Source: an uncultured Solirubrobacteraceae bacterium (GTDB lineage: Bacteria > Actinomycetota > Thermoleophilia > Solirubrobacterales > Solirubrobacteraceae). Taken from it: a stretch of DNA of 64,000 bases. Positions 1 through 64,000 of this stretch are shown here, piece after piece. Under the pieces are notes generated by a model that worked only from the letters and a program-made list of their open reading frames with translations, searched no databases and was not told where the DNA came from. Position 1 is the stretch's first letter; each line of letters opens with the position of its first letter. The stretch spans positions 14,672 to 78,671 of the forward strand of contig CAVPEY010000007.1 of assembly GCA_963703625.1 (NCBI GenBank). The letters are read 5' to 3'. Position numbers and translations under genes: made by a program.

Positions 1-2
1 AA

Positions 3-98
3 GAACTGACAAAGTGCAAAAAAATCAAGAAGAAGAGAAAACGCGCAAAGTGTGTCGCTGCTGCAAAGAAACGTTACTCACCCAAGATCAAGAAATAG
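3..98 (+). CDS. 3' end of a protein (5' partial) with a Lys/Cys-rich C-terminal tail, probably secreted
   Basis: Frame 3 reads ELTKCKKIKKKRKRAKCVAAAKKRYSPKIKK*. This resembles the 'CKK...KR..C...A.KRY' tail I recall from Solirubrobacterales secreted proteins. Not in the ORF track. Confidence 0.7.
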   Translation, partial: ELTKCKKIKKKRKRAKCVAAAKKRYSPKIKK

Positions 99-258
99 CA
101 ACGTCGAATCACCTGCCAGTTACCGTGGTTCAGGCAGCCACGAGGCTCAGAGTCAGGTGTCCCCTCTCGACACACCATGTGAACGACTGGTGGTATAATT
201 TCAGGGACCGTCCGTGACGTCTGTCGCGGTCCAACCGACCCTGAAGGGAGGGGTGACA

Positions 259-330
259 GTGGATTTATTCCTGGCATTATTAGCCGTAATCATAGCTCAA
301 GTATGCATTTATAAAGCACTTACCAGATGA
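259..330 (+). CDS. putative 23-aa hydrophobic peptide, or start of a decayed membrane-protein gene
   Basis: GGAGG at 247-251, GTG at 259, MDLFLALLAVIIAQVCIYKALTR*, in an AT-rich patch. Confidence 0.3.
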   Translation: MDLFLALLAVIIAQVCIYKALTR

Positions 331-713
331 GTGAATGAGAGTGTTTGATGTTTATTTATATAAAAGATATGTTTGATTTGGATTTAAAGGTGAAGGCAAT
401 CTTTACTTTTAGCACTTTCAAGATGCATGACCTGTAGTCGACGCGAGCTGATCATGTGGTTCGCGTCGACGCAGGGCCATGCGGCTACCTGAAGAGAAGG
501 CCGGTGGGCCGGTGGGCCGGCGGGCTAGCCGGTCGCTGACGATGAAGCCCACGCGCCACTTCCCGGCTGTGTTCTGATAACCGCAGCGAAGCCGCTTGAT
601 CTTGGGTCGGAGGGTGACGCGCATCGCATCGTAATGCGGTGAGGCGTGGACGCTCTGCCCTCCTTGCCCTCACCGAGAGCACTACACAGCACTACACGCT
701 ACCCTTCTGATAG

Positions 714-908
714 ATGACGGACGTACGTACAGAAGATCTCGACCCCCAGCAGCGCTTTGCGGAAAAGGAGCGGGCTCGCCACGCCGATCTGGAGGCGCTG
801 CGGTCTGGGCGTAAGACGAAGACGCAGCTCAAGCGCGAGACCGAGGCGTTTGCGTTCCCGCCCAGCCGCGCACGGATCAACCTGGACGCATCCCACTCCC
901 TGTCCTGA
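714..908 (+). CDS. small charged helical protein, candidate antitoxin
   Basis: 64 aa with GC-typical codons. TACCCT -10-like box 8 nt upstream. Stop is 7 nt before the nucleotidyltransferase gene. Confidence 0.65.
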   Translation: MTDVRTEDLDPQQRFAEKERARHADLEALRSGRKTKTQLKRETEAFAFPPSRARINLDASHSLS

Positions 909-915
909 GCGACGG

Positions 916-1743
916 TTGGCGATCCACGACGTGCCCGAGCCGCAAGACGCACTCGAGGTGCCGCCGCCGCTGAGCCTCGATGAGGCGCAGCGAATCATTG
1001 CGCGCTTGGAGGAAGTCGTCCGGGAGCAACGTGTTGTCCTGATCGGGGGGCAAGCGGTCTCCATCTGGATCGGGCAGCTTCATAACCGCCTGACGGACCC
1101 GCTCATTGCTGAGCCGATCGTCAGTCGTGACATCGACTTTCTCGGCGACGTGGGGGATGTCCGGCTGGCCGGCAAGCTGCTCGGCGGGCATATCCAGGTG
1201 GCGAAGTGGGAGGACCGCACCACGCTCGCGGGCGTCGCGATCTTTCTCGACAGCGGTGGTCATGAGCGTCGTCTCGATTTCCTGCAGAGTCCATATGGGA
1301 TGAACGCCGAGGATGTCAGGAACACGGCGGTCTACCTCGATTTGATCCTCAGCGACGGTCGGCAGGCGCCGGTCTGGGTGATGCATCCCGAGCGTTGTAT
1401 GGAGAGCCGTGTCTACAACAGCGTGCTGGCGAACAAGCAGACCGACCTCGCTTGGCTGCAGCTTCAAGCGTCGATCCTCTGCGCCCGCGCCTTCAGCCAA
1501 CTGCTGCTCGACGAACGCGGAGACGCAGTCATCCGGGATGTCCTGAACCTCAACGAGCGCATCTTCCGCTTCGCACAAGAAGATCTGTCCGCCCGCCTGG
1601 CGCACCACAGGGGCATCGAGGTCTTCGATGCCGTCCTTGACGACGAGCGGCTGCCCGAGAAGTTCCGGACCGTCCGCCTGCCGCAGATGCGCGAGCGCAT
1701 CAAGGTGCTGCGCCGGCGGGAACGCGAACGTCTATCGCCCTGA
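916..1743 (+). CDS. nucleotidyltransferase-fold protein (AbiEii/MenT-like), candidate toxin
   Basis: VVLIGGQAVSIW...SRDIDF matches the GG...DxD NTase signature. Start is TTG 916 or GTG 931; the ORF-track start at 757 overlaps the upstream gene. Confidence 0.7.
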   Translation: MAIHDVPEPQDALEVPPPLSLDEAQRIIARLEEVVREQRVVLIGGQAVSIWIGQLHNRLTDPLIAEPIVSRDIDFLGDVGDVRLAGKLLGGHIQVAKWEDRTTLAGVAIFLDSGGHERRLDFLQSPYGMNAEDVRNTAVYLDLILSDGRQAPVWVMHPERCMESRVYNSVLANKQTDLAWLQLQASILCARAFSQLLLDERGDAVIRDVLNLNERIFRFAQEDLSARLAHHRGIEVFDAVLDDERLPEKFRTVRLPQMRERIKVLRRRERERLSP

Positions 1744-1770
1744 GAGCAAGACGGAGCCGGCACCGGCGGC

Positions 1771-4402
1771 TCAGCGTCCGGGACCGATGCCGCGGTCGGG
1801 CGTGTCGCGGAGGGGTAGGCGGGTGAGCCAGCGTGCTGGCGAGAGGGTGGAGCGAAGCCGTAGAGGACTGCGGCTCGGCGCCCAGCCGGGGTCGAGGCGC
1901 TCCGGATGCGCGAGCGAAGGTGTCTGCGCGCGGCTGTTGCACATCTTCTGGGCGAGGCGGGTGATGCGAGCGGCGTCCTGCCCTTCGTTGCCGAGGTCGT
2001 CGCGGGCGATGAACCAGTCGGTGCCTGTGCGTGCCCTGGTTGCCTTAACGTAGGCGGTCTCCTTGCTGGTCTGCCAGCCGCCGGTGAGCACGACGGAGCG
2101 CTCTACGGTCGCGCCCTGCTGGCGGTAGACGTGCTGCGCGTAGGCCAGTCTCAGCGAGTCGAGATCCTCGCCGGCGAGCTGGATTCTGCGCTGTGATCCG
2201 TCGATCGTGACGGTCACGCGCCGCTCGTGGATGGCGCTCACCTGGCCGCGGGTGCCGTTCTCGACCCGCGGCTGCCCTGGCGGGCGGTGCTGCGCGGTGA
2301 AGGCGATGAGATCGCCTTCACGCAGGCCGTAGTGGACGCCGGGCAACGGGATCTCCTGGTGTCCGAGTTCGCCGCGCTCTGCGCGTAGGTGTTGGGCGCG
2401 GGCGTTGAGCCGGTCGATCTCGGTGTTCGCCGCGTCGGCGATCAACGCGACCTCGCGGATATCGCAGCCGTCCGTGAGCGCAGCCCATGTTTGTACGGCT
2501 TGCTCTGCTGCTTGGTCGCGGGTGTCGGAGAGGTGAAGCTGGTCGCGTGAGGCGTAGTGCGCCATCGCACGTTCTGGTTCTCCTGCGCGTAGGGCTTGCC
2601 ATGCGCGCTGGTCGGCTGGGTCTTTGGTGCGGTGGATGTCTGCGAGTTCGGCGCTGGGTGCGTGATCGGTGAGCCGGTCGAACATGCCGCCGGGGCCGAT
2701 CGAGGGGAGCTGCTTGCCGTCGCCGACAGCGATCAGCTTCGCCCCGGAGCGCTCCACCAGCTCGTCAAGGCGCTTGTGGTCGACCATCCCCGCCTCGTCC
2801 AGGATTACTGTCGTGTCCCTGCCGACGTGGATGGCGCCCGTGTTAGCGCGGGCGACCAGCGAGTCCAGTGTGAGTGTCTGCCCGGCCAGCGCCGGGCTGT
2901 CGGCGCCGAGCCGCTCGGCGGTGGACCCGGAGACTGCCACCCCGATCGTCTCTCGCCCGGCGGCCTGCTCCGCACGGGCGGCGGCGTCGATCACCACACC
3001 CTTGCCGGTCCCGGCCGGGCCGACGAGGACCGCGGCACGCTCGGGACCCGTGAGCACTTCGAGCGCGTGGTGCTGCTCGGCGCTGAGCGGTCCGCCGATA
3101 CGCTCCGCGACCTCACGGGCGGCGTTCTCGCGTGCAATGTCGCCGACGTCGCGGCCCGCGGGCTGGGCGAGCTGTGTGGCGCGGCGCTCGATCGCCTGCT
3201 CCTGGGCGCGAACGGCGAGGGTGGTCATCCGTCCGCCCTCCAGAGTCAGCACGCGCCGGTCGCGGACCATCTCCCGCGCGACAGCGAGCGCCTGATCCGG
3301 CGCCATCTCGCCGGCAGCTTGCTCCAGCACGACTGCGCGCAGGTCGCGCTCCTGGAAGACGGCGTGCTGCTCGTTCAGCTTCGCTTCGACCCGATCCTCG
3401 ATCGCGCGCTCGCCCTTTGGGCGCTCGGATGCGCCGATCAGACGCACCGCCTCATCCGGACCGAATCCGTGGTCGCGGGCGGTCTGTGTCCACACTCGTT
3501 GCAGGTCTGAGCGTGTGGTCAGCTGCTTGGACCGGCGGTTCTCGAGCGCGAGGTTGCGTAGCTCGCCGCGTTCGGGTGCCCGGCCGTAGCGGGCACGGAA
3601 GCGCTCCGCCGCCCTGGCGACCTCACGCGAGCGACCGGAGAACGCCTCGCACAGCTCGCGCGGGATACCGGCGATCTCGAAGTACCGGCCATCCTTGCCG
3701 GTGCTCTGCTCGATCGCGTATCCCTCCCGCATGAGCTCGTCGGCGCGCGCGGCGCGGTAGAACGCGCCGAGCTCCCGCGCGTTGCGGAAGATTGGCCGCG
3801 GGCGACGGCCACGATCCGGTCGTCCTCGCGGACGGCGCCGGTGATGACGACATGACTGTGCAGTTGGGGGTCTGGGGCTCGGGCGCCGGAGACTCCGCGC
3901 GCGGTGGTGTGCCGGTACTCGGTTGCGATCACGTCCTTGCGTTCTCTTCTACGACCTGGCCGCTGTAGCGGCGGCGCACGACCGGCACCTCCTCTCGCAG
4001 GTGGTGGATCGTCTGCTCGACCGCGCGGCCGTGGGCTTGCTCGATCTGCGCGCGCTGCCACGGGTCGCCGAGCGCCCACACCGTCGAGACGGACTTCGGG
4101 GCGCTGAACGTCACGTCGATCCCGCCACCCCGTCCCCCGCCAGCGCCCTCCGGACGCCACCGGCCCGTGCCAGGGTGACGGCCCTCCATCAGCGCGATGA
4201 AATCCTTGCCGTCCACCGGCCCGCCGGGCTGAACCCCGAGGCTCTCCAGGGTCTCGGCATCGGCCAGCCAGCGGCCGGGGGCCTGGGTCATCTCGCCGTC
4301 GGGGGTCAGGTAGTAGTCCCCGCGCTCGGGCTCCACGGTCTTGCTCTCCAGGTAGCGTGCGTACCCGCCGCCTCGGGACGCACCTATGCTCGCCGCGGTC
4401 AT
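1771..4402 (-). pseudogene. mobF: MobF (TrwC-type) relaxase fused to a RecD-like helicase, with two frameshifts (~3945, ~3800)
   Basis: N-terminal YARYL..DYY, DVTFSAPKSVS, HTTAR...DPQLHSH (HUH), Walker A GPAGTGKG, DEAGM, VGDGKQL, AYAQHVYRQQGATV, spread over three frames. The frameshifts may be real or sequencing errors. Confidence 0.85.
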
Positions 4403-4465
4403 CACATGGGTGATGACCCTCAGCGCGCCAAACCGGCCAAGCAATTCGCACAGCGCTCGCTCTGC

Positions 4466-4526
4466 CACGGCACAGCCGTGCATGTTGTCTGTGCAGGCAG
4501 TTGGAGCGGCCGGGCAGGGCCGCTCC
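4466..4526. other. candidate oriT hairpins upstream of the relaxase
   Basis: Inverted repeats CACGGC-aca-GCCGTG (4466-4480) and GGAGCGGCC-6nt-GGCCGCTCC (4503-4526) in the relaxase/xis intergenic region. Confidence 0.3.
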
Positions 4527-4726
4527 GGTCGGGCGTGGCCTAGTTGCGGCTGCGTGACTTCTCTGCGGCGTTGATCTCGGTGGCGAAGTCGCCGATGCTT
4601 GCCTCGACGGCGTCGGACGCGGAGTCTGAGAGGAGGGACGCACCGATTTGATCGTCCGCCTGCACGGTCCTGCGGTTGTGTACGTAAATTCGTTTGGCCG
4701 CTTTTCGCGGCTCAGGGTCACTAATC

Positions 4727-5036
4727 ATGATGGCCGCCACGAAGCCACCACAGGACGCGTTCGCGCCAGCAGCCGCGCCTCTCTCGCCGCTTCTTGATGC
4801 GACGGAGGCTGGGCGGTTGCTGTCGGTACCGGCGTCGTGGGTACTCGCTGAGGCACGAGCGAACCGGATTCCGCATGTGCGTCTCGGGCGCTATGTGCGG
4901 TTCAGCGCCGGATGATTTGGAGGAATGGTGGCGAGCGCGGATGCGGGGGCCGTGGCGTACACGAGGTGCAGCCTCGCGTACAGCGCGCTCGCTGCTTGTC
5001 GATCGACAGGCAGAGCACGGGAGGCGTCCTGACTAA
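4727..5036 (+). pseudogene. excisionase-like HTH protein, frameshift at ~4911
   Basis: LLDATEAGRLLSVPASWV...RIPHVRLGRYVRFS continues in another frame as DDLEEWW. Lies directly upstream of the integrase. Confidence 0.75.
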
Positions 5037-5121
5037 CGAGACGACTATCGCGTTGAAGCAGCCGCAGCGCTCGCTACCTTGGGCGGCCGATGGTGGTGCG
5101 CGATCAGGGAGACGATGAGTG

Positions 5122-6345
5122 ATGGCGACAGCGAGGAAGATGACCCGACGGCCTTACGGCGCTGGCTCGCTCTACGCGCGTGGGGGCGTCTGGTATGCGC
5201 ATTGGCGTGCAGACGGTGGGCGGCAGGTCAAGCGTCGTGTCGGCCCGATGCGCGTTGAGGGCTCGCGGGATGGTCTGACACGCAGCCAGGCCGAGGCAGA
5301 GCTGCGTCGGCTGATCGCGGAGACGAAGCCCGCCCGGACGATCGCCGGCGACGCGCTGACGATGGCCGAGCTGGGACGCCGTTACCTCGCGAACCTGGAA
5401 CGTCAGAGCCGCAAGAAGGCGACGACGACGGCTGTGGAGTCGATCCTGCGCGTTTGGCTTGAGCCGTTCTTTGCGGAGCGCGATCTACGCCGGATCACGG
5501 CCCAGGACGTTCAGGATTTGATGACGATGATGGAGAAGGGCGAGAGGCCCGGACCGAAGGCGAAGGGGGACCGTCGCTATGGGCGTCCTGTCGGCGCAAA
5601 GTCGGTCCGCAACTACATCGGCTACCTCTCGGCGCTGCTCGGGTTCGCCGAGCGCAAGGGATGGCTGCCCGTGAACGTCGCCCGGCATATCGAGCTGCCC
5701 GGCAAGCCCGAGAGCGCCGAGATCAGGTTCCTTGAGCCGCTTGAGGTGCGAGCGCTGGCTGACGCCGCTGTCGATGGGCCTTACCGCGAGATCGACCGTG
5801 CGATGTATCTCACGGCCGCGATGACCGGTCTGCGGCAGGGCGAGCTGGTGGCGCTTCGATGGCGCGACGTGGACTGGACCGCCGGCCGGATCAGGGTCCG
5901 CCAGAACTACGTGCTGGGCGAGTTCGGCACTCCGAAGTCCCGTCGCTCGACGCGCAGTGTTCCGATGGCCGACGAGGTTGCGGGAGAGCTTGACCGGCTC
6001 AGCCGCGCAGTGGGGGAGAGCAGTGGCGATGCTCTCGTGTTCGCCGATCCCCACACGGCCGGGCCGCTCGACAAGGCGGCGATCCTGCGGCGCTTCCGCC
6101 GGGCGCTCAAGGCCGCGCAGCTTGAGCAGTCGCATCGCTTCCACGATCTGCGCCACACGTTCGGTACGGCGATGGCTGGCACTGGCGTTCCCATGCGGAC
6201 CTTGCAGGAGTGGATGGGGCATCGGGACATCGAGACAACCCAGCGCTACGCGGATTACTCGCCGAGCGCGCACGAGTCGGCATTTGTGGAGGCGGCTTTT
6301 GGGTCGGGTGGCAGCAGCCGACCGCTCGCCTCGCAGACGACGTGA
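5122..6345 (+). CDS. tyrosine recombinase/integrase
   Basis: TGLRQGEL (R), TPKS (K), FHDLRHTF (HxxR), MGHRDIETTQRY (H,Y), and an N-terminal arm-binding-like RRPYGAGSLY. Confidence 0.95.
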   Translation: MATARKMTRRPYGAGSLYARGGVWYAHWRADGGRQVKRRVGPMRVEGSRDGLTRSQAEAELRRLIAETKPARTIAGDALTMAELGRRYLANLERQSRKKATTTAVESILRVWLEPFFAERDLRRITAQDVQDLMTMMEKGERPGPKAKGDRRYGRPVGAKSVRNYIGYLSALLGFAERKGWLPVNVARHIELPGKPESAEIRFLEPLEVRALADAAVDGPYREIDRAMYLTAAMTGLRQGELVALRWRDVDWTAGRIRVRQNYVLGEFGTPKSRRSTRSVPMADEVAGELDRLSRAVGESSGDALVFADPHTAGPLDKAAILRRFRRALKAAQLEQSHRFHDLRHTFGTAMAGTGVPMRTLQEWMGHRDIETTQRYADYSPSAHESAFVEAAFGSGGSSRPLASQTT

Positions 6346-6357
6346 CGGCGCTCAAAG

Positions 6358-6666
6358 ATGCCTAAGGATCGGACTCGACGCCGCTTCTTGGCTTCCGATG
6401 TGCAGCTCGTGGTGGAGCGTTCGAGCGAGCACCCCATCGAGTACGCGATCGTGCTCCTCGTGTTGCGGGACGGTCGCTGGCGCACGGTGCGCACGTTCGA
6501 CAACGCCCACGATCCGAGCGAGCACCACGAGCACGCATACGTCGGCCTGGAGAAGCAGTTTCCCATCGTCACGTATGGCCCGGTGAACGATGCGATGTAC
6601 GCCGCCGAACTCAAGCTGCTACGCGACTGGCGCGATATCGTTCAGGCTTGGGAGCACATGCAATGA
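6358..6666 (+). CDS. small protein with a DNAH...HEH motif (DUF6516/TumE-like candidate toxin)
   Basis: YAIVLLV..DGRWRTVRTFDNAHD..EHHEH. Overlaps the next gene by ATGA. Confidence 0.6.
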   Translation: MPKDRTRRRFLASDVQLVVERSSEHPIEYAIVLLVLRDGRWRTVRTFDNAHDPSEHHEHAYVGLEKQFPIVTYGPVNDAMYAAELKLLRDWRDIVQAWEHMQ

Positions 6667-7004
6667 GCGAGATCACCGACAAGACCGATGAGCTGTTCAT
6701 GGCGGCGTCGCGTAGCGACGACGATCTCGGCTACCCGGCGGATGTCGCGTTCATTCCCAGCGATGAGGAATGGACCGACGACGTTCTCTGGCGCAACCTG
6801 ATCGAAGGGCAGGCGACCGTCCTTGTCGGCGAGGACACCGAGCTGCTGCTGGTGCCGCTGCGCCGCGGTGTGATCGACCGACTCACGGGCCGTGTGCCCG
6901 TCAGCGTCGCGCCCCGAACGCATGGGCACCCCTCGTCCTACGCGACGTTGAGTCGTCTGGGGCGTCACCCGGTGCGCCAAATGCGCGCCCTCGCGCACGC
7001 CTGA
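6663..7004 (+). CDS. hypothetical protein, candidate partner/antitoxin
   Basis: ATGA coupling with the upstream gene. Acidic N-half, basic C-half. Confidence 0.6.
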   Translation: MSEITDKTDELFMAASRSDDDLGYPADVAFIPSDEEWTDDVLWRNLIEGQATVLVGEDTELLLVPLRRGVIDRLTGRVPVSVAPRTHGHPSSYATLSRLGRHPVRQMRALAHA

Positions 7005-7115
7005 CCCTCGGCGCGCACGGACACGAGAGCGTTCGCAACCGCGTGCGCGTGGAGTTGTCGCGCCCTCGATTGCTCGCTCGGTGAGACGCCACGGCGGTCC
7101 GACGTTATCTTCGTG

Positions 7116-7736
7116 CTAGCTGTCGCCGCTGAGTCGGGCGACCAGTTCGAGCATTGCGTCAAGCGCGGCCTCTAGCGGCTTGGTGTCGCGTTTGACCTGA
7201 GTGAGGAGCAGGCCGCCCTGCAGGGCGGCTAGCAGCGCGAGGGCGAGGGTGTCGGGGTCGGTGTCGGGCGTGAGCTCGCCTCGTGCTTGCATCTCTCGTA
7301 GACCGCTCTGGATCGTGGCTTCCCAACGTTTGAAGCCCTCGGCGACGTGGGCTCTTGCGTCGGGATCGGTCTCGGCTAGCTGGCCTCCGAGAGAGCCGAT
7401 TGGGCAGCCGCCGCTGCAGTGGTGCTCGCGCTGGGCCGCGATCACGAAGTCGCGCCAGGCTCGGAGGCCCTCCAGGGTGCTGAAATCGAACATCTCCTGC
7501 CCGCCGACCATTGTGTCGGTCTGGTGGTCAACGACTGCCCGGACCAAGGCCGTCTTGTCGTCGAAGTAGTGGTAGAGCTGCGAGCTTGAGACGTCCGCTG
7601 CCGCGCGTACGTCCTCGATCGTCGTGTGGGCGACGCCTTGCCGGAAGATCAAGCCGGCCGCCGCGTCGACGATGCGCTGACGGGTCTCCTGGCCCTTGCG
7701 CGTCAACGGGCGAGAGGAGGGGCTAGTCGTGTTCAT
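7116..7736 (-). CDS. TetR family transcriptional regulator
   Basis: TRQRIVDAAAGLIFRQGVAHTTIEDV...LYHYFDDK HTH and GGCPIGSL. TGgTAGAAT -10 box 7 nt upstream suggests a leaderless start at 7736. Confidence 0.93.
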   Translation of the reverse strand: MNTTSPSSRPLTRKGQETRQRIVDAAAGLIFRQGVAHTTIEDVRAAADVSSSQLYHYFDDKTALVRAVVDHQTDTMVGGQEMFDFSTLEGLRAWRDFVIAAQREHHCSGGCPIGSLGGQLAETDPDARAHVAEGFKRWEATIQSGLREMQARGELTPDTDPDTLALALLAALQGGLLLTQVKRDTKPLEAALDAMLELVARLSGDS

Positions 7737-7752
7737 ATCGCAGATTCTACCA

Positions 7753-7806
7753 ACAGAATGGATCGCACTATCCATTCTGTGTTAGAGTGGAACGCACAAT
7801 CCATTG
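7753..7806. promoter_or_regulatory. two tandem TetR operator palindromes
   Basis: Perfect ACAGAATGGAT-cgcact-ATCCATTCTGT at 7753-7780 and imperfect AGTGGAA-cgcaca-ATCCATT at ~7786-7805, between the divergent tetR and SDR genes. Confidence 0.8.
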
Positions 7807-7847
7807 CTGAGGGTCGCGACAACCACTCAAAGGGAGAACGCGATGAT

Positions 7848-8576
7848 ATGTCACTTCAAGGCAAGACCGCCCTTATCACTGGCGGCACATCCGGGATGGG
7901 TTCCGCCACCGCACTGGCGATGGCCGAGAAGGGCGCGTCGATGATCATCACCGGCCGCGACGAGACCCGCGGCGCGAGCACCGTGGAGAAGATCCGGGCG
8001 GGTGGGCACGATGCGCAGTTCATCGCCGCTGACTTCTCGGAGATGTCCGAGGTGGGGCGCGTTGCCGACGCAGCAGGCGAGATCGATGTTCTGGTCAACT
8101 GTGCAGGCGTTGCCGCCCTCGGCCCGACGGCTGACACCGACGAGGCGGCGTTCGACGGGCTGTTCCAGATCAACGTCAAGGCGCCGTTCTTCCTCGTCGC
8201 CGCGCTCGCCCCGAAGATCGCCGCCCGCGGCGGCGGATCGATCATCAACGTCTCAACGATGGTCGCGAGCTACGGCCAGCCAGGCATGGCTGCCTACGGC
8301 GCCTCGCGCGCGGCGATCGAGCTGCTCACCAAGGCGTGGGCCGCCGAATACGGGCCGCAGAACGTCCGCGTCAACGCGGTCGCTCCCGGTCCGACGTTGA
8401 CCCCGGCGGTGGAGCCGAGGTTGGAGATGGCCAAGGAGTTTGCCAAGACGATTCCGCTCCGCCGCGTCGCTGAAGTGCACGAGCTATCCGACGTCATCAC
8501 ATTCCTCGCGACCCCCGCGGCCGGCTACATCAACGGCGCGATTATCCACGTCGACGGCGGCCGCATCGCGGTCTGA
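7848..8576 (+). CDS. SDR family oxidoreductase
   Basis: TGGTSGMG, VNCAG, YGASR (YxxxK variant), VNAVAPG, IHVDGG. GGGAGA RBS upstream. Confidence 0.93.
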   Translation: MSLQGKTALITGGTSGMGSATALAMAEKGASMIITGRDETRGASTVEKIRAGGHDAQFIAADFSEMSEVGRVADAAGEIDVLVNCAGVAALGPTADTDEAAFDGLFQINVKAPFFLVAALAPKIAARGGGSIINVSTMVASYGQPGMAAYGASRAAIELLTKAWAAEYGPQNVRVNAVAPGPTLTPAVEPRLEMAKEFAKTIPLRRVAEVHELSDVITFLATPAAGYINGAIIHVDGGRIAV

Positions 8577-8587
8577 GAGGGCAGGAG

Positions 8588-9550
8588 ATGACTCAAATGC
8601 AAACCACCGCAGGAAAGACAATCCTCATCACGGGCGCCAATACCGGCCTCGGTAAGGAGACGGCGAGGCAGCTGGCGCTGCACGATGATTTCGAGCGGAT
8701 CTACCTCGGCTGCCGCAATCCGGAGAAGGCGGAGCGCGCAAAGGAGGACCTGGAGAAGGTCAGCGGACGCAAGATCTTCGAGGTAGTGATCATCGACCTG
8801 GAAGACCTTGCGTCGGTACGTGCTGCGGTGGCCGCGATCGCCGCTCCCTTGAACGCGCTCGCAATGATCGCCGGCGGCATCGGCGGCCGCACGCCAGCAT
8901 CGTTGACAGAAGACGGGGTGACTGAGCTATTCGCCCAGAACCTGCTCGGTCACGTGGCTCTGCTCGAGAATCTGCTGGCAGCCGGGCTGCTCACGGACGT
9001 CGCGGTCCTCGCAGGCAGCGAGGGGGCGCGCGGAATCCCCAAGCTGCGGATCGCTCGACCAAGGTTCACCGATCACAGCTCACAGGAGTTCGCGTCGGTG
9101 ATCGACGGCTCGTTCTTCGAGGGCGGCAAGTTCGACATGATGCTCTCCTACAGCCAGATCAAGTACCTCGGCGCGCTGTGGATGAGCGCGATGGCCCGCA
9201 TGCACCCCGAGCTCAGGTTCATCACGATGTCGCCGGGAAACACCGCGGGAACCGACGTGCTGCGCGACCAGCCCGCGCCCGTGCGGATCATCGCCAGCCG
9301 GATCGTGCTCCCATACGTCCTGCCTGCCCTTCGCATCGGGCACAAGCTGGACGTCGGGGCCGAGCGATTCGTCAAAGCCCTCACGGACGAGTCACTGCAG
9401 AGCGGCGTCTTCTACGCAAGCGCCGCCAAGACGATCACCGGACCGGTCATCGACCAGGCCGAGATCGTTCCCGACTTCCGCGACCCTGAGATCCAAGACC
9501 ACGCATACGAGGCGATCCAGCGGTTCGTACCGAGGCCCGCCGCGACTTGA
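8588..9550 (+). CDS. SDR family oxidoreductase (retinol dehydrogenase/WWOX-like)
   Basis: TGANTGLGKETA, YSQIK, MSPG. GGAG RBS. Confidence 0.88.
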   Translation: MTQMQTTAGKTILITGANTGLGKETARQLALHDDFERIYLGCRNPEKAERAKEDLEKVSGRKIFEVVIIDLEDLASVRAAVAAIAAPLNALAMIAGGIGGRTPASLTEDGVTELFAQNLLGHVALLENLLAAGLLTDVAVLAGSEGARGIPKLRIARPRFTDHSSQEFASVIDGSFFEGGKFDMMLSYSQIKYLGALWMSAMARMHPELRFITMSPGNTAGTDVLRDQPAPVRIIASRIVLPYVLPALRIGHKLDVGAERFVKALTDESLQSGVFYASAAKTITGPVIDQAEIVPDFRDPEIQDHAYEAIQRFVPRPAAT

Positions 9551-9758
9551 CGCTGTGCGCGCCGGCCGAGTAACACCAAACCAGAATCAAGACCCGCCGA
9601 CCGCAACGTAGCCGTCCTGAGATTCGCCCAATTGCAGGGCCGCGGCGCTTGCTTTCCCTTGACGAGAGGTAGCCGCCGTCGGCGCTGATGGCGTCGCTGC
9701 TTGAGGACGAACAGGAGGCGTGCGAGCGATCCTTACCAGCGCCGCGAACGGCGCGGAC

Positions 9759-9812
9759 TTGGTAGCAATTTTGGTAGCAATTTGAGCGAACCTGAGCCGA
9801 TCTGAGAGCACC
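9759..9812. repeat. candidate integrase arm-type and Xis binding repeats
   Basis: TTGGTAGCAATT x2 (9759-9782), then three TGAG motifs at a 10-bp period (9783, 9793, 9803), about 50 bp before the att core. Confidence 0.6.
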
Positions 9813-9862
9813 GTAGGCCAATAAAACCGGGCTATATGGCCTTACCTGGGCGCCAGAGGCGA

Positions 9863-9884
9863 GTTCGAGCCCAGTATCGCCCAC
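9863..9884 (+). other. att core: 3' fragment of tRNA-Val (T-loop to acceptor stem)
   Basis: GTTCGAGCCCAGTATCGCCCAC resembles the 3' end of actinobacterial tRNA-Val. No 5' half is present upstream. Confidence 0.75.
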
Positions 9885-10092
9885 TCCGTAGTCGCCCCAA
9901 CAACGATGCTGCTGCAAAGTGGCGTGTTCTGATGTCCGGTCGCGCCGTTCCAGCACGTATCGATGGCAAGCGCGGGTCATGGCGGCGGTGCGGAAGCGGG
10001 CTCGTCGGCGGTCAGGGCGAGTTCTTTGCAGCCACCTGACACGGGAGGCTGTGGTTCAATCGTTTTCCCGCTCGGCGGTCACGCGCAAGTGA

Positions 10093-11571
10093 CTATCGGG
10101 CGGGCCTGAACCTGTGCCTGGCGCCTTCGGTCGTTGGTCTGACTCGAGAGCGCGCGCTGGGGGCGGCGGCTGTCTGATCACCGCTTTCGGTGTGGCTTTC
10201 GGCGAGCAACGGTACGAGCTTGCTCGCGATAGGTGAGCCCCATCCGCTGGCGGGGTCCCAGCCGGGTTCGGCGGAGTAGCCAGTGACCGGTGGGTAGCTG
10301 TTGTTGCCTTTGGCGATGTCGTGGAATGCTTCGTGATACTCGCCGCTCTTTCCGATTTCGTACAACGCGGGGTTGATGTTCCCCAACGCGTGCCCGGCGA
10401 CCTGGTCTGCGATCGCGACGAGCCCCGCCCACTGAGGTGCCGCGGCGCTGGTTCCTCCAGAGATCCAGTAGTTGCCGTACTTTGCTTCTTCTTCCTTGCT
10501 CTGGCCGCTGCTGCCCCAGACCATTACCATGCCGCCGTCCGCCGCGGCATTGTCGGCGACGTCGGGGACGCCCCGCTGTGTTGTGATTGCGGGGACGCCT
10601 TCTTGGTATTTCGGCGTGGCATAGAGCGTGCTGAATCCTCCGCCGGCCGCCAAATGTTCGGGCCAGATGGTCGACGGGGTGGTTTCGTTCCAGACAGACT
10701 CGCTGATGTAGTGGCCCGAGCCGAAGTTCGCCGTTAGTTCGCTACCGCCGACCGCCGTGACGTTGGGGTCGCTGGCTGGAATGTTCACTTCGGGATGCGA
10801 CAGCGGTGCGCTGTATTCGCAGGTCGGCGCAGCGGCACCTTCGTCCCCAGAGCCGGCGACAAACGTTATGCCGTCTTCTACGCCCTCTTTGAACGCGCTC
10901 TGTTCTTCTTCTAGCAGCGACGCGGACTCGCATTCCTCAGTTTCGGTGTAACTCATCGAGACGACATCGCCGAGATGGTGTGCGACGACGTAGCGCTCAG
11001 TGGCGATGATTTCGGCACTTTCCCCCGAGCGGGCGAGCACCAACACGATCTTTGCTCCGGGCGCCGTGGCGTGCGCCAGCTCAACATCCATCGAGACCTC
11101 GAACGAGCCGATGACATCTTCCGGGTTGGATGCGTCAAACGGGGCAACCCCAGAGGGCGCGACCACTTCAAGGCTCGGCGGTGCTGGCAGCTTGAATCTA
11201 GAGTCGAATGTCGCGACGTCTTCGTCGAGGGTCGGGTCTTCCGTCCAGTCGATGATTGCAATCGTGACGCCGCTACCGTTCTCGCCGCGGCGGATCAGGG
11301 GCGAGAAGCCGTAGGCGCGACTGATCTGGCGCGGCTTATAACAGATGAATTCGGCGTTCGGATTTCGGCAGGACAGGTGTCGCGCTGACAGTCGCGCTGA
11401 CAGTACACGGGGGTCTAGCCCACCAAGCGAAACTGCCTGCCTCCCGAACGAACCTTCTGCTGAGAGCGGAGTGTGAGCATCGAACACTGCGCCGCTCGCG
11501 GTCGCCGATCCCATACTGCACGCCAAGGCGCACGTGGCCACCACCAGCCACCTCTTCCGCCCCTTAGCCAC
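10093..11571 (-). CDS. secreted S53 (sedolisin-like) peptidase
   Basis: EVSMDVE (E/D), GSGDEG, GVPDVA, GGTSAAAP (S), GWDPASGWGSP, and a signal-like N-terminus. Start uncertain. Confidence 0.9.
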   Translation of the reverse strand: MAKGRKRWLVVATCALACSMGSATASGAVFDAHTPLSAEGSFGRQAVSLGGLDPRVLSARLSARHLSCRNPNAEFICYKPRQISRAYGFSPLIRRGENGSGVTIAIIDWTEDPTLDEDVATFDSRFKLPAPPSLEVVAPSGVAPFDASNPEDVIGSFEVSMDVELAHATAPGAKIVLVLARSGESAEIIATERYVVAHHLGDVVSMSYTETEECESASLLEEEQSAFKEGVEDGITFVAGSGDEGAAAPTCEYSAPLSHPEVNIPASDPNVTAVGGSELTANFGSGHYISESVWNETTPSTIWPEHLAAGGGFSTLYATPKYQEGVPAITTQRGVPDVADNAAADGGMVMVWGSSGQSKEEEAKYGNYWISGGTSAAAPQWAGLVAIADQVAGHALGNINPALYEIGKSGEYHEAFHDIAKGNNSYPPVTGYSAEPGWDPASGWGSPIASKLVPLLAESHTESGDQTAAAPSARSRVRPTTEGARHRFRPAR

Positions 11572-11828
11572 CGCAACATATCGCCTCAACCTGCCCCCCG
11601 TCCCATGCTGCTCAGCGGCGAGCATACATCGTCCGCGATGTATCCGTAGCGCGCGCGGCGGCATAGGTCGAGCGCACGCGACCAGTATCCTGAACGCAGA
11701 TCGGCGCCGCACGCCTCTCTGCTGAGCTCATCCGTTTAGGGGGATGATGCCGGCACGGGTGCATGGCACAGTAAATCGGTGGCCGAAAGAAGCCTCGAGC
11801 CCGCAATCCAGGACCGAGCCGCTCCGAG

Positions 11829-12047
11829 ATGAGCGACAAGAGGCGATACGGCGATCCCCGCAAGCAGGCGGCGGAAGGCGCGAAACGCGCGCGACGGAGG
11901 TCCAAGCGCGAACTCTCTGTCGGGTTCATCGTCTTCGCGTGGATCGTCTTCTTCGTGCTGTGGTTCGCGGTGGGAAGCCTGCTGGTGGCAGCGATCGTCT
12001 TCGCTGGCCTGCTGCTGGCCGGGATAGGCGCGCTCAGCGCGAGCTGA
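11829..12047 (+). CDS. small membrane protein
   Basis: Basic N-terminus followed by about two hydrophobic helices. Confidence 0.6.
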   Translation: MSDKRRYGDPRKQAAEGAKRARRRSKRELSVGFIVFAWIVFFVLWFAVGSLLVAAIVFAGLLLAGIGALSAS

Positions 12048-12231
12048 ACTCCCGCCCCGCTCGGCCTCAGGCCGGGCTCAGCACACCGGTGCGCTTGACC
12101 GTCCGCACAACGGGACGGTCTCGACACGCTGATCGCCGGCCTGGCGGCGATCAGCGGCGGTGTGCTGGTGCTCGCGCTCGTGCGCCCAGCCGCGGTGTCA
12201 GCCCCGCCCCCGCCGCCGCGCCCGCGACCGG

Positions 12232-12259
12232 TTGAAAGGCCGCGACGTAGTGCTACCTT
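12232..12259 (+). promoter_or_regulatory. sigma70-type promoter, probably leaderless
   Basis: TTGAAA, 16 nt, then TACCTT with extended TG. ATG lies 7 nt downstream. Confidence 0.5.
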
Positions 12260-12266
12260 CCGCCCA

Positions 12267-12866
12267 ATGAGCTCGACCGATGACAGCAACGAAATCGATG
12301 TACTGCTAGCGGACATCCCGCAGAGCGCAAACGCACTCGGCGAGCCCTCCGCGCCGGCCAACCTCGAGTACTTCGGTGACCTCGAGTGCCCGTTCTGCCA
12401 GCAGTTCTCGCTCGAGGTTCTGCCCGCGATCATCAGACGGTGGGTACACACCGGCAAGTTGCAAATCAAGTACCGCGCGTTGCAGACGGCGACGCGCGAG
12501 CCGGACGTCTTCTTGGCGCAGCAGTCCGCGGCCCTGGCGGCGGGCAAGCAGGACAAGGCGTGGTACTTCGTTGAGATCTTCTACGCCCAGCAGGGCGAGG
12601 AGGGCACGGGCTACGTCACTGACGCCTATCTCGACGGGATCGCGAGCCAGGTCGCGCAGCTGGACCTCGCGCGCTGGGCGACAGACCGCAACGACCCGGA
12701 GCTGGCAAACGAGATCACCGCGGACGCTGAGGCGGCCGAGAATGCCGGCCTTGGCGGAACCCCGTCGTTCCTACTCGGTGCGAGCGGACGCGCAATGCGG
12801 GTGTTCTCCCCATCCGACGCGACGTCGTTCGACGCGGCGATCGAAGCGCTCGCGGGGGGCAGGTAG
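12267..12866 (+). CDS. DsbA family thioredoxin-fold protein
   Basis: FGDLECPFC (CxxC) and GGTPSF (cis-Pro loop). Confidence 0.9.
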   Translation: MSSTDDSNEIDVLLADIPQSANALGEPSAPANLEYFGDLECPFCQQFSLEVLPAIIRRWVHTGKLQIKYRALQTATREPDVFLAQQSAALAAGKQDKAWYFVEIFYAQQGEEGTGYVTDAYLDGIASQVAQLDLARWATDRNDPELANEITADAEAAENAGLGGTPSFLLGASGRAMRVFSPSDATSFDAAIEALAGGR

Positions 12867-13616
12867 TTAGTTCTCGCCCCAGCGCCCGTCGCCGTGATCG
12901 CGCGGCGAGCTGTCGCCGTAGAACTGCCTCGCGAGCGCAAGGATCTCTCCCTCGGTGAGGTCCTCGCTGTCGGACTCGATCGAGCCGACGATCCGCTTCA
13001 TCAGTTCGTGGTCGTGCTGGGCGAGGTACTGCGTGAACTGCAGCATGCCGTTGCTGTGACCGTGACCGTTGCCGATGATCAATATCTCGGCCGCAGGCCT
13101 GAGCGCTTGGGCGAGCTCGGCGTACCACGATTTCTCGATGCTGCCGTACCAACCGTCGGGGTTGTTGGCTTTGTGGTGCATCGTGCGCAGCTTGCCGGTG
13201 GGGTCCTCGGGCACGATTCTCCGCGACGCGCCCTCCACCACATCAGTCGGGTAGATATCGGCGCCGTGGTAGCTGATGACGAGGATCGCGTGGCCGCTGG
13301 GCCCGCTCGCGGCTGGCTGCGTGCTTGGGCCTTGGTGCTCGCGCAGCCCCTCGGCGGTGATGCCGGCGGCCGCGAGCATGCGCCTGAGGTCGACAACCGT
13401 CTGCTCGCCGATGTCCTTCCCGCTGGGGCGGTGCAGCGTCTCGGTCTCGCCGCCGACGGCGACCTTGAACTTGCCGTTGTGCTCCTCGGTCACCTCGCCG
13501 ATCGCCTCCAACAGTGAGAGGACGTCACGCCACTCGATGTTGTGGCTGACCGGGTGGGCGAGGATCGCCTCCGCGGTACGGCGATGGTGGTTGTCGAGGT
13601 GCGTGGTGGCGCTCAT
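12867..13616 (-). CDS. HicA-like N-terminal domain fused to an aeRF1/attachment-protein-like C-terminal domain
   Basis: HHRRTAEAILAHPVSHNIEWRDVLSLL...LHRP, then ELAQAL..AAEILIIG.G......L..YL...RIVG.....LTEGEILALARQFY. Confidence 0.6.
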   Translation of the reverse strand: MSATTHLDNHHRRTAEAILAHPVSHNIEWRDVLSLLEAIGEVTEEHNGKFKVAVGGETETLHRPSGKDIGEQTVVDLRRMLAAAGITAEGLREHQGPSTQPAASGPSGHAILVISYHGADIYPTDVVEGASRRIVPEDPTGKLRTMHHKANNPDGWYGSIEKSWYAELAQALRPAAEILIIGNGHGHSNGMLQFTQYLAQHDHELMKRIVGSIESDSEDLTEGEILALARQFYGDSSPRDHGDGRWGEN

Positions 13617-13840
13617 GAGGATTCGAGCAGCTGCTTCGCGCGCGCCAGCGCCTCGCGCAGGCTGTGCGCGTTGACAACGATCGCGCCGCCATCGCTCGCC
13701 GGCTCGATTCTGAGAACCAGCTCGCCGTCTTCGATTCGCGTGAAGCCGAAGAGCCTGTCGCCGACCCAGAACTCCGCGGCGCCGTACTCGGCCTCTTCGG
13801 GGCTTACAACGCTGACCTTGAGTTCGTGCTGAGCTGCCAT
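13613..13840 (-). CDS. hypothetical protein
   Basis: 75 aa with GC-typical codons. ATGA overlap with the downstream gene. Confidence 0.65.
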   Translation of the reverse strand: MAAQHELKVSVVSPEEAEYGAAEFWVGDRLFGFTRIEDGELVLRIEPASDGGAIVVNAHSLREALARAKQLLESS

Positions 13841-13871
13841 CTGTCCAGTCCGTCGGGTTGCGGTGAACAGC

Positions 13872-14035
13872 CTACTGCGGCCGGCCAGCAAGAGTCGCGC
13901 GCTTATTCCTCGCGATCACGGCGACCCCGACGCGCCCGCCGTCGACATCGATGACCGTGCCGTGCACGAACGATCGCCCGCCCGATGTTGCTCGTGGAGC
14001 CCGTTACGAGCGGCCGTCTTGCCCCGCAGCCGCAC
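13872..14035 (-). pseudogene. SDR oxidoreductase remnant with a large internal deletion
   Basis: N-terminal VRLRGKTA/LVTGSTSNIGRAI is joined at ~13972 directly to C-terminal SFVHGTVIDVDGGRVGVAVI. Confidence 0.75.
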
Positions 14036-14062
14036 TCGGCTTGCCCCGTTTCGCTCGCCGAC

Positions 14063-14344
14063 TCAGCCGATACCTAGCGCCTTCGCCTTCGCGGCCGCGA
14101 ACTCCTCATCCGTGAGCGCGCCGCTGGCATGAAGCGCGACCAGCTCGTTGATCTGTGCGGAGGTCGAGTCCGCGGGTGTGCCTGCCGGCGGCGGCGCCTG
14201 CGGCGGGGGCGGGGCAGCGGCCTGAGCTTCACTCGCGGCGGCCTCCTCTGCGCTGCGCTCCCCGCGTTTATGGGCGACGGTCACGATTGCTGCGTTCGGG
14301 GTGACACCTCGCCCTCCGCACGCCCCCAGGCGACGGCGTCCCAC
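14063..14344 (-). CDS. SHOCT domain protein (N-terminus possibly degraded)
   Basis: C-terminal QINELVALHASGALTDEEFAAAKAKALG after a Pro/Ala linker. Confidence 0.7.
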   Translation of the reverse strand: MGRRRLGACGGRGVTPNAAIVTVAHKRGERSAEEAAASEAQAAAPPPPQAPPPAGTPADSTSAQINELVALHASGALTDEEFAAAKAKALGIG

Positions 14345-14465
14345 GAGGCAGGACGCCCCTCTTACCTGGAGGGGTCAAAAACACATCCTTACAGTGAGGG
14401 CGACCCCTGGGCCGCCCCCCGTCCACGACGAGCTCACCGAGCGCCGGCGAGCTCCGGATATGCCG

Positions 14466-14684
14466 CTATTCCCTGCCGAGGGTGCCCTTCTTGATTTGCG
14501 CGACGAGCGAGCCCGCGAACGTTTCTGCTCGAGCACGGGACTCTTGCCCGTTTCGATGGTTTCTTCGAGGTTCGTGAATTTCGGCCGCTTCGTATTCGGC
14601 TTCTGGGTGCTTTAGCGACGAACTGGTGCGCGTTGGGCGCTTCCGCCAGTCCAGCGAGCCAGTGCCGACGCGAATGAGCGTCAT
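14466..14684 (-). pseudogene. degraded gene of unknown function
   Basis: Strong AAGGAGG RBS before ATG 14684. Protein-like segments alternate between frames (AHQFVA / KHPEAEYEAAE / FTNLEETIETGKSPVLEQ / FAGSLVAQIKKG). Confidence 0.4.
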
Positions 14685-14860
14685 GCCTTCGTTCCTCCTT
14701 GCGGTGGGTCTGATCGCGACGGTGCTGCCGCTGATCTCGCGAATCCGTCGCGAGCGCGCTCGAACCTTCGTCCAGATCTCGGCGCCCGCCAGGCTGCAAT
14801 CTTCGTCCAGAACTCACTCGCGGGCGGGCCAAGCGGGCAGAGGATGACGTAGCTGTGTAT

Positions 14861-16477
14861 ATGCGCATGCGCTTGCGTCACCTGCTCCTGGTCGCTGGTG
14901 TCGCCCCATTCATCGGTGCCTGCCTGTGCGCTCCCACGTTCGCCGCGACCGGCACGCTCGTGGCGAGCAACTGCGCGCCGGTCGCCGCCAGCAACTCCGG
15001 CACGATGGTCTGGTACAGCATGAACGCAGCGGGCGTCTGGGACGCCTACGTCGGTACCGGAAACTGTCAGGGCGCGCCGCTGCTGCCAGCCTATGACGGC
15101 AATCGCGGCCCGGCCGCGATCACCGCCGACGGGCGCTACGTGCTGCTCACGACCGCGGTGGGCTTGGACAAGACGCTGCGCTTCTCCGCCCCGGGGCAGG
15201 GTTCGGGCAACGCCATCCAGCTGTATGACCGTCAGACGGGCAAGCTGTCGACGCTGCTCCCGGGAGCGACCGCGTCTCAACGCGGCGTCATCTGGCCGGC
15301 GTTCAACTCCAACGCCACCAAGATCGTCTGGTCGCAGATGCTGGAAACGGCCGCTGAAGACCCGCCCGTCGGCCGCTGGGCGCTGCACGTCGCCGATGTG
15401 AACCTCGCCGCCGGCACGCTCAGCAACAACGTCGAATGGCAGGACCCAAGCGGCGAAGCGAACTTCTTCGAGGCCTACGGCTGGATTCCGAACACCAATC
15501 TGCTGGTGTTCATGTCGGGCACGCGGGCGACGACCAGCGGGCTTCGCGCCGCTCAGCTGTTCACGCTCCCGGACGAACTCAACCCCGTCACAGCACCGAC
15601 GCGGATCAGCCCTGAATTCGCGCCCGTCTGGCCATGGCAGGAAGCTGTCGACGTCTTTCACGAGTTCGCCCATTTCGCCCCCGGCAACCCGTACACCCTG
15701 TACACCTCGGTCGGCGCCGACACCGTCGGCGGCGACGATCTCTTCTCCTATGACCTGCGCACCCAGGAAGCGAGCGGTCTGCTCGGACAGCCGACGCGAA
15801 TCAGCTACTTCGGCGGCGACCTGAACGCCAACATGGGCAGCGAGGCGGTCCCCGGCTGGCCCGCGCCCTCCTACACCGTCGTCACGACGATGGCGTGGGT
15901 CAATGGCGGCTGGGTGCTGACCACGTGCCCAGACCTGCTGTGCTCGACGGTGAACGCGTGGCGCGTCGAAGAATCGGGGGACTCCGTCGCCAAAGGGAAA
16001 GGCTCCAAGAACTCCCGCGGCACACCTCCCGGCACGACCGAATCCATCGCCGAACCCGGCGGCGGCTCGACGGTCAACGCCGAAGTCGAGCCAGGTGAGG
16101 CGGGGCTGCTCGCCTCCAAGCTCAAGGTCTCAAGCGGACGCGTCACGATCGAGCTGCGCTGCGCCGGTGGCGGCCTGTGCACAGGCACGCTCAGGCTCAC
16201 CGCCAAGCACGCAGGCGCCGGCCATCACCACAAGCGTTCCACCACCGAGACGATCGGCCAGGCTGGTTTCACGATCCTGCCGGAGATGAGCGCCAGCGTG
16301 AGCCTGCCGTTGAACGCTGCCGGCAGAGCGCTGCTCCTCGCCGGACACGGCAAGCTGAAAGCGCTGCTCGAGACTCTCGGCGCGGGATCGACCGCGGGGG
16401 ATGCCTCGAGCTCCACGGCGCAGCGCCTCTCACAGACTGTGCGCCTGAGCGCCTTGATGAAGCCCGCAAAGCGCTAA
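14861..16477 (+). CDS. secreted TolB-like beta-propeller protein with an extra C-terminal beta domain
   Basis: Signal peptide; ITADGRYVLL, WPAFNSNATKIVWS and EFAHFAP blade-like motifs; C-terminal IELRC....CTGTLRL...LPLNAAGRALL domain. Confidence 0.8.
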   Translation: MRMRLRHLLLVAGVAPFIGACLCAPTFAATGTLVASNCAPVAASNSGTMVWYSMNAAGVWDAYVGTGNCQGAPLLPAYDGNRGPAAITADGRYVLLTTAVGLDKTLRFSAPGQGSGNAIQLYDRQTGKLSTLLPGATASQRGVIWPAFNSNATKIVWSQMLETAAEDPPVGRWALHVADVNLAAGTLSNNVEWQDPSGEANFFEAYGWIPNTNLLVFMSGTRATTSGLRAAQLFTLPDELNPVTAPTRISPEFAPVWPWQEAVDVFHEFAHFAPGNPYTLYTSVGADTVGGDDLFSYDLRTQEASGLLGQPTRISYFGGDLNANMGSEAVPGWPAPSYTVVTTMAWVNGGWVLTTCPDLLCSTVNAWRVEESGDSVAKGKGSKNSRGTPPGTTESIAEPGGGSTVNAEVEPGEAGLLASKLKVSSGRVTIELRCAGGGLCTGTLRLTAKHAGAGHHHKRSTTETIGQAGFTILPEMSASVSLPLNAAGRALLLAGHGKLKALLETLGAGSTAGDASSSTAQRLSQTVRLSALMKPAKR

Positions 16478-16590
16478 GCGGATCGCGAGGGCGGGCGCGT
16501 CCGGTGGCCGCGTGCTCCGTGGTACGATCGCCAGCGATGGGGAGGAAACGTCCGCCCGTCACGTGGCGGGGGGCAAGGGAGAGAGGCAAC

Positions 16591-19092
16591 GTGGAGCCTG
16601 TCGCCGTTCGGACCGTGAGAGCTCGTCAGCGCGCACTCCCGCGCATGGCGCTCGCCGCACTTGCGACGTTCGTGCTCGTGGCGGCGCCGGCGCGCGCCGA
16701 AGAACAGTTCGGCGACCTCTCCGGCGGCGCGTTTCAGATCCTCGCGCCCGGCGAGGAAGGCAGCGTGTTCTCCAACCAGTTCTCGATCGATCAGGGCGTG
16801 CTCTACAACGCGCTGACACCGTTGCAGGGGAACGTCACCACCAGCGCCCTGGAAACGGACTTCGTTTCGGAGAAGCTCGGCGTGCAGGGGCCGGTGCTCC
16901 GCGAAGAAACGACACCGCGTGCGGGCCTGCAGATCATCCGCGACAGCCACGACATCCCGCACATCTACGGGACCACTCGCGCGGCCGTGATGTACGGGTC
17001 CGGCTGGGTTGCCGCCAGAGACCGCGGGCTGCTGCTCCGGCTCGGTCTCGGCCCCGCCTTCGTCGCCGCGCTCGGCATCCCCGGCCTCAACCCCGAGGGC
17101 CTGCTGCTCGAAGCTCGAGGCTTCACCCCGAGCGCTGAAGCCGTCAGCTTCGTCGCCGGGCAGAAGCAAGTGCTCGAAGAAGACGGGCCGAGCGGCTTTC
17201 AGGTGATCTCCGACCTCGAAAACTGGGTCGAAGGCGTCAACGGCTATGAGGCGACGCTACCGGCGCTCCTGCGGCTGCCGACGGTCAATCTCGCCGACGC
17301 GATCGCGGGTTTCTCGCTGATCGGGTCGATCTTTGGCAACGGCGGCGGCAACGAAGTCCTCGATTCGCAGTTCCTCGCGCGCCTCGAGCAGAAATACGGG
17401 GCGGTCGAAGGCCTCAAGGTGTTCCGGGATCTCAAGGAGGCGGAGGATCCTGAAGCGCCGACCACCGCCACCAAGGCCTTCCCCTACGACACCGTGCCCA
17501 CAGGCCCGACGCCCGGTGCCGGCATCGTCGAACCGGGCTCGGTCAGCGCGTCCGCCGCCGGTGCCGCGGCCGCGGTCAAAGCCACGCGGCACAAGGCCTC
17601 CAACTTCCTGCTCGTCGGCGCCGGTGACTCCGCGAGCGGCCATCCGCTCGCCGTCATGGGTCCGCAGCTCGGTTACTCCTATCCCGAGCTCGTCTTCCAG
17701 GCCGACCTGCACGGTCCGGGCATCGACGCCGAGGGCGCCGTCGCCCCGATCTCGCCGTATGTCTTCATCGGGCGCGGCAAGAGCTTCGCTTGGAGCCTCA
17801 CGAGCGCTGGCAGCGAGAACACGCAGCAGTTCCTCGAGAAGCTGTGCAACCCCGAAGGCGGGCCGGTCACGAGCGAATCGGACTACTACGAACACGACGG
17901 GCAGTGCCTGCCGTTTCACACGTTCGACGCCGGGCGCCTGGCGGCGGGCGAAGGCGAACCGGCGCACGAGGTGTACTTCAAAGAAAGCATCCACGGCCCG
18001 ATCAGCGGCACGGCGACGGTCGCCGGCAGGCCCTACGCGATCGCCAACGATCGCAGCACGCGCGGTCGCGAGCCCGCGGGTGAGGTGGCGTTCAGCATGC
18101 TCGACTCAGATCAGGTGAACAACCCCCAGCAGTTCTTCGAAGCGGCGAACCACCTCGAGACGACGTTCAACATGGCCTACCTCGACAGCAAGCACATCGC
18201 CTTCTTCTCAACCGGGCGGCTGCCGATCCTCGCGCCCGGCACCGACCCGAGCCTGCCGACGTTCGGCACCGGCCCCTACGACTGGAAAGGCTTCCTCTCG
18301 CTCGAACAGCACCCGCACGAAGTCGACCCTACGGGCAACAGGCTGCTGAACTGGAACAACAAACCCGCGCCCGAATGGGGTGCGGCCTCCGACAACTTCT
18401 CCTACGGCCCGGTGTATCGGGTGCAGATGTTCAATGGCTTCAAAGCCGGCATGAACGAGGCCGACGACGCCTCGATCATGAACCGCGCCGCGACGCAGGA
18501 CTTCCGCGCGGTCACCGACTGGCCGCTGATCGCACGCGTCCTCGCGGCGCAGCCCGCGCCCAGCAAACTCGCGGAAGTTGCCGTCAACGAGGTCACTAGC
18601 TGGTCGCAGAGCGGCGCCAGCCTGCTCGGCATCACGAGGCCGTTCGCGCCGGCTGCGGCGGTGCTCGAGAAGGTCTTCACGCCGATCGCCGAAGCCGTCC
18701 TCAGCCCTGTGCTCGGGCCCCTGCTTCCCGAATTCGAGGCGATTGACTCCCCCGATGACGGCCCGTCGTCGACCGGATCGGCCTTCGACACCGGCTGGTA
18801 TGGCTACATCTACAAGGATCTGCGCACGCTGCTCGGCGAAAAGGTGCTCCAGCCCTACAGCCGCGGCTACTGTGGCAACGGCAACCTCGACGCGTGCAGC
18901 GCGTCGCTGTGGCAGTCGATCCAGGCCGGCGTCGAAGCGCTAGCCGCCGAACAGGGCCCGAAGCCGGCGTTTTGGCGGGCACCCGAAGTGAGGATCAAGT
19001 TCCCGCCGGGCCTGTTGCCGTACACGATGCGTTGGACCAACCGCTCGACCTTCCAGCAGGTGATCGAGTTCACGGGCTCCTCGGAACCGTGA
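16591..19092 (+). CDS. secreted penicillin acylase family (S45, Ntn hydrolase) protein
   Basis: IIRDSHDIPHIYG, KA/SNFLLVG (beta-chain Ser), GHPLAVMGPQLG, NWNNKP. Start is GTG 16591 (RBS present) or ATG 16645. Confidence 0.92.
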   Translation: MEPVAVRTVRARQRALPRMALAALATFVLVAAPARAEEQFGDLSGGAFQILAPGEEGSVFSNQFSIDQGVLYNALTPLQGNVTTSALETDFVSEKLGVQGPVLREETTPRAGLQIIRDSHDIPHIYGTTRAAVMYGSGWVAARDRGLLLRLGLGPAFVAALGIPGLNPEGLLLEARGFTPSAEAVSFVAGQKQVLEEDGPSGFQVISDLENWVEGVNGYEATLPALLRLPTVNLADAIAGFSLIGSIFGNGGGNEVLDSQFLARLEQKYGAVEGLKVFRDLKEAEDPEAPTTATKAFPYDTVPTGPTPGAGIVEPGSVSASAAGAAAAVKATRHKASNFLLVGAGDSASGHPLAVMGPQLGYSYPELVFQADLHGPGIDAEGAVAPISPYVFIGRGKSFAWSLTSAGSENTQQFLEKLCNPEGGPVTSESDYYEHDGQCLPFHTFDAGRLAAGEGEPAHEVYFKESIHGPISGTATVAGRPYAIANDRSTRGREPAGEVAFSMLDSDQVNNPQQFFEAANHLETTFNMAYLDSKHIAFFSTGRLPILAPGTDPSLPTFGTGPYDWKGFLSLEQHPHEVDPTGNRLLNWNNKPAPEWGAASDNFSYGPVYRVQMFNGFKAGMNEADDASIMNRAATQDFRAVTDWPLIARVLAAQPAPSKLAEVAVNEVTSWSQSGASLLGITRPFAPAAAVLEKVFTPIAEAVLSPVLGPLLPEFEAIDSPDDGPSSTGSAFDTGWYGYIYKDLRTLLGEKVLQPYSRGYCGNGNLDACSASLWQSIQAGVEALAAEQGPKPAFWRAPEVRIKFPPGLLPYTMRWTNRSTFQQVIEFTGSSEP

Positions 19093-20212
19093 TCCGCCAC
19101 GCTTCGACCTTCGAGCACAGCAGATCGGGGCACGTCGCGGCGACCCACGCGCCGTGCACCCACGCCATCGTCGTCACGACTTTGTAGGATGGCTTCGGCC
19201 AGCCCGGTACCGCCTGCGTTCCCAGGTTCGCGTTCAGGTTTCCGCCGAAGTAGCTGATCCGGGTCGGCTGCCCGAGCAGTCCGCCGGGCTGCTGGCGCTG
19301 CAGATCATAGGAGAACAGGTCATCGCCGCCGACCGTGTCGGCCCCCACCGACGTGTACAGCGTGTGCGGGTGGTTGGGGGCGAAGTGCGCGAACTCGTGA
19401 AAGACGTTGACCGCCGATTGCCACGGCCAAACGGGCGCGAACGGGGGACTGATCCGCGTCGGCGCGGTCTGCGGCTCAAGCCCTTCGGGGAGCGTGAACA
19501 GCTGCGCGGCGCGCAGGCCGGGACTGCCCGAGCGTGTCCCGGACATGAAGATCAGCAGGTTCGTGTTCGGCACCCACCCGTAGGCCTCGTAGAAGCTGGG
19601 CCGGCTGCCCGGTTGCTGCCATTCGACGTTGTCGCTGAGCATGCCCGCCGCGAGGTTCACGTCGGCGACGTGCAGCGCCCATCTACCGACCGGTGGGTCT
19701 TCCAGGGCGGTTTCGAGCAGCTGTGACCACACGATCTTCGTGGCATTGGCGTTGAACGTCGGCCAGATCACCCCGCGCTGGAAGGCGCGCGCGCCGGCGA
19801 GCAGGGTCGAGAGCCTGTGGGTCCGGCGGTCATACAGCTGGATCGCGTTACCCGAGCCCTGCCCCGGCGCGGAGTCGCTGAGCGTCCTGTCCAAGCCGAC
19901 GGCGCTCGTCAGCAGCACATAGCGGCCATTGGCGGTGATGCCGGCCGGACCGCGGTTGCCGTCATACGGCGCCAGCAGCGGCTTGCCGTGGCAGCTGCCA
20001 TTGCCGATATAGGCGTCCCACACCCCCGCGCTGTTGCGCCGATACCAGACCATCGTGCCGGAGCTGCTGGCAGCGACCGGAGCGCAGTTGCCGGCGACGA
20101 ACGCGTCGTGGGGGCCCGCATCGGCGCTCGCGGCGAGCGTCTGCCCGCAGCTCGCCAACGCGAGCAGCAGCACGAGGCCGACGAGGAGAAGATAGAGAGA
20201 GCGCGCTTGCAT
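19070..20212 (-). CDS. secreted TolB-like beta-propeller protein, paralog of 14861..16477 lacking the C-terminal domain
   Basis: Long identical blocks with the paralog, e.g. SAPGQGSGNAIQLYDR and TLYTSVGADTVGGDDLFSYDL. Signal peptide present. Confidence 0.85.
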   Translation of the reverse strand: MQARSLYLLLVGLVLLLALASCGQTLAASADAGPHDAFVAGNCAPVAASSSGTMVWYRRNSAGVWDAYIGNGSCHGKPLLAPYDGNRGPAGITANGRYVLLTSAVGLDRTLSDSAPGQGSGNAIQLYDRRTHRLSTLLAGARAFQRGVIWPTFNANATKIVWSQLLETALEDPPVGRWALHVADVNLAAGMLSDNVEWQQPGSRPSFYEAYGWVPNTNLLIFMSGTRSGSPGLRAAQLFTLPEGLEPQTAPTRISPPFAPVWPWQSAVNVFHEFAHFAPNHPHTLYTSVGADTVGGDDLFSYDLQRQQPGGLLGQPTRISYFGGNLNANLGTQAVPGWPKPSYKVVTTMAWVHGAWVAATCPDLLCSKVEAWRITVPRSP

Positions 20213-20345
20213 CCGCGAGCGCCACACATTAGCTCGCCGCGCTCGCTGCGACGCGCGCCTGACCCGGGTCTTGCGAGCCCGCGCGGACGCGGAGCGGTCC
20301 CCGGTATGTAACCTGCCCCGCCAGCGCGAGGATCACGCACAGCAC

Positions 20346-21188
20346 ATGAGGAAATCGACTCCCACACCGCTTGCCGGTCGCACCGCCGTCATCAGCGGCG
20401 CGGGATCCGGCATCGGACGCAGCCTCGCGCAACGGCTCTCGCTCCACGGCTGTCCGCTCGCGCTCGCCGACGCCGACAGCGCGACCCTGGCCGAGACTAC
20501 GGCGCTGCTCGATGGCCCGACGCTCACGCGCGTGCTCGACGTGCGTGACCGCGACAGCCAGCTCGCGTTCGCCGCCGAGGTCCGCGACTGGTCTGGGGCG
20601 CCGATCGGCGCGGTCTTCAACAATGCCGGTGTCGGCTTCGCCGCGCCGTTCGCAGCCGGCTCCAGCGGGGAGGACGAGCGTCTGATGTCGATCAACTTCG
20701 ACGGCGTCGTCAACGGCGTGCGCGCCTTCCTGCCGATCCTGCTCGAGCAGCGCGACGGCGCGATCGTCAACACCTCGAGCATCTACGGCCTCACGGGCCT
20801 TCGCAATCAGACCGCCTACTGCGCCTCGAAGTTCGCGGTGCGGGGGTTCACCGATGCGCTGCGCCAAGAGCTGGTCGGTACGGGCGTGCGCGCGATCACG
20901 GTCTACCCGGGCGGGGTCAAGACCAACATCGTCGCCAACGCGCACGTGCACTCCGACCTCGACGACGGCCGTAGCCCCGAGGAGCTCACCGCGGAATTCC
21001 ACGCGCGTGCGCGCACGACGCCCGAGCAGGCCGCGGCGATCATCCACGGTGGCGTCGATCGCGGCAGGGCACGGATCCTGGTCGGCCCCGACGCGCGGCT
21101 GTTCGACGTGCTCGAGCGGATCGCACCGACCCAAACGATGACGGTGCTGGGGGCGCTCGAGCGTCTCGGCCGCCGTCGCTCAGCTTGA
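20346..21188 (+). CDS. SDR family oxidoreductase
   Basis: SGAGSGIG, FNNAG, YCASKFAVRGF, VYPGGVKT. Confidence 0.93.
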   Translation: MRKSTPTPLAGRTAVISGAGSGIGRSLAQRLSLHGCPLALADADSATLAETTALLDGPTLTRVLDVRDRDSQLAFAAEVRDWSGAPIGAVFNNAGVGFAAPFAAGSSGEDERLMSINFDGVVNGVRAFLPILLEQRDGAIVNTSSIYGLTGLRNQTAYCASKFAVRGFTDALRQELVGTGVRAITVYPGGVKTNIVANAHVHSDLDDGRSPEELTAEFHARARTTPEQAAAIIHGGVDRGRARILVGPDARLFDVLERIAPTQTMTVLGALERLGRRRSA

Positions 21189-21213
21189 CAGGCCGTCTGG
21201 CCCGTGCTATCAA
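21185..21213 (+). promoter_or_regulatory. sigma70-type promoter for the LuxR-type regulator
   Basis: TTGACA, 17 nt, then TATCAA with extended TG. Confidence 0.5.
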
Positions 21214-21365
21214 CCTCCGTAAATAGCGGGGTTGCGCTCCCGCTTTGCTCCCAAACTCGAACAGCGCGACAATCAGGGGGGGCCTGGCTTGTCTAGTTTC
21301 ATTCAGACGCCTGATGGCTACGCCCAAGTAACACGATTGGCGACGTAGGATCGGACACTACTGCT

Positions 21366-21953
21366 GTGATCACGGACGGCAAGGAAGCCACATTGAGCGA
21401 CATCGAGCGCGACGCGATCGCGCTGAGGAACCGAGGGCTCTCACATGAGCGCGCCACTCGGACGCTCGGGCTCGGACGCTCGCCTGTACGCATCGTGAAG
21501 GTTCCCGTCGTGGACGCCGCCGGGGCTCCGACGCGCCGCTGCGACGTGCGTCTGGTGCGCTCGGTGCGCGACCCGTCGGCCGATCACGCCTGGGACGCCG
21601 AGGGCAGCGAGATCACCGCCGTCGTGATCCTGCGCGACGTCACTCCCTCACGCGTGGCGTCCTTCGTGCAGGCGGCGACCGACGGCGACGGCTCGATCTC
21701 GCCGGGGCTCCTCGATCAGCTGCTCCCCGAGGGCGAGAGCACGCGCCCGAACCGCGGCGAGCCGCAGCTCAGCGAGCGCGAACACCAGGTGCTGCGGATG
21801 CTCGCCGAGGGCGAGAGCACGCGTGGCATCGCCGAGCGCCTGAACTACTCCGAGCGAACCGTCAAGAACATCGTGCGCGACCTGCTGGTCAAGCTCGACT
21901 GCAAGACCAGGGCCCACGCTGTCGCGCTGGCCGTGCGCCAAGGGGTGATCTGA
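21366..21953 (+). CDS. LuxR-type HTH transcriptional regulator
   Basis: C-terminal LSEREHQVLRMLAEGESTRGIAERLNYSERTVK...RAHAVALAVRQGVI. Start uncertain. Confidence 0.85.
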   Translation: MITDGKEATLSDIERDAIALRNRGLSHERATRTLGLGRSPVRIVKVPVVDAAGAPTRRCDVRLVRSVRDPSADHAWDAEGSEITAVVILRDVTPSRVASFVQAATDGDGSISPGLLDQLLPEGESTRPNRGEPQLSEREHQVLRMLAEGESTRGIAERLNYSERTVKNIVRDLLVKLDCKTRAHAVALAVRQGVI

Positions 21954-21974
21954 AATCGAATCGGCGCACGTCGC

Positions 21975-23375
21975 GTGAGCGGCAAGGTCGCGGTCATCGG
22001 CCTTGACTGCGCCGAGCCCAAGCTCGTCTTCGATCGCTGGCGCGAGGAGCTCCCGAACCTCAGCCGGCTGATGAGCGTCGGCACCTGGGGACCGCTCGCG
22101 AGCGTTGACCCGCCGATAACCGTGCCGGCGTGGAGCTGCATGATGACCGGGCGCGACCCCGGCGAGCTCGGTATCTACGGGTTTCGCAATCGCAGCGCCC
22201 ACGACTACCGCTCGATGTCGGTGGCCGACTCGAGCTCCGTTGCGATCGATCGTGTCTGGGATCGCCTCTCGCGAGCGGGCAAGCACGTGATCGTCCTCGG
22301 CGTGCCGCAGACCTCACCGCCGGTGCCGGTCAACGGCGAGCTCGTGTCGTGCTTCCTGACCGCGGACACGCGCAAGGACCCCTACACCCATCCTCCCGAG
22401 CTGCGCAGCGAGATCGAGTCGCTGGTCGGCTCCTACCGCGTCGACGTGCGCAACTTCCGCAGCGACGACCGCGACCGGATCCTCGCCGAGATCTATGAGA
22501 TGACCGAGCAGCGCTTCACCGTCGCCCGCCACCTGCTCGACACGCGGCCGTGGGACTTCTTCATGATGGTCGAGATCGGGCTCGACCGGATGCACCACGC
22601 CTTCTGGCGCTTCCTTGACACCCGGCATCCGCGCCACGAGCCCAACCACCGCTATGGCGAGGCGATTCGCAGCTACTACATCTACCTCGACGAAGAGATC
22701 GGCGAGCTGCTCGAGCGCTTCGACGAGGACACAACCGTGCTCGTCGTCTCCGATCACGGCGCGCGGCCGATGCAGGGCGCGATCTGCGTGAACGAATGGC
22801 TCGTTCAGGAGGGCTACCTGGTGCTCGAGGAGCCGCCGCAGGGGCCGACGCCGTTCAGCGAGGCGAAGGTCGACTGGAGCAGGACCCGCGCGTGGGGGGA
22901 GGGCGGCTACTACTGCCGGCTGTGCGTCAACCTCGCCGGCCGCGAGCCCGAGGGCACCGTCGCCGAGGAGGAGTACGAGGCGCTGCTCGACGAGCTCGCC
23001 GACCGCCTCGAGCGGCTACCCGGACCCGAGGGCGAGTCGATCGGCACCCGCGTCTTTCGCCCGCAGGAGCTGTGGCGCGAGCAGCGCGGGATCCCGCCCG
23101 ACCTGATCGTCTACTTCGGCGACCTCGGCTGGCGCAGCAACGGCAGCTTCGGCCACGGGCGCCACTGGACATACGACAACGACACCGGCCCCGACGACGC
23201 CAACCACGACCGCAACGGGCTGTGCATCATCGCCGGCCCCGGCGTGCCCGCGCAACGCCGCGAGGACCTCGTCATCTACGACGTCGCACCGACGATCCTC
23301 GCCCAGGCCGGCCTCGTGCCCGACGAGGAGCTGCGCGGCCGCGTGCTCGCGACCGCGCGGAGCCCCACCATCTAG
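21975..23375 (+). CDS. AlkP superfamily nucleotide pyrophosphatase/phosphodiesterase-like enzyme
   Basis: IGLDC, PPITVPAW (Thr nucleophile), DRMHH, SDHG, ANHD, DVAPT. No signal peptide. Confidence 0.92.
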   Translation: MSGKVAVIGLDCAEPKLVFDRWREELPNLSRLMSVGTWGPLASVDPPITVPAWSCMMTGRDPGELGIYGFRNRSAHDYRSMSVADSSSVAIDRVWDRLSRAGKHVIVLGVPQTSPPVPVNGELVSCFLTADTRKDPYTHPPELRSEIESLVGSYRVDVRNFRSDDRDRILAEIYEMTEQRFTVARHLLDTRPWDFFMMVEIGLDRMHHAFWRFLDTRHPRHEPNHRYGEAIRSYYIYLDEEIGELLERFDEDTTVLVVSDHGARPMQGAICVNEWLVQEGYLVLEEPPQGPTPFSEAKVDWSRTRAWGEGGYYCRLCVNLAGREPEGTVAEEEYEALLDELADRLERLPGPEGESIGTRVFRPQELWREQRGIPPDLIVYFGDLGWRSNGSFGHGRHWTYDNDTGPDDANHDRNGLCIIAGPGVPAQRREDLVIYDVAPTILAQAGLVPDEELRGRVLATARSPTI

Positions 23376-23391
23376 CCCACAGCGGCGCGGC

Positions 23392-25008
23392 TCAGCCGAC
23401 GTGCAGCGAGGTTGTGTGACCGCTGGCGTCGGTGACCCGCACGCTCTCAGCGAGAGTGCCCGTCCTGTGCTGCTTGGCCTTGCTCTCGAGCGTGCTGCTC
23501 TCGCGCAGCAGCGGCCCGCGGGCAACCAGCGACACAGCGGATGTGGCGTGCGTGAAGATGATCGCCAGCCTGCCGCTCGCGAGCCGAGCGCTCTTGACGG
23601 CGGCACCGGACAGCGACAGACCCTTGACGACGGCCGCCGCGACCAGCGCCTTGTGGCTGAAGCTCACGCCTGAGGGCAGCCCGAACGACAGCGACACGAG
23701 CCCGGCGCCGCTGCCGCCGTGCGCGTGGATGCTGAGCTTCGGCTTGCCGCTCGCGAGCCCGCTCCAGGATCCGGAGGCCTTCGGCTTGGCGCCCGCGGCC
23801 GAACAGCCGACGTTCGTCACCGGGCCCGTCACCTTCACGGCCGGGTTCCCGTTCTGAGGCACGAGCGTCGCCGCGATTGTGGCGTTCTGGCATTCGGTCG
23901 TGAACGCGGGCCCCGCCGGTACGCCCGTGAACGTGTAGGAGATCGAGTTCAGCGGGATGTCGGGGAAGCTCAGGAACGTGATCGTGTGTTCGGTGAGGTT
24001 CAGCGGCCCGACCACCGAGAACTGGTACGGCGGCGGGAAGGACATCGTCACCGCGCCGGTGACCTGCTGGCTCAGTGACCCCGAGTTGATCGAGCCCGCA
24101 AGCGTCAGCAGGCCGGCGTTCAGGGCCGTGGCCGGCAGGTCCGGAGAGCTGGCGTCGACGGTGCCGACGGTGCAGGTCGAGCCTTTGAAGCACGGCGCGA
24201 GCACTTTGTTGATCTTCACGCCGTTCGGGTTCCCGAACGCGATCGCGCCGGTCGCAGATTCGTCGGCGCCGCTCTGGGTGATCGTCACGACGACGTCCGC
24301 TCCGCCCTTGATCTTGGTGACCGTGGCGGCGACTTTCGGGGCGTAGGGCACTGTGTTGCAGCCCGTCACGACCAGGGGCGCGCTCGCCGATGCGGTGCTG
24401 TCCAATTCATAGGACAACGTCTGGATCGTCACCGCTCGGCTGGCGCTGCACGTCGTCGGCAGCCGCGGGCTCGCAAGCGTGAACTGCATTGCTTCGATCC
24501 CGATCGGGAAGCCGAGGAAGGACACCGTCCACGTCGCCGGGGAGGTGGGGGAGGGCGATACCGGGCCGGTGATCGTCGCGCCTCCCTGGATCACGAAGGC
24601 GATGCCGGCGAGGTTGGCGAGCGTCGGTGGCGCCACGAGATACAGCGTGACGGGAGTCGCTACGCCTTTGGTGCTGTTGATCGTGCCAGTCCCGAGCACA
24701 CACAGCGGGTTCGGCGCCGTCGCGGTGACGCACTCGCCGCCGTTCATGCCGAGGTTCAGCAGGAATCCCGGCGGGAAGGCGATCGTCAGATTTTTGACGG
24801 AGTCAACGCCCAGCCTGGGGTTGAAGTTGATGTTGAAGCCGGTGGCAGGACTGGTGCCCGCGGTCGTGCCGGCACCCTGTTCCAGTGTCAGCGTCGGCGT
24901 GAGCACGGCCTGTGCAAGTGCCGGGCAGATCGCAATCACGGCCGCTACCAGCAGCCCGGTCAGTGCAGTTCTGGCGAACATCAATTTATTCCTCCGTGTA
25001 TTAGCCAT
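23392..25008 (-). CDS. secreted/surface beta-rich protein
   Basis: Signal peptide ending AQA. Thr/Pro/Gly-rich, with two related 'P.G...N...C' domains and a basic C-terminal domain. Overlaps the GT stop by 8 nt. Confidence 0.8.
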   Translation of the reverse strand: MANTRRNKLMFARTALTGLLVAAVIAICPALAQAVLTPTLTLEQGAGTTAGTSPATGFNINFNPRLGVDSVKNLTIAFPPGFLLNLGMNGGECVTATAPNPLCVLGTGTINSTKGVATPVTLYLVAPPTLANLAGIAFVIQGGATITGPVSPSPTSPATWTVSFLGFPIGIEAMQFTLASPRLPTTCSASRAVTIQTLSYELDSTASASAPLVVTGCNTVPYAPKVAATVTKIKGGADVVVTITQSGADESATGAIAFGNPNGVKINKVLAPCFKGSTCTVGTVDASSPDLPATALNAGLLTLAGSINSGSLSQQVTGAVTMSFPPPYQFSVVGPLNLTEHTITFLSFPDIPLNSISYTFTGVPAGPAFTTECQNATIAATLVPQNGNPAVKVTGPVTNVGCSAAGAKPKASGSWSGLASGKPKLSIHAHGGSGAGLVSLSFGLPSGVSFSHKALVAAAVVKGLSLSGAAVKSARLASGRLAIIFTHATSAVSLVARGPLLRESSTLESKAKQHRTGTLAESVRVTDASGHTTSLHVG

Positions 25009-26248
25009 TGCTCAGTTCCAGGGCCGACGGCCCGGCGATCTGCTGCATGTGCTTCTCGAACACGCCGACGGCGCATTTGATGCCGTCTTCCGCGCGAATG
25101 CGCTCGCCGAGCGCGGCCGCGCGCTCACGGATCTTCACGTCTGTGACTGCAGCCGCGATCGCCTCGTGCAGGCGCTCGGGGGAGAGCTTGCGCCGGCGGA
25201 TCGGCGCCGGTCCGGCGCCCAGGGCGTGGATCGTCCGACCCCACGCGACCTGGTCGATCATGTGCGGCACGACGACCGACGGCACACCGGCCTTCAGCGC
25301 TGTCGCGGTCGTCCCGGCGCCGCCGTGGTGCACGACCGCGCTGCAACGCTCGAACAGCCAGTCGTGGCTGATCGCGCCGACCGTGTGCACGGTGTCGGGC
25401 AGCTCCGCCTTGCCGAAGCCCTGAGCGCCGCGAATCAGCACGCCGCGCTGGCCGGCTCGCCGCAGCGCCTCGACCGCGAGCTCGCTCATGCCCTGCGGAT
25501 CGGCGTCGATCATGCTGCCGAAGCCGACGCACACAGGCGGCGGTCCCGCCTCGAGGAACTGCGCGAGCTCCTGTGGCGGCTCGGGGTCGACGTCGTTCTG
25601 CAGAAACCAATAGCCGGTCACCTGCGTCGAGGGGCTCAGCGGCGCCGAGTCGGGCACGACCGCCGGGCTGTATGCGCGCAGCTCGAGCGTCTGGCGGGCG
25701 GCGAGCTGGCCCACAGGCTCGCGCCAGGAGAGCGGCGGCAGGCCGGCCGCGCGTCGGGCTGCACGGAGCCAACGGCGCATCGCCAGCCACGCCGTCTGAC
25801 GCACGGCCGGCGCCGCCGGGCTCTGCGCCATCCGCGGTGGCGGGCACAGACGTGCGCGAACGAGCTGCGCACCGGAATGCTCGGAGGCCTGCCAGCCGAG
25901 CAGCAGCGCGAGCTCGTTGGTAACGATCACCTCGGCTCCCTCGCACGCGCTGAGCGCGTCGGCGAGGCGCTGGCCGAGGACCGAGTGCGCGTCCTTGACA
26001 AGCGCCACCAGCGCGGGCGTCTGGTGCGATCCACGCTGCGCCGTGCGTCGGTCCGCGGCCGTCGCGCCGCGGCTGATCCGCCCCTCCGCGAGCGGCGCGA
26101 ACTCGAGGCCCGCGTCGGTCACCTGCCGCTCGAAACGGGGGAACGCGGCGACGCGAACATCGTTTCCGGCCGCCGCCAGACCGAGTCCGAAGCCGAGCAG
26201 CGGCTGGACGTCGCCGCGCGACCCCAGGCTCAGGAGCGTGATCCGCAT
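25001..26248 (-). CDS. GT1/GT28-fold glycosyltransferase (sterol-glucosyltransferase-like)
   Basis: GSRGDVQP, VGFGSM, HDWLF..CSAVVHHGGAGTT, DQ..WG. Confidence 0.93.
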   Translation of the reverse strand: MRITLLSLGSRGDVQPLLGFGLGLAAAGNDVRVAAFPRFERQVTDAGLEFAPLAEGRISRGATAADRRTAQRGSHQTPALVALVKDAHSVLGQRLADALSACEGAEVIVTNELALLLGWQASEHSGAQLVRARLCPPPRMAQSPAAPAVRQTAWLAMRRWLRAARRAAGLPPLSWREPVGQLAARQTLELRAYSPAVVPDSAPLSPSTQVTGYWFLQNDVDPEPPQELAQFLEAGPPPVCVGFGSMIDADPQGMSELAVEALRRAGQRGVLIRGAQGFGKAELPDTVHTVGAISHDWLFERCSAVVHHGGAGTTATALKAGVPSVVVPHMIDQVAWGRTIHALGAGPAPIRRRKLSPERLHEAIAAAVTDVKIRERAAALGERIRAEDGIKCAVGVFEKHMQQIAGPSALELSNG

Positions 26249-26261
26249 CGTGCGCCTCCCG

Positions 26262-28427
26262 TCACGGCTCTCCCACGACGCCCGCGTACCGGAGCGCTCG
26301 TTCGAGCCTCAGCGTCAGCGCGGACAGATCACCGTTGCCGTCGCTGCTCGCGCGCAGCCGTCGCAGGTCGCGCAGGGCCTGCGCCTTCTCACCGCGGGCC
26401 GCCGCGGCCTGGGCGGCGTCCAGCAGTCGCTGCGCCGGCGAGGACGAGCCGACCCGCGCGATGCTCGCGCGAGGAAACGCGGAGGACCCGAGCACGCCAC
26501 GCACCGAGCCGAACGTCGCCGCGGGCTCCGGCGTCGGCATCGTCTGCACGTTCGAGGGTTCGGACTTCTCGCCGGCTGCGTTCTCGGCGATCACCTCATA
26601 CACCCGATGGGCGCTGCTGTGAGCGACGAAGTACGCGCTGCTGGTCGTACCGATCGGTTCAAACTGACCGGGCACCGCGACGTTGACCGCCAGCGCGCCG
26701 GGAGTTTCGGGTTCGGTCAGGATCGGTTCAGCGCCTTCGTACTCGAATCCGCTCGCGAGCGTCGGCTGTGGCTTCAGGTACAGCGACAGGTTGACTTCGG
26801 AGGCGGCCAGGACCTCGTAGTGGCTCGCCGACGCCGAAGGGTTCCACGAGAGCAGCGTGCTCTTGCGCTTGCCCTTGCCCGTGGCCTGCGCGATCATCGC
26901 GCTCGGCGCCGAGACTTTGTGTGGACGGTCGATCAGCGACGAGCACGTCGATTCGCGGTCGTCGAGGATCATCGTCCCCTGCGCCTGGTTGGCGCTGCCG
27001 ATGTACAGTTCTTCGCCGCCGGGCCCGCTCGTTTCCAGCGTTCGCGCGCCGAAGTCGTATTCGCCGTCGCCGAAGGCGTCGCGCGTCACCGGGAACCAAT
27101 CTTCGCCGTCGCACGTCGACCACAGCTGGTAGCCGGCGGAGCCTGCGAGCAGGTCCCCGAGCCAGCCTTTGCCTTTGTAGCCTTTGACGAGCTCGGCCCA
27201 GCTGTTGGTGCCGACGTACAGCCCGCCGCCGAAGTCGGCCATCCGCCAGAAGTGGGCGTTGAAGAGGCTGTCGAAGCCGTCGTCGAGGCCACTCGTCGGG
27301 TATGCGATCTGGCCGTTGGGCAGCTTGCGCGGGTTGCCGACGACGAGCGTCCACTGCCCGTCGGGTGCGATCCGGATCATCTCCGATTTCGGCAGCGTGT
27401 TCTGATACCAGCCGCTCGCGCCGACGTACAGCCGGTCGCGGTAGACGTGCATCGACACGACAGAGGTGATTTCCGCGCCGCTGCCGGCGCCTCCGGTGAT
27501 GATCGGCACGAACGGCCGGTCCTCGCCGCTGGCCTCCCACACGGAGTAGCCGGAGGTCGCGTTGCCGCAACCGAGATACAGGTCGCCGTGGAACGTGACG
27601 GCTTCGAAGATGTCGAGGTTCGCCGGGCTCACCTGGATCAGCCGGGGATGCTGCGACGACGGGTTGGTGACCTCGAACAGCGATCCGTCGCCGGTCAGGT
27701 CGGGCGTCGCGGTCACGAACAGGTGGTGCTTCCACACGACCATCGCGCGGTAGCCCATCGGGTGGACCTCGCCGCCCGGGTAGTGGACGGTCACGGCTGG
27801 CAGTTTCAGCGCTTCCCAATGGATGCCGTCGTAGCTGCGCAGGATCCGCGGGGGGTGGGTGCGCAGCAGCGACGGCAGGTACTCGTCGGGGCTGACGCCG
27901 GCCGCGTACAGGGCTTCCCGGCCGTCGCGTTCCTTGAAGGTGACCATCGAGCGGTAGGCGATGTCGCTCGCCACGTGCAGGTTCGATTCGACGGGGTTGC
28001 GCAGCGTGGGAGAGCGGTAGACGCGCTTCCAGATACCGGTCTCGGGCGTGTACTGCCAGATCTCGGCGCGCAGCCTCAGGTCGTACGGGTTCGCCGGACA
28101 GCGGACGTTCAGGGACGGGTTGATCGTGTACTTCTGCTCCAGGGGCACGAAGAACTGGGTCGTCTCGTTTTCGACGCACAGCACGTCGCGTCCGGTGCCG
28201 ACGTACAGCTGGCCCTTGAACCAGCCCATCGACCACGCGTAGGAGTTGTCGCGTTCGCCAAACCCGTTCTGGGCGATCACGCCGTGTCCTGATTCGTCGA
28301 CGAAGCTGGTGCCGGGCCCGGATCCGTCGGCCAAGCTGGTGCCGGCCGTTGCATCCGCAAACGCCAGCAGCGCCGCAAGTACCACCAGCACGCACGGCAT
28401 CGTCCTTGCCCCTCTAGAAAGACTCAC
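26262..28427 (-). CDS. secreted beta-propeller protein with a C-terminal FN3-like domain
   Basis: Signal peptide. Repeated blades SM..FKGQLYVGT / SM.VYRDRLYVGA / RM.DFGGGLYVGT, then LLSW...YEV.AEN..GE.SEPSN. GTGA coupling with the upstream gene. Confidence 0.8.
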   Translation of the reverse strand: MSLSRGARTMPCVLVVLAALLAFADATAGTSLADGSGPGTSFVDESGHGVIAQNGFGERDNSYAWSMGWFKGQLYVGTGRDVLCVENETTQFFVPLEQKYTINPSLNVRCPANPYDLRLRAEIWQYTPETGIWKRVYRSPTLRNPVESNLHVASDIAYRSMVTFKERDGREALYAAGVSPDEYLPSLLRTHPPRILRSYDGIHWEALKLPAVTVHYPGGEVHPMGYRAMVVWKHHLFVTATPDLTGDGSLFEVTNPSSQHPRLIQVSPANLDIFEAVTFHGDLYLGCGNATSGYSVWEASGEDRPFVPIITGGAGSGAEITSVVSMHVYRDRLYVGASGWYQNTLPKSEMIRIAPDGQWTLVVGNPRKLPNGQIAYPTSGLDDGFDSLFNAHFWRMADFGGGLYVGTNSWAELVKGYKGKGWLGDLLAGSAGYQLWSTCDGEDWFPVTRDAFGDGEYDFGARTLETSGPGGEELYIGSANQAQGTMILDDRESTCSSLIDRPHKVSAPSAMIAQATGKGKRKSTLLSWNPSASASHYEVLAASEVNLSLYLKPQPTLASGFEYEGAEPILTEPETPGALAVNVAVPGQFEPIGTTSSAYFVAHSSAHRVYEVIAENAAGEKSEPSNVQTMPTPEPAATFGSVRGVLGSSAFPRASIARVGSSSPAQRLLDAAQAAAARGEKAQALRDLRRLRASSDGNGDLSALTLRLERALRYAGVVGEP

Positions 28428-29347
28428 GACATGTTCCTTTCGATTGCTTCCCTAGCGCCCGGTGTCCCGGTTCCGTTGGCTTGCGCGCCCGCCGCTGCGG
28501 CGGCGCGTCCATCCACTGCGGATGCCATCTCCGACGGCTTGTTGCTGCACCCCCGCATCGCGATGTGGTAAGCGAAGCGCCCCGTGGGCAGCAGGTCGTC
28601 GAAGATGTAGGCGATCAGGTGCAGCGGCATCAGCACGCGTGCCGCGCGGGGCGCGTGCAGCGGCACCCGCACGGCGAGGATCGCGAGCGTCACCAGCTCC
28701 TGCAGGCCGACGCCGGTACGCGCCATCCGCTCTACCGTGAACTGCGGTTCGAGCAGGCCGGCGAGCTCCTCGGTGGCGAAATGACGGTGTTCCTCCTCGT
28801 CCGTTCCGACGACGCCCTCGAGCTCGGGCCACGATGGTCGCCTCCGGCGCAGCGCCGCGTACACGTTGACGGCGTCCAGATGCCTCGTCGGGCCGCGATG
28901 CGGCACGCTGACGATGATCGTGCCCCCCGGACGCAGCACGCGGTGCGCCTCTGCGAGCACGCGCTCGGGCTCGGCGTCGTGCTCGATCACGTCGAGCAGC
29001 AGCACCGCGTCGGCGCAGCTGTCCGCGAGCGGCAGCTCGCCGCCGTCCGCGTCGACCATGGGCAGCCACGGGAAGTGTCGCTGCGCCCGCTCCACCAGCT
29101 CGGGATCGCGCTCGACGCCGACGATCAGTCGCGGCTCGCGTGCACGCGCGACGATCGCGACCGAGCCATAGCCGCCGGCGCAGCCGATGTCGAGCACGCG
29201 CAGCGCGTCGCTCGGCAACCATCGCCGCGCGCGGCCCCAGCGCCCGACGTAGGAGAGCAGGCGCGGGCGCCTCGGCGCCTCCCCAGGCCTCGCCGCGGCA
29301 AACGGGTCGCGTCGGCCGGCGAGCGAGGGTGACGCGAGCGCGCTCAT
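28424..29347 (-). CDS. class I SAM-dependent methyltransferase-fold protein
   Basis: VLDIGCAGG, LPLADSCADAV, DVIEH, RVLRPGG. ATGA coupling. Confidence 0.9.
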   Translation of the reverse strand: MSALASPSLAGRRDPFAAARPGEAPRRPRLLSYVGRWGRARRWLPSDALRVLDIGCAGGYGSVAIVARAREPRLIVGVERDPELVERAQRHFPWLPMVDADGGELPLADSCADAVLLLDVIEHDAEPERVLAEAHRVLRPGGTIIVSVPHRGPTRHLDAVNVYAALRRRRPSWPELEGVVGTDEEEHRHFATEELAGLLEPQFTVERMARTGVGLQELVTLAILAVRVPLHAPRAARVLMPLHLIAYIFDDLLPTGRFAYHIAMRGCSNKPSEMASAVDGRAAAAAGAQANGTGTPGAREAIERNMS

Positions 29348-30279
29348 GACAGCGCCTGCTCCTGCTCGGGCACCGGCGTCACGCCGGCCTTCGCTCGCCG
29401 TTGCACCCGCCGGATGTGGCCGCCGAAGTACAGCCGCTCGAACAGGCTCTGCGGCATGTAGCGGCGCAGCGCGATCACGATCGACGCGCCGCGACCGACG
29501 ACGTAGCGCATGCGCGGCTGCGGGGTGCTCAACGCCTTGGTGATCGTGCGGGCGACGTCCGCGGGCCGCGTCGGTGAGCGCTTGACGAGCTTGTCGGCGA
29601 TCGCCTCGCTCTCGCGGAACAGCCCGGCATACGGGCTGGCCGGGTCCTCGGCGCGCGCAGCCGTGCCGCGATGGCGCGACCAGCGTGTCGTCTCGATGAT
29701 CCCCGGCTCGACGATCACCGACTGGATACCGAACGGCGCGAGCTCCTGCGCCAGTCCCTCGCCGAGGCCCTCCTGCGCGAACTTGGTCGCGCAGTACATA
29801 GTCACGCCGAAGCCGCACACCCGCCCACCGACCGACGTGACGGTCACGATCCGTCCGCAGCCCGCCTCGCGCATGTGCGGAATCACCGCCTGTGTGACCG
29901 CGATCGTGCCGAGGACGTTGGTCTCGAACAGCTGCCTGATCTCCTCCTCGTCGCAGTCCTCGGTGCAGCCGCGCAGGCCGACACCGGCGTTGTTGACGAG
30001 CCCGAAGACGCCGCCGGCGGCGTCCACGACCGTGCCCACCGCCTCGGCGATGCTCGCGCGGTCGGTCACGTCGAGCCGCAGCACCTCGAGCTCGACGCCG
30101 CGCTCGGACGCGGCTGCCTGCAGCTCCGCACGCTGGTCGGGGTTGCGGACCGTCGCGAACACCCGAAAGCCTGCCGCGGCGAGCTGCAGGGAGGTCTCGA
30201 GGCCGATGCCGGTGCCGCTGCCGGTGACGATCACGGCGTCTCCCGGCCGCCCAGGTCGTCCCTTGTCGATGCCGCGCAT
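29344..30279 (-). CDS. SDR family oxidoreductase
   Basis: TGSGTGIG, LVNNAG, YCATK, VEPG. Coupled to the upstream stop. Confidence 0.93.
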   Translation of the reverse strand: MRGIDKGRPGRPGDAVIVTGSGTGIGLETSLQLAAAGFRVFATVRNPDQRAELQAAASERGVELEVLRLDVTDRASIAEAVGTVVDAAGGVFGLVNNAGVGLRGCTEDCDEEEIRQLFETNVLGTIAVTQAVIPHMREAGCGRIVTVTSVGGRVCGFGVTMYCATKFAQEGLGEGLAQELAPFGIQSVIVEPGIIETTRWSRHRGTAARAEDPASPYAGLFRESEAIADKLVKRSPTRPADVARTITKALSTPQPRMRYVVGRGASIVIALRRYMPQSLFERLYFGGHIRRVQRRAKAGVTPVPEQEQALS

Positions 30280-31127
30280 CACTCGCCCCGGATCTCGAGC
30301 GCTGCGGCCGCGGGGAGCCGTTCGACGATCGCCCGCGCGACCAACTCGGGTTGCTCCATCGGGCCGAAGTGCCCCCACTCGGTCTTCGGCATCAGCACGG
30401 CGTGCGCGTTGGGGAGGTGCTGCTCGAGGTACTCGAAGGTATCGATGAACGCCGAGTGCTCGGTGTAGATCAGCACGACCGGCGTCTCGATCGAGCCGAC
30501 GCGCGCGAGCGTCAGCGAGCCGATCTGGCGGTAATCCTCCGACAGCGTCGTCTCGTCGAGCAGCCGCAGCAGCGGCTTGGGGTTGCGCGGCAGGCCCCTG
30601 AGCGGCCCCCACTGCTTCGGTAGGTCGATCGTCGCTCTGATCATGTAGCGCATGTCCGAGCGCTTGTCCACGGGCACGGGGTGCCCGGCTTCCTCGAGCG
30701 CCCGCGCCCAGTAGGACCAGCCGACCCAGCCGTCCGGCCGGCGGCTCTCCTCGAGCGCCGGCAGGGCCGCCTCGATCGCGATCACCTCGCGCACACGGTC
30801 GGGGTGGCCCAACGCGTGGTAGAGGGCGATGTCGGCGCCGTAGCTGTGCCCGGCGATCAACGGACGCTCGATCTCGAGCGCGTCGAGCAGCTCGCGCAGA
30901 TCGCCTGCCATCGCGTCGAGGGTGTAGCCCGAGGGCGGTGTGTCGCTGTGGCCGTGACCGCGCAGGTCGTAGGTGAGCACCCGGAAGTGCTCAGCCAGCT
31001 CGGGAACCATCTGCAGGTGCCACACGGCGAGGTTGCCGGTGAGGCCGTGCACCATCACCAGGTCTGGCCCCTCGCCGACCTGCTGGTAGTGAATCCGCAC
31101 CCCGTTCTCGAGGGTCGTCTTCGGCAT
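30279..31127 (-). CDS. alpha/beta hydrolase (candidate thioesterase/acyltransferase)
   Basis: VHGLTG, YDLRGHG.S, GHSYG, GHFGPMEQP. AGGAG RBS. Confidence 0.92.
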   Translation of the reverse strand: MPKTTLENGVRIHYQQVGEGPDLVMVHGLTGNLAVWHLQMVPELAEHFRVLTYDLRGHGHSDTPPSGYTLDAMAGDLRELLDALEIERPLIAGHSYGADIALYHALGHPDRVREVIAIEAALPALEESRRPDGWVGWSYWARALEEAGHPVPVDKRSDMRYMIRATIDLPKQWGPLRGLPRNPKPLLRLLDETTLSEDYRQIGSLTLARVGSIETPVVLIYTEHSAFIDTFEYLEQHLPNAHAVLMPKTEWGHFGPMEQPELVARAIVERLPAAAALEIRGE

Positions 31128-31146
31128 CAGTACGTCTCCTCGCGGC

Positions 31147-32769
31147 TCACTCGACGTACCCCAATGCACGCAGGCGCTCCATCAACGCCGCCTGCTCCTC
31201 GGGCGCGAGCTCGACGCCGGCCGCCGGGCTCGCCACGAGCTTCGCGGGCGGTCCCGCGGGGGCGCGACGCAGCGGGCGTCGATCGAGCTCGCCGCCCTCG
31301 AAGATCGACTCGGGAACGGTGCCGGACATGTCTTCGGGAGCAGGCAGGCCGATCTGGTGCAGCAGCAACGGGGCGACGTCGACGATCGACAGTTCCTCGA
31401 CCGACGCGCCGGCGCGGATGCCCGGGCCCGCGGCCATGAAGATGCCCTCCCAACGGTGATGGCCACGCGGCTGCGGGCGCCGCGCGACGACCGTCGCGGA
31501 TGGCAGGATCGACATCGTGCCGCCGTCGGCGAGCACCAGCGAGAGGTCCGGGCCGAGCTGCTCGAAGGGGCCCGCGAACGCCTGCCCGCGCGTCCATACC
31601 TCATCGACCAGCGGCTGGCCGTCGGACGGCCGTTCGACGGCGCGCAGGCCCTCGGCGATGTCGTGCGCGAGCTTCGCGCGGGCCTCGTCGGGCATCGGGT
31701 CCTCGCTGCCGGGGAGGCGATCGACGATGTTGATCCCCTGGCTCGAGGGCGTCGCGGCGTAGGCGACCGTGCGCGACCAGTCCAACGCGTGCACGTGGCG
31801 GGTCATCTCGGCGAAGCCGACGTCGGTGTCAGCGCGGCCGTTCGTGCTCGCCGCACCGCCGTTGGCGCTGTCCGGTTCCGCCCACGTCAGGTATCCCTGC
31901 TGCTCCAGCCACGAGTTGACATGGAACACGTCCTGGGTCGGCCCGAAGCCGTGATCGGAGGCGAGCACGACCGTCGTGTCCGGGCCCGCGAGCTCGACGA
32001 TGCTGCGGATCTGCTCGTCGAGCGAGCGGAAGTAACGCTCGCAGCGCTCGATCATGTCCTGCTCCCAGGCACTCGGTTGCTCGGGCCGGCAGGCGGGGTC
32101 GATGAAGCGCCAGCACAGGTGCTGGAGCTTGTCCACGCCGTCGAACATGACCGCCATCAGGTCGGCCGGCTCGTCCTGCATCAGGTAGCGCATCACCTCC
32201 GCCCAGCGCTGCTCGCGGCGGATGTGCAGCTCGACGAACTCAGCGTGCTCGTCCTCGGGACAGCCGTCGATCGCCTTGATCTCGAGCTCCATGTCGAGCA
32301 TCTCGCGCGGGTTGAAGCCTGGGAGCGCCTTCAGTCGGTCGAACAGGCCGGGCGGGTGGCAGCCGAGCCGCAGCTGACGCCAGGGCATCATGCCGCCGGG
32401 CACGACGGCGCCCTCGACGGGCGGCGCGGGGAACATCAGTGGGAAGTTCAGCGAGATGATGCGGCGCTGCTGTTCGCTTGCGAGGCTCCAGATCGTCGCC
32501 GAGCGGACATCCTGAGAGCTGGCGAACGAGAAGTACACGCTGCCGGGCTCTTCCTTCTGGAAGAAGTCGAAGATGCCGTGCTGGCCGGGGTGCTTGCCGG
32601 TCACCAGCGAGGTCCACGCCGGCGGCGTCAGCGGCGGCATGATCGAGCGCAGCACCGCGCGCGTGCCGCGCGCCGAGAGCTCTGACAGGAACGGCATCAC
32701 GCCCGACTCCATGTAGGGGTCCAGGACCGTGAACGTCGCTCCGTCGAGTCCGATCAGCAGGGTTCCCAT
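31147..32769 (-). CDS. AlkP superfamily nucleotide pyrophosphatase/phosphodiesterase-like enzyme
   Basis: IGLDGAT, PPLTPPAW, DKLQH, SDHGF, GHH, DVAP, C-terminal RLRALGYVE. Confidence 0.92.
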   Translation of the reverse strand: MGTLLIGLDGATFTVLDPYMESGVMPFLSELSARGTRAVLRSIMPPLTPPAWTSLVTGKHPGQHGIFDFFQKEEPGSVYFSFASSQDVRSATIWSLASEQQRRIISLNFPLMFPAPPVEGAVVPGGMMPWRQLRLGCHPPGLFDRLKALPGFNPREMLDMELEIKAIDGCPEDEHAEFVELHIRREQRWAEVMRYLMQDEPADLMAVMFDGVDKLQHLCWRFIDPACRPEQPSAWEQDMIERCERYFRSLDEQIRSIVELAGPDTTVVLASDHGFGPTQDVFHVNSWLEQQGYLTWAEPDSANGGAASTNGRADTDVGFAEMTRHVHALDWSRTVAYAATPSSQGINIVDRLPGSEDPMPDEARAKLAHDIAEGLRAVERPSDGQPLVDEVWTRGQAFAGPFEQLGPDLSLVLADGGTMSILPSATVVARRPQPRGHHRWEGIFMAAGPGIRAGASVEELSIVDVAPLLLHQIGLPAPEDMSGTVPESIFEGGELDRRPLRRAPAGPPAKLVASPAAGVELAPEEQAALMERLRALGYVE

Positions 32770-32772
32770 GCG

Positions 32773-33072
32773 TCAGACCTCCAGTGGACTCGGTTGCCGG
32801 TGCTCGCACACGAACATCGCGAGCTCCGAGACGCTGAGGTCGCGCTCGTCGATCGGGCGCTGGCCGATTTCCTCGAAGAACTGGGGGAACGGCAGGCGGC
32901 CGTAGCGCTGCTGGACCATCGTCGAAAGCACGACGATCTCGAGCGACTCGAGACCGAGGTCGGCGACGAACCGCGTCTGCGGCCCGATCTCGCCCGTGTG
33001 CTCCCAGTCGCCGCTGGCCTCGTTCAAGAGCGCGAGGATTCCCTGCATCACCTGTGGGTCGAGTGTCGTCAT
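32773..33072 (-). CDS. discrete acyl carrier protein
   Basis: 99 aa, acidic, with DLGLESLEIV phosphopantetheine site. ATGA coupling to the PKS. Confidence 0.88.
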   Translation of the reverse strand: MTTLDPQVMQGILALLNEASGDWEHTGEIGPQTRFVADLGLESLEIVVLSTMVQQRYGRLPFPQFFEEIGQRPIDERDLSVSELAMFVCEHRQPSPLEV

Positions 33073-36000
33073 GACGTTGCCTCCGTGGCCTCGTGATCGC
33101 CTGCAGGACCTGGATACAGGGCGGTGGCGGCGATGAGGTCCCCCTCGCGGAGCGTCCAAGCTAGCAACCGCTCACCCGCCACGTCCAGCTCTACAACCTC
33201 GCTGTCAATCTCGATCGCGTAAGGGCGCGGAGCGCCAGAGCCGCCGCCGAGCCCCGCCCCGAGCGCCTTGCCCGCGGCCTCCTTCGCACACCACAGGCGC
33301 AGCAGCCACTCCTGCGCGGCGTCTGCGGGCAACGGCTCGAGCAGGCGACGCTCCGCCTGATTCAGTGCCGCCTGCGCGAAGCCGGGCGCCCGCGACACGA
33401 GCGGCTCGACGTCGATGCCGACGCCGCTGCCGGCGCGCGGGGGCGCCAGCGATGCGAAGGCCGCCGCGTGGCCTTGCGCGTGCGTGAGCGAGACCAGCGG
33501 CAGCTCGGCCAGCCCCTCGAGGCCGGGCGCGACCACGACCGGCGCGCCGCGCTCGTCGGGCAGGATCTCGATTTCGGCGGGCAGCAGCTCGAGTCCGTAG
33601 GCGCCGCGCAACAGCTCCGCCACGCACTCCTTCGCAGCGGTGCGGGCGGCCAGCCACTCGAGCTGCCGGTTTTCGGGCAGCATCAGCGCGTCGAACAGCT
33701 CGCGCTCGCGGCGACCGAGCACGCGGCTCGCCCACACCGGCTTCCACAGCGCGCGGTCGGCCGGCATCCGCGCGTCGAGCAGCCGGCACGCGACGCGCCG
33801 GCCTGCGTGGGCGATCAGCGGCCCGGGCCACGGTGTCGACAGCGGCGCCAGCGCCGCCGGCCGCGCCAGCGGCGCGAACCGCTCCGGCACGTCGAAGCGC
33901 TTGTCGGCCCACCCCGTCAACCGCATCCAGCAGCGCCCGCTCGCGTCGAGCACGTCGATGTCCGAGCTCACCAGCTGCTCGCCTTGGAGCCTGATCGCCG
34001 CGGAGCACGCGAGCGTCTCGCCGTGCGCCGGCGGCGGCCCGTACAGATCGAGCGCCTCGAGCCGGAAGGGGAACACGACGCGGGCCCGATCGAGCATCTC
34101 CGCGGCCCAGAAGCCGACCACCTGGCCGGCGGCGTCCAGCGCCACCGGGTCGAGCACGAAGCTCGGGTCAGGGTTCTCGCGCACCAGACCCACGCGCGCC
34201 AACACTTCCAGCTGCGCTCGCGCGCCCTCGGGCGCGACGACGTCGACGCTCGTGACGCCCTGCCACAGCGGTTGGTGAAACATCGCTTCCTCGTAGAGCT
34301 GCTCGCCACGCCAGCGCGACGGTCTGCCACCCGCCAGCGCGAGCGTCATCGGCGCCGGCGCCGGCGGAAAGCCATCTGTCAGCAGCACCGTCGCCTCGAC
34401 CACCGGGTCAGTCTCAGAGTCGTCGCCGAGGTCACGCAGCTCGACCCGTACCCGCTCGCAGCCGCCCTCGGCTGCGATGCGGCGAACAGCGACCTCGAGT
34501 GTCTTCGGGCCGTCGGGGAACGCCAGCCAGCGGTGCGCGCGCAGATCGCGCAGCCCGGTGACGGTCAGCTCCGGCAGCAGGCACGACGCCGCCTCCGCGA
34601 TGATCTCGATGCTCATCGCGAGCGGCATCAGCGCGAGCGCGTGGAGCCCGGGATCGCTGCGCGACACCGTCCGGCCGAGCGTGTGATCGAGCAGGTAGCG
34701 GTCCTCGGCGGGATCGACCAGCCGGCGCGCCACGAGCTCCACCTCGGGCTCCCAGGCAACCACCGTGCCCACCAGCGGCCGCCGCGCCTGCTCGAGCGCG
34801 ACCGCCGCGCCGCCGCCGAGATAGGCGCTCATCACCTGCTCGTTCATCGCCAGGAAGCGCTCCATCGTCTCGAGGTAGCCGTCGAGCGCGACCGCGAGCT
34901 CGTCCTCGTCGCTCGAGAACGCGGCCGGCGAGGCGACGAGGGGCGGCTGCGCGGGCTGAGCCGGCTGAGCGCGCAGCGCGGGCAGAAGCTCCGGCGGGCT
35001 CTGGGCGGAGGAGGCGGCGAGCGCTTCGTGAACCTGTACCACGTTTGGACCCGGCTGCCTGTGTGCCGCGAGCAGGTCGTTCGCCGGATGCGTGTCCGGT
35101 GCGTTGCCGTTGCCGTTGCGGTTGCCGTTTGCGCTGCCGTTGCGGCTCGCGTCCTCGCCGCTGGAGCGCAGCAGCTCGAGTGCCTCGTCTGGGAGGCGCA
35201 GCATCGGCCAGGTCGTCGACAGCGCGATCTCGTGGCTGGCGCCCTCGCTCGCGGGCGTCGCGTGGCGCCAGTCGATCGCGTGCACGTCGCGCTGTGCGTA
35301 CAGATAGCCGAGGTCGAGCGTGACGTCGTGCGCGGCGAGCATGCCCACGAGGTGGCTCAGCTGCGCTGTGCCGGAGCGGCGCATGACGTCGGGCGCGACC
35401 GTGCAGGCGGGGCGCCCGCGCAGGATGTCCTGCATGAACGACGTCATGTTGCCGCGCGGGCCGACCTCGATGAACACGCGCGCACCGTCGTCGTGCAGGG
35501 CCTCAATCGTCTCGCGGAAGCGGACCGGCTGCGTCCAGTGCTCGACGAGCAGCTCGCGGATCGCCGCCGGATCCTCCGGGTAGCGCCCGGCGGTCGTGCA
35601 CGACCACAGCGGCGTGCTGGCGGCGCGCACCGGCAGCTCGGCGAAGATCGGGCGCAGGTCCTCGGCGAACGGCGCGAACAGCGGCGTGTGCACGGCGCGG
35701 TCATACGGGAGCTGCTCGCACATCAGCCCCTCCTCGACCGCGATCGCTTTCGCGCGGGCGGCCGCGGCCGCCTCGCCGACGAGCACCGCCTGGTGCGGGC
35801 AGTTGTCCATCGCCAGGTACAGCTCGCCGCCGGCCTGCTCGCCGATCCGCCGCGCGCTCGCGGCGTCGGCGCCGATCGCCAGCAGCACCGCGGCGGGAAC
35901 CTCGTGGCGCTCGGCGGCGGCGGCGTAGGACGCGTTCAGGCCATGGGAGAAGGTCCCCAGGCGCTCGTCGGTCTCGACGTCGAGCGCGCCCGCGGCCATC

Positions 36001-38072
36001 GCGGCGGAGTGCTCGCCGGAGCTGTGGCCGAGCATCGCGTCGCAGCGCGGCACGAGCCTGCGGATGACCTCGTACACGGCGGCGTTGGCGGTCAGCACCG
36101 CCTCGACGGCGATGTCCAGCTCCATCAGCCGCGCCTCGGTGAGCGCGCGCTCGGCGTCGGAGAACGCCGGTCGCGGAAACACCCAGTCGCTGAGCAGGTG
36201 CCCGCGCGGGTGCCGGGCGTAGATCCGGTCGATCCGATCGAACACCGCGCGCGCCTCCTCGAACTGCAGGCACAGGTCCGAGAGCATGTTCGGGTACTGG
36301 GCGCCCTCGCCGGGGAACACGTAGACGATCTTGCCGCCGGGTCCGAGCGGCTCGGACTCGTAGTAGATCCCGGAGGTCATCTTGATCCGCGTGCAGTCGG
36401 GGTCGCGCAGCTTCTCGATCGCCTGACCGAGCTTGCGTACGAGGTCCTCCGTGGAGGACACGACGAGCGCCAGCCGCCTCGGTTGAGGCGTGCCGCCGAG
36501 CTCCTGGCTGAGCGTGAAGGCGAGGTCTGCGAGCGCGATCTCGGGGTCGCGTTCGAGCGCGGCCAGCAGCTCGCTCGCCGCGTCGGTGAGCGCCTGCGGC
36601 GAGTCGCGCTCGAGGATGCAGACCTCGGTGTCCCACGCGGGGCGATGCTCGGGGCTGCGCGCACCTTCGAACTCCTCGAGCACGGCGTGCGCGTTGATGC
36701 CGCCGAAGCCGAACGCGTTGATCCCGGCGCGCCGCGGCTCGCTGGCGCCGTGGATCCACGGTCGCGTCTCGGTGTTGATGTAGAACGGCGTGTGCTCGAG
36801 CCCGAGCTCGGGGTTGGGCTGCTCGCAGGCGATCGTCGGCGGCAGCACGCGGTGGTGCAGCGCGAGCGCGGTCTTGATCAGGCCGGCGACCCCCGCCGCT
36901 GGGATCGTGTGGCCGATCATCGACTTGACCGTGCCCACCGCGCAGCGCGGCAGCTCGCCGTCGCGCTCGCCGAACACGCTCGTCAACGCCTGCACCTCGG
37001 TCGCGTCGCCGACCGGCGTGCCCGTGCCGTGCGCCTCGATCAGCCCGATGCTCGCGGGCGAGACCTCAGCGGCGGCGTAGGCCCGCTGCAGCGCCAGTTC
37101 CTCACCCTCGACGCGTGGCGCCATCACGCTCATCCCGCGGCCGTCGCTGGCGACGCCGACGCCGCGGATCACCGCATACACGCGGTCGCCGTCGCGAACG
37201 GCGTCCTCGGCGCGCTTGAGCACGACCGCGCCGATGCCCTCGCTCAGTAGCGTCCCGTCGGCGTCCTTGTCGAACGCGCGCAGCTGCTGGCGGCGTGACA
37301 GGGCGCCGAGCCGGCAGAACAGGTTGAGCGTCGCGACCGGCATCCACACCTGCGAGCCACCCGCCAGCGCGAGGTCGTGGTCGCCCGCGAGCAGACCCCG
37401 CACCGCGTGCTCGACCGCCACCAGCGAGGAGGCGCAGGCGGCATCGATCGTGTAGGCGGGGCCCATCAGATCGAGACGGTTGGCGATGCGCCCGACGATG
37501 ATGTTGGGGATCAGGCCGGGAACGGTTTCCGGCCCGAGCGCCGGCAGCACCCGCTGCAGCTCCCCCCGCAGCCGCTCGAGCTCCGCCTCCGAGCGCCACG
37601 GATCGAGCTGGCGCAGGAGATCGAGCGTCTGCCCGATGACAAGGCCGCGCTGCAGCGCGATCGCGTTGCCGCCGTTGAGGTAGGTGCCCTTGCCGAAGAT
37701 CACCGCCGTGCGCGCGCGCACCTCGGCCGAGAGCTCCGTCGCGCCGGCGTCCGCGAGCGCGTCGGTCGCCACCTGCAGCGCCAGCCACTGGTCTGGCTCG
37801 CCGCCGACCGCGACCGGCGGGATGCCGTGCGCCAGCGGGTCAAAGCGCGCGAGCGACCCCAGGTAGCCGCCGCGCTTGCAGTAGGTGCGATCGGGGTCCG
37901 CGAAGTCCGGGTCGTAGTAGACATCGGGGTCCCACGCCTGCGGCGGCGGGTCCGAGGTCGCATCGAGCCCGCCGAGGATGTTGCGCCAGTAGGCGTCGAG
38001 GTCGCCCGCGCCGGGAAACAGGCAGGCCATGCCGACGATCGCGACGCCGCCTTGCGTGCCCGTCTCTGACAT
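33069..38072 (-). CDS. type I PKS: KS-AT-DH-PPTase, without ACP or KR
   Basis: KS: DAACASS, EAHGTGT, IGH. AT: PGEGAQ, GHSSG, AVHT. DH: YLLDH, LDAAGQ. PPTase: AAKE, VSLTH, GIDVE, WCAKEA. TGATG coupling. Confidence 0.93.
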   Translation of the reverse strand: MSETGTQGGVAIVGMACLFPGAGDLDAYWRNILGGLDATSDPPPQAWDPDVYYDPDFADPDRTYCKRGGYLGSLARFDPLAHGIPPVAVGGEPDQWLALQVATDALADAGATELSAEVRARTAVIFGKGTYLNGGNAIALQRGLVIGQTLDLLRQLDPWRSEAELERLRGELQRVLPALGPETVPGLIPNIIVGRIANRLDLMGPAYTIDAACASSLVAVEHAVRGLLAGDHDLALAGGSQVWMPVATLNLFCRLGALSRRQQLRAFDKDADGTLLSEGIGAVVLKRAEDAVRDGDRVYAVIRGVGVASDGRGMSVMAPRVEGEELALQRAYAAAEVSPASIGLIEAHGTGTPVGDATEVQALTSVFGERDGELPRCAVGTVKSMIGHTIPAAGVAGLIKTALALHHRVLPPTIACEQPNPELGLEHTPFYINTETRPWIHGASEPRRAGINAFGFGGINAHAVLEEFEGARSPEHRPAWDTEVCILERDSPQALTDAASELLAALERDPEIALADLAFTLSQELGGTPQPRRLALVVSSTEDLVRKLGQAIEKLRDPDCTRIKMTSGIYYESEPLGPGGKIVYVFPGEGAQYPNMLSDLCLQFEEARAVFDRIDRIYARHPRGHLLSDWVFPRPAFSDAERALTEARLMELDIAVEAVLTANAAVYEVIRRLVPRCDAMLGHSSGEHSAAMAAGALDVETDERLGTFSHGLNASYAAAAERHEVPAAVLLAIGADAASARRIGEQAGGELYLAMDNCPHQAVLVGEAAAAARAKAIAVEEGLMCEQLPYDRAVHTPLFAPFAEDLRPIFAELPVRAASTPLWSCTTAGRYPEDPAAIRELLVEHWTQPVRFRETIEALHDDGARVFIEVGPRGNMTSFMQDILRGRPACTVAPDVMRRSGTAQLSHLVGMLAAHDVTLDLGYLYAQRDVHAIDWRHATPASEGASHEIALSTTWPMLRLPDEALELLRSSGEDASRNGSANGNRNGNGNAPDTHPANDLLAAHRQPGPNVVQVHEALAASSAQSPPELLPALRAQPAQPAQPPLVASPAAFSSDEDELAVALDGYLETMERFLAMNEQVMSAYLGGGAAVALEQARRPLVGTVVAWEPEVELVARRLVDPAEDRYLLDHTLGRTVSRSDPGLHALALMPLAMSIEIIAEAASCLLPELTVTGLRDLRAHRWLAFPDGPKTLEVAVRRIAAEGGCERVRVELRDLGDDSETDPVVEATVLLTDGFPPAPAPMTLALAGGRPSRWRGEQLYEEAMFHQPLWQGVTSVDVVAPEGARAQLEVLARVGLVRENPDPSFVLDPVALDAAGQVVGFWAAEMLDRARVVFPFRLEALDLYGPPPAHGETLACSAAIRLQGEQLVSSDIDVLDASGRCWMRLTGWADKRFDVPERFAPLARPAALAPLSTPWPGPLIAHAGRRVACRLLDARMPADRALWKPVWASRVLGRRERELFDALMLPENRQLEWLAARTAAKECVAELLRGAYGLELLPAEIEILPDERGAPVVVAPGLEGLAELPLVSLTHAQGHAAAFASLAPPRAGSGVGIDVEPLVSRAPGFAQAALNQAERRLLEPLPADAAQEWLLRLWCAKEAAGKALGAGLGGGSGAPRPYAIEIDSEVVELDVAGERLLAWTLREGDLIAATALYPGPAGDHEATEATS

Positions 38073-41000
38073 CAGGCCTTGGCTCCCGCGAGGCGGTTCA
38101 GCGCCTGCGTGCCGACGCCGACGACGTCGTGAAGGAGCGCCAGCAGCCGCCCGTCGGCGCCGTAGAACCAGTGGTCGGCGTGGCACAGCGGCAGGTTGCT
38201 CGCCGGTCGGATCCGCAGCTCGTGGCGCACCGGCTCCTGCGCGGCGGGCTCGCCGAGCTTCACGTAGGCGCCGATCTCGGCCGGCAGCAGCGTCACCTCC
38301 CACTGCAGGCGCGCCCACAGCACCTGCATCTGCAGCGCGCTGTCGACCAGCACGGGGTCGAGCAGCCAGTGCAGGCCCTCCGCGCCCGCGACGCACTGTG
38401 CCGGCTGGGAGGGGCGCAGCAGTGCGCTCGCTCCGCGTGCGTCCATCCCGTCGATCGCGACGATGCCCTGGAACAGCGGCCCGTGGAACAGCAGGTCGCG
38501 GTAGGCGTCGGCGACCGGCAACGGGAACGGCGCCAGCTCGGGCAGCGGCGCGGGACGTGCGGCGATCCCGGGTTTGCTCGGATCGTGCAGGCCCGGCAGA
38601 TCGCGCGGGGCGAGCAGCTCCCCGAGCTGCACCCGCGCACGGTAGTGTGGCCGACCCTCGGCCACCGGCTTGATCGTGACCTCGATCTCCCCGGCATCGT
38701 CCTGCGGCGTGGCGTCGATCCTCACGCTCGCCGGTCGGTCGTGCTCGAGCGCGAGGCCAGCGAGCAGCCGGATCGTGCTCAGCCCCGCGACCGGTCGTCC
38801 GGGCGCGGCCGTGGCGGCGAGCTCGGCCATCAGCTCCATCGCGACCGCGAACGGGAGCACCGGCCGGCCGTCGATGCGGTGATCGCCGAGATACAGGTCG
38901 CGCGCCAGCTCGAAGGTGTAGAGCGCCTGCACAGACGGTCCGCCGGCGCCGGGGCCAGGTACGACCTCTTTGGCGCCCGCGAGCAGCGCCAGCCCGGCCG
39001 CCTGCTCGGGCTCGGCGGCGGTCGTGCTCGCCGCGCCCTGTGCGCCGTCGGCACCCTGCACCGCCGCGAGTCCCGTGGCTGCCCCGATCACGACCTCGGC
39101 CTCGCCCTTGCGGCCGCGGCTCAGCTCCTGCTCGAGCATCCGCGCGCCGTGGTCGAGCCCGATCAGCGCGACGCCGCGTCGGGTGAACTCGGCTTCCAGC
39201 CAGGGGGAGACCATGCCCGCCGCCCGCCACGGACCCCAGTCGACCGACACGACCCGCGCCGGCCAGCGGCGATCGAGCTCGTGCGCGAGCTTGGCGAGGA
39301 CTTCGCTCGCAGCCGCGTAGTCGGCCTGTCCGCGATTGCCGAAGCGACCGGAGACCGAGCTGAACAGCACGAGGAAGCGCAGGCCCTGCGGACGCAGCCG
39401 CTCGGCGAGCGTCCGGGCCGCGCCGGCCTTGGTGGCGAGCACCCGCTCGAGCGACGAGCGTTGCTTGTCGCGGATCAGGCTGTCCTCGATCACACCGGCG
39501 CCGTGCACGACGCCGTCGATGCGCCCGTGGCGCGCGTAGACCGAGTCGATCAGCGCGCCGAACGCATCGCTATCGGAGACGTCGCAGACGAGGTACTCGA
39601 CGCCGGCGCCGGTCGCGCGCAGGCGCTCGAGGTTCTCGCGCACCTCGCGGGCGGCGAGGGTCCGCCGGCAGTCCTGCTCGACGAGCGCCGGCTTCAGCTC
39701 CCTGTGCTCGCGCTTGCGCAGCTCGATCATCGCCGCTCGCAGCTCTGCGAGCTCGCTCAGCCCCGCCGTCTGCTCGCTCTCGGCTTCCAGCGGCGTGCGC
39801 CCCACGAGCACGAACGTGTGGCGGCGGCGCTCGGCCAGCGTCAACGCGACGTGCGCAGTGATGCCGCGGGCGCCGCCGGTGACGAGCAGCACGCTGTCCG
39901 CGTCCAGCGTCTGCCCGAAGCGGCGCTCGGCGAGCGGCGCCGGCACGACGCCGAGCTGCACGCGCTCATCGTCGCGATATCCGACCTCGACCAGTCCGTC
40001 CGCCGCCGACAGCTCGGCGAGCAGGTGGGCGGCCGCCGCCGTGGCGGGCATCGCCTGTAGATCCACAGACTTGACGCGCACCGCGGGCCACTCCTGCGCG
40101 GCGGACTTGAGGAAGCCGTGGATCGCGCCCTGGGGAGCCGCGCCGAGCGGAGCGTCGCCATCCACGCCGAAGGCGCCGCCGAGGCCGGTGGCGCCGAGGA
40201 GCACCGCGCCGCCTGCGCTCGCCGCCGCCTCGAGCTGCTCGCGCAGCGCCTGTGCGAGCGCGAGCAGCGTGGTCAGCGCGCCGTACTCCGGCTGCGGCTC
40301 GGCGAGCGCCGCGAGGTGGACGAGCGCCTTGACGCCGCCGTCCGCGTGCGTGCGCGCGGCCAGCGCGCACGCCTCGTCGGCGTCACGCGGCTGTTCCTCG
40401 TGCGCGAGGCGGATGACCGTCTCACCGCGGGCGGCGAGCGCCTGCTCGAGCTCCGCGCCGATGCCCTGTTCGTCGTCGACGATCACGACCGCGCCAGGAC
40501 CTGTCAGCCCGGTGCCGTCGATGATCGCGGGAGCGCTCTGAGCCTGCACGACGAACCGACCGATGCGCTCCTCTTCGGCCGGCCCCTCCTCAAAAGGGCG
40601 TTGCGCCCCCGCCTGTTCCCCCGGCGGTGCCGCCGTGGCCGTCACGCCGGAGCCGCCGAGCGCGGCTTCGAGGATGTCGATCACCGCCGTCAGCGTGCGA
40701 CTCGCGGTGAGCTCCTCGATATCGATCGCCGAGCGATCCTCCAGGCCGAGGCCCTGCGTCAGCGTGCCCGCGATCTCCACGCGCTTGATCGAGTCGATCC
40801 CGAGGTCACCCTCGAGGTCGGCATCGAGCCCGAGCATCTCGGCCGGGTAGCCCGTGCGCTCGCTGACCACCGCGAGCAGCCGCTCCTGGATCTGCGCACG
40901 CGTCATCGCCGTCGCGACGCCGGCTGCCTGCGCCTGCGGCGTCGCGGACGTCGCCGCCACGGGCGCCGGCGCGGGCGTCGGCTCCACAGCCGGGGCGGGA

Positions 41001-44000
41001 GCGGGCGCCTCGGCGGGTGCGGCCGGCTGGACCGGCGCCACCTGAGCGGCCGCCGGCGCAGGGGCTGGTGCGGGCGCGGCCGGGAGCGCGGCTGCAGCCG
41101 GGCGCACCGGTGCGAGCGCTGACCGCTGCAGTCCCACGCCCGGCAGCGTCGCCGCTCCGCGCGCGGCGCCGAGGTAGCCCAGCATCACGCTGCTCTGTGC
41201 CTCGAGGAACTGCTGCATCACCTGCTGGTGGCGGAGCATCACCTCAGCGACGCGGTCACCGGCCGCGGGCGCCGCCGAGATCTGCCCGCCCTGCAGCGCG
41301 CGCGTGCCGATCTCTGCGCCCGGCGGCGAACGATCGGGATGGCCGTTGCTCGTCTCGAACTGCTCCGGCAGGAAGGCGGGGACGACCGGGCCCCCGCCGT
41401 TGGTGCTCGTGTTGGTCACGGGTCTGTGCTCCTCTTGTTCGGCGACATGGATCGGCGCCGCCGGTGCACGGGTCGTGCCGGCGGGCCATGCACGGCCGCC
41501 GTCGACGAGCCAGGTCGCGCCCGGCTCCTCGGCGGTGTGGCCATTGCCGCGCGGATCGAGACGCGCGGCGGGACGTCCTTCGAAGAGGCGCTCGGTCTGC
41601 ACCGGCAGCCCCTCGGCGGCGAGCGCCGCCAGGCAGTGCAGCAGCGACAGCAGGCCGGAACGGCCCGGCCGGTCCATCGGGACGGCGAGGTGCTCGCGCT
41701 CGCCGAGGATCTGCGGGACAAGGCCGGCGAGCACCGAGCGTGGCCCGACCTCGACGAAGACGCGGGCGCCGTCGCGGTACATCGCGTCGATCTCGCGCAC
41801 GAACTCCACGGGGCGGATCAGGTGCTCGGACAGGACCTGCGCGATCGCCGCGGTCTCCTGCTCGTGCGCCTCGCCCGTCGTGTTGGAATACACCGGGACG
41901 CGCGGGACGGCGAGGCTCGTGCGCTCGAGCAGCTGCGCGAAGCGCTGCTGTGCGCCGGCGACGTGGGGCGAGTGAAACGCGCACGCGACGGGCAGCATCC
42001 GCGCCCCGACGCCGCGCTCGCGGCACCACTCGACCGCGGCCTCGACGTGCTCCTGCGGTCCGGACAGCACCGTCTGGCGCGGCGAGTTGAGGTTCGCGGC
42101 GACGACGCCGCCGCCCTCGAGCAGCGGCGCCAGCGCGTCGGGTGGCGCCTCGACGGCCGCCATCGCGCCGGCCTCGACCGCGCTGGCCTGCTTCATCAAG
42201 CGTCCCCGCGCCTCGGAGACGCGTAGCAGCTGCTCGACGTCGATGCCACCGGCGGCGGCGAGCGCGACGAACTCGCCGTAGCTGTGCCCCGCCGTCAGCT
42301 CGGGGACGATCCCCAGCGTCTCGAGCACACGCAGATAGGCGAGCTCTGTCGCCCCGAGCGCCGCCTGCGCCACGTGCGTGTCGGTCAGCTCGGACTGGCG
42401 AGCGCGCTGCTCCTCGGGCGTGAACGACGGCGGCGGGAAGACGTAGCCGCTGAGCGGCTGCTCGTAGCAGTCCGCCAGCACCCGGTCTGCGAGCTCGAAC
42501 TGCTCGCGCGCCTCGGGGAAGGCGATCGCGAGCTCGCGCCCCATGTTCACCATCTGCGAGCCCTGGCCGGGGAACAGGAACGCAACCCGACCCTCTGCGG
42601 CCAACGGCCGCTCGGACCAGTGGATGCCGCTGGGATCGTGCACGCGTTCCTCGGCGCCGACGAGCAGCTCCCGCGTCCGGCCGAGCTTCCCGCGCAGATC
42701 CTCCAAGGACTCGGCGACCAGCGCGAGCGTCGGGCTGGTGGCCTCGCGCGCGTGAAACTCGAGTGCGAGGCGGTGGGCGAGCGCGTCCAGCCGCGGAGGC
42801 TCGGCGGCAGCGAGCTCGACTTCGAGCTGCTCGAGCGCGCGAAGCACCTCGGCGCGGCTGCCGCGCCACAGCAGCAGCTCGCCCGGCCAGCGCGGCATCG
42901 CGGTCTCGGGGTCGTCGCGGTAGGCGCCCGTGTACTCCTCGAGCACGATGTGGAAGTCGGTGCCGCCGAAGCCGAACGCGCTGACCCCGGCCCGGCGCGG
43001 ATGTGCCGCACCGCCTGTCAGCCACGGGCGCGCTTCGCTGTTGACGTAGAACGGGCTCTCCGGGAACGACGCCTTCGGGTTGGGTTCCTCGACGCCGATC
43101 GTCGGTGGCAGCACGCGGTGGTGCAGCGCCAGCGCGGCCTTGACGATGCCCGCGACGCCGGCGGTCGCCTTCGTGTGTCCGATCATCGACTTGACCGACC
43201 CCACCGCGCACCACTGGCGGCTGTCGGAGTGCTCGGCGAAGACGGTGCTGAGCGCCTTGATCTCGGCACCGTCGCCGGCGACGGTGCCCGTGCCGTGCGC
43301 CTCCACCAGACCGACGGTCGCGGGCGAGAAGCGCGCCTGCGCGTACGCCCGTCGCAGCGCGCGCATCTGGCCCTCGGGCCGCGGCGCCGTGAGGCTCCTG
43401 TCGCGGCCGTCGCTCGCGGCGCCGACGCCGCGGATCACGGCGTAGATGCGGTCGCCGTCGCGCTCGGCGTCCGCCAGGCGCTTGAGCACGACCGTCGCGA
43501 ACCCCTCGCTGATCGCGATCCCGTCGGCGCTCGCGTCGAACGGACGGCAGCGTCCGGTCGGCGACAGCGCGTGTGTCTTGGCGAAGCACAGGTACGCGAA
43601 CGGGTTCTGAATCGCGTCGACGCCGCCCGCGAGCACCATGTCGCTGGTACCGACCTGCAGCTCTCGGGCGCCGAGGCCGATCGCGCTCAGCGACGAGGCG
43701 CAGGCGGCGTCGACGGTGTAGTTGGTCCCGCCGAAGTCGAGGCGGTTGGCGATGCGCCCCGCGGCGACGTTCATCAAGAGACCGGCGAAGCTGTCCTCGG
43801 TCCACTCGGGCAGCGCGTCAAAGAGCTGTTCCTGCAGCTGCGGGTGCGCGTCGCCCAGCAGCGACGGGATCGCCGAGCGCACGGTGTAGCCGACGGACGT
43901 GTCGGCGCCGCCGCCGCCCGCGCCCAGGATCACCGAGGTGCGTTCCCGGTCGAACGGACGCGTCGCATATCCCGCGTCGCGCAGCGCGGCCTGCGCGCAC

Positions 44001-46312
44001 AGCAGCGCGAGCAGCTGGAACGGCTCGATCGAGGCGAGCGACTTCGGCGGTAGCCCGAGCGTCATCGGGTCGAGCGCCACCGGGTCGATGAAGCCGCCCC
44101 AGCGCGAGTACACCTTGTCGCGCGCGGCCGGGTCGGGGTCATACATCCGCCGCCAGTCCCAGCGCTCCGCGGGGACCTCGCCGATCGCGTCGACCCTGTC
44201 GATGATGTTGGCCCAGAAGCTCGCCACGTCGGGCGCGCTCGGCAGGATGCAGCCGAGGCCGACGATCGCGACGTCCGCAGGCGGCGGCGCCGGCGGCTCT
44301 GGGCCCGCCTGCGGCGCCGCCAGCTCCTCGAGCAGCTCGCTGCTCGCGTGCGAGACTTCGCTGTGCAGCTCGGCGATGCTCGTCACGCTGTCGCGCAGCG
44401 CGGTGACCTGGCCGATCATGTACATGCCGCGCTGCCACTGCTCGCAGGCGTCGACGTCGACGAGCTCGGAGTCGGCGCGGTCGACGCCCTTCGACGCGAC
44501 CCGCAGGCGTCCGATGTTGAGCTGCTCGAGGCGGCCGCGCAGCTCCTCGGCGTCGATCCCCTCCGAGCGCAGGCTGCGCCGCTCGGCCTCGAACTGCTCG
44601 ACGAACGGTGAGGGCAGGCAGCGCGTGGCGTGGCCGGGCCCGCTCTCGAGCAGAGCGGTGTCGGCGGCGGCGATCGCGGCCTCCTGGAACAGCGGCGTGA
44701 TCGCGCCGCATTCGGTGGCCTCGCGCGTGAACAGGTAGCCGGTGCCCATCAGCGCACCGATCTGCGCGCCGCGCGCGCTCGCTGCTGCCGCCGCGGCGGC
44801 AGCCATCGCCGCCGAGCGGGCGTCGTGGATGCCGCCCGCGAGCAGCACCTGGCAGTCGGAGGCGTCGTTCGGAAGCTCCTCGAGCAGGACGCGGAACATC
44901 GTGTCCCAGAGCACGAAGCTCGTGCGGGGGCCGACGTGGCCGCCGCACTCGCGCCCCTCGAACACGAAGCGGCGCGCGCCGTCCGCGAGGTACAGCTTCA
45001 ACAGCCCCGGCGAGGGGACGTGCAGGTAGGTCTCGATGCCGTCGGCTTCGAGCTCGCGCGCCTGGTCGGGACGCCCGCCGGCGATCAGCGCGAACGGCGG
45101 GCGATGCTCGCGCACGACCTCGAGCTGCTCAGCGCGCAGCTCGGCGGGCACGAAGCCGAGCAGCCCGACGCCCCACGAGCGCTCCCCGAGGAGCTTCGCC
45201 GTCTGCTCGAGCAGCGCGCTGGCTTCGCCGGCGCGCATCAGAGCCAGCGCGAGGAAGGGCAGGCCGCCGCCTGCGGCGACCGCCGCGGCGAACTCCGCGC
45301 GGTCGCTGACGCGCGTCATCGGACCCTGCACGAGCGGGTAGCGGGTGCGGTGTGCCTGTGCGACGCCGGCGCCCTCAGCGAGCGGGTTGCCGTCCGCGAG
45401 CGTGTCGCAGGCGCGCGCGATCGCGGAGCCGAGACCGTCGATGATGCCGGCGACGGTCTCGAAGCTGCGCGCCAGCTCGGCGGCGAAGGCGGCGTCCTGC
45501 CCGAGCGGGAGCACGGCCGTGTCCACGCCCGCTCCGGCGACGTGGGCCCTGACGCCCGCTCGCCAAGTGCCACGGGCGTCGGCGCTCGCCAGCAGCTCGT
45601 CCTCGACGGCGCGCAGCTGCTCGAGGCTGTGCATGCCCGGCCGGCTGTAGGCGCGGAACGGCGCGCCCAGCTCCGCGCCGAGCGTCACGGTCTCGCTGCC
45701 GTCGGTTCCGGCGAGCGTCGCCCGCAGGTTGTCCGGGAGCGGCGACTCGCGCGTCAGCAGCAGCTGCGCGTCGAGCACCGCGCCTGCGGCGCCGGCGACG
45801 TATGCCGCGGCGACGGTGTGCCGGCCGATCCCGCCGTGTATGAAGACGGGGACGCCGAGCGTCCCGAGCAGTCGCTGGGAGAGCACGAACGAGCCCTCCT
45901 CGCCGATCCAGCCGCCCGCCTCGTGCCCCTTGGCGATCACGGCGTCGGCGCCGGCGTCCTGCGCCGCGACGGCCTCGCCGAGCGCCGTGGCGACTACATA
46001 CGCCTGCAGGCCCGCGCCGTGTACCAGCTCGACGAGCGCCGGCAGCTCCTCCGCCGGCGTGTTCGCGAGCAGGATCGTGTCGAGACCGTCCGGTTGCGCG
46101 GTGAGCACGGCGGCGAGCGTCTCGGCGCCATCGAGCAGCACGCCGCAGCGACCCCGCCCGAGCTCGCACAGGCGCCGAAGCTGAGCGAGGCCGGCATCGA
46201 GGTCGATCGCGAACTCGAGGTTGACCACGCCGAGGGCACCCGCACGACTGCCGGCGATCGGAACAGTGGCGTCCGGCGAGCCGGACGGGCACAACACGAC
46301 GAATTGAAACAA
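38072..46312 (-). CDS. iterative type I PKS/FAS, PfaA-like: two FabK/NMO-type ER barrels-KS-AT-ACP-KR-DH
   Basis: KGHEAGGW and EGRECGGH barrels. KS: DAACASS, EAHGTGT, GHTK. AT: GQGSQ, GHSYG, AFHS. ACP: LGIDSIKRVEI. KR: TGGARGI, YAAAS. DH: DHRIDGRPVLP, DSALQ. TTG start. Confidence 0.95.
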   Translation of the reverse strand: MFQFVVLCPSGSPDATVPIAGSRAGALGVVNLEFAIDLDAGLAQLRRLCELGRGRCGVLLDGAETLAAVLTAQPDGLDTILLANTPAEELPALVELVHGAGLQAYVVATALGEAVAAQDAGADAVIAKGHEAGGWIGEEGSFVLSQRLLGTLGVPVFIHGGIGRHTVAAAYVAGAAGAVLDAQLLLTRESPLPDNLRATLAGTDGSETVTLGAELGAPFRAYSRPGMHSLEQLRAVEDELLASADARGTWRAGVRAHVAGAGVDTAVLPLGQDAAFAAELARSFETVAGIIDGLGSAIARACDTLADGNPLAEGAGVAQAHRTRYPLVQGPMTRVSDRAEFAAAVAAGGGLPFLALALMRAGEASALLEQTAKLLGERSWGVGLLGFVPAELRAEQLEVVREHRPPFALIAGGRPDQARELEADGIETYLHVPSPGLLKLYLADGARRFVFEGRECGGHVGPRTSFVLWDTMFRVLLEELPNDASDCQVLLAGGIHDARSAAMAAAAAAAASARGAQIGALMGTGYLFTREATECGAITPLFQEAAIAAADTALLESGPGHATRCLPSPFVEQFEAERRSLRSEGIDAEELRGRLEQLNIGRLRVASKGVDRADSELVDVDACEQWQRGMYMIGQVTALRDSVTSIAELHSEVSHASSELLEELAAPQAGPEPPAPPPADVAIVGLGCILPSAPDVASFWANIIDRVDAIGEVPAERWDWRRMYDPDPAARDKVYSRWGGFIDPVALDPMTLGLPPKSLASIEPFQLLALLCAQAALRDAGYATRPFDRERTSVILGAGGGGADTSVGYTVRSAIPSLLGDAHPQLQEQLFDALPEWTEDSFAGLLMNVAAGRIANRLDFGGTNYTVDAACASSLSAIGLGARELQVGTSDMVLAGGVDAIQNPFAYLCFAKTHALSPTGRCRPFDASADGIAISEGFATVVLKRLADAERDGDRIYAVIRGVGAASDGRDRSLTAPRPEGQMRALRRAYAQARFSPATVGLVEAHGTGTVAGDGAEIKALSTVFAEHSDSRQWCAVGSVKSMIGHTKATAGVAGIVKAALALHHRVLPPTIGVEEPNPKASFPESPFYVNSEARPWLTGGAAHPRRAGVSAFGFGGTDFHIVLEEYTGAYRDDPETAMPRWPGELLLWRGSRAEVLRALEQLEVELAAAEPPRLDALAHRLALEFHAREATSPTLALVAESLEDLRGKLGRTRELLVGAEERVHDPSGIHWSERPLAAEGRVAFLFPGQGSQMVNMGRELAIAFPEAREQFELADRVLADCYEQPLSGYVFPPPSFTPEEQRARQSELTDTHVAQAALGATELAYLRVLETLGIVPELTAGHSYGEFVALAAAGGIDVEQLLRVSEARGRLMKQASAVEAGAMAAVEAPPDALAPLLEGGGVVAANLNSPRQTVLSGPQEHVEAAVEWCRERGVGARMLPVACAFHSPHVAGAQQRFAQLLERTSLAVPRVPVYSNTTGEAHEQETAAIAQVLSEHLIRPVEFVREIDAMYRDGARVFVEVGPRSVLAGLVPQILGEREHLAVPMDRPGRSGLLSLLHCLAALAAEGLPVQTERLFEGRPAARLDPRGNGHTAEEPGATWLVDGGRAWPAGTTRAPAAPIHVAEQEEHRPVTNTSTNGGGPVVPAFLPEQFETSNGHPDRSPPGAEIGTRALQGGQISAAPAAGDRVAEVMLRHQQVMQQFLEAQSSVMLGYLGAARGAATLPGVGLQRSALAPVRPAAAALPAAPAPAPAPAAAQVAPVQPAAPAEAPAPAPAVEPTPAPAPVAATSATPQAQAAGVATAMTRAQIQERLLAVVSERTGYPAEMLGLDADLEGDLGIDSIKRVEIAGTLTQGLGLEDRSAIDIEELTASRTLTAVIDILEAALGGSGVTATAAPPGEQAGAQRPFEEGPAEEERIGRFVVQAQSAPAIIDGTGLTGPGAVVIVDDEQGIGAELEQALAARGETVIRLAHEEQPRDADEACALAARTHADGGVKALVHLAALAEPQPEYGALTTLLALAQALREQLEAAASAGGAVLLGATGLGGAFGVDGDAPLGAAPQGAIHGFLKSAAQEWPAVRVKSVDLQAMPATAAAAHLLAELSAADGLVEVGYRDDERVQLGVVPAPLAERRFGQTLDADSVLLVTGGARGITAHVALTLAERRRHTFVLVGRTPLEAESEQTAGLSELAELRAAMIELRKREHRELKPALVEQDCRRTLAAREVRENLERLRATGAGVEYLVCDVSDSDAFGALIDSVYARHGRIDGVVHGAGVIEDSLIRDKQRSSLERVLATKAGAARTLAERLRPQGLRFLVLFSSVSGRFGNRGQADYAAASEVLAKLAHELDRRWPARVVSVDWGPWRAAGMVSPWLEAEFTRRGVALIGLDHGARMLEQELSRGRKGEAEVVIGAATGLAAVQGADGAQGAASTTAAEPEQAAGLALLAGAKEVVPGPGAGGPSVQALYTFELARDLYLGDHRIDGRPVLPFAVAMELMAELAATAAPGRPVAGLSTIRLLAGLALEHDRPASVRIDATPQDDAGEIEVTIKPVAEGRPHYRARVQLGELLAPRDLPGLHDPSKPGIAARPAPLPELAPFPLPVADAYRDLLFHGPLFQGIVAIDGMDARGASALLRPSQPAQCVAGAEGLHWLLDPVLVDSALQMQVLWARLQWEVTLLPAEIGAYVKLGEPAAQEPVRHELRIRPASNLPLCHADHWFYGADGRLLALLHDVVGVGTQALNRLAGAKA

Positions 46313-46422
46313 TGTGGGCCCTTCGTGTAGGTGTCTCCATCCGGTCGGAGAAGCATCCGAGACCGCGGACGTTGCGGACTTTGGCCCACGCAGACAGAGT
46401 GGTCAAGCAGCGACAGGCAATG

Positions 46423-46455
46423 TTGCACGAAGGTGCAAATCGCATTGACCATGCG
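46423..46455. promoter_or_regulatory. candidate operator(s) in the divergent PKS/carboxyltransferase promoter region
   Basis: TTGCAC-gaag-GTGCAA (46423-46438) and CGCAT-tgacc-ATGCG (46441-46455). Confidence 0.3.
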
Positions 46456-46586
46456 GTGTGAGCGACCCTAACCTGCACCCGGCTACCCCGTGTTGGGACG
46501 CCGGACAGCCTCGCTGGAAACGCGTCGACAGCGCAGGGGAGCAGCGTCGGCTTACACGTTTCCAACGCGCCCGGGGGGCCTTTCTC

Positions 46587-48134
46587 TTGTCCGTCCTGTC
46601 GCACTCTTCGCCTCCTTCGCAACTGGATCCCCCGCACTCGCGCGAACGCCTCGAGTGGCTGTGCGACCCGCACAGCCTCGAGCCGCTCGAGCCGGCTTCG
46701 ATGCCAGACGACACCGAGGTCGGGGTGCATGCGGCATGGGGTCGCGTCGCCGGGCGCCCGATCCTCTGCTACGCCCAGGACGCCTCGATCGCCGCCGGAT
46801 CGGTGGGCGTGCCCGAGGCCGAGGTGATCGTCCGCGCGCTGCGTCACAGCCGTCAGATCGGGGTTCCGCTCGTCGGCTTCATGGAGTCTGCGGGCGCCCG
46901 CCTGCAGGAGGGCGCCGCCGCGCTGGGCGGATTCGGACGGATCTTCTTCGAGAACGTGGCGCTCTCCGGTCGGGCGCCCCAGATCTCGGTGATCACCGGT
47001 GTCTCGGCCGGCGGCGGCTGCTATTCGCCCGCGCTGACCGACTTCGTCGTGATGACCGACAGGGCCTCGATGTTCCTGACCGGTCCGCGGATCGTCAAGC
47101 GGGCGCTCGGCGAGGACGTCACGACCTCCGCGCTCGGCGGTACGCGCGTGCACGCCCGCAACGGCGTCTGCGACTTCGTCGCAGACGACGATCGCAGTGC
47201 GATCGGGCTGTTGCGCGAGCTGCTCGGCTACCTGCCCCAGAACGGGTCCGAGCCACCGCCGCCGATCGCGGCCGAATCCCCGACCGGCGAGGATCCGGCG
47301 GGCGTGCTGCCGGCGCGCAGCCGCAACTACTACGACGTCCGCGAGCTGATTGGACGGCTGGTGGATGGCGGTCGCTTCCGCGAGGTCTCCGAGCGCTGGG
47401 CACGCAACATGGTCGTCGGCTTCGCGCGCATGGAAGGGCACACCGTCGCGATCATCGCCAACCAGGCGCGCCACCGCGGCGGCGTGATCGACGTCGCGGC
47501 CTCGCAGAAGGGCAGGAAGTTCGTACGCACCTGCGATGCCTTCGGGATCCCGATGCTCGTGCTGGTCGACACGCCGGGCTTCATGCCCGGCAGCCGCGAG
47601 GAGGCGGCCGGAGTCATCAGCCACGGCGCCGAACTGGTGCGTGCGTTCGCCGCCGCCAGCGCGCCGCGGGTGACCGTGATCGTGCGCAAGGCTTTCGGCG
47701 GCGCGTTCATCACGATGAACTCCAAGGATCTCGGCGCCGATGCGGCGTTCTGCTGGCCGGACGCCGAGATCGGGATCATGAGCCCGGAGGCCGCCGTCGA
47801 GATCATCCACGGCCGCCGGCTGCGCCGGATTCGCGGCGCCGACGTGCGCGAACGGCTCGCCCGCCGCTACGCCGAGGACAGCCTCACCGCGCAGGCCGCG
47901 GTCGCCTGCGGCGCGGTCGACGCCGTCATCCAGCCGGCCCAGACACGCGAGCACGTGCTGCGTGCGCTGCGCCAGGAGCGGCGCGCCGCCGAGGGCAACA
48001 CCGATATCGTCAACGCGCCGAGCACGGGACCCGTACGAACGGCGGGCAGAGCGTCCCGGCAGCCGCCGCGGCCGGCAGATGCGACCAACAACCTCTACCG
48101 TCTCAAAACCGCCCCGGAGGGAGCACAGACATGA
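46587..48134 (+). CDS. acyl-CoA carboxylase carboxyltransferase subunit (PccB/AccD-like)
   Basis: ESAGARLQEG, SAGGGCYSPALTDF, MFLTGP, LVDTPGFMPG, RKAFGGA. Probable TTG start at 46587. Confidence 0.92.
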   Translation: MSVLSHSSPPSQLDPPHSRERLEWLCDPHSLEPLEPASMPDDTEVGVHAAWGRVAGRPILCYAQDASIAAGSVGVPEAEVIVRALRHSRQIGVPLVGFMESAGARLQEGAAALGGFGRIFFENVALSGRAPQISVITGVSAGGGCYSPALTDFVVMTDRASMFLTGPRIVKRALGEDVTTSALGGTRVHARNGVCDFVADDDRSAIGLLRELLGYLPQNGSEPPPPIAAESPTGEDPAGVLPARSRNYYDVRELIGRLVDGGRFREVSERWARNMVVGFARMEGHTVAIIANQARHRGGVIDVAASQKGRKFVRTCDAFGIPMLVLVDTPGFMPGSREEAAGVISHGAELVRAFAAASAPRVTVIVRKAFGGAFITMNSKDLGADAAFCWPDAEIGIMSPEAAVEIIHGRRLRRIRGADVRERLARRYAEDSLTAQAAVACGAVDAVIQPAQTREHVLRALRQERRAAEGNTDIVNAPSTGPVRTAGRASRQPPRPADATNNLYRLKTAPEGAQT

Positions 48135-48502
48135 AGCTTGTCCCCCGCACAACTACGCTCGCACTGATCCTCCTCGCCACGTCCGCCACGCTGGCGGGCG
48201 CTTCGAGCAGCCTGTCGGGCGAATACGTGACGACCGTCAAGACCGCCGGGAGCCTCAACGGCACCTACCGCATCGCCTTCAGCCCCGGCCACTTCATCCT
48301 GCACGCGCCCTACGACATCACCGGCCACGGGACCTACTCGATCTCCGGCTCGAAGATCACGATGCACGGCCCGTCTGCGACCTGCACGGCGTCGGGCACC
48401 TACGAATTCAAGATCTCCGGCAGCTACCTGTCGTTCAAGAAGATCCACGACCCATGCCAGCGCTCGGAGATCCTGACGCCGCACGCGCTGAAGCGAACCT
48501 GA
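48131..48502 (+). CDS. small secreted beta-barrel-like protein with two Cys
   Basis: GGAGG RBS, ATGA overlap, signal peptide, C...GTY.F......L.F....DPC..R. Confidence 0.8.
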   Translation: MKLVPRTTTLALILLATSATLAGASSSLSGEYVTTVKTAGSLNGTYRIAFSPGHFILHAPYDITGHGTYSISGSKITMHGPSATCTASGTYEFKISGSYLSFKKIHDPCQRSEILTPHALKRT

Positions 48503-48529
48503 CGTCGTAACCGCCCGCGCATCCGAAGC

Positions 48530-49399
48530 TCAGGCGAGGACGCGCGCGCGAGCGAGGTGCGAGCCGGGGCTTGGGTGCAGCCCGTCGCTGCGCGTCGCGC
48601 AGTAGCGCGCGCCGAGCTGCTCGGGGCCCAGGTTCTCGATGATCTCGAGCCCCGTTCCCTGCAACTGCTGTTGCAGGCGCGGCGGGTCGAACCCCGAGAC
48701 CCACGGCTCGCCGAGTGCCGCGACCTCGGCGCGCGCCTTCTGCATCGGGTCCTCCGCGTCGCCGGACTCGAGCAGGCTTTGGTCGAGGTAGCTGAAAACG
48801 ACCTCGCTGCCGGCCGGAGCGCAGGACGCGATCGCGGTGAGCGTGCCGAGGTTGGCCTCACGGGTGAGATAGCCGGTCACGCCGAGCCACGAGAAGAACG
48901 AGGGAAGCTCGCGGCGAAACGGCGAGCCGGCCAGGGCGTCGTCCAGCCGTGTCTCGCTGAGATCGGCGGACACCAGGTGCAGGCCGGCCGGCAGCGCAAT
49001 CCCGGAGGCGGCGAGCCGGTCGATCTTCAGCTCCTGGGTGCTGGGGTGGTCCACCTCGAAGATCTCGAGCTCGTGCGCGAACGGCGGGCGGCGCAGCGCG
49101 AAGCTGTCCATGCCGGCGCCGACGATCACGTATTGGCGGACCCCATCGCGCACGGCCTCGGCGAGACGATCCTCGGTGTAGCGGGCGCGCAGGATCACCG
49201 TCCCGTAGGAGGGGTGCGCGCGCAGGATCGCGTCCAGGTCGGGCGCCCCGGCACGCGTCTGCACCGCCTCACGCTCGCCGGCGAAGCCAAGGCGATCGCC
49301 CCACGGGTCCTCGATCAGCGCAGGACTGTCAAGACGCGTGTGAACCGCTCGCATCAGCGCCGTCCCGATCGCCGTCGTGCTCGCGCGCCCCGCGTCCAC
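48530..49399 (-). CDS. SAM-dependent methyltransferase (LCM/YktD-like family)
   Basis: TAIGTALMRA.H, QYVIVGAGMDSFA, FEVDHP, WLGVTGYL. Confidence 0.9.
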   Translation of the reverse strand: MDAGRASTTAIGTALMRAVHTRLDSPALIEDPWGDRLGFAGEREAVQTRAGAPDLDAILRAHPSYGTVILRARYTEDRLAEAVRDGVRQYVIVGAGMDSFALRRPPFAHELEIFEVDHPSTQELKIDRLAASGIALPAGLHLVSADLSETRLDDALAGSPFRRELPSFFSWLGVTGYLTREANLGTLTAIASCAPAGSEVVFSYLDQSLLESGDAEDPMQKARAEVAALGEPWVSGFDPPRLQQQLQGTGLEIIENLGPEQLGARYCATRSDGLHPSPGSHLARARVLA

Positions 49400-49519
49400 C
49401 GCGCAATTCTCCCACAAGCTCGAAAGGCCGGCTCCTTGGTCGAAATGTCCAAGCAGGGCGCGATCAGATTGGCCAGCGGGCCCTGTCGGGCTCGCGACGA
49501 CGGGCTCATACTTGCAGCC

Positions 49520-49819
49520 ATGTCCGAGGATCCCGAGATCATCGGCGGGCCCACCCCGATCCCCGTCCCGCGCGAGGGCGACCTGTACCGCTGGAAGGTC
49601 CAGAACGGGCGCGCCGAACAGCACGTCTACGTGCAGATCGCCGGTTCGCTGGTGCCTGAGAAGTTCGACGAGCCGCTGCGCTCGGGAATCGAGTCGAAGG
49701 GCAAGTCGGTGCTCGTCAAGCTGCTCGAGCGTGGCAACGTGCCGACGCGGATCAAGATCACCTCGGCGGGGATCACGGAAGTCGGCACGGACCGCCGCTC
49801 CCGTCCCTGCTCGGTGTAG
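49520..49819 (+). CDS. hypothetical protein
   Basis: 99 aa with GC-typical codons. CATACT -10 box 7 nt upstream. Confidence 0.6.
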   Translation: MSEDPEIIGGPTPIPVPREGDLYRWKVQNGRAEQHVYVQIAGSLVPEKFDEPLRSGIESKGKSVLVKLLERGNVPTRIKITSAGITEVGTDRRSRPCSV

Positions 49820-49825
49820 GGTCGC

Positions 49826-51058
49826 TCAGCCGGCCGCGGCGCGCACGAAGCGCTCGGTGACGGCGAACGCGCGCTGCATCGTGCCCCAGTCGAGGTTCTC
49901 CGGCGTGTCGCTCGGCCAGTGGTAGTTGGCCGGAAACTTGGTCTCATCGATCGAAGCCAGCGTTGCGGCGGCGTAGCCGCGCCGCAACGCGACGAGCGCG
50001 TCGGTGGCGGCGACGGTCCGCAGCCCGCGCACGAGCTCGACCTCGAGCGCCGCGGCCGCATCGGCCAGTCGCCGGCGAGCGCTGTCGCTGTAGGGGCGCA
50101 TCCGCAACATGCCCTCGGCCTCGACCAGCGTCAACGTCGGGCTGCCCACGCACTCGAGGCACAGCACCGTCGTGCGGTCAGGGTCGAGCGCGCCGCGATG
50201 GCGGCGCATGAAGCCCTGCATGCCCTCCATGAACGACTCCTCCGAGCCGGTCGACAGCAGCAGCACGCGCACGCCGGGCGGCGGGCGTTCAGACAGCGCG
50301 CGGCTCAACGCGACGAGCACGGCGACCGCGCTGAGGTTGTCGTTCGCGCCGGGCACGACCGCGCTTGCGCCGATGTCGAGCATCGCGGCCGCGGCGCAGC
50401 CCGCCAGCAGCGAACCCGCCCGCACGAGGCCCGCGCGCCCGAGCAGCGACCCGAGCGCCACGAACACAGGGCCGAGCCACGTGGCGTACATGATCGGCAC
50501 GGTCTGCTGCGCCCGCTCGTGCTGCGCAGGAAAGCGCTCGGCGAACAGTCGCGGTAGCGCCGGGTGGAAGACCAGCCCGCTGTGGGCCGCGTCGTGATGC
50601 GCGACCACCACGATCGTCTCGTGTGCGTCTGGGTCGCCGGCCTCCGCAACGACGTTGAACGTGTCGCGCTGCGGCAGCGCCGCGCGCCGGAACCACAGGC
50701 GTCCGCCGCCGACGTCGTCCCAGATCGCCGCGGCGGCGCCGGCCCCGACCGCCGCCGCGAGCAGCCGCACCGGTCGCGAGCGCCGCTGGCGGCGCACGGT
50801 CAGACCGGCGAGCACGGCGGCGCCGTTGAGCAGGCCGAGCGGCCACCAGTAGCCGCCGTGGGCGCGCTCGACCTCGACCCGCGTGGGGTGGCCGTGCTCG
50901 CGCATCCGCGAAGCGATCCACTCGGCTGCCCGGCACTCGCCCTCGGAAGCCGACGGTCGCTCGATCGCCGCGAGCCGATCGACGACAGCGTGCAGCTCGT
51001 CCGCGAGCCATGCAGGCTGCGCCGACTCGAAGGCGGTGTCGGCGGCGGTCGCGCTCAT
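49826..51058 (-). CDS. M28 family metallopeptidase with membrane segments
   Basis: AHHD, GANDNLSAV, GSEE, CLECVG, YHWPSD. Confidence 0.9.
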   Translation of the reverse strand: MSATAADTAFESAQPAWLADELHAVVDRLAAIERPSASEGECRAAEWIASRMREHGHPTRVEVERAHGGYWWPLGLLNGAAVLAGLTVRRQRRSRPVRLLAAAVGAGAAAAIWDDVGGGRLWFRRAALPQRDTFNVVAEAGDPDAHETIVVVAHHDAAHSGLVFHPALPRLFAERFPAQHERAQQTVPIMYATWLGPVFVALGSLLGRAGLVRAGSLLAGCAAAAMLDIGASAVVPGANDNLSAVAVLVALSRALSERPPPGVRVLLLSTGSEESFMEGMQGFMRRHRGALDPDRTTVLCLECVGSPTLTLVEAEGMLRMRPYSDSARRRLADAAAALEVELVRGLRTVAATDALVALRRGYAAATLASIDETKFPANYHWPSDTPENLDWGTMQRAFAVTERFVRAAAG

Positions 51059-51131
51059 ACGCAGACGCTAGCCCAGGTGGCGGTCTGGCGCGAATCAAGC
51101 CGCCGGCGCCCGGCGCCGATGAGGCAGGGCG

Positions 51132-51989
51132 ATGATGCGACTGCGGTCCTTCGTGTGCGTGGCCGGTGTCGTGGCGCTGCTGGTCGGCGCCAGCGACGCA
51201 GCTGCCCGCACGCACCGGCGCGCCGAGCCTCCTACGGTCGGCCACGCCGCGATCATCGGCGGCGCACCTGCCGCCGACGCGGCGTTCCCGTGGCTCGCGG
51301 AGATGATCGACGTAAGGGGAAACGAGGCGGTCGAGTGCACCGGGAGCGTCGTCGCTCCGCGGCTGATCCTGACGGCCGGCCACTGCGTCGAGAACCTGCG
51401 CACCGGCGCTGCATATCCGGCATCCGGCTTCAGCGTCATGACGTTCACGCAGTCCCCGACGGGCGGCGAACGTCAGGTCTCGACGGTGTCGGGCGTGATC
51501 CCCTATGAAGGCTTCAAACGCAGGGTTGACACCGGCGACGCGGCGCTGCTGGCACTGTCGGCGCCGGTGCGCGCTCCGGCGATCACGCTCGCCACGAGCG
51601 CCGACGCCGGTGAGCTGCAGGCGGGGACCACGGCGACGATCGTGGGATGGGGGAAGACCCGCTTCACCGAGCGCGAACCCAGTCGCACACTGCGTGCCGC
51701 CGGCACCGTCGTGCAGGCGAGCACCTGGTGCGTACGCACAGCACCGCCGTTCTTCGTCACCGGCGAGCTGTGCGCCCTGGACGCGCCGAGCTACACGACC
51801 GGGGGCTGTAACGGTGACAGCGGCGGTCCGCTGCTGATCGCCGGCGCGAACGGGGTGCCGGTCGACGTCGGCATCGCGGTCCACGTCTACGGGCGCTGCT
51901 CGACGCGGCGCCCGACGGTGTTCACGCGCATCGACGCGATCGCGCCCTGGCTCGACAGCTGGATCGCGGCATACGCAGCGCCCGTCTAG
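51132..51989 (+). CDS. secreted trypsin-like (S1) serine protease
   Basis: Signal peptide, IIGG, LTAGHC, DAALL, GDSGGP. Confidence 0.95.
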   Translation: MMRLRSFVCVAGVVALLVGASDAAARTHRRAEPPTVGHAAIIGGAPAADAAFPWLAEMIDVRGNEAVECTGSVVAPRLILTAGHCVENLRTGAAYPASGFSVMTFTQSPTGGERQVSTVSGVIPYEGFKRRVDTGDAALLALSAPVRAPAITLATSADAGELQAGTTATIVGWGKTRFTEREPSRTLRAAGTVVQASTWCVRTAPPFFVTGELCALDAPSYTTGGCNGDSGGPLLIAGANGVPVDVGIAVHVYGRCSTRRPTVFTRIDAIAPWLDSWIAAYAAPV

Positions 51990-51999
51990 GCTTCAACCC

Positions 52000-52812
52000 G
52001 TGAGCGTGACCGCACGCGCCGGGGGCATGGCGTATCGGGAGGCCGGGGAGCGGACGGCGCCGGCGGTGCTGCTCGTCCACGGCTACCCTGAGAGCTCGTA
52101 CATGTGGCATCGGGCGCTGCCTGCACTCGCAGACGCGGGCTGGCGCGCGCTCGCGCCCGACCTGCCCGGATACGGCGACTCCGAGCCCGGCGCGGAGCCG
52201 GGCTCGTGGGAGGCGCACGTGCAGGCACTCGAGCGCTTCGTCGGTGAGCTGCAGCCGGGACCGGTCGCGCTCGTGACGCACGACTGGGGCGTGATGATCG
52301 GCCTGCGCTGGGCGTGCGATCACCCGGGCGCGGCCAGCGCGCTGGTGATCTCCGACGGCGGCTTCTTCTCCGACCGCCGCTGGCACGAGGTGGCGAACGT
52401 GATGCGCACGCCCGGCGACGGCGAGCGGCTGATCGAGGGCTACACGCGCGATGGCTTCGCCGCCGCCCTCGGCGCCGTCTCCAGCGGCATCGACGAGGAG
52501 GCTGTGACGGAGTACTGGAAGGCGTTCGCCGACGACGAACGCCGCCGCCGGCAGCTCGAGCTCTACCGCTCCGGGGACTTCGACAAGCTCGTACCGTACG
52601 AGGGTCGTCTCGCTGCGCTGGAGCTGCCCGCGCTGATCCTGTGGGGCCAGGGCGACCGCTTCGCGGGAGTCCAGATGGCACAACGCTTCCACGTCGAGCT
52701 CCCCGGCTCGGAGCTCGACGTGATCGAGGATGCCGGGCATTTCGTCTGGGACGACGAGCCCGAGCGCAGCAACGCCGCGCTCGTGGACTTCCTGCGCCGC
52801 CGCGTCGCCTGA
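52000..52812 (+). CDS. alpha/beta hydrolase (haloalkane dehalogenase/epoxide hydrolase-like)
   Basis: HGYPESSYMW, PDLPGYG.S, HDWG (Asp nucleophile), AGHF. Confidence 0.9.
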   Translation: MSVTARAGGMAYREAGERTAPAVLLVHGYPESSYMWHRALPALADAGWRALAPDLPGYGDSEPGAEPGSWEAHVQALERFVGELQPGPVALVTHDWGVMIGLRWACDHPGAASALVISDGGFFSDRRWHEVANVMRTPGDGERLIEGYTRDGFAAALGAVSSGIDEEAVTEYWKAFADDERRRRQLELYRSGDFDKLVPYEGRLAALELPALILWGQGDRFAGVQMAQRFHVELPGSELDVIEDAGHFVWDDEPERSNAALVDFLRRRVA

Positions 52813-52822
52813 GCCGCCGCGC

Positions 52823-54127
52823 TCACTCGATGTGGATCGTCGGCTCGGTCGCCGACAGCTGGTCGGGGAGGTTGATGTCCACGCCCGGCGGCGGGTCCAC
52901 GTGGCCCGCCAGCAGCGGGTCCTCGGTATCGCGCATCCACGCCTCGAGGCGGGCCCGCAGGTCGGCGAGCACCGCCGCGTAGGCGGGGTCCTCGAGCACG
53001 TTGTTCGCCTCGTTGGGGTCGAACACGAGGTCGTACAGCTGTTCTTTGGGGATCACCCGCTCGCCCCAACCGCCGCGCAGCAGCAGGTCCTTGCTGGGCC
53101 CGTCGTCGGTGTTCGGCAGCACCGGCGTCAGCCGCTCGCCCCAGCGGCGGATGTACTTGTGTCGAGCCGTGCGGACCGCACGCTGGGGCTCATATGCGGC
53201 ATGCCACGTCGAGCCGGCGAAGACCTCCTCGCGCGCGCTCGTCGTGTGCCCGTGCAGCAGCCCCAGCAACGAGACGCCCTGCAGGAACGGCGGGCGCTCG
53301 ATCTCCAGGTACTCGCACACGGTCGGGTAGATGTCGATGTGGGAGACGAGCGCGTCGATCACGCGACCGCCGTTGAACGGCTCGGGGCCGCGCAGCACCA
53401 GCATCACCCCGAGACCGCGGTCATACAGCGTCGCCTTGGCGCCGGGGAACGGCATCCCGTGGTCGGTGGTGAAGATGACCAGCGTGTCGTCCATCAGCCC
53501 CGACGCGTCGAGCTGGTTGAGCACCATGCCGACGCCGTGGTCGAGGGAGCGCGCGCTCGCCTTGAAGGCGGCCACGTCGGCACGCACCTCGGGCGTGTCG
53601 GGGAGGTTGTTCGGCGGCTTCGAGTAGTGCACGTCGCGCAGCGAGCCCGGGCCGAGGAATTCCCTGTGCGTCTCGAAGAAGCCGACCGACAGGAACAGCG
53701 GGCGATCGCGCGGGCGGCGCAGCACCTCCATCGCCAGCGGCGCCACCGTCTCGACGCGGGTCGTGGGGATCTTCAGCACCTCGTCGTAGCCGATCACCCC
53801 GGGCTCCTTGGAGATGTGCTGCTCGCCGATCAGCGTCGAGGTGTAGCCGGCTTTGCGCAGCGTGTGCACGATGTGGTGGCGGTAGTCGCGCAGCGACCAG
53901 CCACGGTGGGCGAGGCCGAGCATCCCGTTGCTCTGGCCGTACTGCCCCGTCAGCAGGCACGCGCGGCTGGCCGAGCACGTCGGCGCGGCGCAGAACGCCT
54001 CGCGAAACAGCACGCCCTGGTCGGCCAGCGCCTGCACGTTCGGCATCGGCACGGGCTCGCCGTAGGGCTGCACATAGCGGCCGGTGTCGTGCGAGTGCAA
54101 GTAGAGGATGTTCGGGCGGTCGGTCAC
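52823..54127 (-). CDS. formylglycine-type sulfatase
   Basis: RPNIL...HD, CSASRACLLTG, TTDHG, ELYDL-like QLYDL..DPNE. No signal peptide. Confidence 0.93.
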   Translation of the reverse strand: MTDRPNILYLHSHDTGRYVQPYGEPVPMPNVQALADQGVLFREAFCAAPTCSASRACLLTGQYGQSNGMLGLAHRGWSLRDYRHHIVHTLRKAGYTSTLIGEQHISKEPGVIGYDEVLKIPTTRVETVAPLAMEVLRRPRDRPLFLSVGFFETHREFLGPGSLRDVHYSKPPNNLPDTPEVRADVAAFKASARSLDHGVGMVLNQLDASGLMDDTLVIFTTDHGMPFPGAKATLYDRGLGVMLVLRGPEPFNGGRVIDALVSHIDIYPTVCEYLEIERPPFLQGVSLLGLLHGHTTSAREEVFAGSTWHAAYEPQRAVRTARHKYIRRWGERLTPVLPNTDDGPSKDLLLRGGWGERVIPKEQLYDLVFDPNEANNVLEDPAYAAVLADLRARLEAWMRDTEDPLLAGHVDPPPGVDINLPDQLSATEPTIHIE

Positions 54128-54209
54128 GGTCAGAGGCTCTTGGAAGTGCCCTACCGGCAGTTCACGGGGTATTGTTCACCAAGCCAGTGTTCTTGTCCTG
54201 GTCACCGCG

Positions 54210-55046
54210 ATGACGCCGATGCTCTCCTACCTCGTGTGCGCGACACCGCGAAGCGGCAGCACTCTACTTTGCCAGGCGCTCACTCAGACCGGAGTCGCCG
54301 GTCAGCCCGAGGAGTACTTCGAGGCGCTGGCGCGTTCAGGCCTCCCGCGACGTCCGCACGAGTATTTCGACCCGGACCGCCACGCCAACATCGTCGAACG
54401 ACTCGCCTTTCGCGAGATGCCCGACGGCGTCGCCAGGCCCAACCCGCTGTGGCACCCGGAGACCTACGACCAGTACCTCGCGTGGGCGCTCGAGGAGGGC
54501 ACCAGCCCCAACGGCGTGTTCGGCGCGAAGATCATGTGGGGGTACCTGGGGGACTTCGCCGAGCTGCTGCGCGGCGTCGAAGGGATGGCCGGCCGGCCGC
54601 TGCCGGAGCTGCTGGCGCGGGCGTTTCCCGGCCTGCGCTACATCCAGATCACGCGCGAGAACAAGATCCGCCAGGCGGTGTCGCTGTGGAAGGCAGTGCA
54701 GACGCAGGCGTGGAAGGCCGGGGACGAGGTCGAGCGCTCGGTCGAGCTGGTGTTCTCGTTCCGCGCGATCAACTACCTCGTGCGGCTCCTGACCGCGCAC
54801 GACGCCTCCTGGGACGCGTACTTCCTCGGTCTCGGCGCCGAGCCGTTGAAGCTCACCTACGAGGAGCTCGCCGAGAGCACCGACGCGGTCATCCGCCGGG
54901 TGCTTGCGCACCTCGGCATCCCGGCCCCCGCCGAGCTCAGCGTCGGCAGGCCAAAGCTGTCGGTCCAAGCCGACGAGATCTCAGAGGTTTGGGTCAGGCG
55001 GGTGGACGCGCACCTGCGCGCGCTCGAGGCGCCCGAGCCGGCGTGA
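54210..55046 (+). CDS. stf0: Stf0 family (trehalose-2-) sulfotransferase
   Basis: SYLVCATPRSGSTLLC (5'-PSB loop), PEEYF, NGVFGAKIMW, RQAVSLWKAVQTQAW. Confidence 0.9.
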   Translation: MTPMLSYLVCATPRSGSTLLCQALTQTGVAGQPEEYFEALARSGLPRRPHEYFDPDRHANIVERLAFREMPDGVARPNPLWHPETYDQYLAWALEEGTSPNGVFGAKIMWGYLGDFAELLRGVEGMAGRPLPELLARAFPGLRYIQITRENKIRQAVSLWKAVQTQAWKAGDEVERSVELVFSFRAINYLVRLLTAHDASWDAYFLGLGAEPLKLTYEELAESTDAVIRRVLAHLGIPAPAELSVGRPKLSVQADEISEVWVRRVDAHLRALEAPEPA

Positions 55047-55058
55047 GCGCGGCGCTGC

Positions 55059-55313
55059 TCAGAGCTGCGGCTCGGCGCGTTCGACCGCCTCGGCGAGCGA
55101 CGCCAGGCTGACGTCCAGGGCGAGCGCGATGCGCCTGACGGTCGTCCACGTGGGGTTGGCGTGCCCGCGCTCGATGCGTGCGAAAGCGGCCACCGTCAGG
55201 CCGGCGCTGTGCGCCAGGTCCTCCTGCGTGTCACCGCGCGCGACGCGCATGCTCCGCACAGTGCTCGCGAGCGCGAGATCTGGCTGGCTGGGCGCCGACA
55301 CAATCAGAAACAT
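55059..55313 (-). CDS. XRE family HTH regulator
   Basis: TQEDLAHSAGLT...ARIERGHANPTWTTVRRIA.AL. Confidence 0.88.
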   Translation of the reverse strand: MFLIVSAPSQPDLALASTVRSMRVARGDTQEDLAHSAGLTVAAFARIERGHANPTWTTVRRIALALDVSLASLAEAVERAEPQL

Positions 55314-55444
55314 CGCACGTCGCGAGTAGCAAGATCCAGACAGCGAACTGCTGGTATCCCGCTGCCGCGACGCCGTCCCCGGGACGGCGTCAGCCTCGTT
55401 CGGCACGGCGCACTGCGCGCCCGTGCCCGCCGCGTCGCGCGTGG

Positions 55445-55873
55445 CTAGCGGACGCTCGGGAGCCGGTACTTGCGCGTCCTCGAGGAGCGCTCCAGCAACC
55501 CGAGCTCGACAAGCGTCGACGCATACCGGTGTGCGGTGCTCGGGCTCATCCCCAGCTCGCGCGAGAGCTCGACGATCCCGCGCTCGGACCCGTCGAGGCC
55601 GAAACGCGTGAGCAGCGACAGGCCGCGCATCAGCGATCGCGACATGCGCGGGTCGGCTTCGTCGTCGTAGGCCAGATCTCCAGCCGGAGGGTCTCCATCG
55701 TCGCCGTCCACGCTGTCGACGCCCCGGAGCTCGGCTCCGCCGGGCGCTCTCAGCGCGTTGCCAATCAGGGTCGAGACGCTCGGCGCGCGGCTGTGCGTGG
55801 CGGCGCGCACGACCGCATCGACCTGGGCGGGGGAGAGGGCGATCGAGATTGAGTTCGGCTCGTCATCGGTCAT
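55445..55873 (-). CDS. protein with a C-terminal IclR-type HTH and no effector domain
   Basis: SRSLMRGLSLL...GIVELSRELGMSPSTAHRYASTLVELGLLE...KYRL at the C-terminus. Confidence 0.8.
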   Translation of the reverse strand: MTDDEPNSISIALSPAQVDAVVRAATHSRAPSVSTLIGNALRAPGGAELRGVDSVDGDDGDPPAGDLAYDDEADPRMSRSLMRGLSLLTRFGLDGSERGIVELSRELGMSPSTAHRYASTLVELGLLERSSRTRKYRLPSVR

Positions 55874-55967
55874 GCCGTGCAGGCTCGCATATTCAGACGA
55901 TCGTCTGCAAGCGATGTTTCTCAGTCGATCCGCCCCCAAAACTGCTTGTGCGTGCAATCATTGCTGC

Positions 55968-56900
55968 ATGAGCAAAATCTCGGTCACGCACTTCACCGAT
56001 CCCGGCTGTCCATTCGCCTACTCCGCGAGCCCCGCGCTGGCGGTCCTGCGCTGGCGCTACGGCGACCAGCTCGACTGGCGCCTCGTCACGATCGGCCTCG
56101 CGGAGGACCCGCAGCGTTATCTCGACGCCGGCTACACGCCGACGCGGTCGACGATCGGCCAGCAGAGCTACTTCAAGCGCTTCGGCATGCCGCTGTTGAT
56201 GGAACCGCGCGCCCGCGTCACGGCCACATCGCGCGCCTGCCGCGCGATCGTCGCCACGCGCAGGCTGTACCCCGGGCGCGAGGACGAAGTCCTGCGCGCG
56301 CTGCAGCTCGCGTGGTTCACGACGCCGCTGCTGCTCGACGAGGACGCCGACATCGCACAGGCGCTCGCGCGGGTCGACGGGCTCGACGTCGACGGCGTCG
56401 TCGCGGCGATCGAGGACCCCGAGACGCTGATGGCGTACGAGGACGACAAGGAACAGACCCGCAGCGCCGAGGGCGGTCCGACCGACTTCCAGGGCAAGGC
56501 GCGGCAGACCGACGGCCCGGTGCGCTACTCGGCGCCCTCGCTCGTCTTCCACAACGAGGCCGGGCTGCGTCTCGAGGCCGGCGGCTTTCAGACGATCGAG
56601 GCGTACGACGTGGTGATCGCGAACCTCGACCCGACGCTCGAGCGCCAGGCGCCCCCGGAGGACGCGATCGACGCGCTGCGAGCCTTCCCCGACGGGCTCG
56701 TGACCGCCGAGGTCGCAGCGATCCTCGCCCAGAACAACCAGCTCCCTGACCGTGACGCCGCCGAGCGCGCGCTGATCGAGCTGGCCGGGGCCGGGGCCGT
56801 CCGCCGTCAGGCGCTCGCCGACGACGCGCTCTGGCAGCTCGCCCCAGTCGCAAGTCGCAGCGTCGAACCGGCGCTGCACGCCGCGCCGCGGGCCGTATAA
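55968..56900 (+). CDS. DsbA/FrnE-like thioredoxin-fold protein (monothiol)
   Basis: HFTDPGCPFAYSA, YSAPSLVF, and a C-terminal winged-helix-like segment. Confidence 0.8.
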   Translation: MSKISVTHFTDPGCPFAYSASPALAVLRWRYGDQLDWRLVTIGLAEDPQRYLDAGYTPTRSTIGQQSYFKRFGMPLLMEPRARVTATSRACRAIVATRRLYPGREDEVLRALQLAWFTTPLLLDEDADIAQALARVDGLDVDGVVAAIEDPETLMAYEDDKEQTRSAEGGPTDFQGKARQTDGPVRYSAPSLVFHNEAGLRLEAGGFQTIEAYDVVIANLDPTLERQAPPEDAIDALRAFPDGLVTAEVAAILAQNNQLPDRDAAERALIELAGAGAVRRQALADDALWQLAPVASRSVEPALHAAPRAV

Positions 56901-56992
56901 CCATCGCTATACGGCGCTCGTCGCGCGGAGCGACAGGCAGGACCGCCCGGCGACGAACACGCGCCGCGGCCGGGTAGCCTCCAACGCTTGAG

Positions 56993-59011
56993 ATGTCCGT
57001 GACGGTCACCCTCCCCGACGGCAACCAGCTCGAGCTGCCCGACGGCGCCACCGGCGCCGATGCCGCCGCGGCGATCGGGCCTGGCCTCGCGCGCGCGGCG
57101 CTCGCGATCGAGATCTCAGCGCCTGGAGGCGACGGCGCCACGGGCGAGGGCCCGGAGGTACGCGATCTCGCGCGCCCACTCCCCGACGGCGCCCACATCG
57201 CGATCCTCACTAAAAATGATGGGCCGCAGGCCCTGCAGCTGATTCGCCACGACGCCGCGCACGTGCTCGCCGCGGCCGTCATGGAGCTCTACCCGGGCGT
57301 GAAGATCTCGATCGGGCCGCCGATCGAGGACGGCTTCTACTACGACTTCGAGTTCCCCGACGGCGTCGCGCTCTCAGAGGCGGCCTTCCCGCAGATCGAA
57401 GAGCTGATGCGCGCGCACGTCAAGGCCGCCGAGCCGTTCGAGCGTGAGGACGTGCCGGTCGGGCAGGCGCGCGAGCGCTTCCTCGCCGAGCGTCAGGACT
57501 ACAAGGTCGAGCTGATCGACGACCTCGTGACGGCGGCCGCCGAGAGCCTGCACCGCGAACCGCTGCGCACGGTCTCGCTGTACACCAACGGCCCCTTCAC
57601 CGACCTCTGTCGCGGGCCACACGCACCGAGTACCAAGACCGTCGGCGCCTTCAAGCTGAGCTCGGTCGCCGGCGCCTACTGGCGGGGCGACTCCACCAGG
57701 ACGATGCTCACGCGCATCTACGGCACCGCGTTCTTCACCAGGGCCGAGCTCGAGGAGCACCTCGAGCGGCTCGAGCAGGCGAGAGCGCGCGACCATCGCA
57801 AGCTCGGGCGCGAGCTCGGGCTGTTCACCTTCTCCGACGTCTCACCCGGCGCCGCCTTCTGGATGCCCGCCGGCACGACGATCTTCAACTCGCTGGTGGC
57901 GCTCTCGCGCCAGATGGGCGCTGAACGCGGCTACTCCGAGGTGAAGACCCCGCAGATCTTCGACGCGGAGCTGTGGCGCACCTCGGGGCACTGGGACAAG
58001 TACCGCGAGAACATGTTCACGCTCGAGGTCGAGGGTCGCGAGATGGCCGTCAAGCCGATGAACTGCCCCGGCCACTGCCACCTGTTCGCCCAGACCCGCC
58101 ACTCCTACCGCGACCTGCCCGTGCGCTACTTCGAGCCGGGCCTGCTGCACCGCAACGAGGCCTCAGGGGTTCTGCACGGGCTGTTGCGCGTGCGGCACTT
58201 CGCGCAGGACGACGCGCACATCTTCTGCACCGAGGAGCAGGTCCAGGAGCGAGGTCACGAGCTGCGCTCGAGATGGCGTTCGCGACCTACGCGCTGTTCG
58301 ACTTCGAGGTGCGCCTCGAGCTCTCGACCCGTCCCGAGCAGCGCGATCGGCACCGACGAGATGTGGGACCGCGCCGAGGCAGCAGCTCGCGCGCGCGCTC
58401 GACGAGCTCGGCCTCGCATACGAGCTGAACCCCGGCGACGGCGCGTTCTACGGGCCGAAGATCGACATGCACGTGACCGACTCGCTCGGGCGCTCGTGGC
58501 AGCTCGGCACGGTCCAGCTCGACTACTCGATGCCGGAGCGCTTCGAGCTCACCTACACCGGCGCCGACAACGCAGGAGCACACGCCCGGTGATGATCCAT
58601 CGCGCGCTGCTCGGCTCCTACGAGCGCTTCATCGGCATCATGCTCGAGCACTACGCCGGCGAGCTGCCGCTGTGGCTCGCACCGGTGCAGGCGATCGTGC
58701 TGCCGGTGTCCGACCGCTTCAACGACTACGCCGCCGAGGTCATCGACGCGCTGCGCGACGCGGGCGCGCGCGCCGAGCTCGACGAGCGCAGCGAGTCGGT
58801 CGCGCGCAAGATCCGCGACGCGGAGCTGCGCAAGATCCCCTACATGCTGGTCGTCGGCGAGCGCGAGCAACGCGACGGCACCGTGTCGGTGCGCGAGCAC
58901 GGCGGCGGGGACGCCGGCAGCGTGCCGCTCAAAGAGTTCACAAACCGACTCGCAGGCGAGCTATACTCGGCCCCGTTGACGCCCCGCAAATCCTCACACA
59001 GCCACGCGTAG
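56993..59011 (+). CDS. thrS: threonine--tRNA ligase (compensating indels at ~58250-58575)
   Basis: [46 protein letters not shown] lies in another frame. Confidence 0.97.
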
Positions 59012-59041
59012 CGATCGCTTGACGCGCGGCCACCACAGCTA

Positions 59042-59828
59042 GTGCCGGTTCCGCGCAGGTTCGACCGGCGCCCGCCCGAGCGGGACACGACCAGGATCAA
59101 CGAGCGAATCCGCGTGCCCGAGGTCCGGCTGATCGACGACGAGGGCAAGCAGATCGGCGTGCATGAAGACGCCCGACGCGCTCGTCTTCGCCCAGGAGCG
59201 CGACCTCGACCTCGTCGAGGTCGCCCCCGAGGCGCGCCCGCCGGTGTGCCGCGTGCTCGACTACTCCAAGTACAAGTACGAGCAGGCCCAGAAGGTCAAG
59301 CAGGCGCGCAAGCACCAGCAGCAGATCACGGTGCGCGAGATCAAGTTCCGCCCGAAGATCGCCCAGCACGACTACGACACCAAGAAGCACCACGTCGAGC
59401 GCTTCCTGCGCCACAAGGACAAGGTCAAGGTCACGATCATGTTCCGCGGACGCGAGGTCACGCACCCCGAGCGCGGCACCGCGATCCTCGACCGGCTCGC
59501 CGAGGAGCTCTCCGAGCTGGGCGTCGTCGAGCAGCGCCCGATGCAGGAAGGGCGCAACATGACGATGATGATGGCGCCGTCCAAAGCCGTGCTCGCCGGC
59601 AAGGCCAGCAGCGGCGAGGCCGCCGACGAGGTCTTCCCCGCAGCCGCCCAGGGCGACCTCGCCGCGGAGGCGCTCGAGTCGGCGCTCGAGGACGGCGCGC
59701 GCGCCACCGAGCCGGTCTCCGAGCCTGCGCCCGCGACGCCCGAGCCCGCGGCCGAGGCAGCGCCCGAGCCGCGCACGACGCCGGCGGCCGACGGCGGAAC
59801 CCCTGCTGCGAGCAGCACCGTGTCATAA
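59042..59828 (+). CDS. infC: translation initiation factor IF-3 (frameshift at ~59162), with an acidic C-terminal extension
   Basis: RINERIRVPEVRLID, then LDLVEVAP..RPPVCRVLDYSKYKYE and VKVTIMFRGRE. Confidence 0.96.
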
Positions 59829-59893
59829 TCAGCGACCCGAGGGTGGCGTAGGCGACCGTTGGTCGTCAACCCGGGCCCTCGTTCTCTGGTTCT

Positions 59894-60095
59894 ATGCCCA
59901 AGATGAAGACACACTCCGGCGCCAAGAAGCGCTTCAAAGTCACCGCCACCGGCAAGGTGCGGGGCCGGCACGCCTTCACGAGCCACATCCTCGAGAAGAA
60001 GTCGCCCAAACACAAGCGCGCGCTCGGCAGGCCCGCGATCCTCTCCGAGCGACGACACGCCGCGCATCAAGCGCATGCTGGGGGTCGGCAAATGA
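59894..60095 (+). CDS. rpmI: 50S ribosomal protein L35 (frameshift at ~60050)
   Basis: [21 protein letters not shown]...HILEKKS, continuing as [11 protein letters not shown] in a shifted frame. Confidence 0.96.
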
Positions 60096-60452
60096 CGCGC
60101 GTCAAGCGCTCGGTCGCACGCCCGCAAGAAGCGCCGCGCGACGCTCGAGCTGACGAAGGGCTTCCGCGGCGAGGCGCACTCGAACTACAAGCGCGCCAAG
60201 GAGGCGCTGATGAAGGCGGACGCCTACGCCTACCGCGACCGGCGCAACCGCAAGCGCGACTTCCGCCGGCTGTGGATCACCCGCATCAACGCCGCCGCGC
60301 GCGTCAACGGCATGAGCTACTCGCAGTTCATGCACGGCCTCACGCTGGCCGGCGTCGAGCTCGACCGCAAGGTGCTCGCCGACATCGCCGTGCGCGACGC
60401 CGACACCTTCCGACGTTTTGCCGAGGTCGCCCGCGAGGCGTCGGCTGCCTGA
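60092..60452 (+). CDS. rplT: 50S ribosomal protein L20 (frameshift at ~60117)
   Basis: MTRVKRSV, then [26 protein letters not shown]...[10 protein letters not shown]. Confidence 0.96.
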
Positions 60453-60497
60453 CCCCGCAAAGCGCCGGGGCACCGGCAAACGACAGACAGCCTCCCG

Positions 60498-60531
60498 GGC
60501 GTCGCTCCTGAAAAGGACGGCGCCTTTTTTT
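60498..60531 (+). terminator. intrinsic terminator after rplT
   Basis: GGCGTCGCTCCT-GAAA-AGGACGGCGCC hairpin followed by T7. Confidence 0.85.
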
Positions 60532-60537
60532 GTGACC

Positions 60538-62391
<1,854 letters not shown>

Positions 62392-62392
<1 letters not shown>

Positions 62393-64000
62393 TGAGGGTG
62401 CCGCTGCCGTGGCTGCGCGAATACTGCGATCCGCCGACCTCGACGTGCGCGAGATCGAGGAGCGCCTGACGATGACCGGCACGAAGGTCGAGGCGATCCA
62501 CCACCACGGCGTGCCGTCGACGGAGCGACTTCGTCGTCGGGCGCGTGCTGAGCGCCGAGCAGCACCCGGACGCCGACCGCCTGAAGGTCTGCAAGGTCGA
62601 CCTCGGCGAGCGACGCGAGCGCGGCCCGGCGACGATCGTCTGCGGCGCGCCGAACGTCGCCGCCGGACAGACCGTCGCCGTCGCGCGGCCCGGCGCGGTG
62701 ATGCCCGACGGCACGCAAGCTCGAAGCAGGCGAAGCTGCGCGGGGTGCTCTCCGAAGGGATGATCCTGTCCGAGCCGCGAGCTGGAGCTCGGCGGCGGAC
62801 GCCGCAGGGCATCCTCGTGCTCGACGAGCCAGCTGCTCGACGCCGAGCTCGCGCCCGGCACGCCGCTCGCGCGACGTGCTGCCGATCGCGACGGACGTGC
62901 TCGAGCTCGAGATCACCCCCAACCGGCCCGACTGCCTCGGCGTGTACGGGGTCGCGCGCGAGCTGCACGCGGCGACCGGCGCACCGCTCGCGCCGGCGCC
63001 GTGGAGCGAGGACCCCGGCACGCTCGGCGCCTGTGTCGGGCGCCGAGGTGATCCGTCGAGTGCCCCGAGCTGTGCCCGCGCTTCACCGCGCGCGTGTTCG
63101 AGGACGTCACGATCGCGCCGTCGCCGCCGTGGCTGCAGGCGCGGCTCACCGCCGCCGGACAGCGCGCCGATCAACAACGTCGTCGACATCACCAACTACG
63201 CGATGCTGCTCACCGGCCAGCCGCTGCACGCCTTCGACCTCGACCGCGTCGCGGGCGCGCGACTGACGGTGCGCCGCGCCGCACGACGGCGAGCAGGTGC
63301 AGACGCTCGACGGCCAGACGCGCACGCTCGATCGCGAGATGGTCGTGATCGAGGACGCCGACGGGCCCGACGTCGATCGCCGGGCTGATGGGCGGCGCGC
63401 GCTCGGAGGTCGCGCCGGACACCACGCGCGTGCTGCTGGAGGTCGCCACCTGGAACGGACCCAACATCCACCGCAGCCTCGTGGGCGCTCGGCCTGCGCA
63501 GCGAGGCCTCGGCGCGCTTCGAGAAGGGGCTGCAGCCGGAGCAGTGCATGCACGCGCAGGCGGTCGCGAGCGCGGCTGATGATCGAGCTGTGCGGCGCGA
63601 CGCGTCGTGCCCGGGCACGATCGACGTCGGCCTGGCGACGGCGCGCCCGCGCGCCGGCGATCGCGCCTGCGCGAGGCGCGCGTGCAGGCGATCCTCGGCG
63701 TCGCCGTCGCGCCCGAGCGCCAGGCCGAGATCCTGACCGCGCTCGACTTCGAGACCGCAGCCGGCGCGCCGACGGGCTCGAGGTGACCGTGCCGGCGCTG
63801 CGCCGCGACGACGTCACGCGCGAGGTCGACCTGATCGAGGAGGTCGCGCGCATCGACGGCCTCGAGCGGCTGCCCGCGACGCTGCCGGCACGCCGCGGCG
63901 CCGCCGGCACGCTCACGCCACGCCCAGCGCGTGCGCCGCGACGCCGAGGACGCGATCGTCGGCCGCGGCCTGTACGAGATCGTCGGCTGGAGCTTCACCG
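62392..64000 (+). CDS. pheT: phenylalanine--tRNA ligase beta subunit (3' partial, multiple indels)
   Basis: [44 protein letters not shown]...[20 protein letters not shown]. Confidence 0.96.

Follow-up and report, generated by a model that had tools for sequence, protein, structure and literature searches.

The window, that is, the whole 64,000-nucleotide stretch of DNA analyzed in the present study, holds a self-contained gene island of ~27 kb (21366-48134). Ten of its genes lie on the minus strand between 23392 and 46312 (22.9 kb), overlapping or at most 19 nt apart, in the operon order PKS1, PKS2, acyl carrier protein (ACP), NPP, serine hydrolase, SDR, methyltransferase, secreted beta-propeller protein (721 aa), GT1, and a last secreted protein. 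The junctions read TGATG at PKS1/PKS2 (1-nt overlap), ATGA at both PKS2/ACP and SDR/methyltransferase, GTGATG at hydrolase/SDR, and GTGA at methyltransferase/propeller protein, while spacings of 3 nt separate ACP from NPP (the two genes overlap in other phyla), 19 nt NPP from the hydrolase (with a GAGGAG site upstream), and 13 nt the propeller gene from GT1. GT1 and the last gene overlap by 8 nt if the latter starts at ATG 25008, or leave a 19-nt gap if it starts at ATG 24981, which has a GGAGGA site. This spacing suggests that the ten genes are co-transcribed. Profile matches and junction reading recovered the whole ten-gene layout and both flanks described in the first-pass annotation, including the bracketing divergent carboxyltransferase, except that its end was not 48502, the true ORF being 46458-48134. 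The ORF at 46490-48502, the source of that end coordinate, had no family match.

PKS1 (38072..46312, minus strand, 2746 aa; Pfam and NCBIfam matches) has the domain order ER'-ER-KS-AT-ACP-KR-DH (ER' 45440-46276; ER 44327-45349; KS 43091-44275; AT 41711-42580; ACP 40676-40885; KR 39224-39892; DH 38135-38917, all minus strand). Its N-terminus consists of two FabK/NMO-like domains, both matching solved FabK structures, with ER' carrying GGW where ER carries the GGH motif, and its one ACP bears the motif DLGIDSIKRVEI, of the PfaA type (LGIDSIKRVEI). PKS1 also passes the cut-off of the PfaA model TIGR02813 (1167.9 vs 1010.1 bits), upholding the initial call of a Pfa/Ars-like two-protein iterative synthase. 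PKS2 (33069..38072, minus strand, 1667 aa; Pfam/NCBIfam matches) is ordered KS-AT-DH-Sfp-type PPTase (KS 36825-38045; AT 35340-36326; DH 33909-34778; PPTase 33183-33674, all minus strand), and a profile scan of the protein detected no ACP, KR, or TE domain. Its KS keeps the Cys and both His residues (DAACASS, EAHGTGT, KSMIGH), its AT motifs (GEGAQ / GHSSG / AVHT) are atypical, and its PS-DH domain matches with an E of 1.9e-13 when scanned alone. The PPTase (motifs RGAP and VSLTH), fused as it is to PKS2, agrees with the earlier claim that the cluster activates its own carriers.

The PKS pair is followed by a compact cassette. The free-standing ACP (32773..33072, minus strand, 99 aa; PF00550 match) carries a family-specific DWEY motif, and its Ser43 in DLGxESL does not vary among 22 orthologues drawn from several phyla. 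NPP, an NPP/AlkP-superfamily phosphodiesterase (31147..32769, minus strand, 540 aa; PF01663, 1.1e-36), has catalytic motifs invariant in 34 orthologues, namely the metal-ligand Asp (GLDG), the Thr nucleophile (LTPPAWT), and SDHG; its predicted model (pLDDT 90) lies nearest to the structures of Xac NPP, ENPP6, and PhnA. It has no signal peptide and is a cytoplasmic, core member of the family. The alpha/beta serine hydrolase (30279..31127, minus strand, 282 aa; PF00561 match) shows a GHSYG elbow and, in the alignment, a conserved C-terminal His, and a distant homologue also lies downstream of the PKS pair in NPP-less actinobacterial relatives. For the classical SDR (29344..30279, minus strand, 311 aa; PF00106, 4.8e-48), the nearest named model is 3-ketodihydrosphingosine reductase (159 bits, below the cut-off).

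Neighbors were counted at 80 genome loci found via NPP, with 62 or 64 loci as denominators and 44 loci classed as distant. ACP adjoins NPP in 60/62 and the hydrolase does so in 61/64, PKS2 DH-PPTase lies near NPP in 55/62, and an SDR is present in 55/64. The contexts of seven PKS2 homologues were sampled (34-74% identity over DH-PPTase), and directly downstream all seven show an ACP of ~100 aa, an NPP of ~535 aa, and the hydrolase. The PKS2-ACP-NPP-hydrolase adjacency recurs in at least eight phyla, in most cases accompanied by the SDR and in many by the propeller protein, the hosts including Solirubrobacterales, Micromonospora sonchi, Chloroflexota, Paludisphaera soli, Acidobacteriota, Desulfobacterota, and Gammaproteobacteria. 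The cross-phylum core comprises PKS1-PKS2-ACP-NPP-hydrolase, to which an SDR is a usual addition and the propeller protein and a GT1 are frequent ones.

The remaining genes of the operon differ in their conservation. The class I SAM methyltransferase (28424..29347, minus strand, 307 aa; PF08241 match), with weak matches to fatty-acid and phthiotriol O-methyltransferases, is lineage-specific (14/64 loci). The secreted 721-aa protein (26262..28427, minus strand; signal-peptide-like start) has no Pfam match; its predicted model (pTM 0.82) comprises a signal peptide, a beta-propeller, an Ig/FN3-like domain, and a C-terminal helical bundle, its structural matches are only generic (Kelch, GH/PL, and integrin propellers), and it is kept in 48/64 loci, 28/44 among the distant ones. 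The GT1-family glycosyltransferase (25001..26248, minus strand, 415 aa; PF06722, PF03033, and PF00201 matches) is of the macrolide/Rgt type, and relatives have one to three GT1 genes. The last protein (23392..25008, minus strand, 529/538 aa; signal-peptide-like start) belongs to an actinobacterial family with no Pfam match or known domain and Atlas clusters without any family; it is confined to Solirubrobacteraceae-type loci (0/44 distant loci). The first-pass annotation had joined all tailoring and secreted genes with the PKSs into one system. This stands for the SDR, a GT1, and the 721-aa protein, which also neighbor homologous PKSs in other phyla. The methyltransferase, the LuxR-NPP2 pair, and the last secreted protein are lineage-specific and no parts of the core. 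Tailoring itself varies by lineage, with GT1s in some relatives and sulfotransferase/PAPS genes in others, which suggests that the lipid core is hydroxylated and decorated afterwards.

On one flank, the divergent acyl-CoA carboxylase carboxyltransferase of the beta-subunit type (46458..48134, plus strand; PF01039, 1.4e-129) scores 432 bits against the mmdA/PccB-type subfamily, below the cut-off. It occupies the same position in the congener G015 at 75% identity and is an additional paralogue, which was seen only in genomes that have the cluster, in keeping with the proposal that the cluster supplies its own extender; one distant locus (L023) has a co-directional carboxyltransferase. On the other flank lie, convergently, a LuxR-type regulator (21366-21953, plus strand; GerE match) and a second NPP-family enzyme, NPP2 (21975-23375, plus strand; PF01663 match), 32% identical to NPP. 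This pair accompanies the cluster in G015 and the closest MAGs and is rare elsewhere (5/44 distant loci). The cluster is patchy, being present in 2/36 congeners and in 0/400 sampled Actinomycetota, and in G015 the island, carboxyltransferase and LuxR-NPP2 included, sits in a different genomic context. The island is accessory and horizontally mobile, and moves as one unit with these flanking genes.

Could such an island be the plain fatty-acid synthase of its host, acquired after the lineage lost FAS II? Its KS and AT domains are the only FabF-type KS and FabD-type AT domains genome-wide in G000 and G015, and the cluster brings together all FAS activities with its own PPTase and carboxyltransferase. 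We nevertheless consider this very unlikely. G005 and G350, closed congeners that lack the island, likewise have no KS or FabD and keep plsX, acpP, and DegV/FakB, so the genus obtains bulk acyl chains in another way; moreover, only the 2/36 congeners carry the island, and in other phyla the core occurs alongside exporters and genes devoted to glycosyl or sulfate tailoring. A contribution of the two cluster KS domains, the only FabF-type KS of this host, to its bulk fatty acids is possible. As a side observation, FAS II condensing enzymes are seemingly absent from the genus.

The conservation of NPP bears on a further claim, namely that the product receives an anionic phospho- or sulfo- head group and that NPP is a lineage-specific decorating enzyme. 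In such a scenario, one or both NPP enzymes would act as transferases installing a phosphate-containing or sulfate head group, giving a phospho- or sulfo-glycolipid. NPP is indeed invariant with intact catalytic residues, a second NPP accompanies the island, and sulfotransferases, PAPS synthesis genes, and NPP2-like genes occur in related clusters. Yet the profile scan of the window yielded no sulfotransferase, PAPS, or kinase genes, NPP2 is missing from most relatives (those 5/44 distant loci have it), and NPP is soluble without a signal peptide, unlike the known AlkP-type head-group transferases EptA and LtaS, which are membrane-anchored, extracytoplasmic, and of the sulfatase family. Because NPP is the invariant partner of the free ACP in both sugar- and sulfate-type variants, it is core machinery and not a variable head-group enzyme. 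We thus abandoned the decorating role and regard an anionic lipid as improbable. To our knowledge, a cytoplasmic NPP together with a carrier protein features in no known lipid pathway.

The nearest relatives appear to be the Ars (Type P) and the uncharacterized Type M synthases, both without the ACP-NPP pair. Compared by description, ArsA/ArsD of Azotobacter vinelandii (ars) are likewise a pair of proteins that together synthesize iteratively, with one ACP and without a thioesterase domain, handing a long saturated chain to partner enzymes encoded alongside. The ArsA/ArsD domain order was reportedly described by Miyanaga 2008. In contrast to the window, ars has the type III PKS genes ArsB/ArsC, in place of which we find ACP-NPP-hydrolase-SDR, GT1, and the secreted propeller protein. 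The ars cluster, for alkylresorcinol synthesis, represents Type P, and Type M clusters are known from Actinosynnema, Frankia, Renibacterium, and Streptomyces avermitilis (Shulse & Allen 2011, PMC3098273). As in the window, an ER is fused ahead of KS-AT-ACP-KR(-DH) in Type M synthases, whose second protein has a PPTase at its end, and the window PPTase falls in the Type M-T motif group, hShxH (VSLTH). A 2026 paper calls the Renibacterium cluster uncharacterized, and likewise the arrangement of fused pfaDA plus pfaBC-PPTase that it describes for similar clusters (PMC13291983). The large, Type-M-like actinobacterial genomes G636 and G646 have genes resembling PKS1 (46% identity) and PKS2 (29-39%), with a hydrolase downstream; neither the free ACP nor NPP, the SDR, or the propeller protein had a match there. 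The window would belong to a sister family defined by the ACP-NPP pair.

Resemblance to two further systems is more partial. The heterocyst glycolipid (hgl, Type F) system of Nostocales also uses a Pfa-like synthase to build a very long chain, which receives a sugar and is deposited in the envelope, as proposed here, and HlyD and MacB-type (DevBCA-like) exporter genes follow the Paludisphaera copy of our cluster. However, hgl relies on several ACPs and a KS-CLF pair and frees its chain reductively as an alcohol, features that the window does not share, and it has no NPP; as the cluster contains no thioester reductase, the heterocyst-type alcohol glycolipid route is unavailable as such. With the pfaABCDE omega-3 PUFA synthases, the window shares the PfaA model match, the FabK/PfaD-type ER, and the LGIDSIKRVEI ACP, but it has only one ACP, lacks both a CLF and a FabA-type dehydratase/isomerase pair, and carries a PPTase from another motif class, and a polyunsaturated product is not expected.

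Taken together, the gene and domain inventory, the intact catalytic motifs, the tight packing, and the cross-phylum conservation of the core make it probable that the island encodes a "secondary lipid" synthase, an iterative type I fatty-acid/polyketide system from the Ars/Type-M lineage, alongside enzymes that process and decorate its product. PKS1 and PKS2 would carry out iterative malonyl elongation with full KR-DH-ER reduction, building up a long acyl chain, saturated for the most part, on the one ACP of PKS1, with the fused PPTase priming the carriers and the extra carboxyltransferase joining a housekeeping biotin carboxylase to make a carboxylated extender. Since no TE domain is present, the chain would pass to the ACP/NPP/serine-hydrolase/SDR cassette, as ArsA/ArsD pass theirs to ArsB/ArsC. 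There, the serine hydrolase may release or transfer the acyl chain, the SDR may turn a keto group into the hydroxyl that is decorated later, and NPP may cut a phosphodiester or phosphate, which could sit on the carrier arm or belong to a phosphorylated precursor that the free ACP carries. GT1 would add a sugar, the methyltransferase may O-methylate the product, and the glycolipid would move on to the cell envelope and may there be bound or processed by the secreted propeller protein.

The active KS pair and the atypical PKS2 AT may also fit a condensase role. As with Pks13, the PKS2 KS would join the PKS1 chain to a second, carboxylated acyl group: the carboxyltransferase would carboxylate a long acyl-CoA, the PKS2 AT would load it onto the free ACP, and the SDR would reduce the beta-keto group in the manner of CmrA. 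The outcome would be a mycolic-like acid with an alpha branch and a beta-hydroxy group, to which glycosylation would be added. Both KS domains keep Cys-His-His, the PKS2 AT has GHSSG/AVHT in place of GHSYG/AFHS, and the free ACP, SDR, and cluster-specific carboxyltransferase are all there. What makes this improbable is that a FadD32-like acyl-AMP ligase, a TE domain, and PKS2 ACP domains are all missing, that the Pks13 model matches (350-402 bits vs a cut-off of 2100) reflect generic KS-AT similarity, that NPP-less Type-M-like relatives have the same PKS2 without a free ACP or SDR, and that NPP is left without an account.

Secondary lipids with known products amount to just a handful in the literature, where we found no published product for the NPP-bearing cluster family in any of the phyla considered. 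The earlier statement that no characterized product is known for this gene set in Thermoleophilia was correct and understated, the family, which spans many phyla, being an orphan in all that we considered, with a cluster architecture set apart from Ars and Type M by its ACP-NPP pair. Within this family, most distant relatives have an SDR-adjacent GT1, whereas the sole GT1 of the window is the copy downstream of the propeller gene, and sugar attachment here could therefore differ.

The island (21366-48134) consists of ten co-directional minus-strand genes, extending from 46312 down to 23392 by ORF listing and start-codon inspection, together with a divergent carboxyltransferase (46458-48134) and two genes converging on the operon end, i.e., LuxR (21366-21953) and NPP2 (21975-23375). 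According to Pfam and NCBIfam scans, the operon encodes PKS1 (2746 aa, ER'-ER-KS-AT-ACP-KR-DH), PKS2 (1667 aa, KS-AT-DH-PPTase), a free ACP (99 aa), a PF01663 phosphodiesterase (NPP, 540 aa, to which NPP2 is 32% identical), an alpha/beta hydrolase (282 aa), a classical SDR (311 aa), a SAM methyltransferase (307 aa), a propeller protein (721 aa), a GT1 glycosyltransferase, and a last protein of 529 or 538 aa; the propeller protein and the last protein match no family. Neighbouring genes overlap at five junctions (TGATG, ATGA, GTGATG, ATGA, and GTGA) and are separated by 3, 19, and 13 nt at three others; at the last junction, the choice of start codon decides between an overlap of 8 nt and a gap of 19 nt. 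The ten genes are presumably co-transcribed. The first-pass annotation had placed the end of the cluster at 48502. The carboxyltransferase it proposed is indeed present but occupies 46458-48134, and the ORF behind the former boundary (46490-48502) matches nothing. Just past the carboxyltransferase, a TIGR00027/LCM-type SAM-dependent methyltransferase lies on the minus strand (48530-49624); it is probably outside the island, since it is absent beside the corresponding island of the congener G015.

Both N-terminal domains of PKS1 match solved FabK structures, the first carrying GGW in place of the GGH seen in the second, so that the ER' label previously given to it is a fair one. All of the motifs quoted in that annotation could be found (LGIDSIKRVEI; GQGSQ/GHSYG/AFHS versus GEGAQ/GHSSG/AVHT), as could the insertion behind the DH histidine of PKS2. 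PKS1 also exceeds the cut-off of the PfaA model TIGR02813 (1167.9 vs 1010.1 bits, with the match split over three stretches), which is a likeness to the Pfa PUFA synthases, Types A and B of Shulse and Allen (PMC3098273). However, Types A and B possess four to six tandem ACPs, a KS-CLF pair, and a tandem FabA-type DH/isomerase, whereas the island synthase has a single PP-binding domain (PKS1 residues 1810-1879), two KS domains that are both of the active type (DAACASS in PKS1 and PKS2), and dehydratases of the PS-DH type only. The PPTase differs as well, with VSLTH, the hShxH (P1b') form of Types M-T, instead of the (F/S)NxSH (P1b) form of Types A and B (PMC3098273). Without CLF, without a FabA-type DH, and with a single ACP, the island is not expected to make a PUFA. 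Judged from the single ACP, the two active KS domains, the PS-DH-type dehydratases, and the VSLTH-type PPTase, the island synthase appears to belong to the Type M-T branch together with Azotobacter Ars, apart from the PUFA synthases.

The Ars type I FAS (Type P), compared at the domain level through the domain order of ArsA and ArsD, is likewise a two-protein iterative synthase with one ACP, no TE, and a P1b' PPTase. Ars clusters, however, carry the type III PKS genes arsB and arsC between or beside the synthase genes, whereas none of the 13 island genes gave a chalcone/stilbene-synthase match; lacking a type III PKS, the island is thus not a source of phenolic lipids. The heterocyst glycolipid synthase (Type F) is distinguished by a KS-CLF-AT protein, multiple ACPs, reductive release, and the DevBCA exporter, none of which was found in the window. 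Pks13, for its part, has N- and C-terminal ACPs, a TE, and a FadD32 partner, whereas PKS2 lacks ACP and TE and the island lacks an AMP-ligase; the Pks13 model reached only 350 bits against a cut-off of 2100.

A further likeness, set by description, is that to Type M, with a fused ER-KS-AT-ACP-KR protein and a KS-AT-DH protein ending in a PPTase (PMC13291983). The same 2026 survey, which counts only a handful of known secondary lipids, lists an uncharacterised Renibacterium cluster and likens it to 'fused pfaDA + pfaBC-PPTase' (PMC13291983). The actinobacterial relatives, putative Type M members, share only 29-46% identity and lack ACP-NPP. Among the 400 genomes sampled from Actinomycetota, distant PKS2-like genes occurred in four large genomes; the two of these that were inspected contain PKS1-like, PKS2-like, and hydrolase genes, with no homologues of the ACP, NPP, SDR, or propeller protein. 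Because these relatives lack all four, the island is best regarded, from gene content, as a member of a sister family whose hallmark is the ACP-NPP pair. The few Pfa-like synthases with known products make PUFAs, heterocyst glycolipids, Azotobacter phenolic lipids, and zeamine chains; for the ACP-NPP synthase family, no product was found in the literature searched.

The unity of this system was examined in two ways, from the DH-PPTase tail of PKS2 and from an alignment of NPP orthologs. An exhaustive search of representative proteins with the tail returned 812 clusters at E 1e-30 or better, and in all seven genomic contexts sampled at 34-74% identity, an ACP of about 100 aa, an NPP of about 535 aa, and the hydrolase followed directly downstream. 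At least 528 loci were confirmed when species-representative genomes were scanned with the NPP pattern, and the 80 best of them come from MAGs of Solirubrobacteraceae, Solirubrobacterales, and Thermoleophilaceae and from Micromonospora sonchi; from Chloroflexia, Thermomicrobiales, Anaerolineae, and Caldilineae; from Isosphaeraceae and Paludisphaera soli; and from Bryobacteraceae and other Acidobacteriota, Desulfobacterota, Methylococcaceae, Nevskia soli, and a Stellaceae MAG. When the window proteins were compared with these best 80 loci by tblastn, the ACP (60/62), hydrolase (61/64), and PKS2 tail (55/62) were nearly constant neighbours, although the loci were picked via NPP, so that all such counts tell what goes with NPP and not the converse. 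As for the earlier suggestion that the tailoring and secreted genes stay beside the PKSs, it holds for the SDR (55/64), the 721-aa protein (48/64, and 28 of the 44 loci whose NPP is below 65% identity), and a GT1 of the window's kind (37/64), but not for the methyltransferase (14/64) or the last secreted protein (14/64, and none of the 44 distant loci); NPP2 was seen in 12/64. With at least 528 NPP loci and 812 PKS2-tail clusters, the ACP-NPP synthase family is common in phyla of soil, sediment, and aquatic habitats.

The NPP itself is strongly constrained. Its metal-ligand Asp (GLDG), Thr nucleophile (LTPPAWT), and Asp-His (SDHG) are invariant in 34 of 34 aligned orthologues, and its predicted structure (pLDDT 90) adopts an NPP fold, with the Xanthomonas (Xac) NPP, ENPP6, and the phosphonoacetate hydrolase PhnA as the nearest Foldseek matches (E 5e-18). 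Its catalytic residues and modelled fold point to membership of the NPP/alkaline-phosphatase superfamily (PF01663). Substrate classes known in that superfamily are nucleotides, phosphocholine lipids, and phosphonoacetate; sequence identity to the solved members is only about 15%, and there are about 150 extra residues. No signal peptide was predicted in NPP, which rules out a secreted phosphatase. In a different family of the class, small genomes contain distant paralogues of the NPP family, of about 570 aa and about 30% identity, in tandem arrays of three or four genes (e.g., G155:C20:795-5228 and G083:C8:319764-324611), with no tie to any PKS. The serine of the free ACP is invariant. A predicted complex of NPP with this ACP scored 0.70, one unrelated control having reached 0.60. 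Two readings of the NPP step rank at the top: it may cleave the phosphopantetheine phosphodiester of its dedicated ACP, or it may dephosphorylate a phosphorylated precursor carried on that ACP, in an FkbH-like manner. We know of no described lipid pathway that explains a cytoplasmic NPP phosphodiesterase paired with a carrier protein.

In the alignment, the hydrolase displays a GHSYG Ser elbow, in which one orthologue has Cys, and its C-terminal His is conserved, which marks it as an esterase, thioesterase, or acyltransferase; epoxide hydrolase and dehalogenase are ruled out, the nucleophile being Ser and not Asp. The 721-aa protein has a predicted signal peptide, and in its model (pTM 0.82) a beta-propeller is accompanied by an Ig/FN3-like sandwich and a helical tail. 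Fold searches retrieved generic propellers only (Kelch, GH/PL propellers, and integrin alpha), and an atlas search gave weak Kelch/FN3 leads. The last protein, also with a signal peptide, belongs to an actinobacterial family for which the atlas search found no known domain or family.

The gene inventory, the integrity of the motifs, and the pattern of conservation are established; beyond them, we infer a course in which PKS1 and PKS2 would build a long, mostly saturated chain and pass it on without a TE, in the manner of Ars; the hydrolase would release or transfer the acyl chain, and the SDR would perform keto-reduction. Decoration would come next, by GT1 and methyltransferase here and by sulfation in other lineages, before the finished lipid is placed in the envelope, perhaps assisted by the secreted propeller protein. 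A more specific scenario, which we consider rather improbable, is that the tightly coupled free ACP and NPP, with serine hydrolase and SDR, constitute a new carrier-protein module, the phosphodiesterase acting on a carrier-bound species or on a small phosphorylated precursor. In function, such a module would parallel FkbH-type glyceryl-ACP loading, or else serve as a release step that cleaves the phosphopantetheine arm; a KS would then couple the resulting polar unit to a very long chain, after which reduction by the SDR would give a polyol head. If true, many phyla would make glycolipids and sulfolipids of an N-free, sphingoid-like or diol type. Long-chain diol lipids occur in Chloroflexota, and some Chloroflexota MAGs bear the ACP-NPP cassette; the carrier module could perhaps be the missing route to these lipids.

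Around the shared core, the tailoring genes vary from lineage to lineage. A minimal cassette in a Bryobacteraceae MAG (L104:1014-17608) lacks the big synthases and contains a stand-alone KS, ACP, a PPTase-ACP fusion, NPP, hydrolase, an MFS transporter, and SDR, along with an arylsulfotransferase, an NPP2-like enzyme, an ATP-sulfurylase/APS-kinase (PAPS synthase), a PHP phosphoesterase, and an FAD oxidoreductase/halogenase-like protein; it would fit a head-group module workable without the big synthases. Solirubrobacteraceae-like contigs carry up to three GT1 genes. In Paludisphaera there is a GT1 and then exporter genes; at the P. soli locus L060:15854-21611, a 276-aa protein without known function is encoded behind the propeller gene, and then come HlyD-type and MacB-type transporter genes, which resemble the DevBCA exporter of heterocyst glycolipids. 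Exporter genes of this kind were found only in the Paludisphaera relative and not in the window. Other MAGs contribute sulfotransferases, CMAS-type methyltransferases, B12-radical-SAM enzymes, and CoA-transferases.

Close to home, the locus is rare. Only two of 36 congeners carry an NPP ortholog, none was detected among 300 genomes sampled from the class or 400 from the phylum, and a search of the plasmid collection found no NPP relative. The entire set, from the carboxyltransferase through NPP2-LuxR, is syntenic in G015, and neither flank of the window lies nearby, which indicates that the island is mobile as one unit. Against 40 congeners, which are strongly diverged (about 71-77% identity), the flanks gave scattered matches, and the borders were judged by the G015 synteny; in the congener G035, only about 2 kb separates the amidase flank from part of the right flank, which is no more than a hint. 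The locus also occurs in the cultured Micromonospora sonchi, Paludisphaera soli, and Nevskia soli, and Baekduia soli, known here from NPP alone, has an NPP with 71% identity. Owing to these cultured carriers, both the product and the NPP step are directly testable.

The island carboxyltransferase is an extra paralogue restricted to cluster-bearing genomes, with one biotin carboxylase shared. In the host MAG, G000, biotin carboxylase/carboxyltransferase genes at G000:C4:561383-562747 and G000:C6:172635-173918 show reading-frame breaks: the match to the sole accC-like biotin carboxylase is broken into several frame-shifted pieces, and an in-frame TGA interrupts one carboxyltransferase. Whether due to assembly indels (the MAG is 70% complete) or to true pseudogenes, such breaks bear on whether the island carboxyltransferase has a functional partner.

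In G000 and G015, no FabF-type or FabD-type domains exist other than the two KS and two AT domains that the cluster itself encodes. The closed congener genomes G005 and G350 lack any PF00109 KS, FabD, or FabZ, and nothing in them passes the FabH cut-off. All four genomes keep acpP and DegV/FakB; in G000, the order is plsX-acpP-rnc-smc (acpP locus L107:4660-6697, equal to G000:C3:193659-195696), and the fab genes that normally lie between plsX and rnc are missing. The genus, with the exception of G025 (five FabF-like genes), thus seems to lack the canonical condensing and loading enzymes of FAS II. This free-living soil lineage may therefore scavenge fatty acids from its surroundings or use an unknown synthase. 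The gap would explain the self-sufficiency of the island. It does not imply that the island is the primary FAS, because cluster-less congeners share the same gap. An island in an apparently FAS II-less genus offers a natural test of what a stand-alone type I lipid synthase contributes. Additionally, some congeners (G002, G023, and G025) encode KS domains of modular PKSs by the dozen, in ORFs as long as 13,000 aa, and others encode none, so biosynthetic content is very uneven inside a single GTDB genus.
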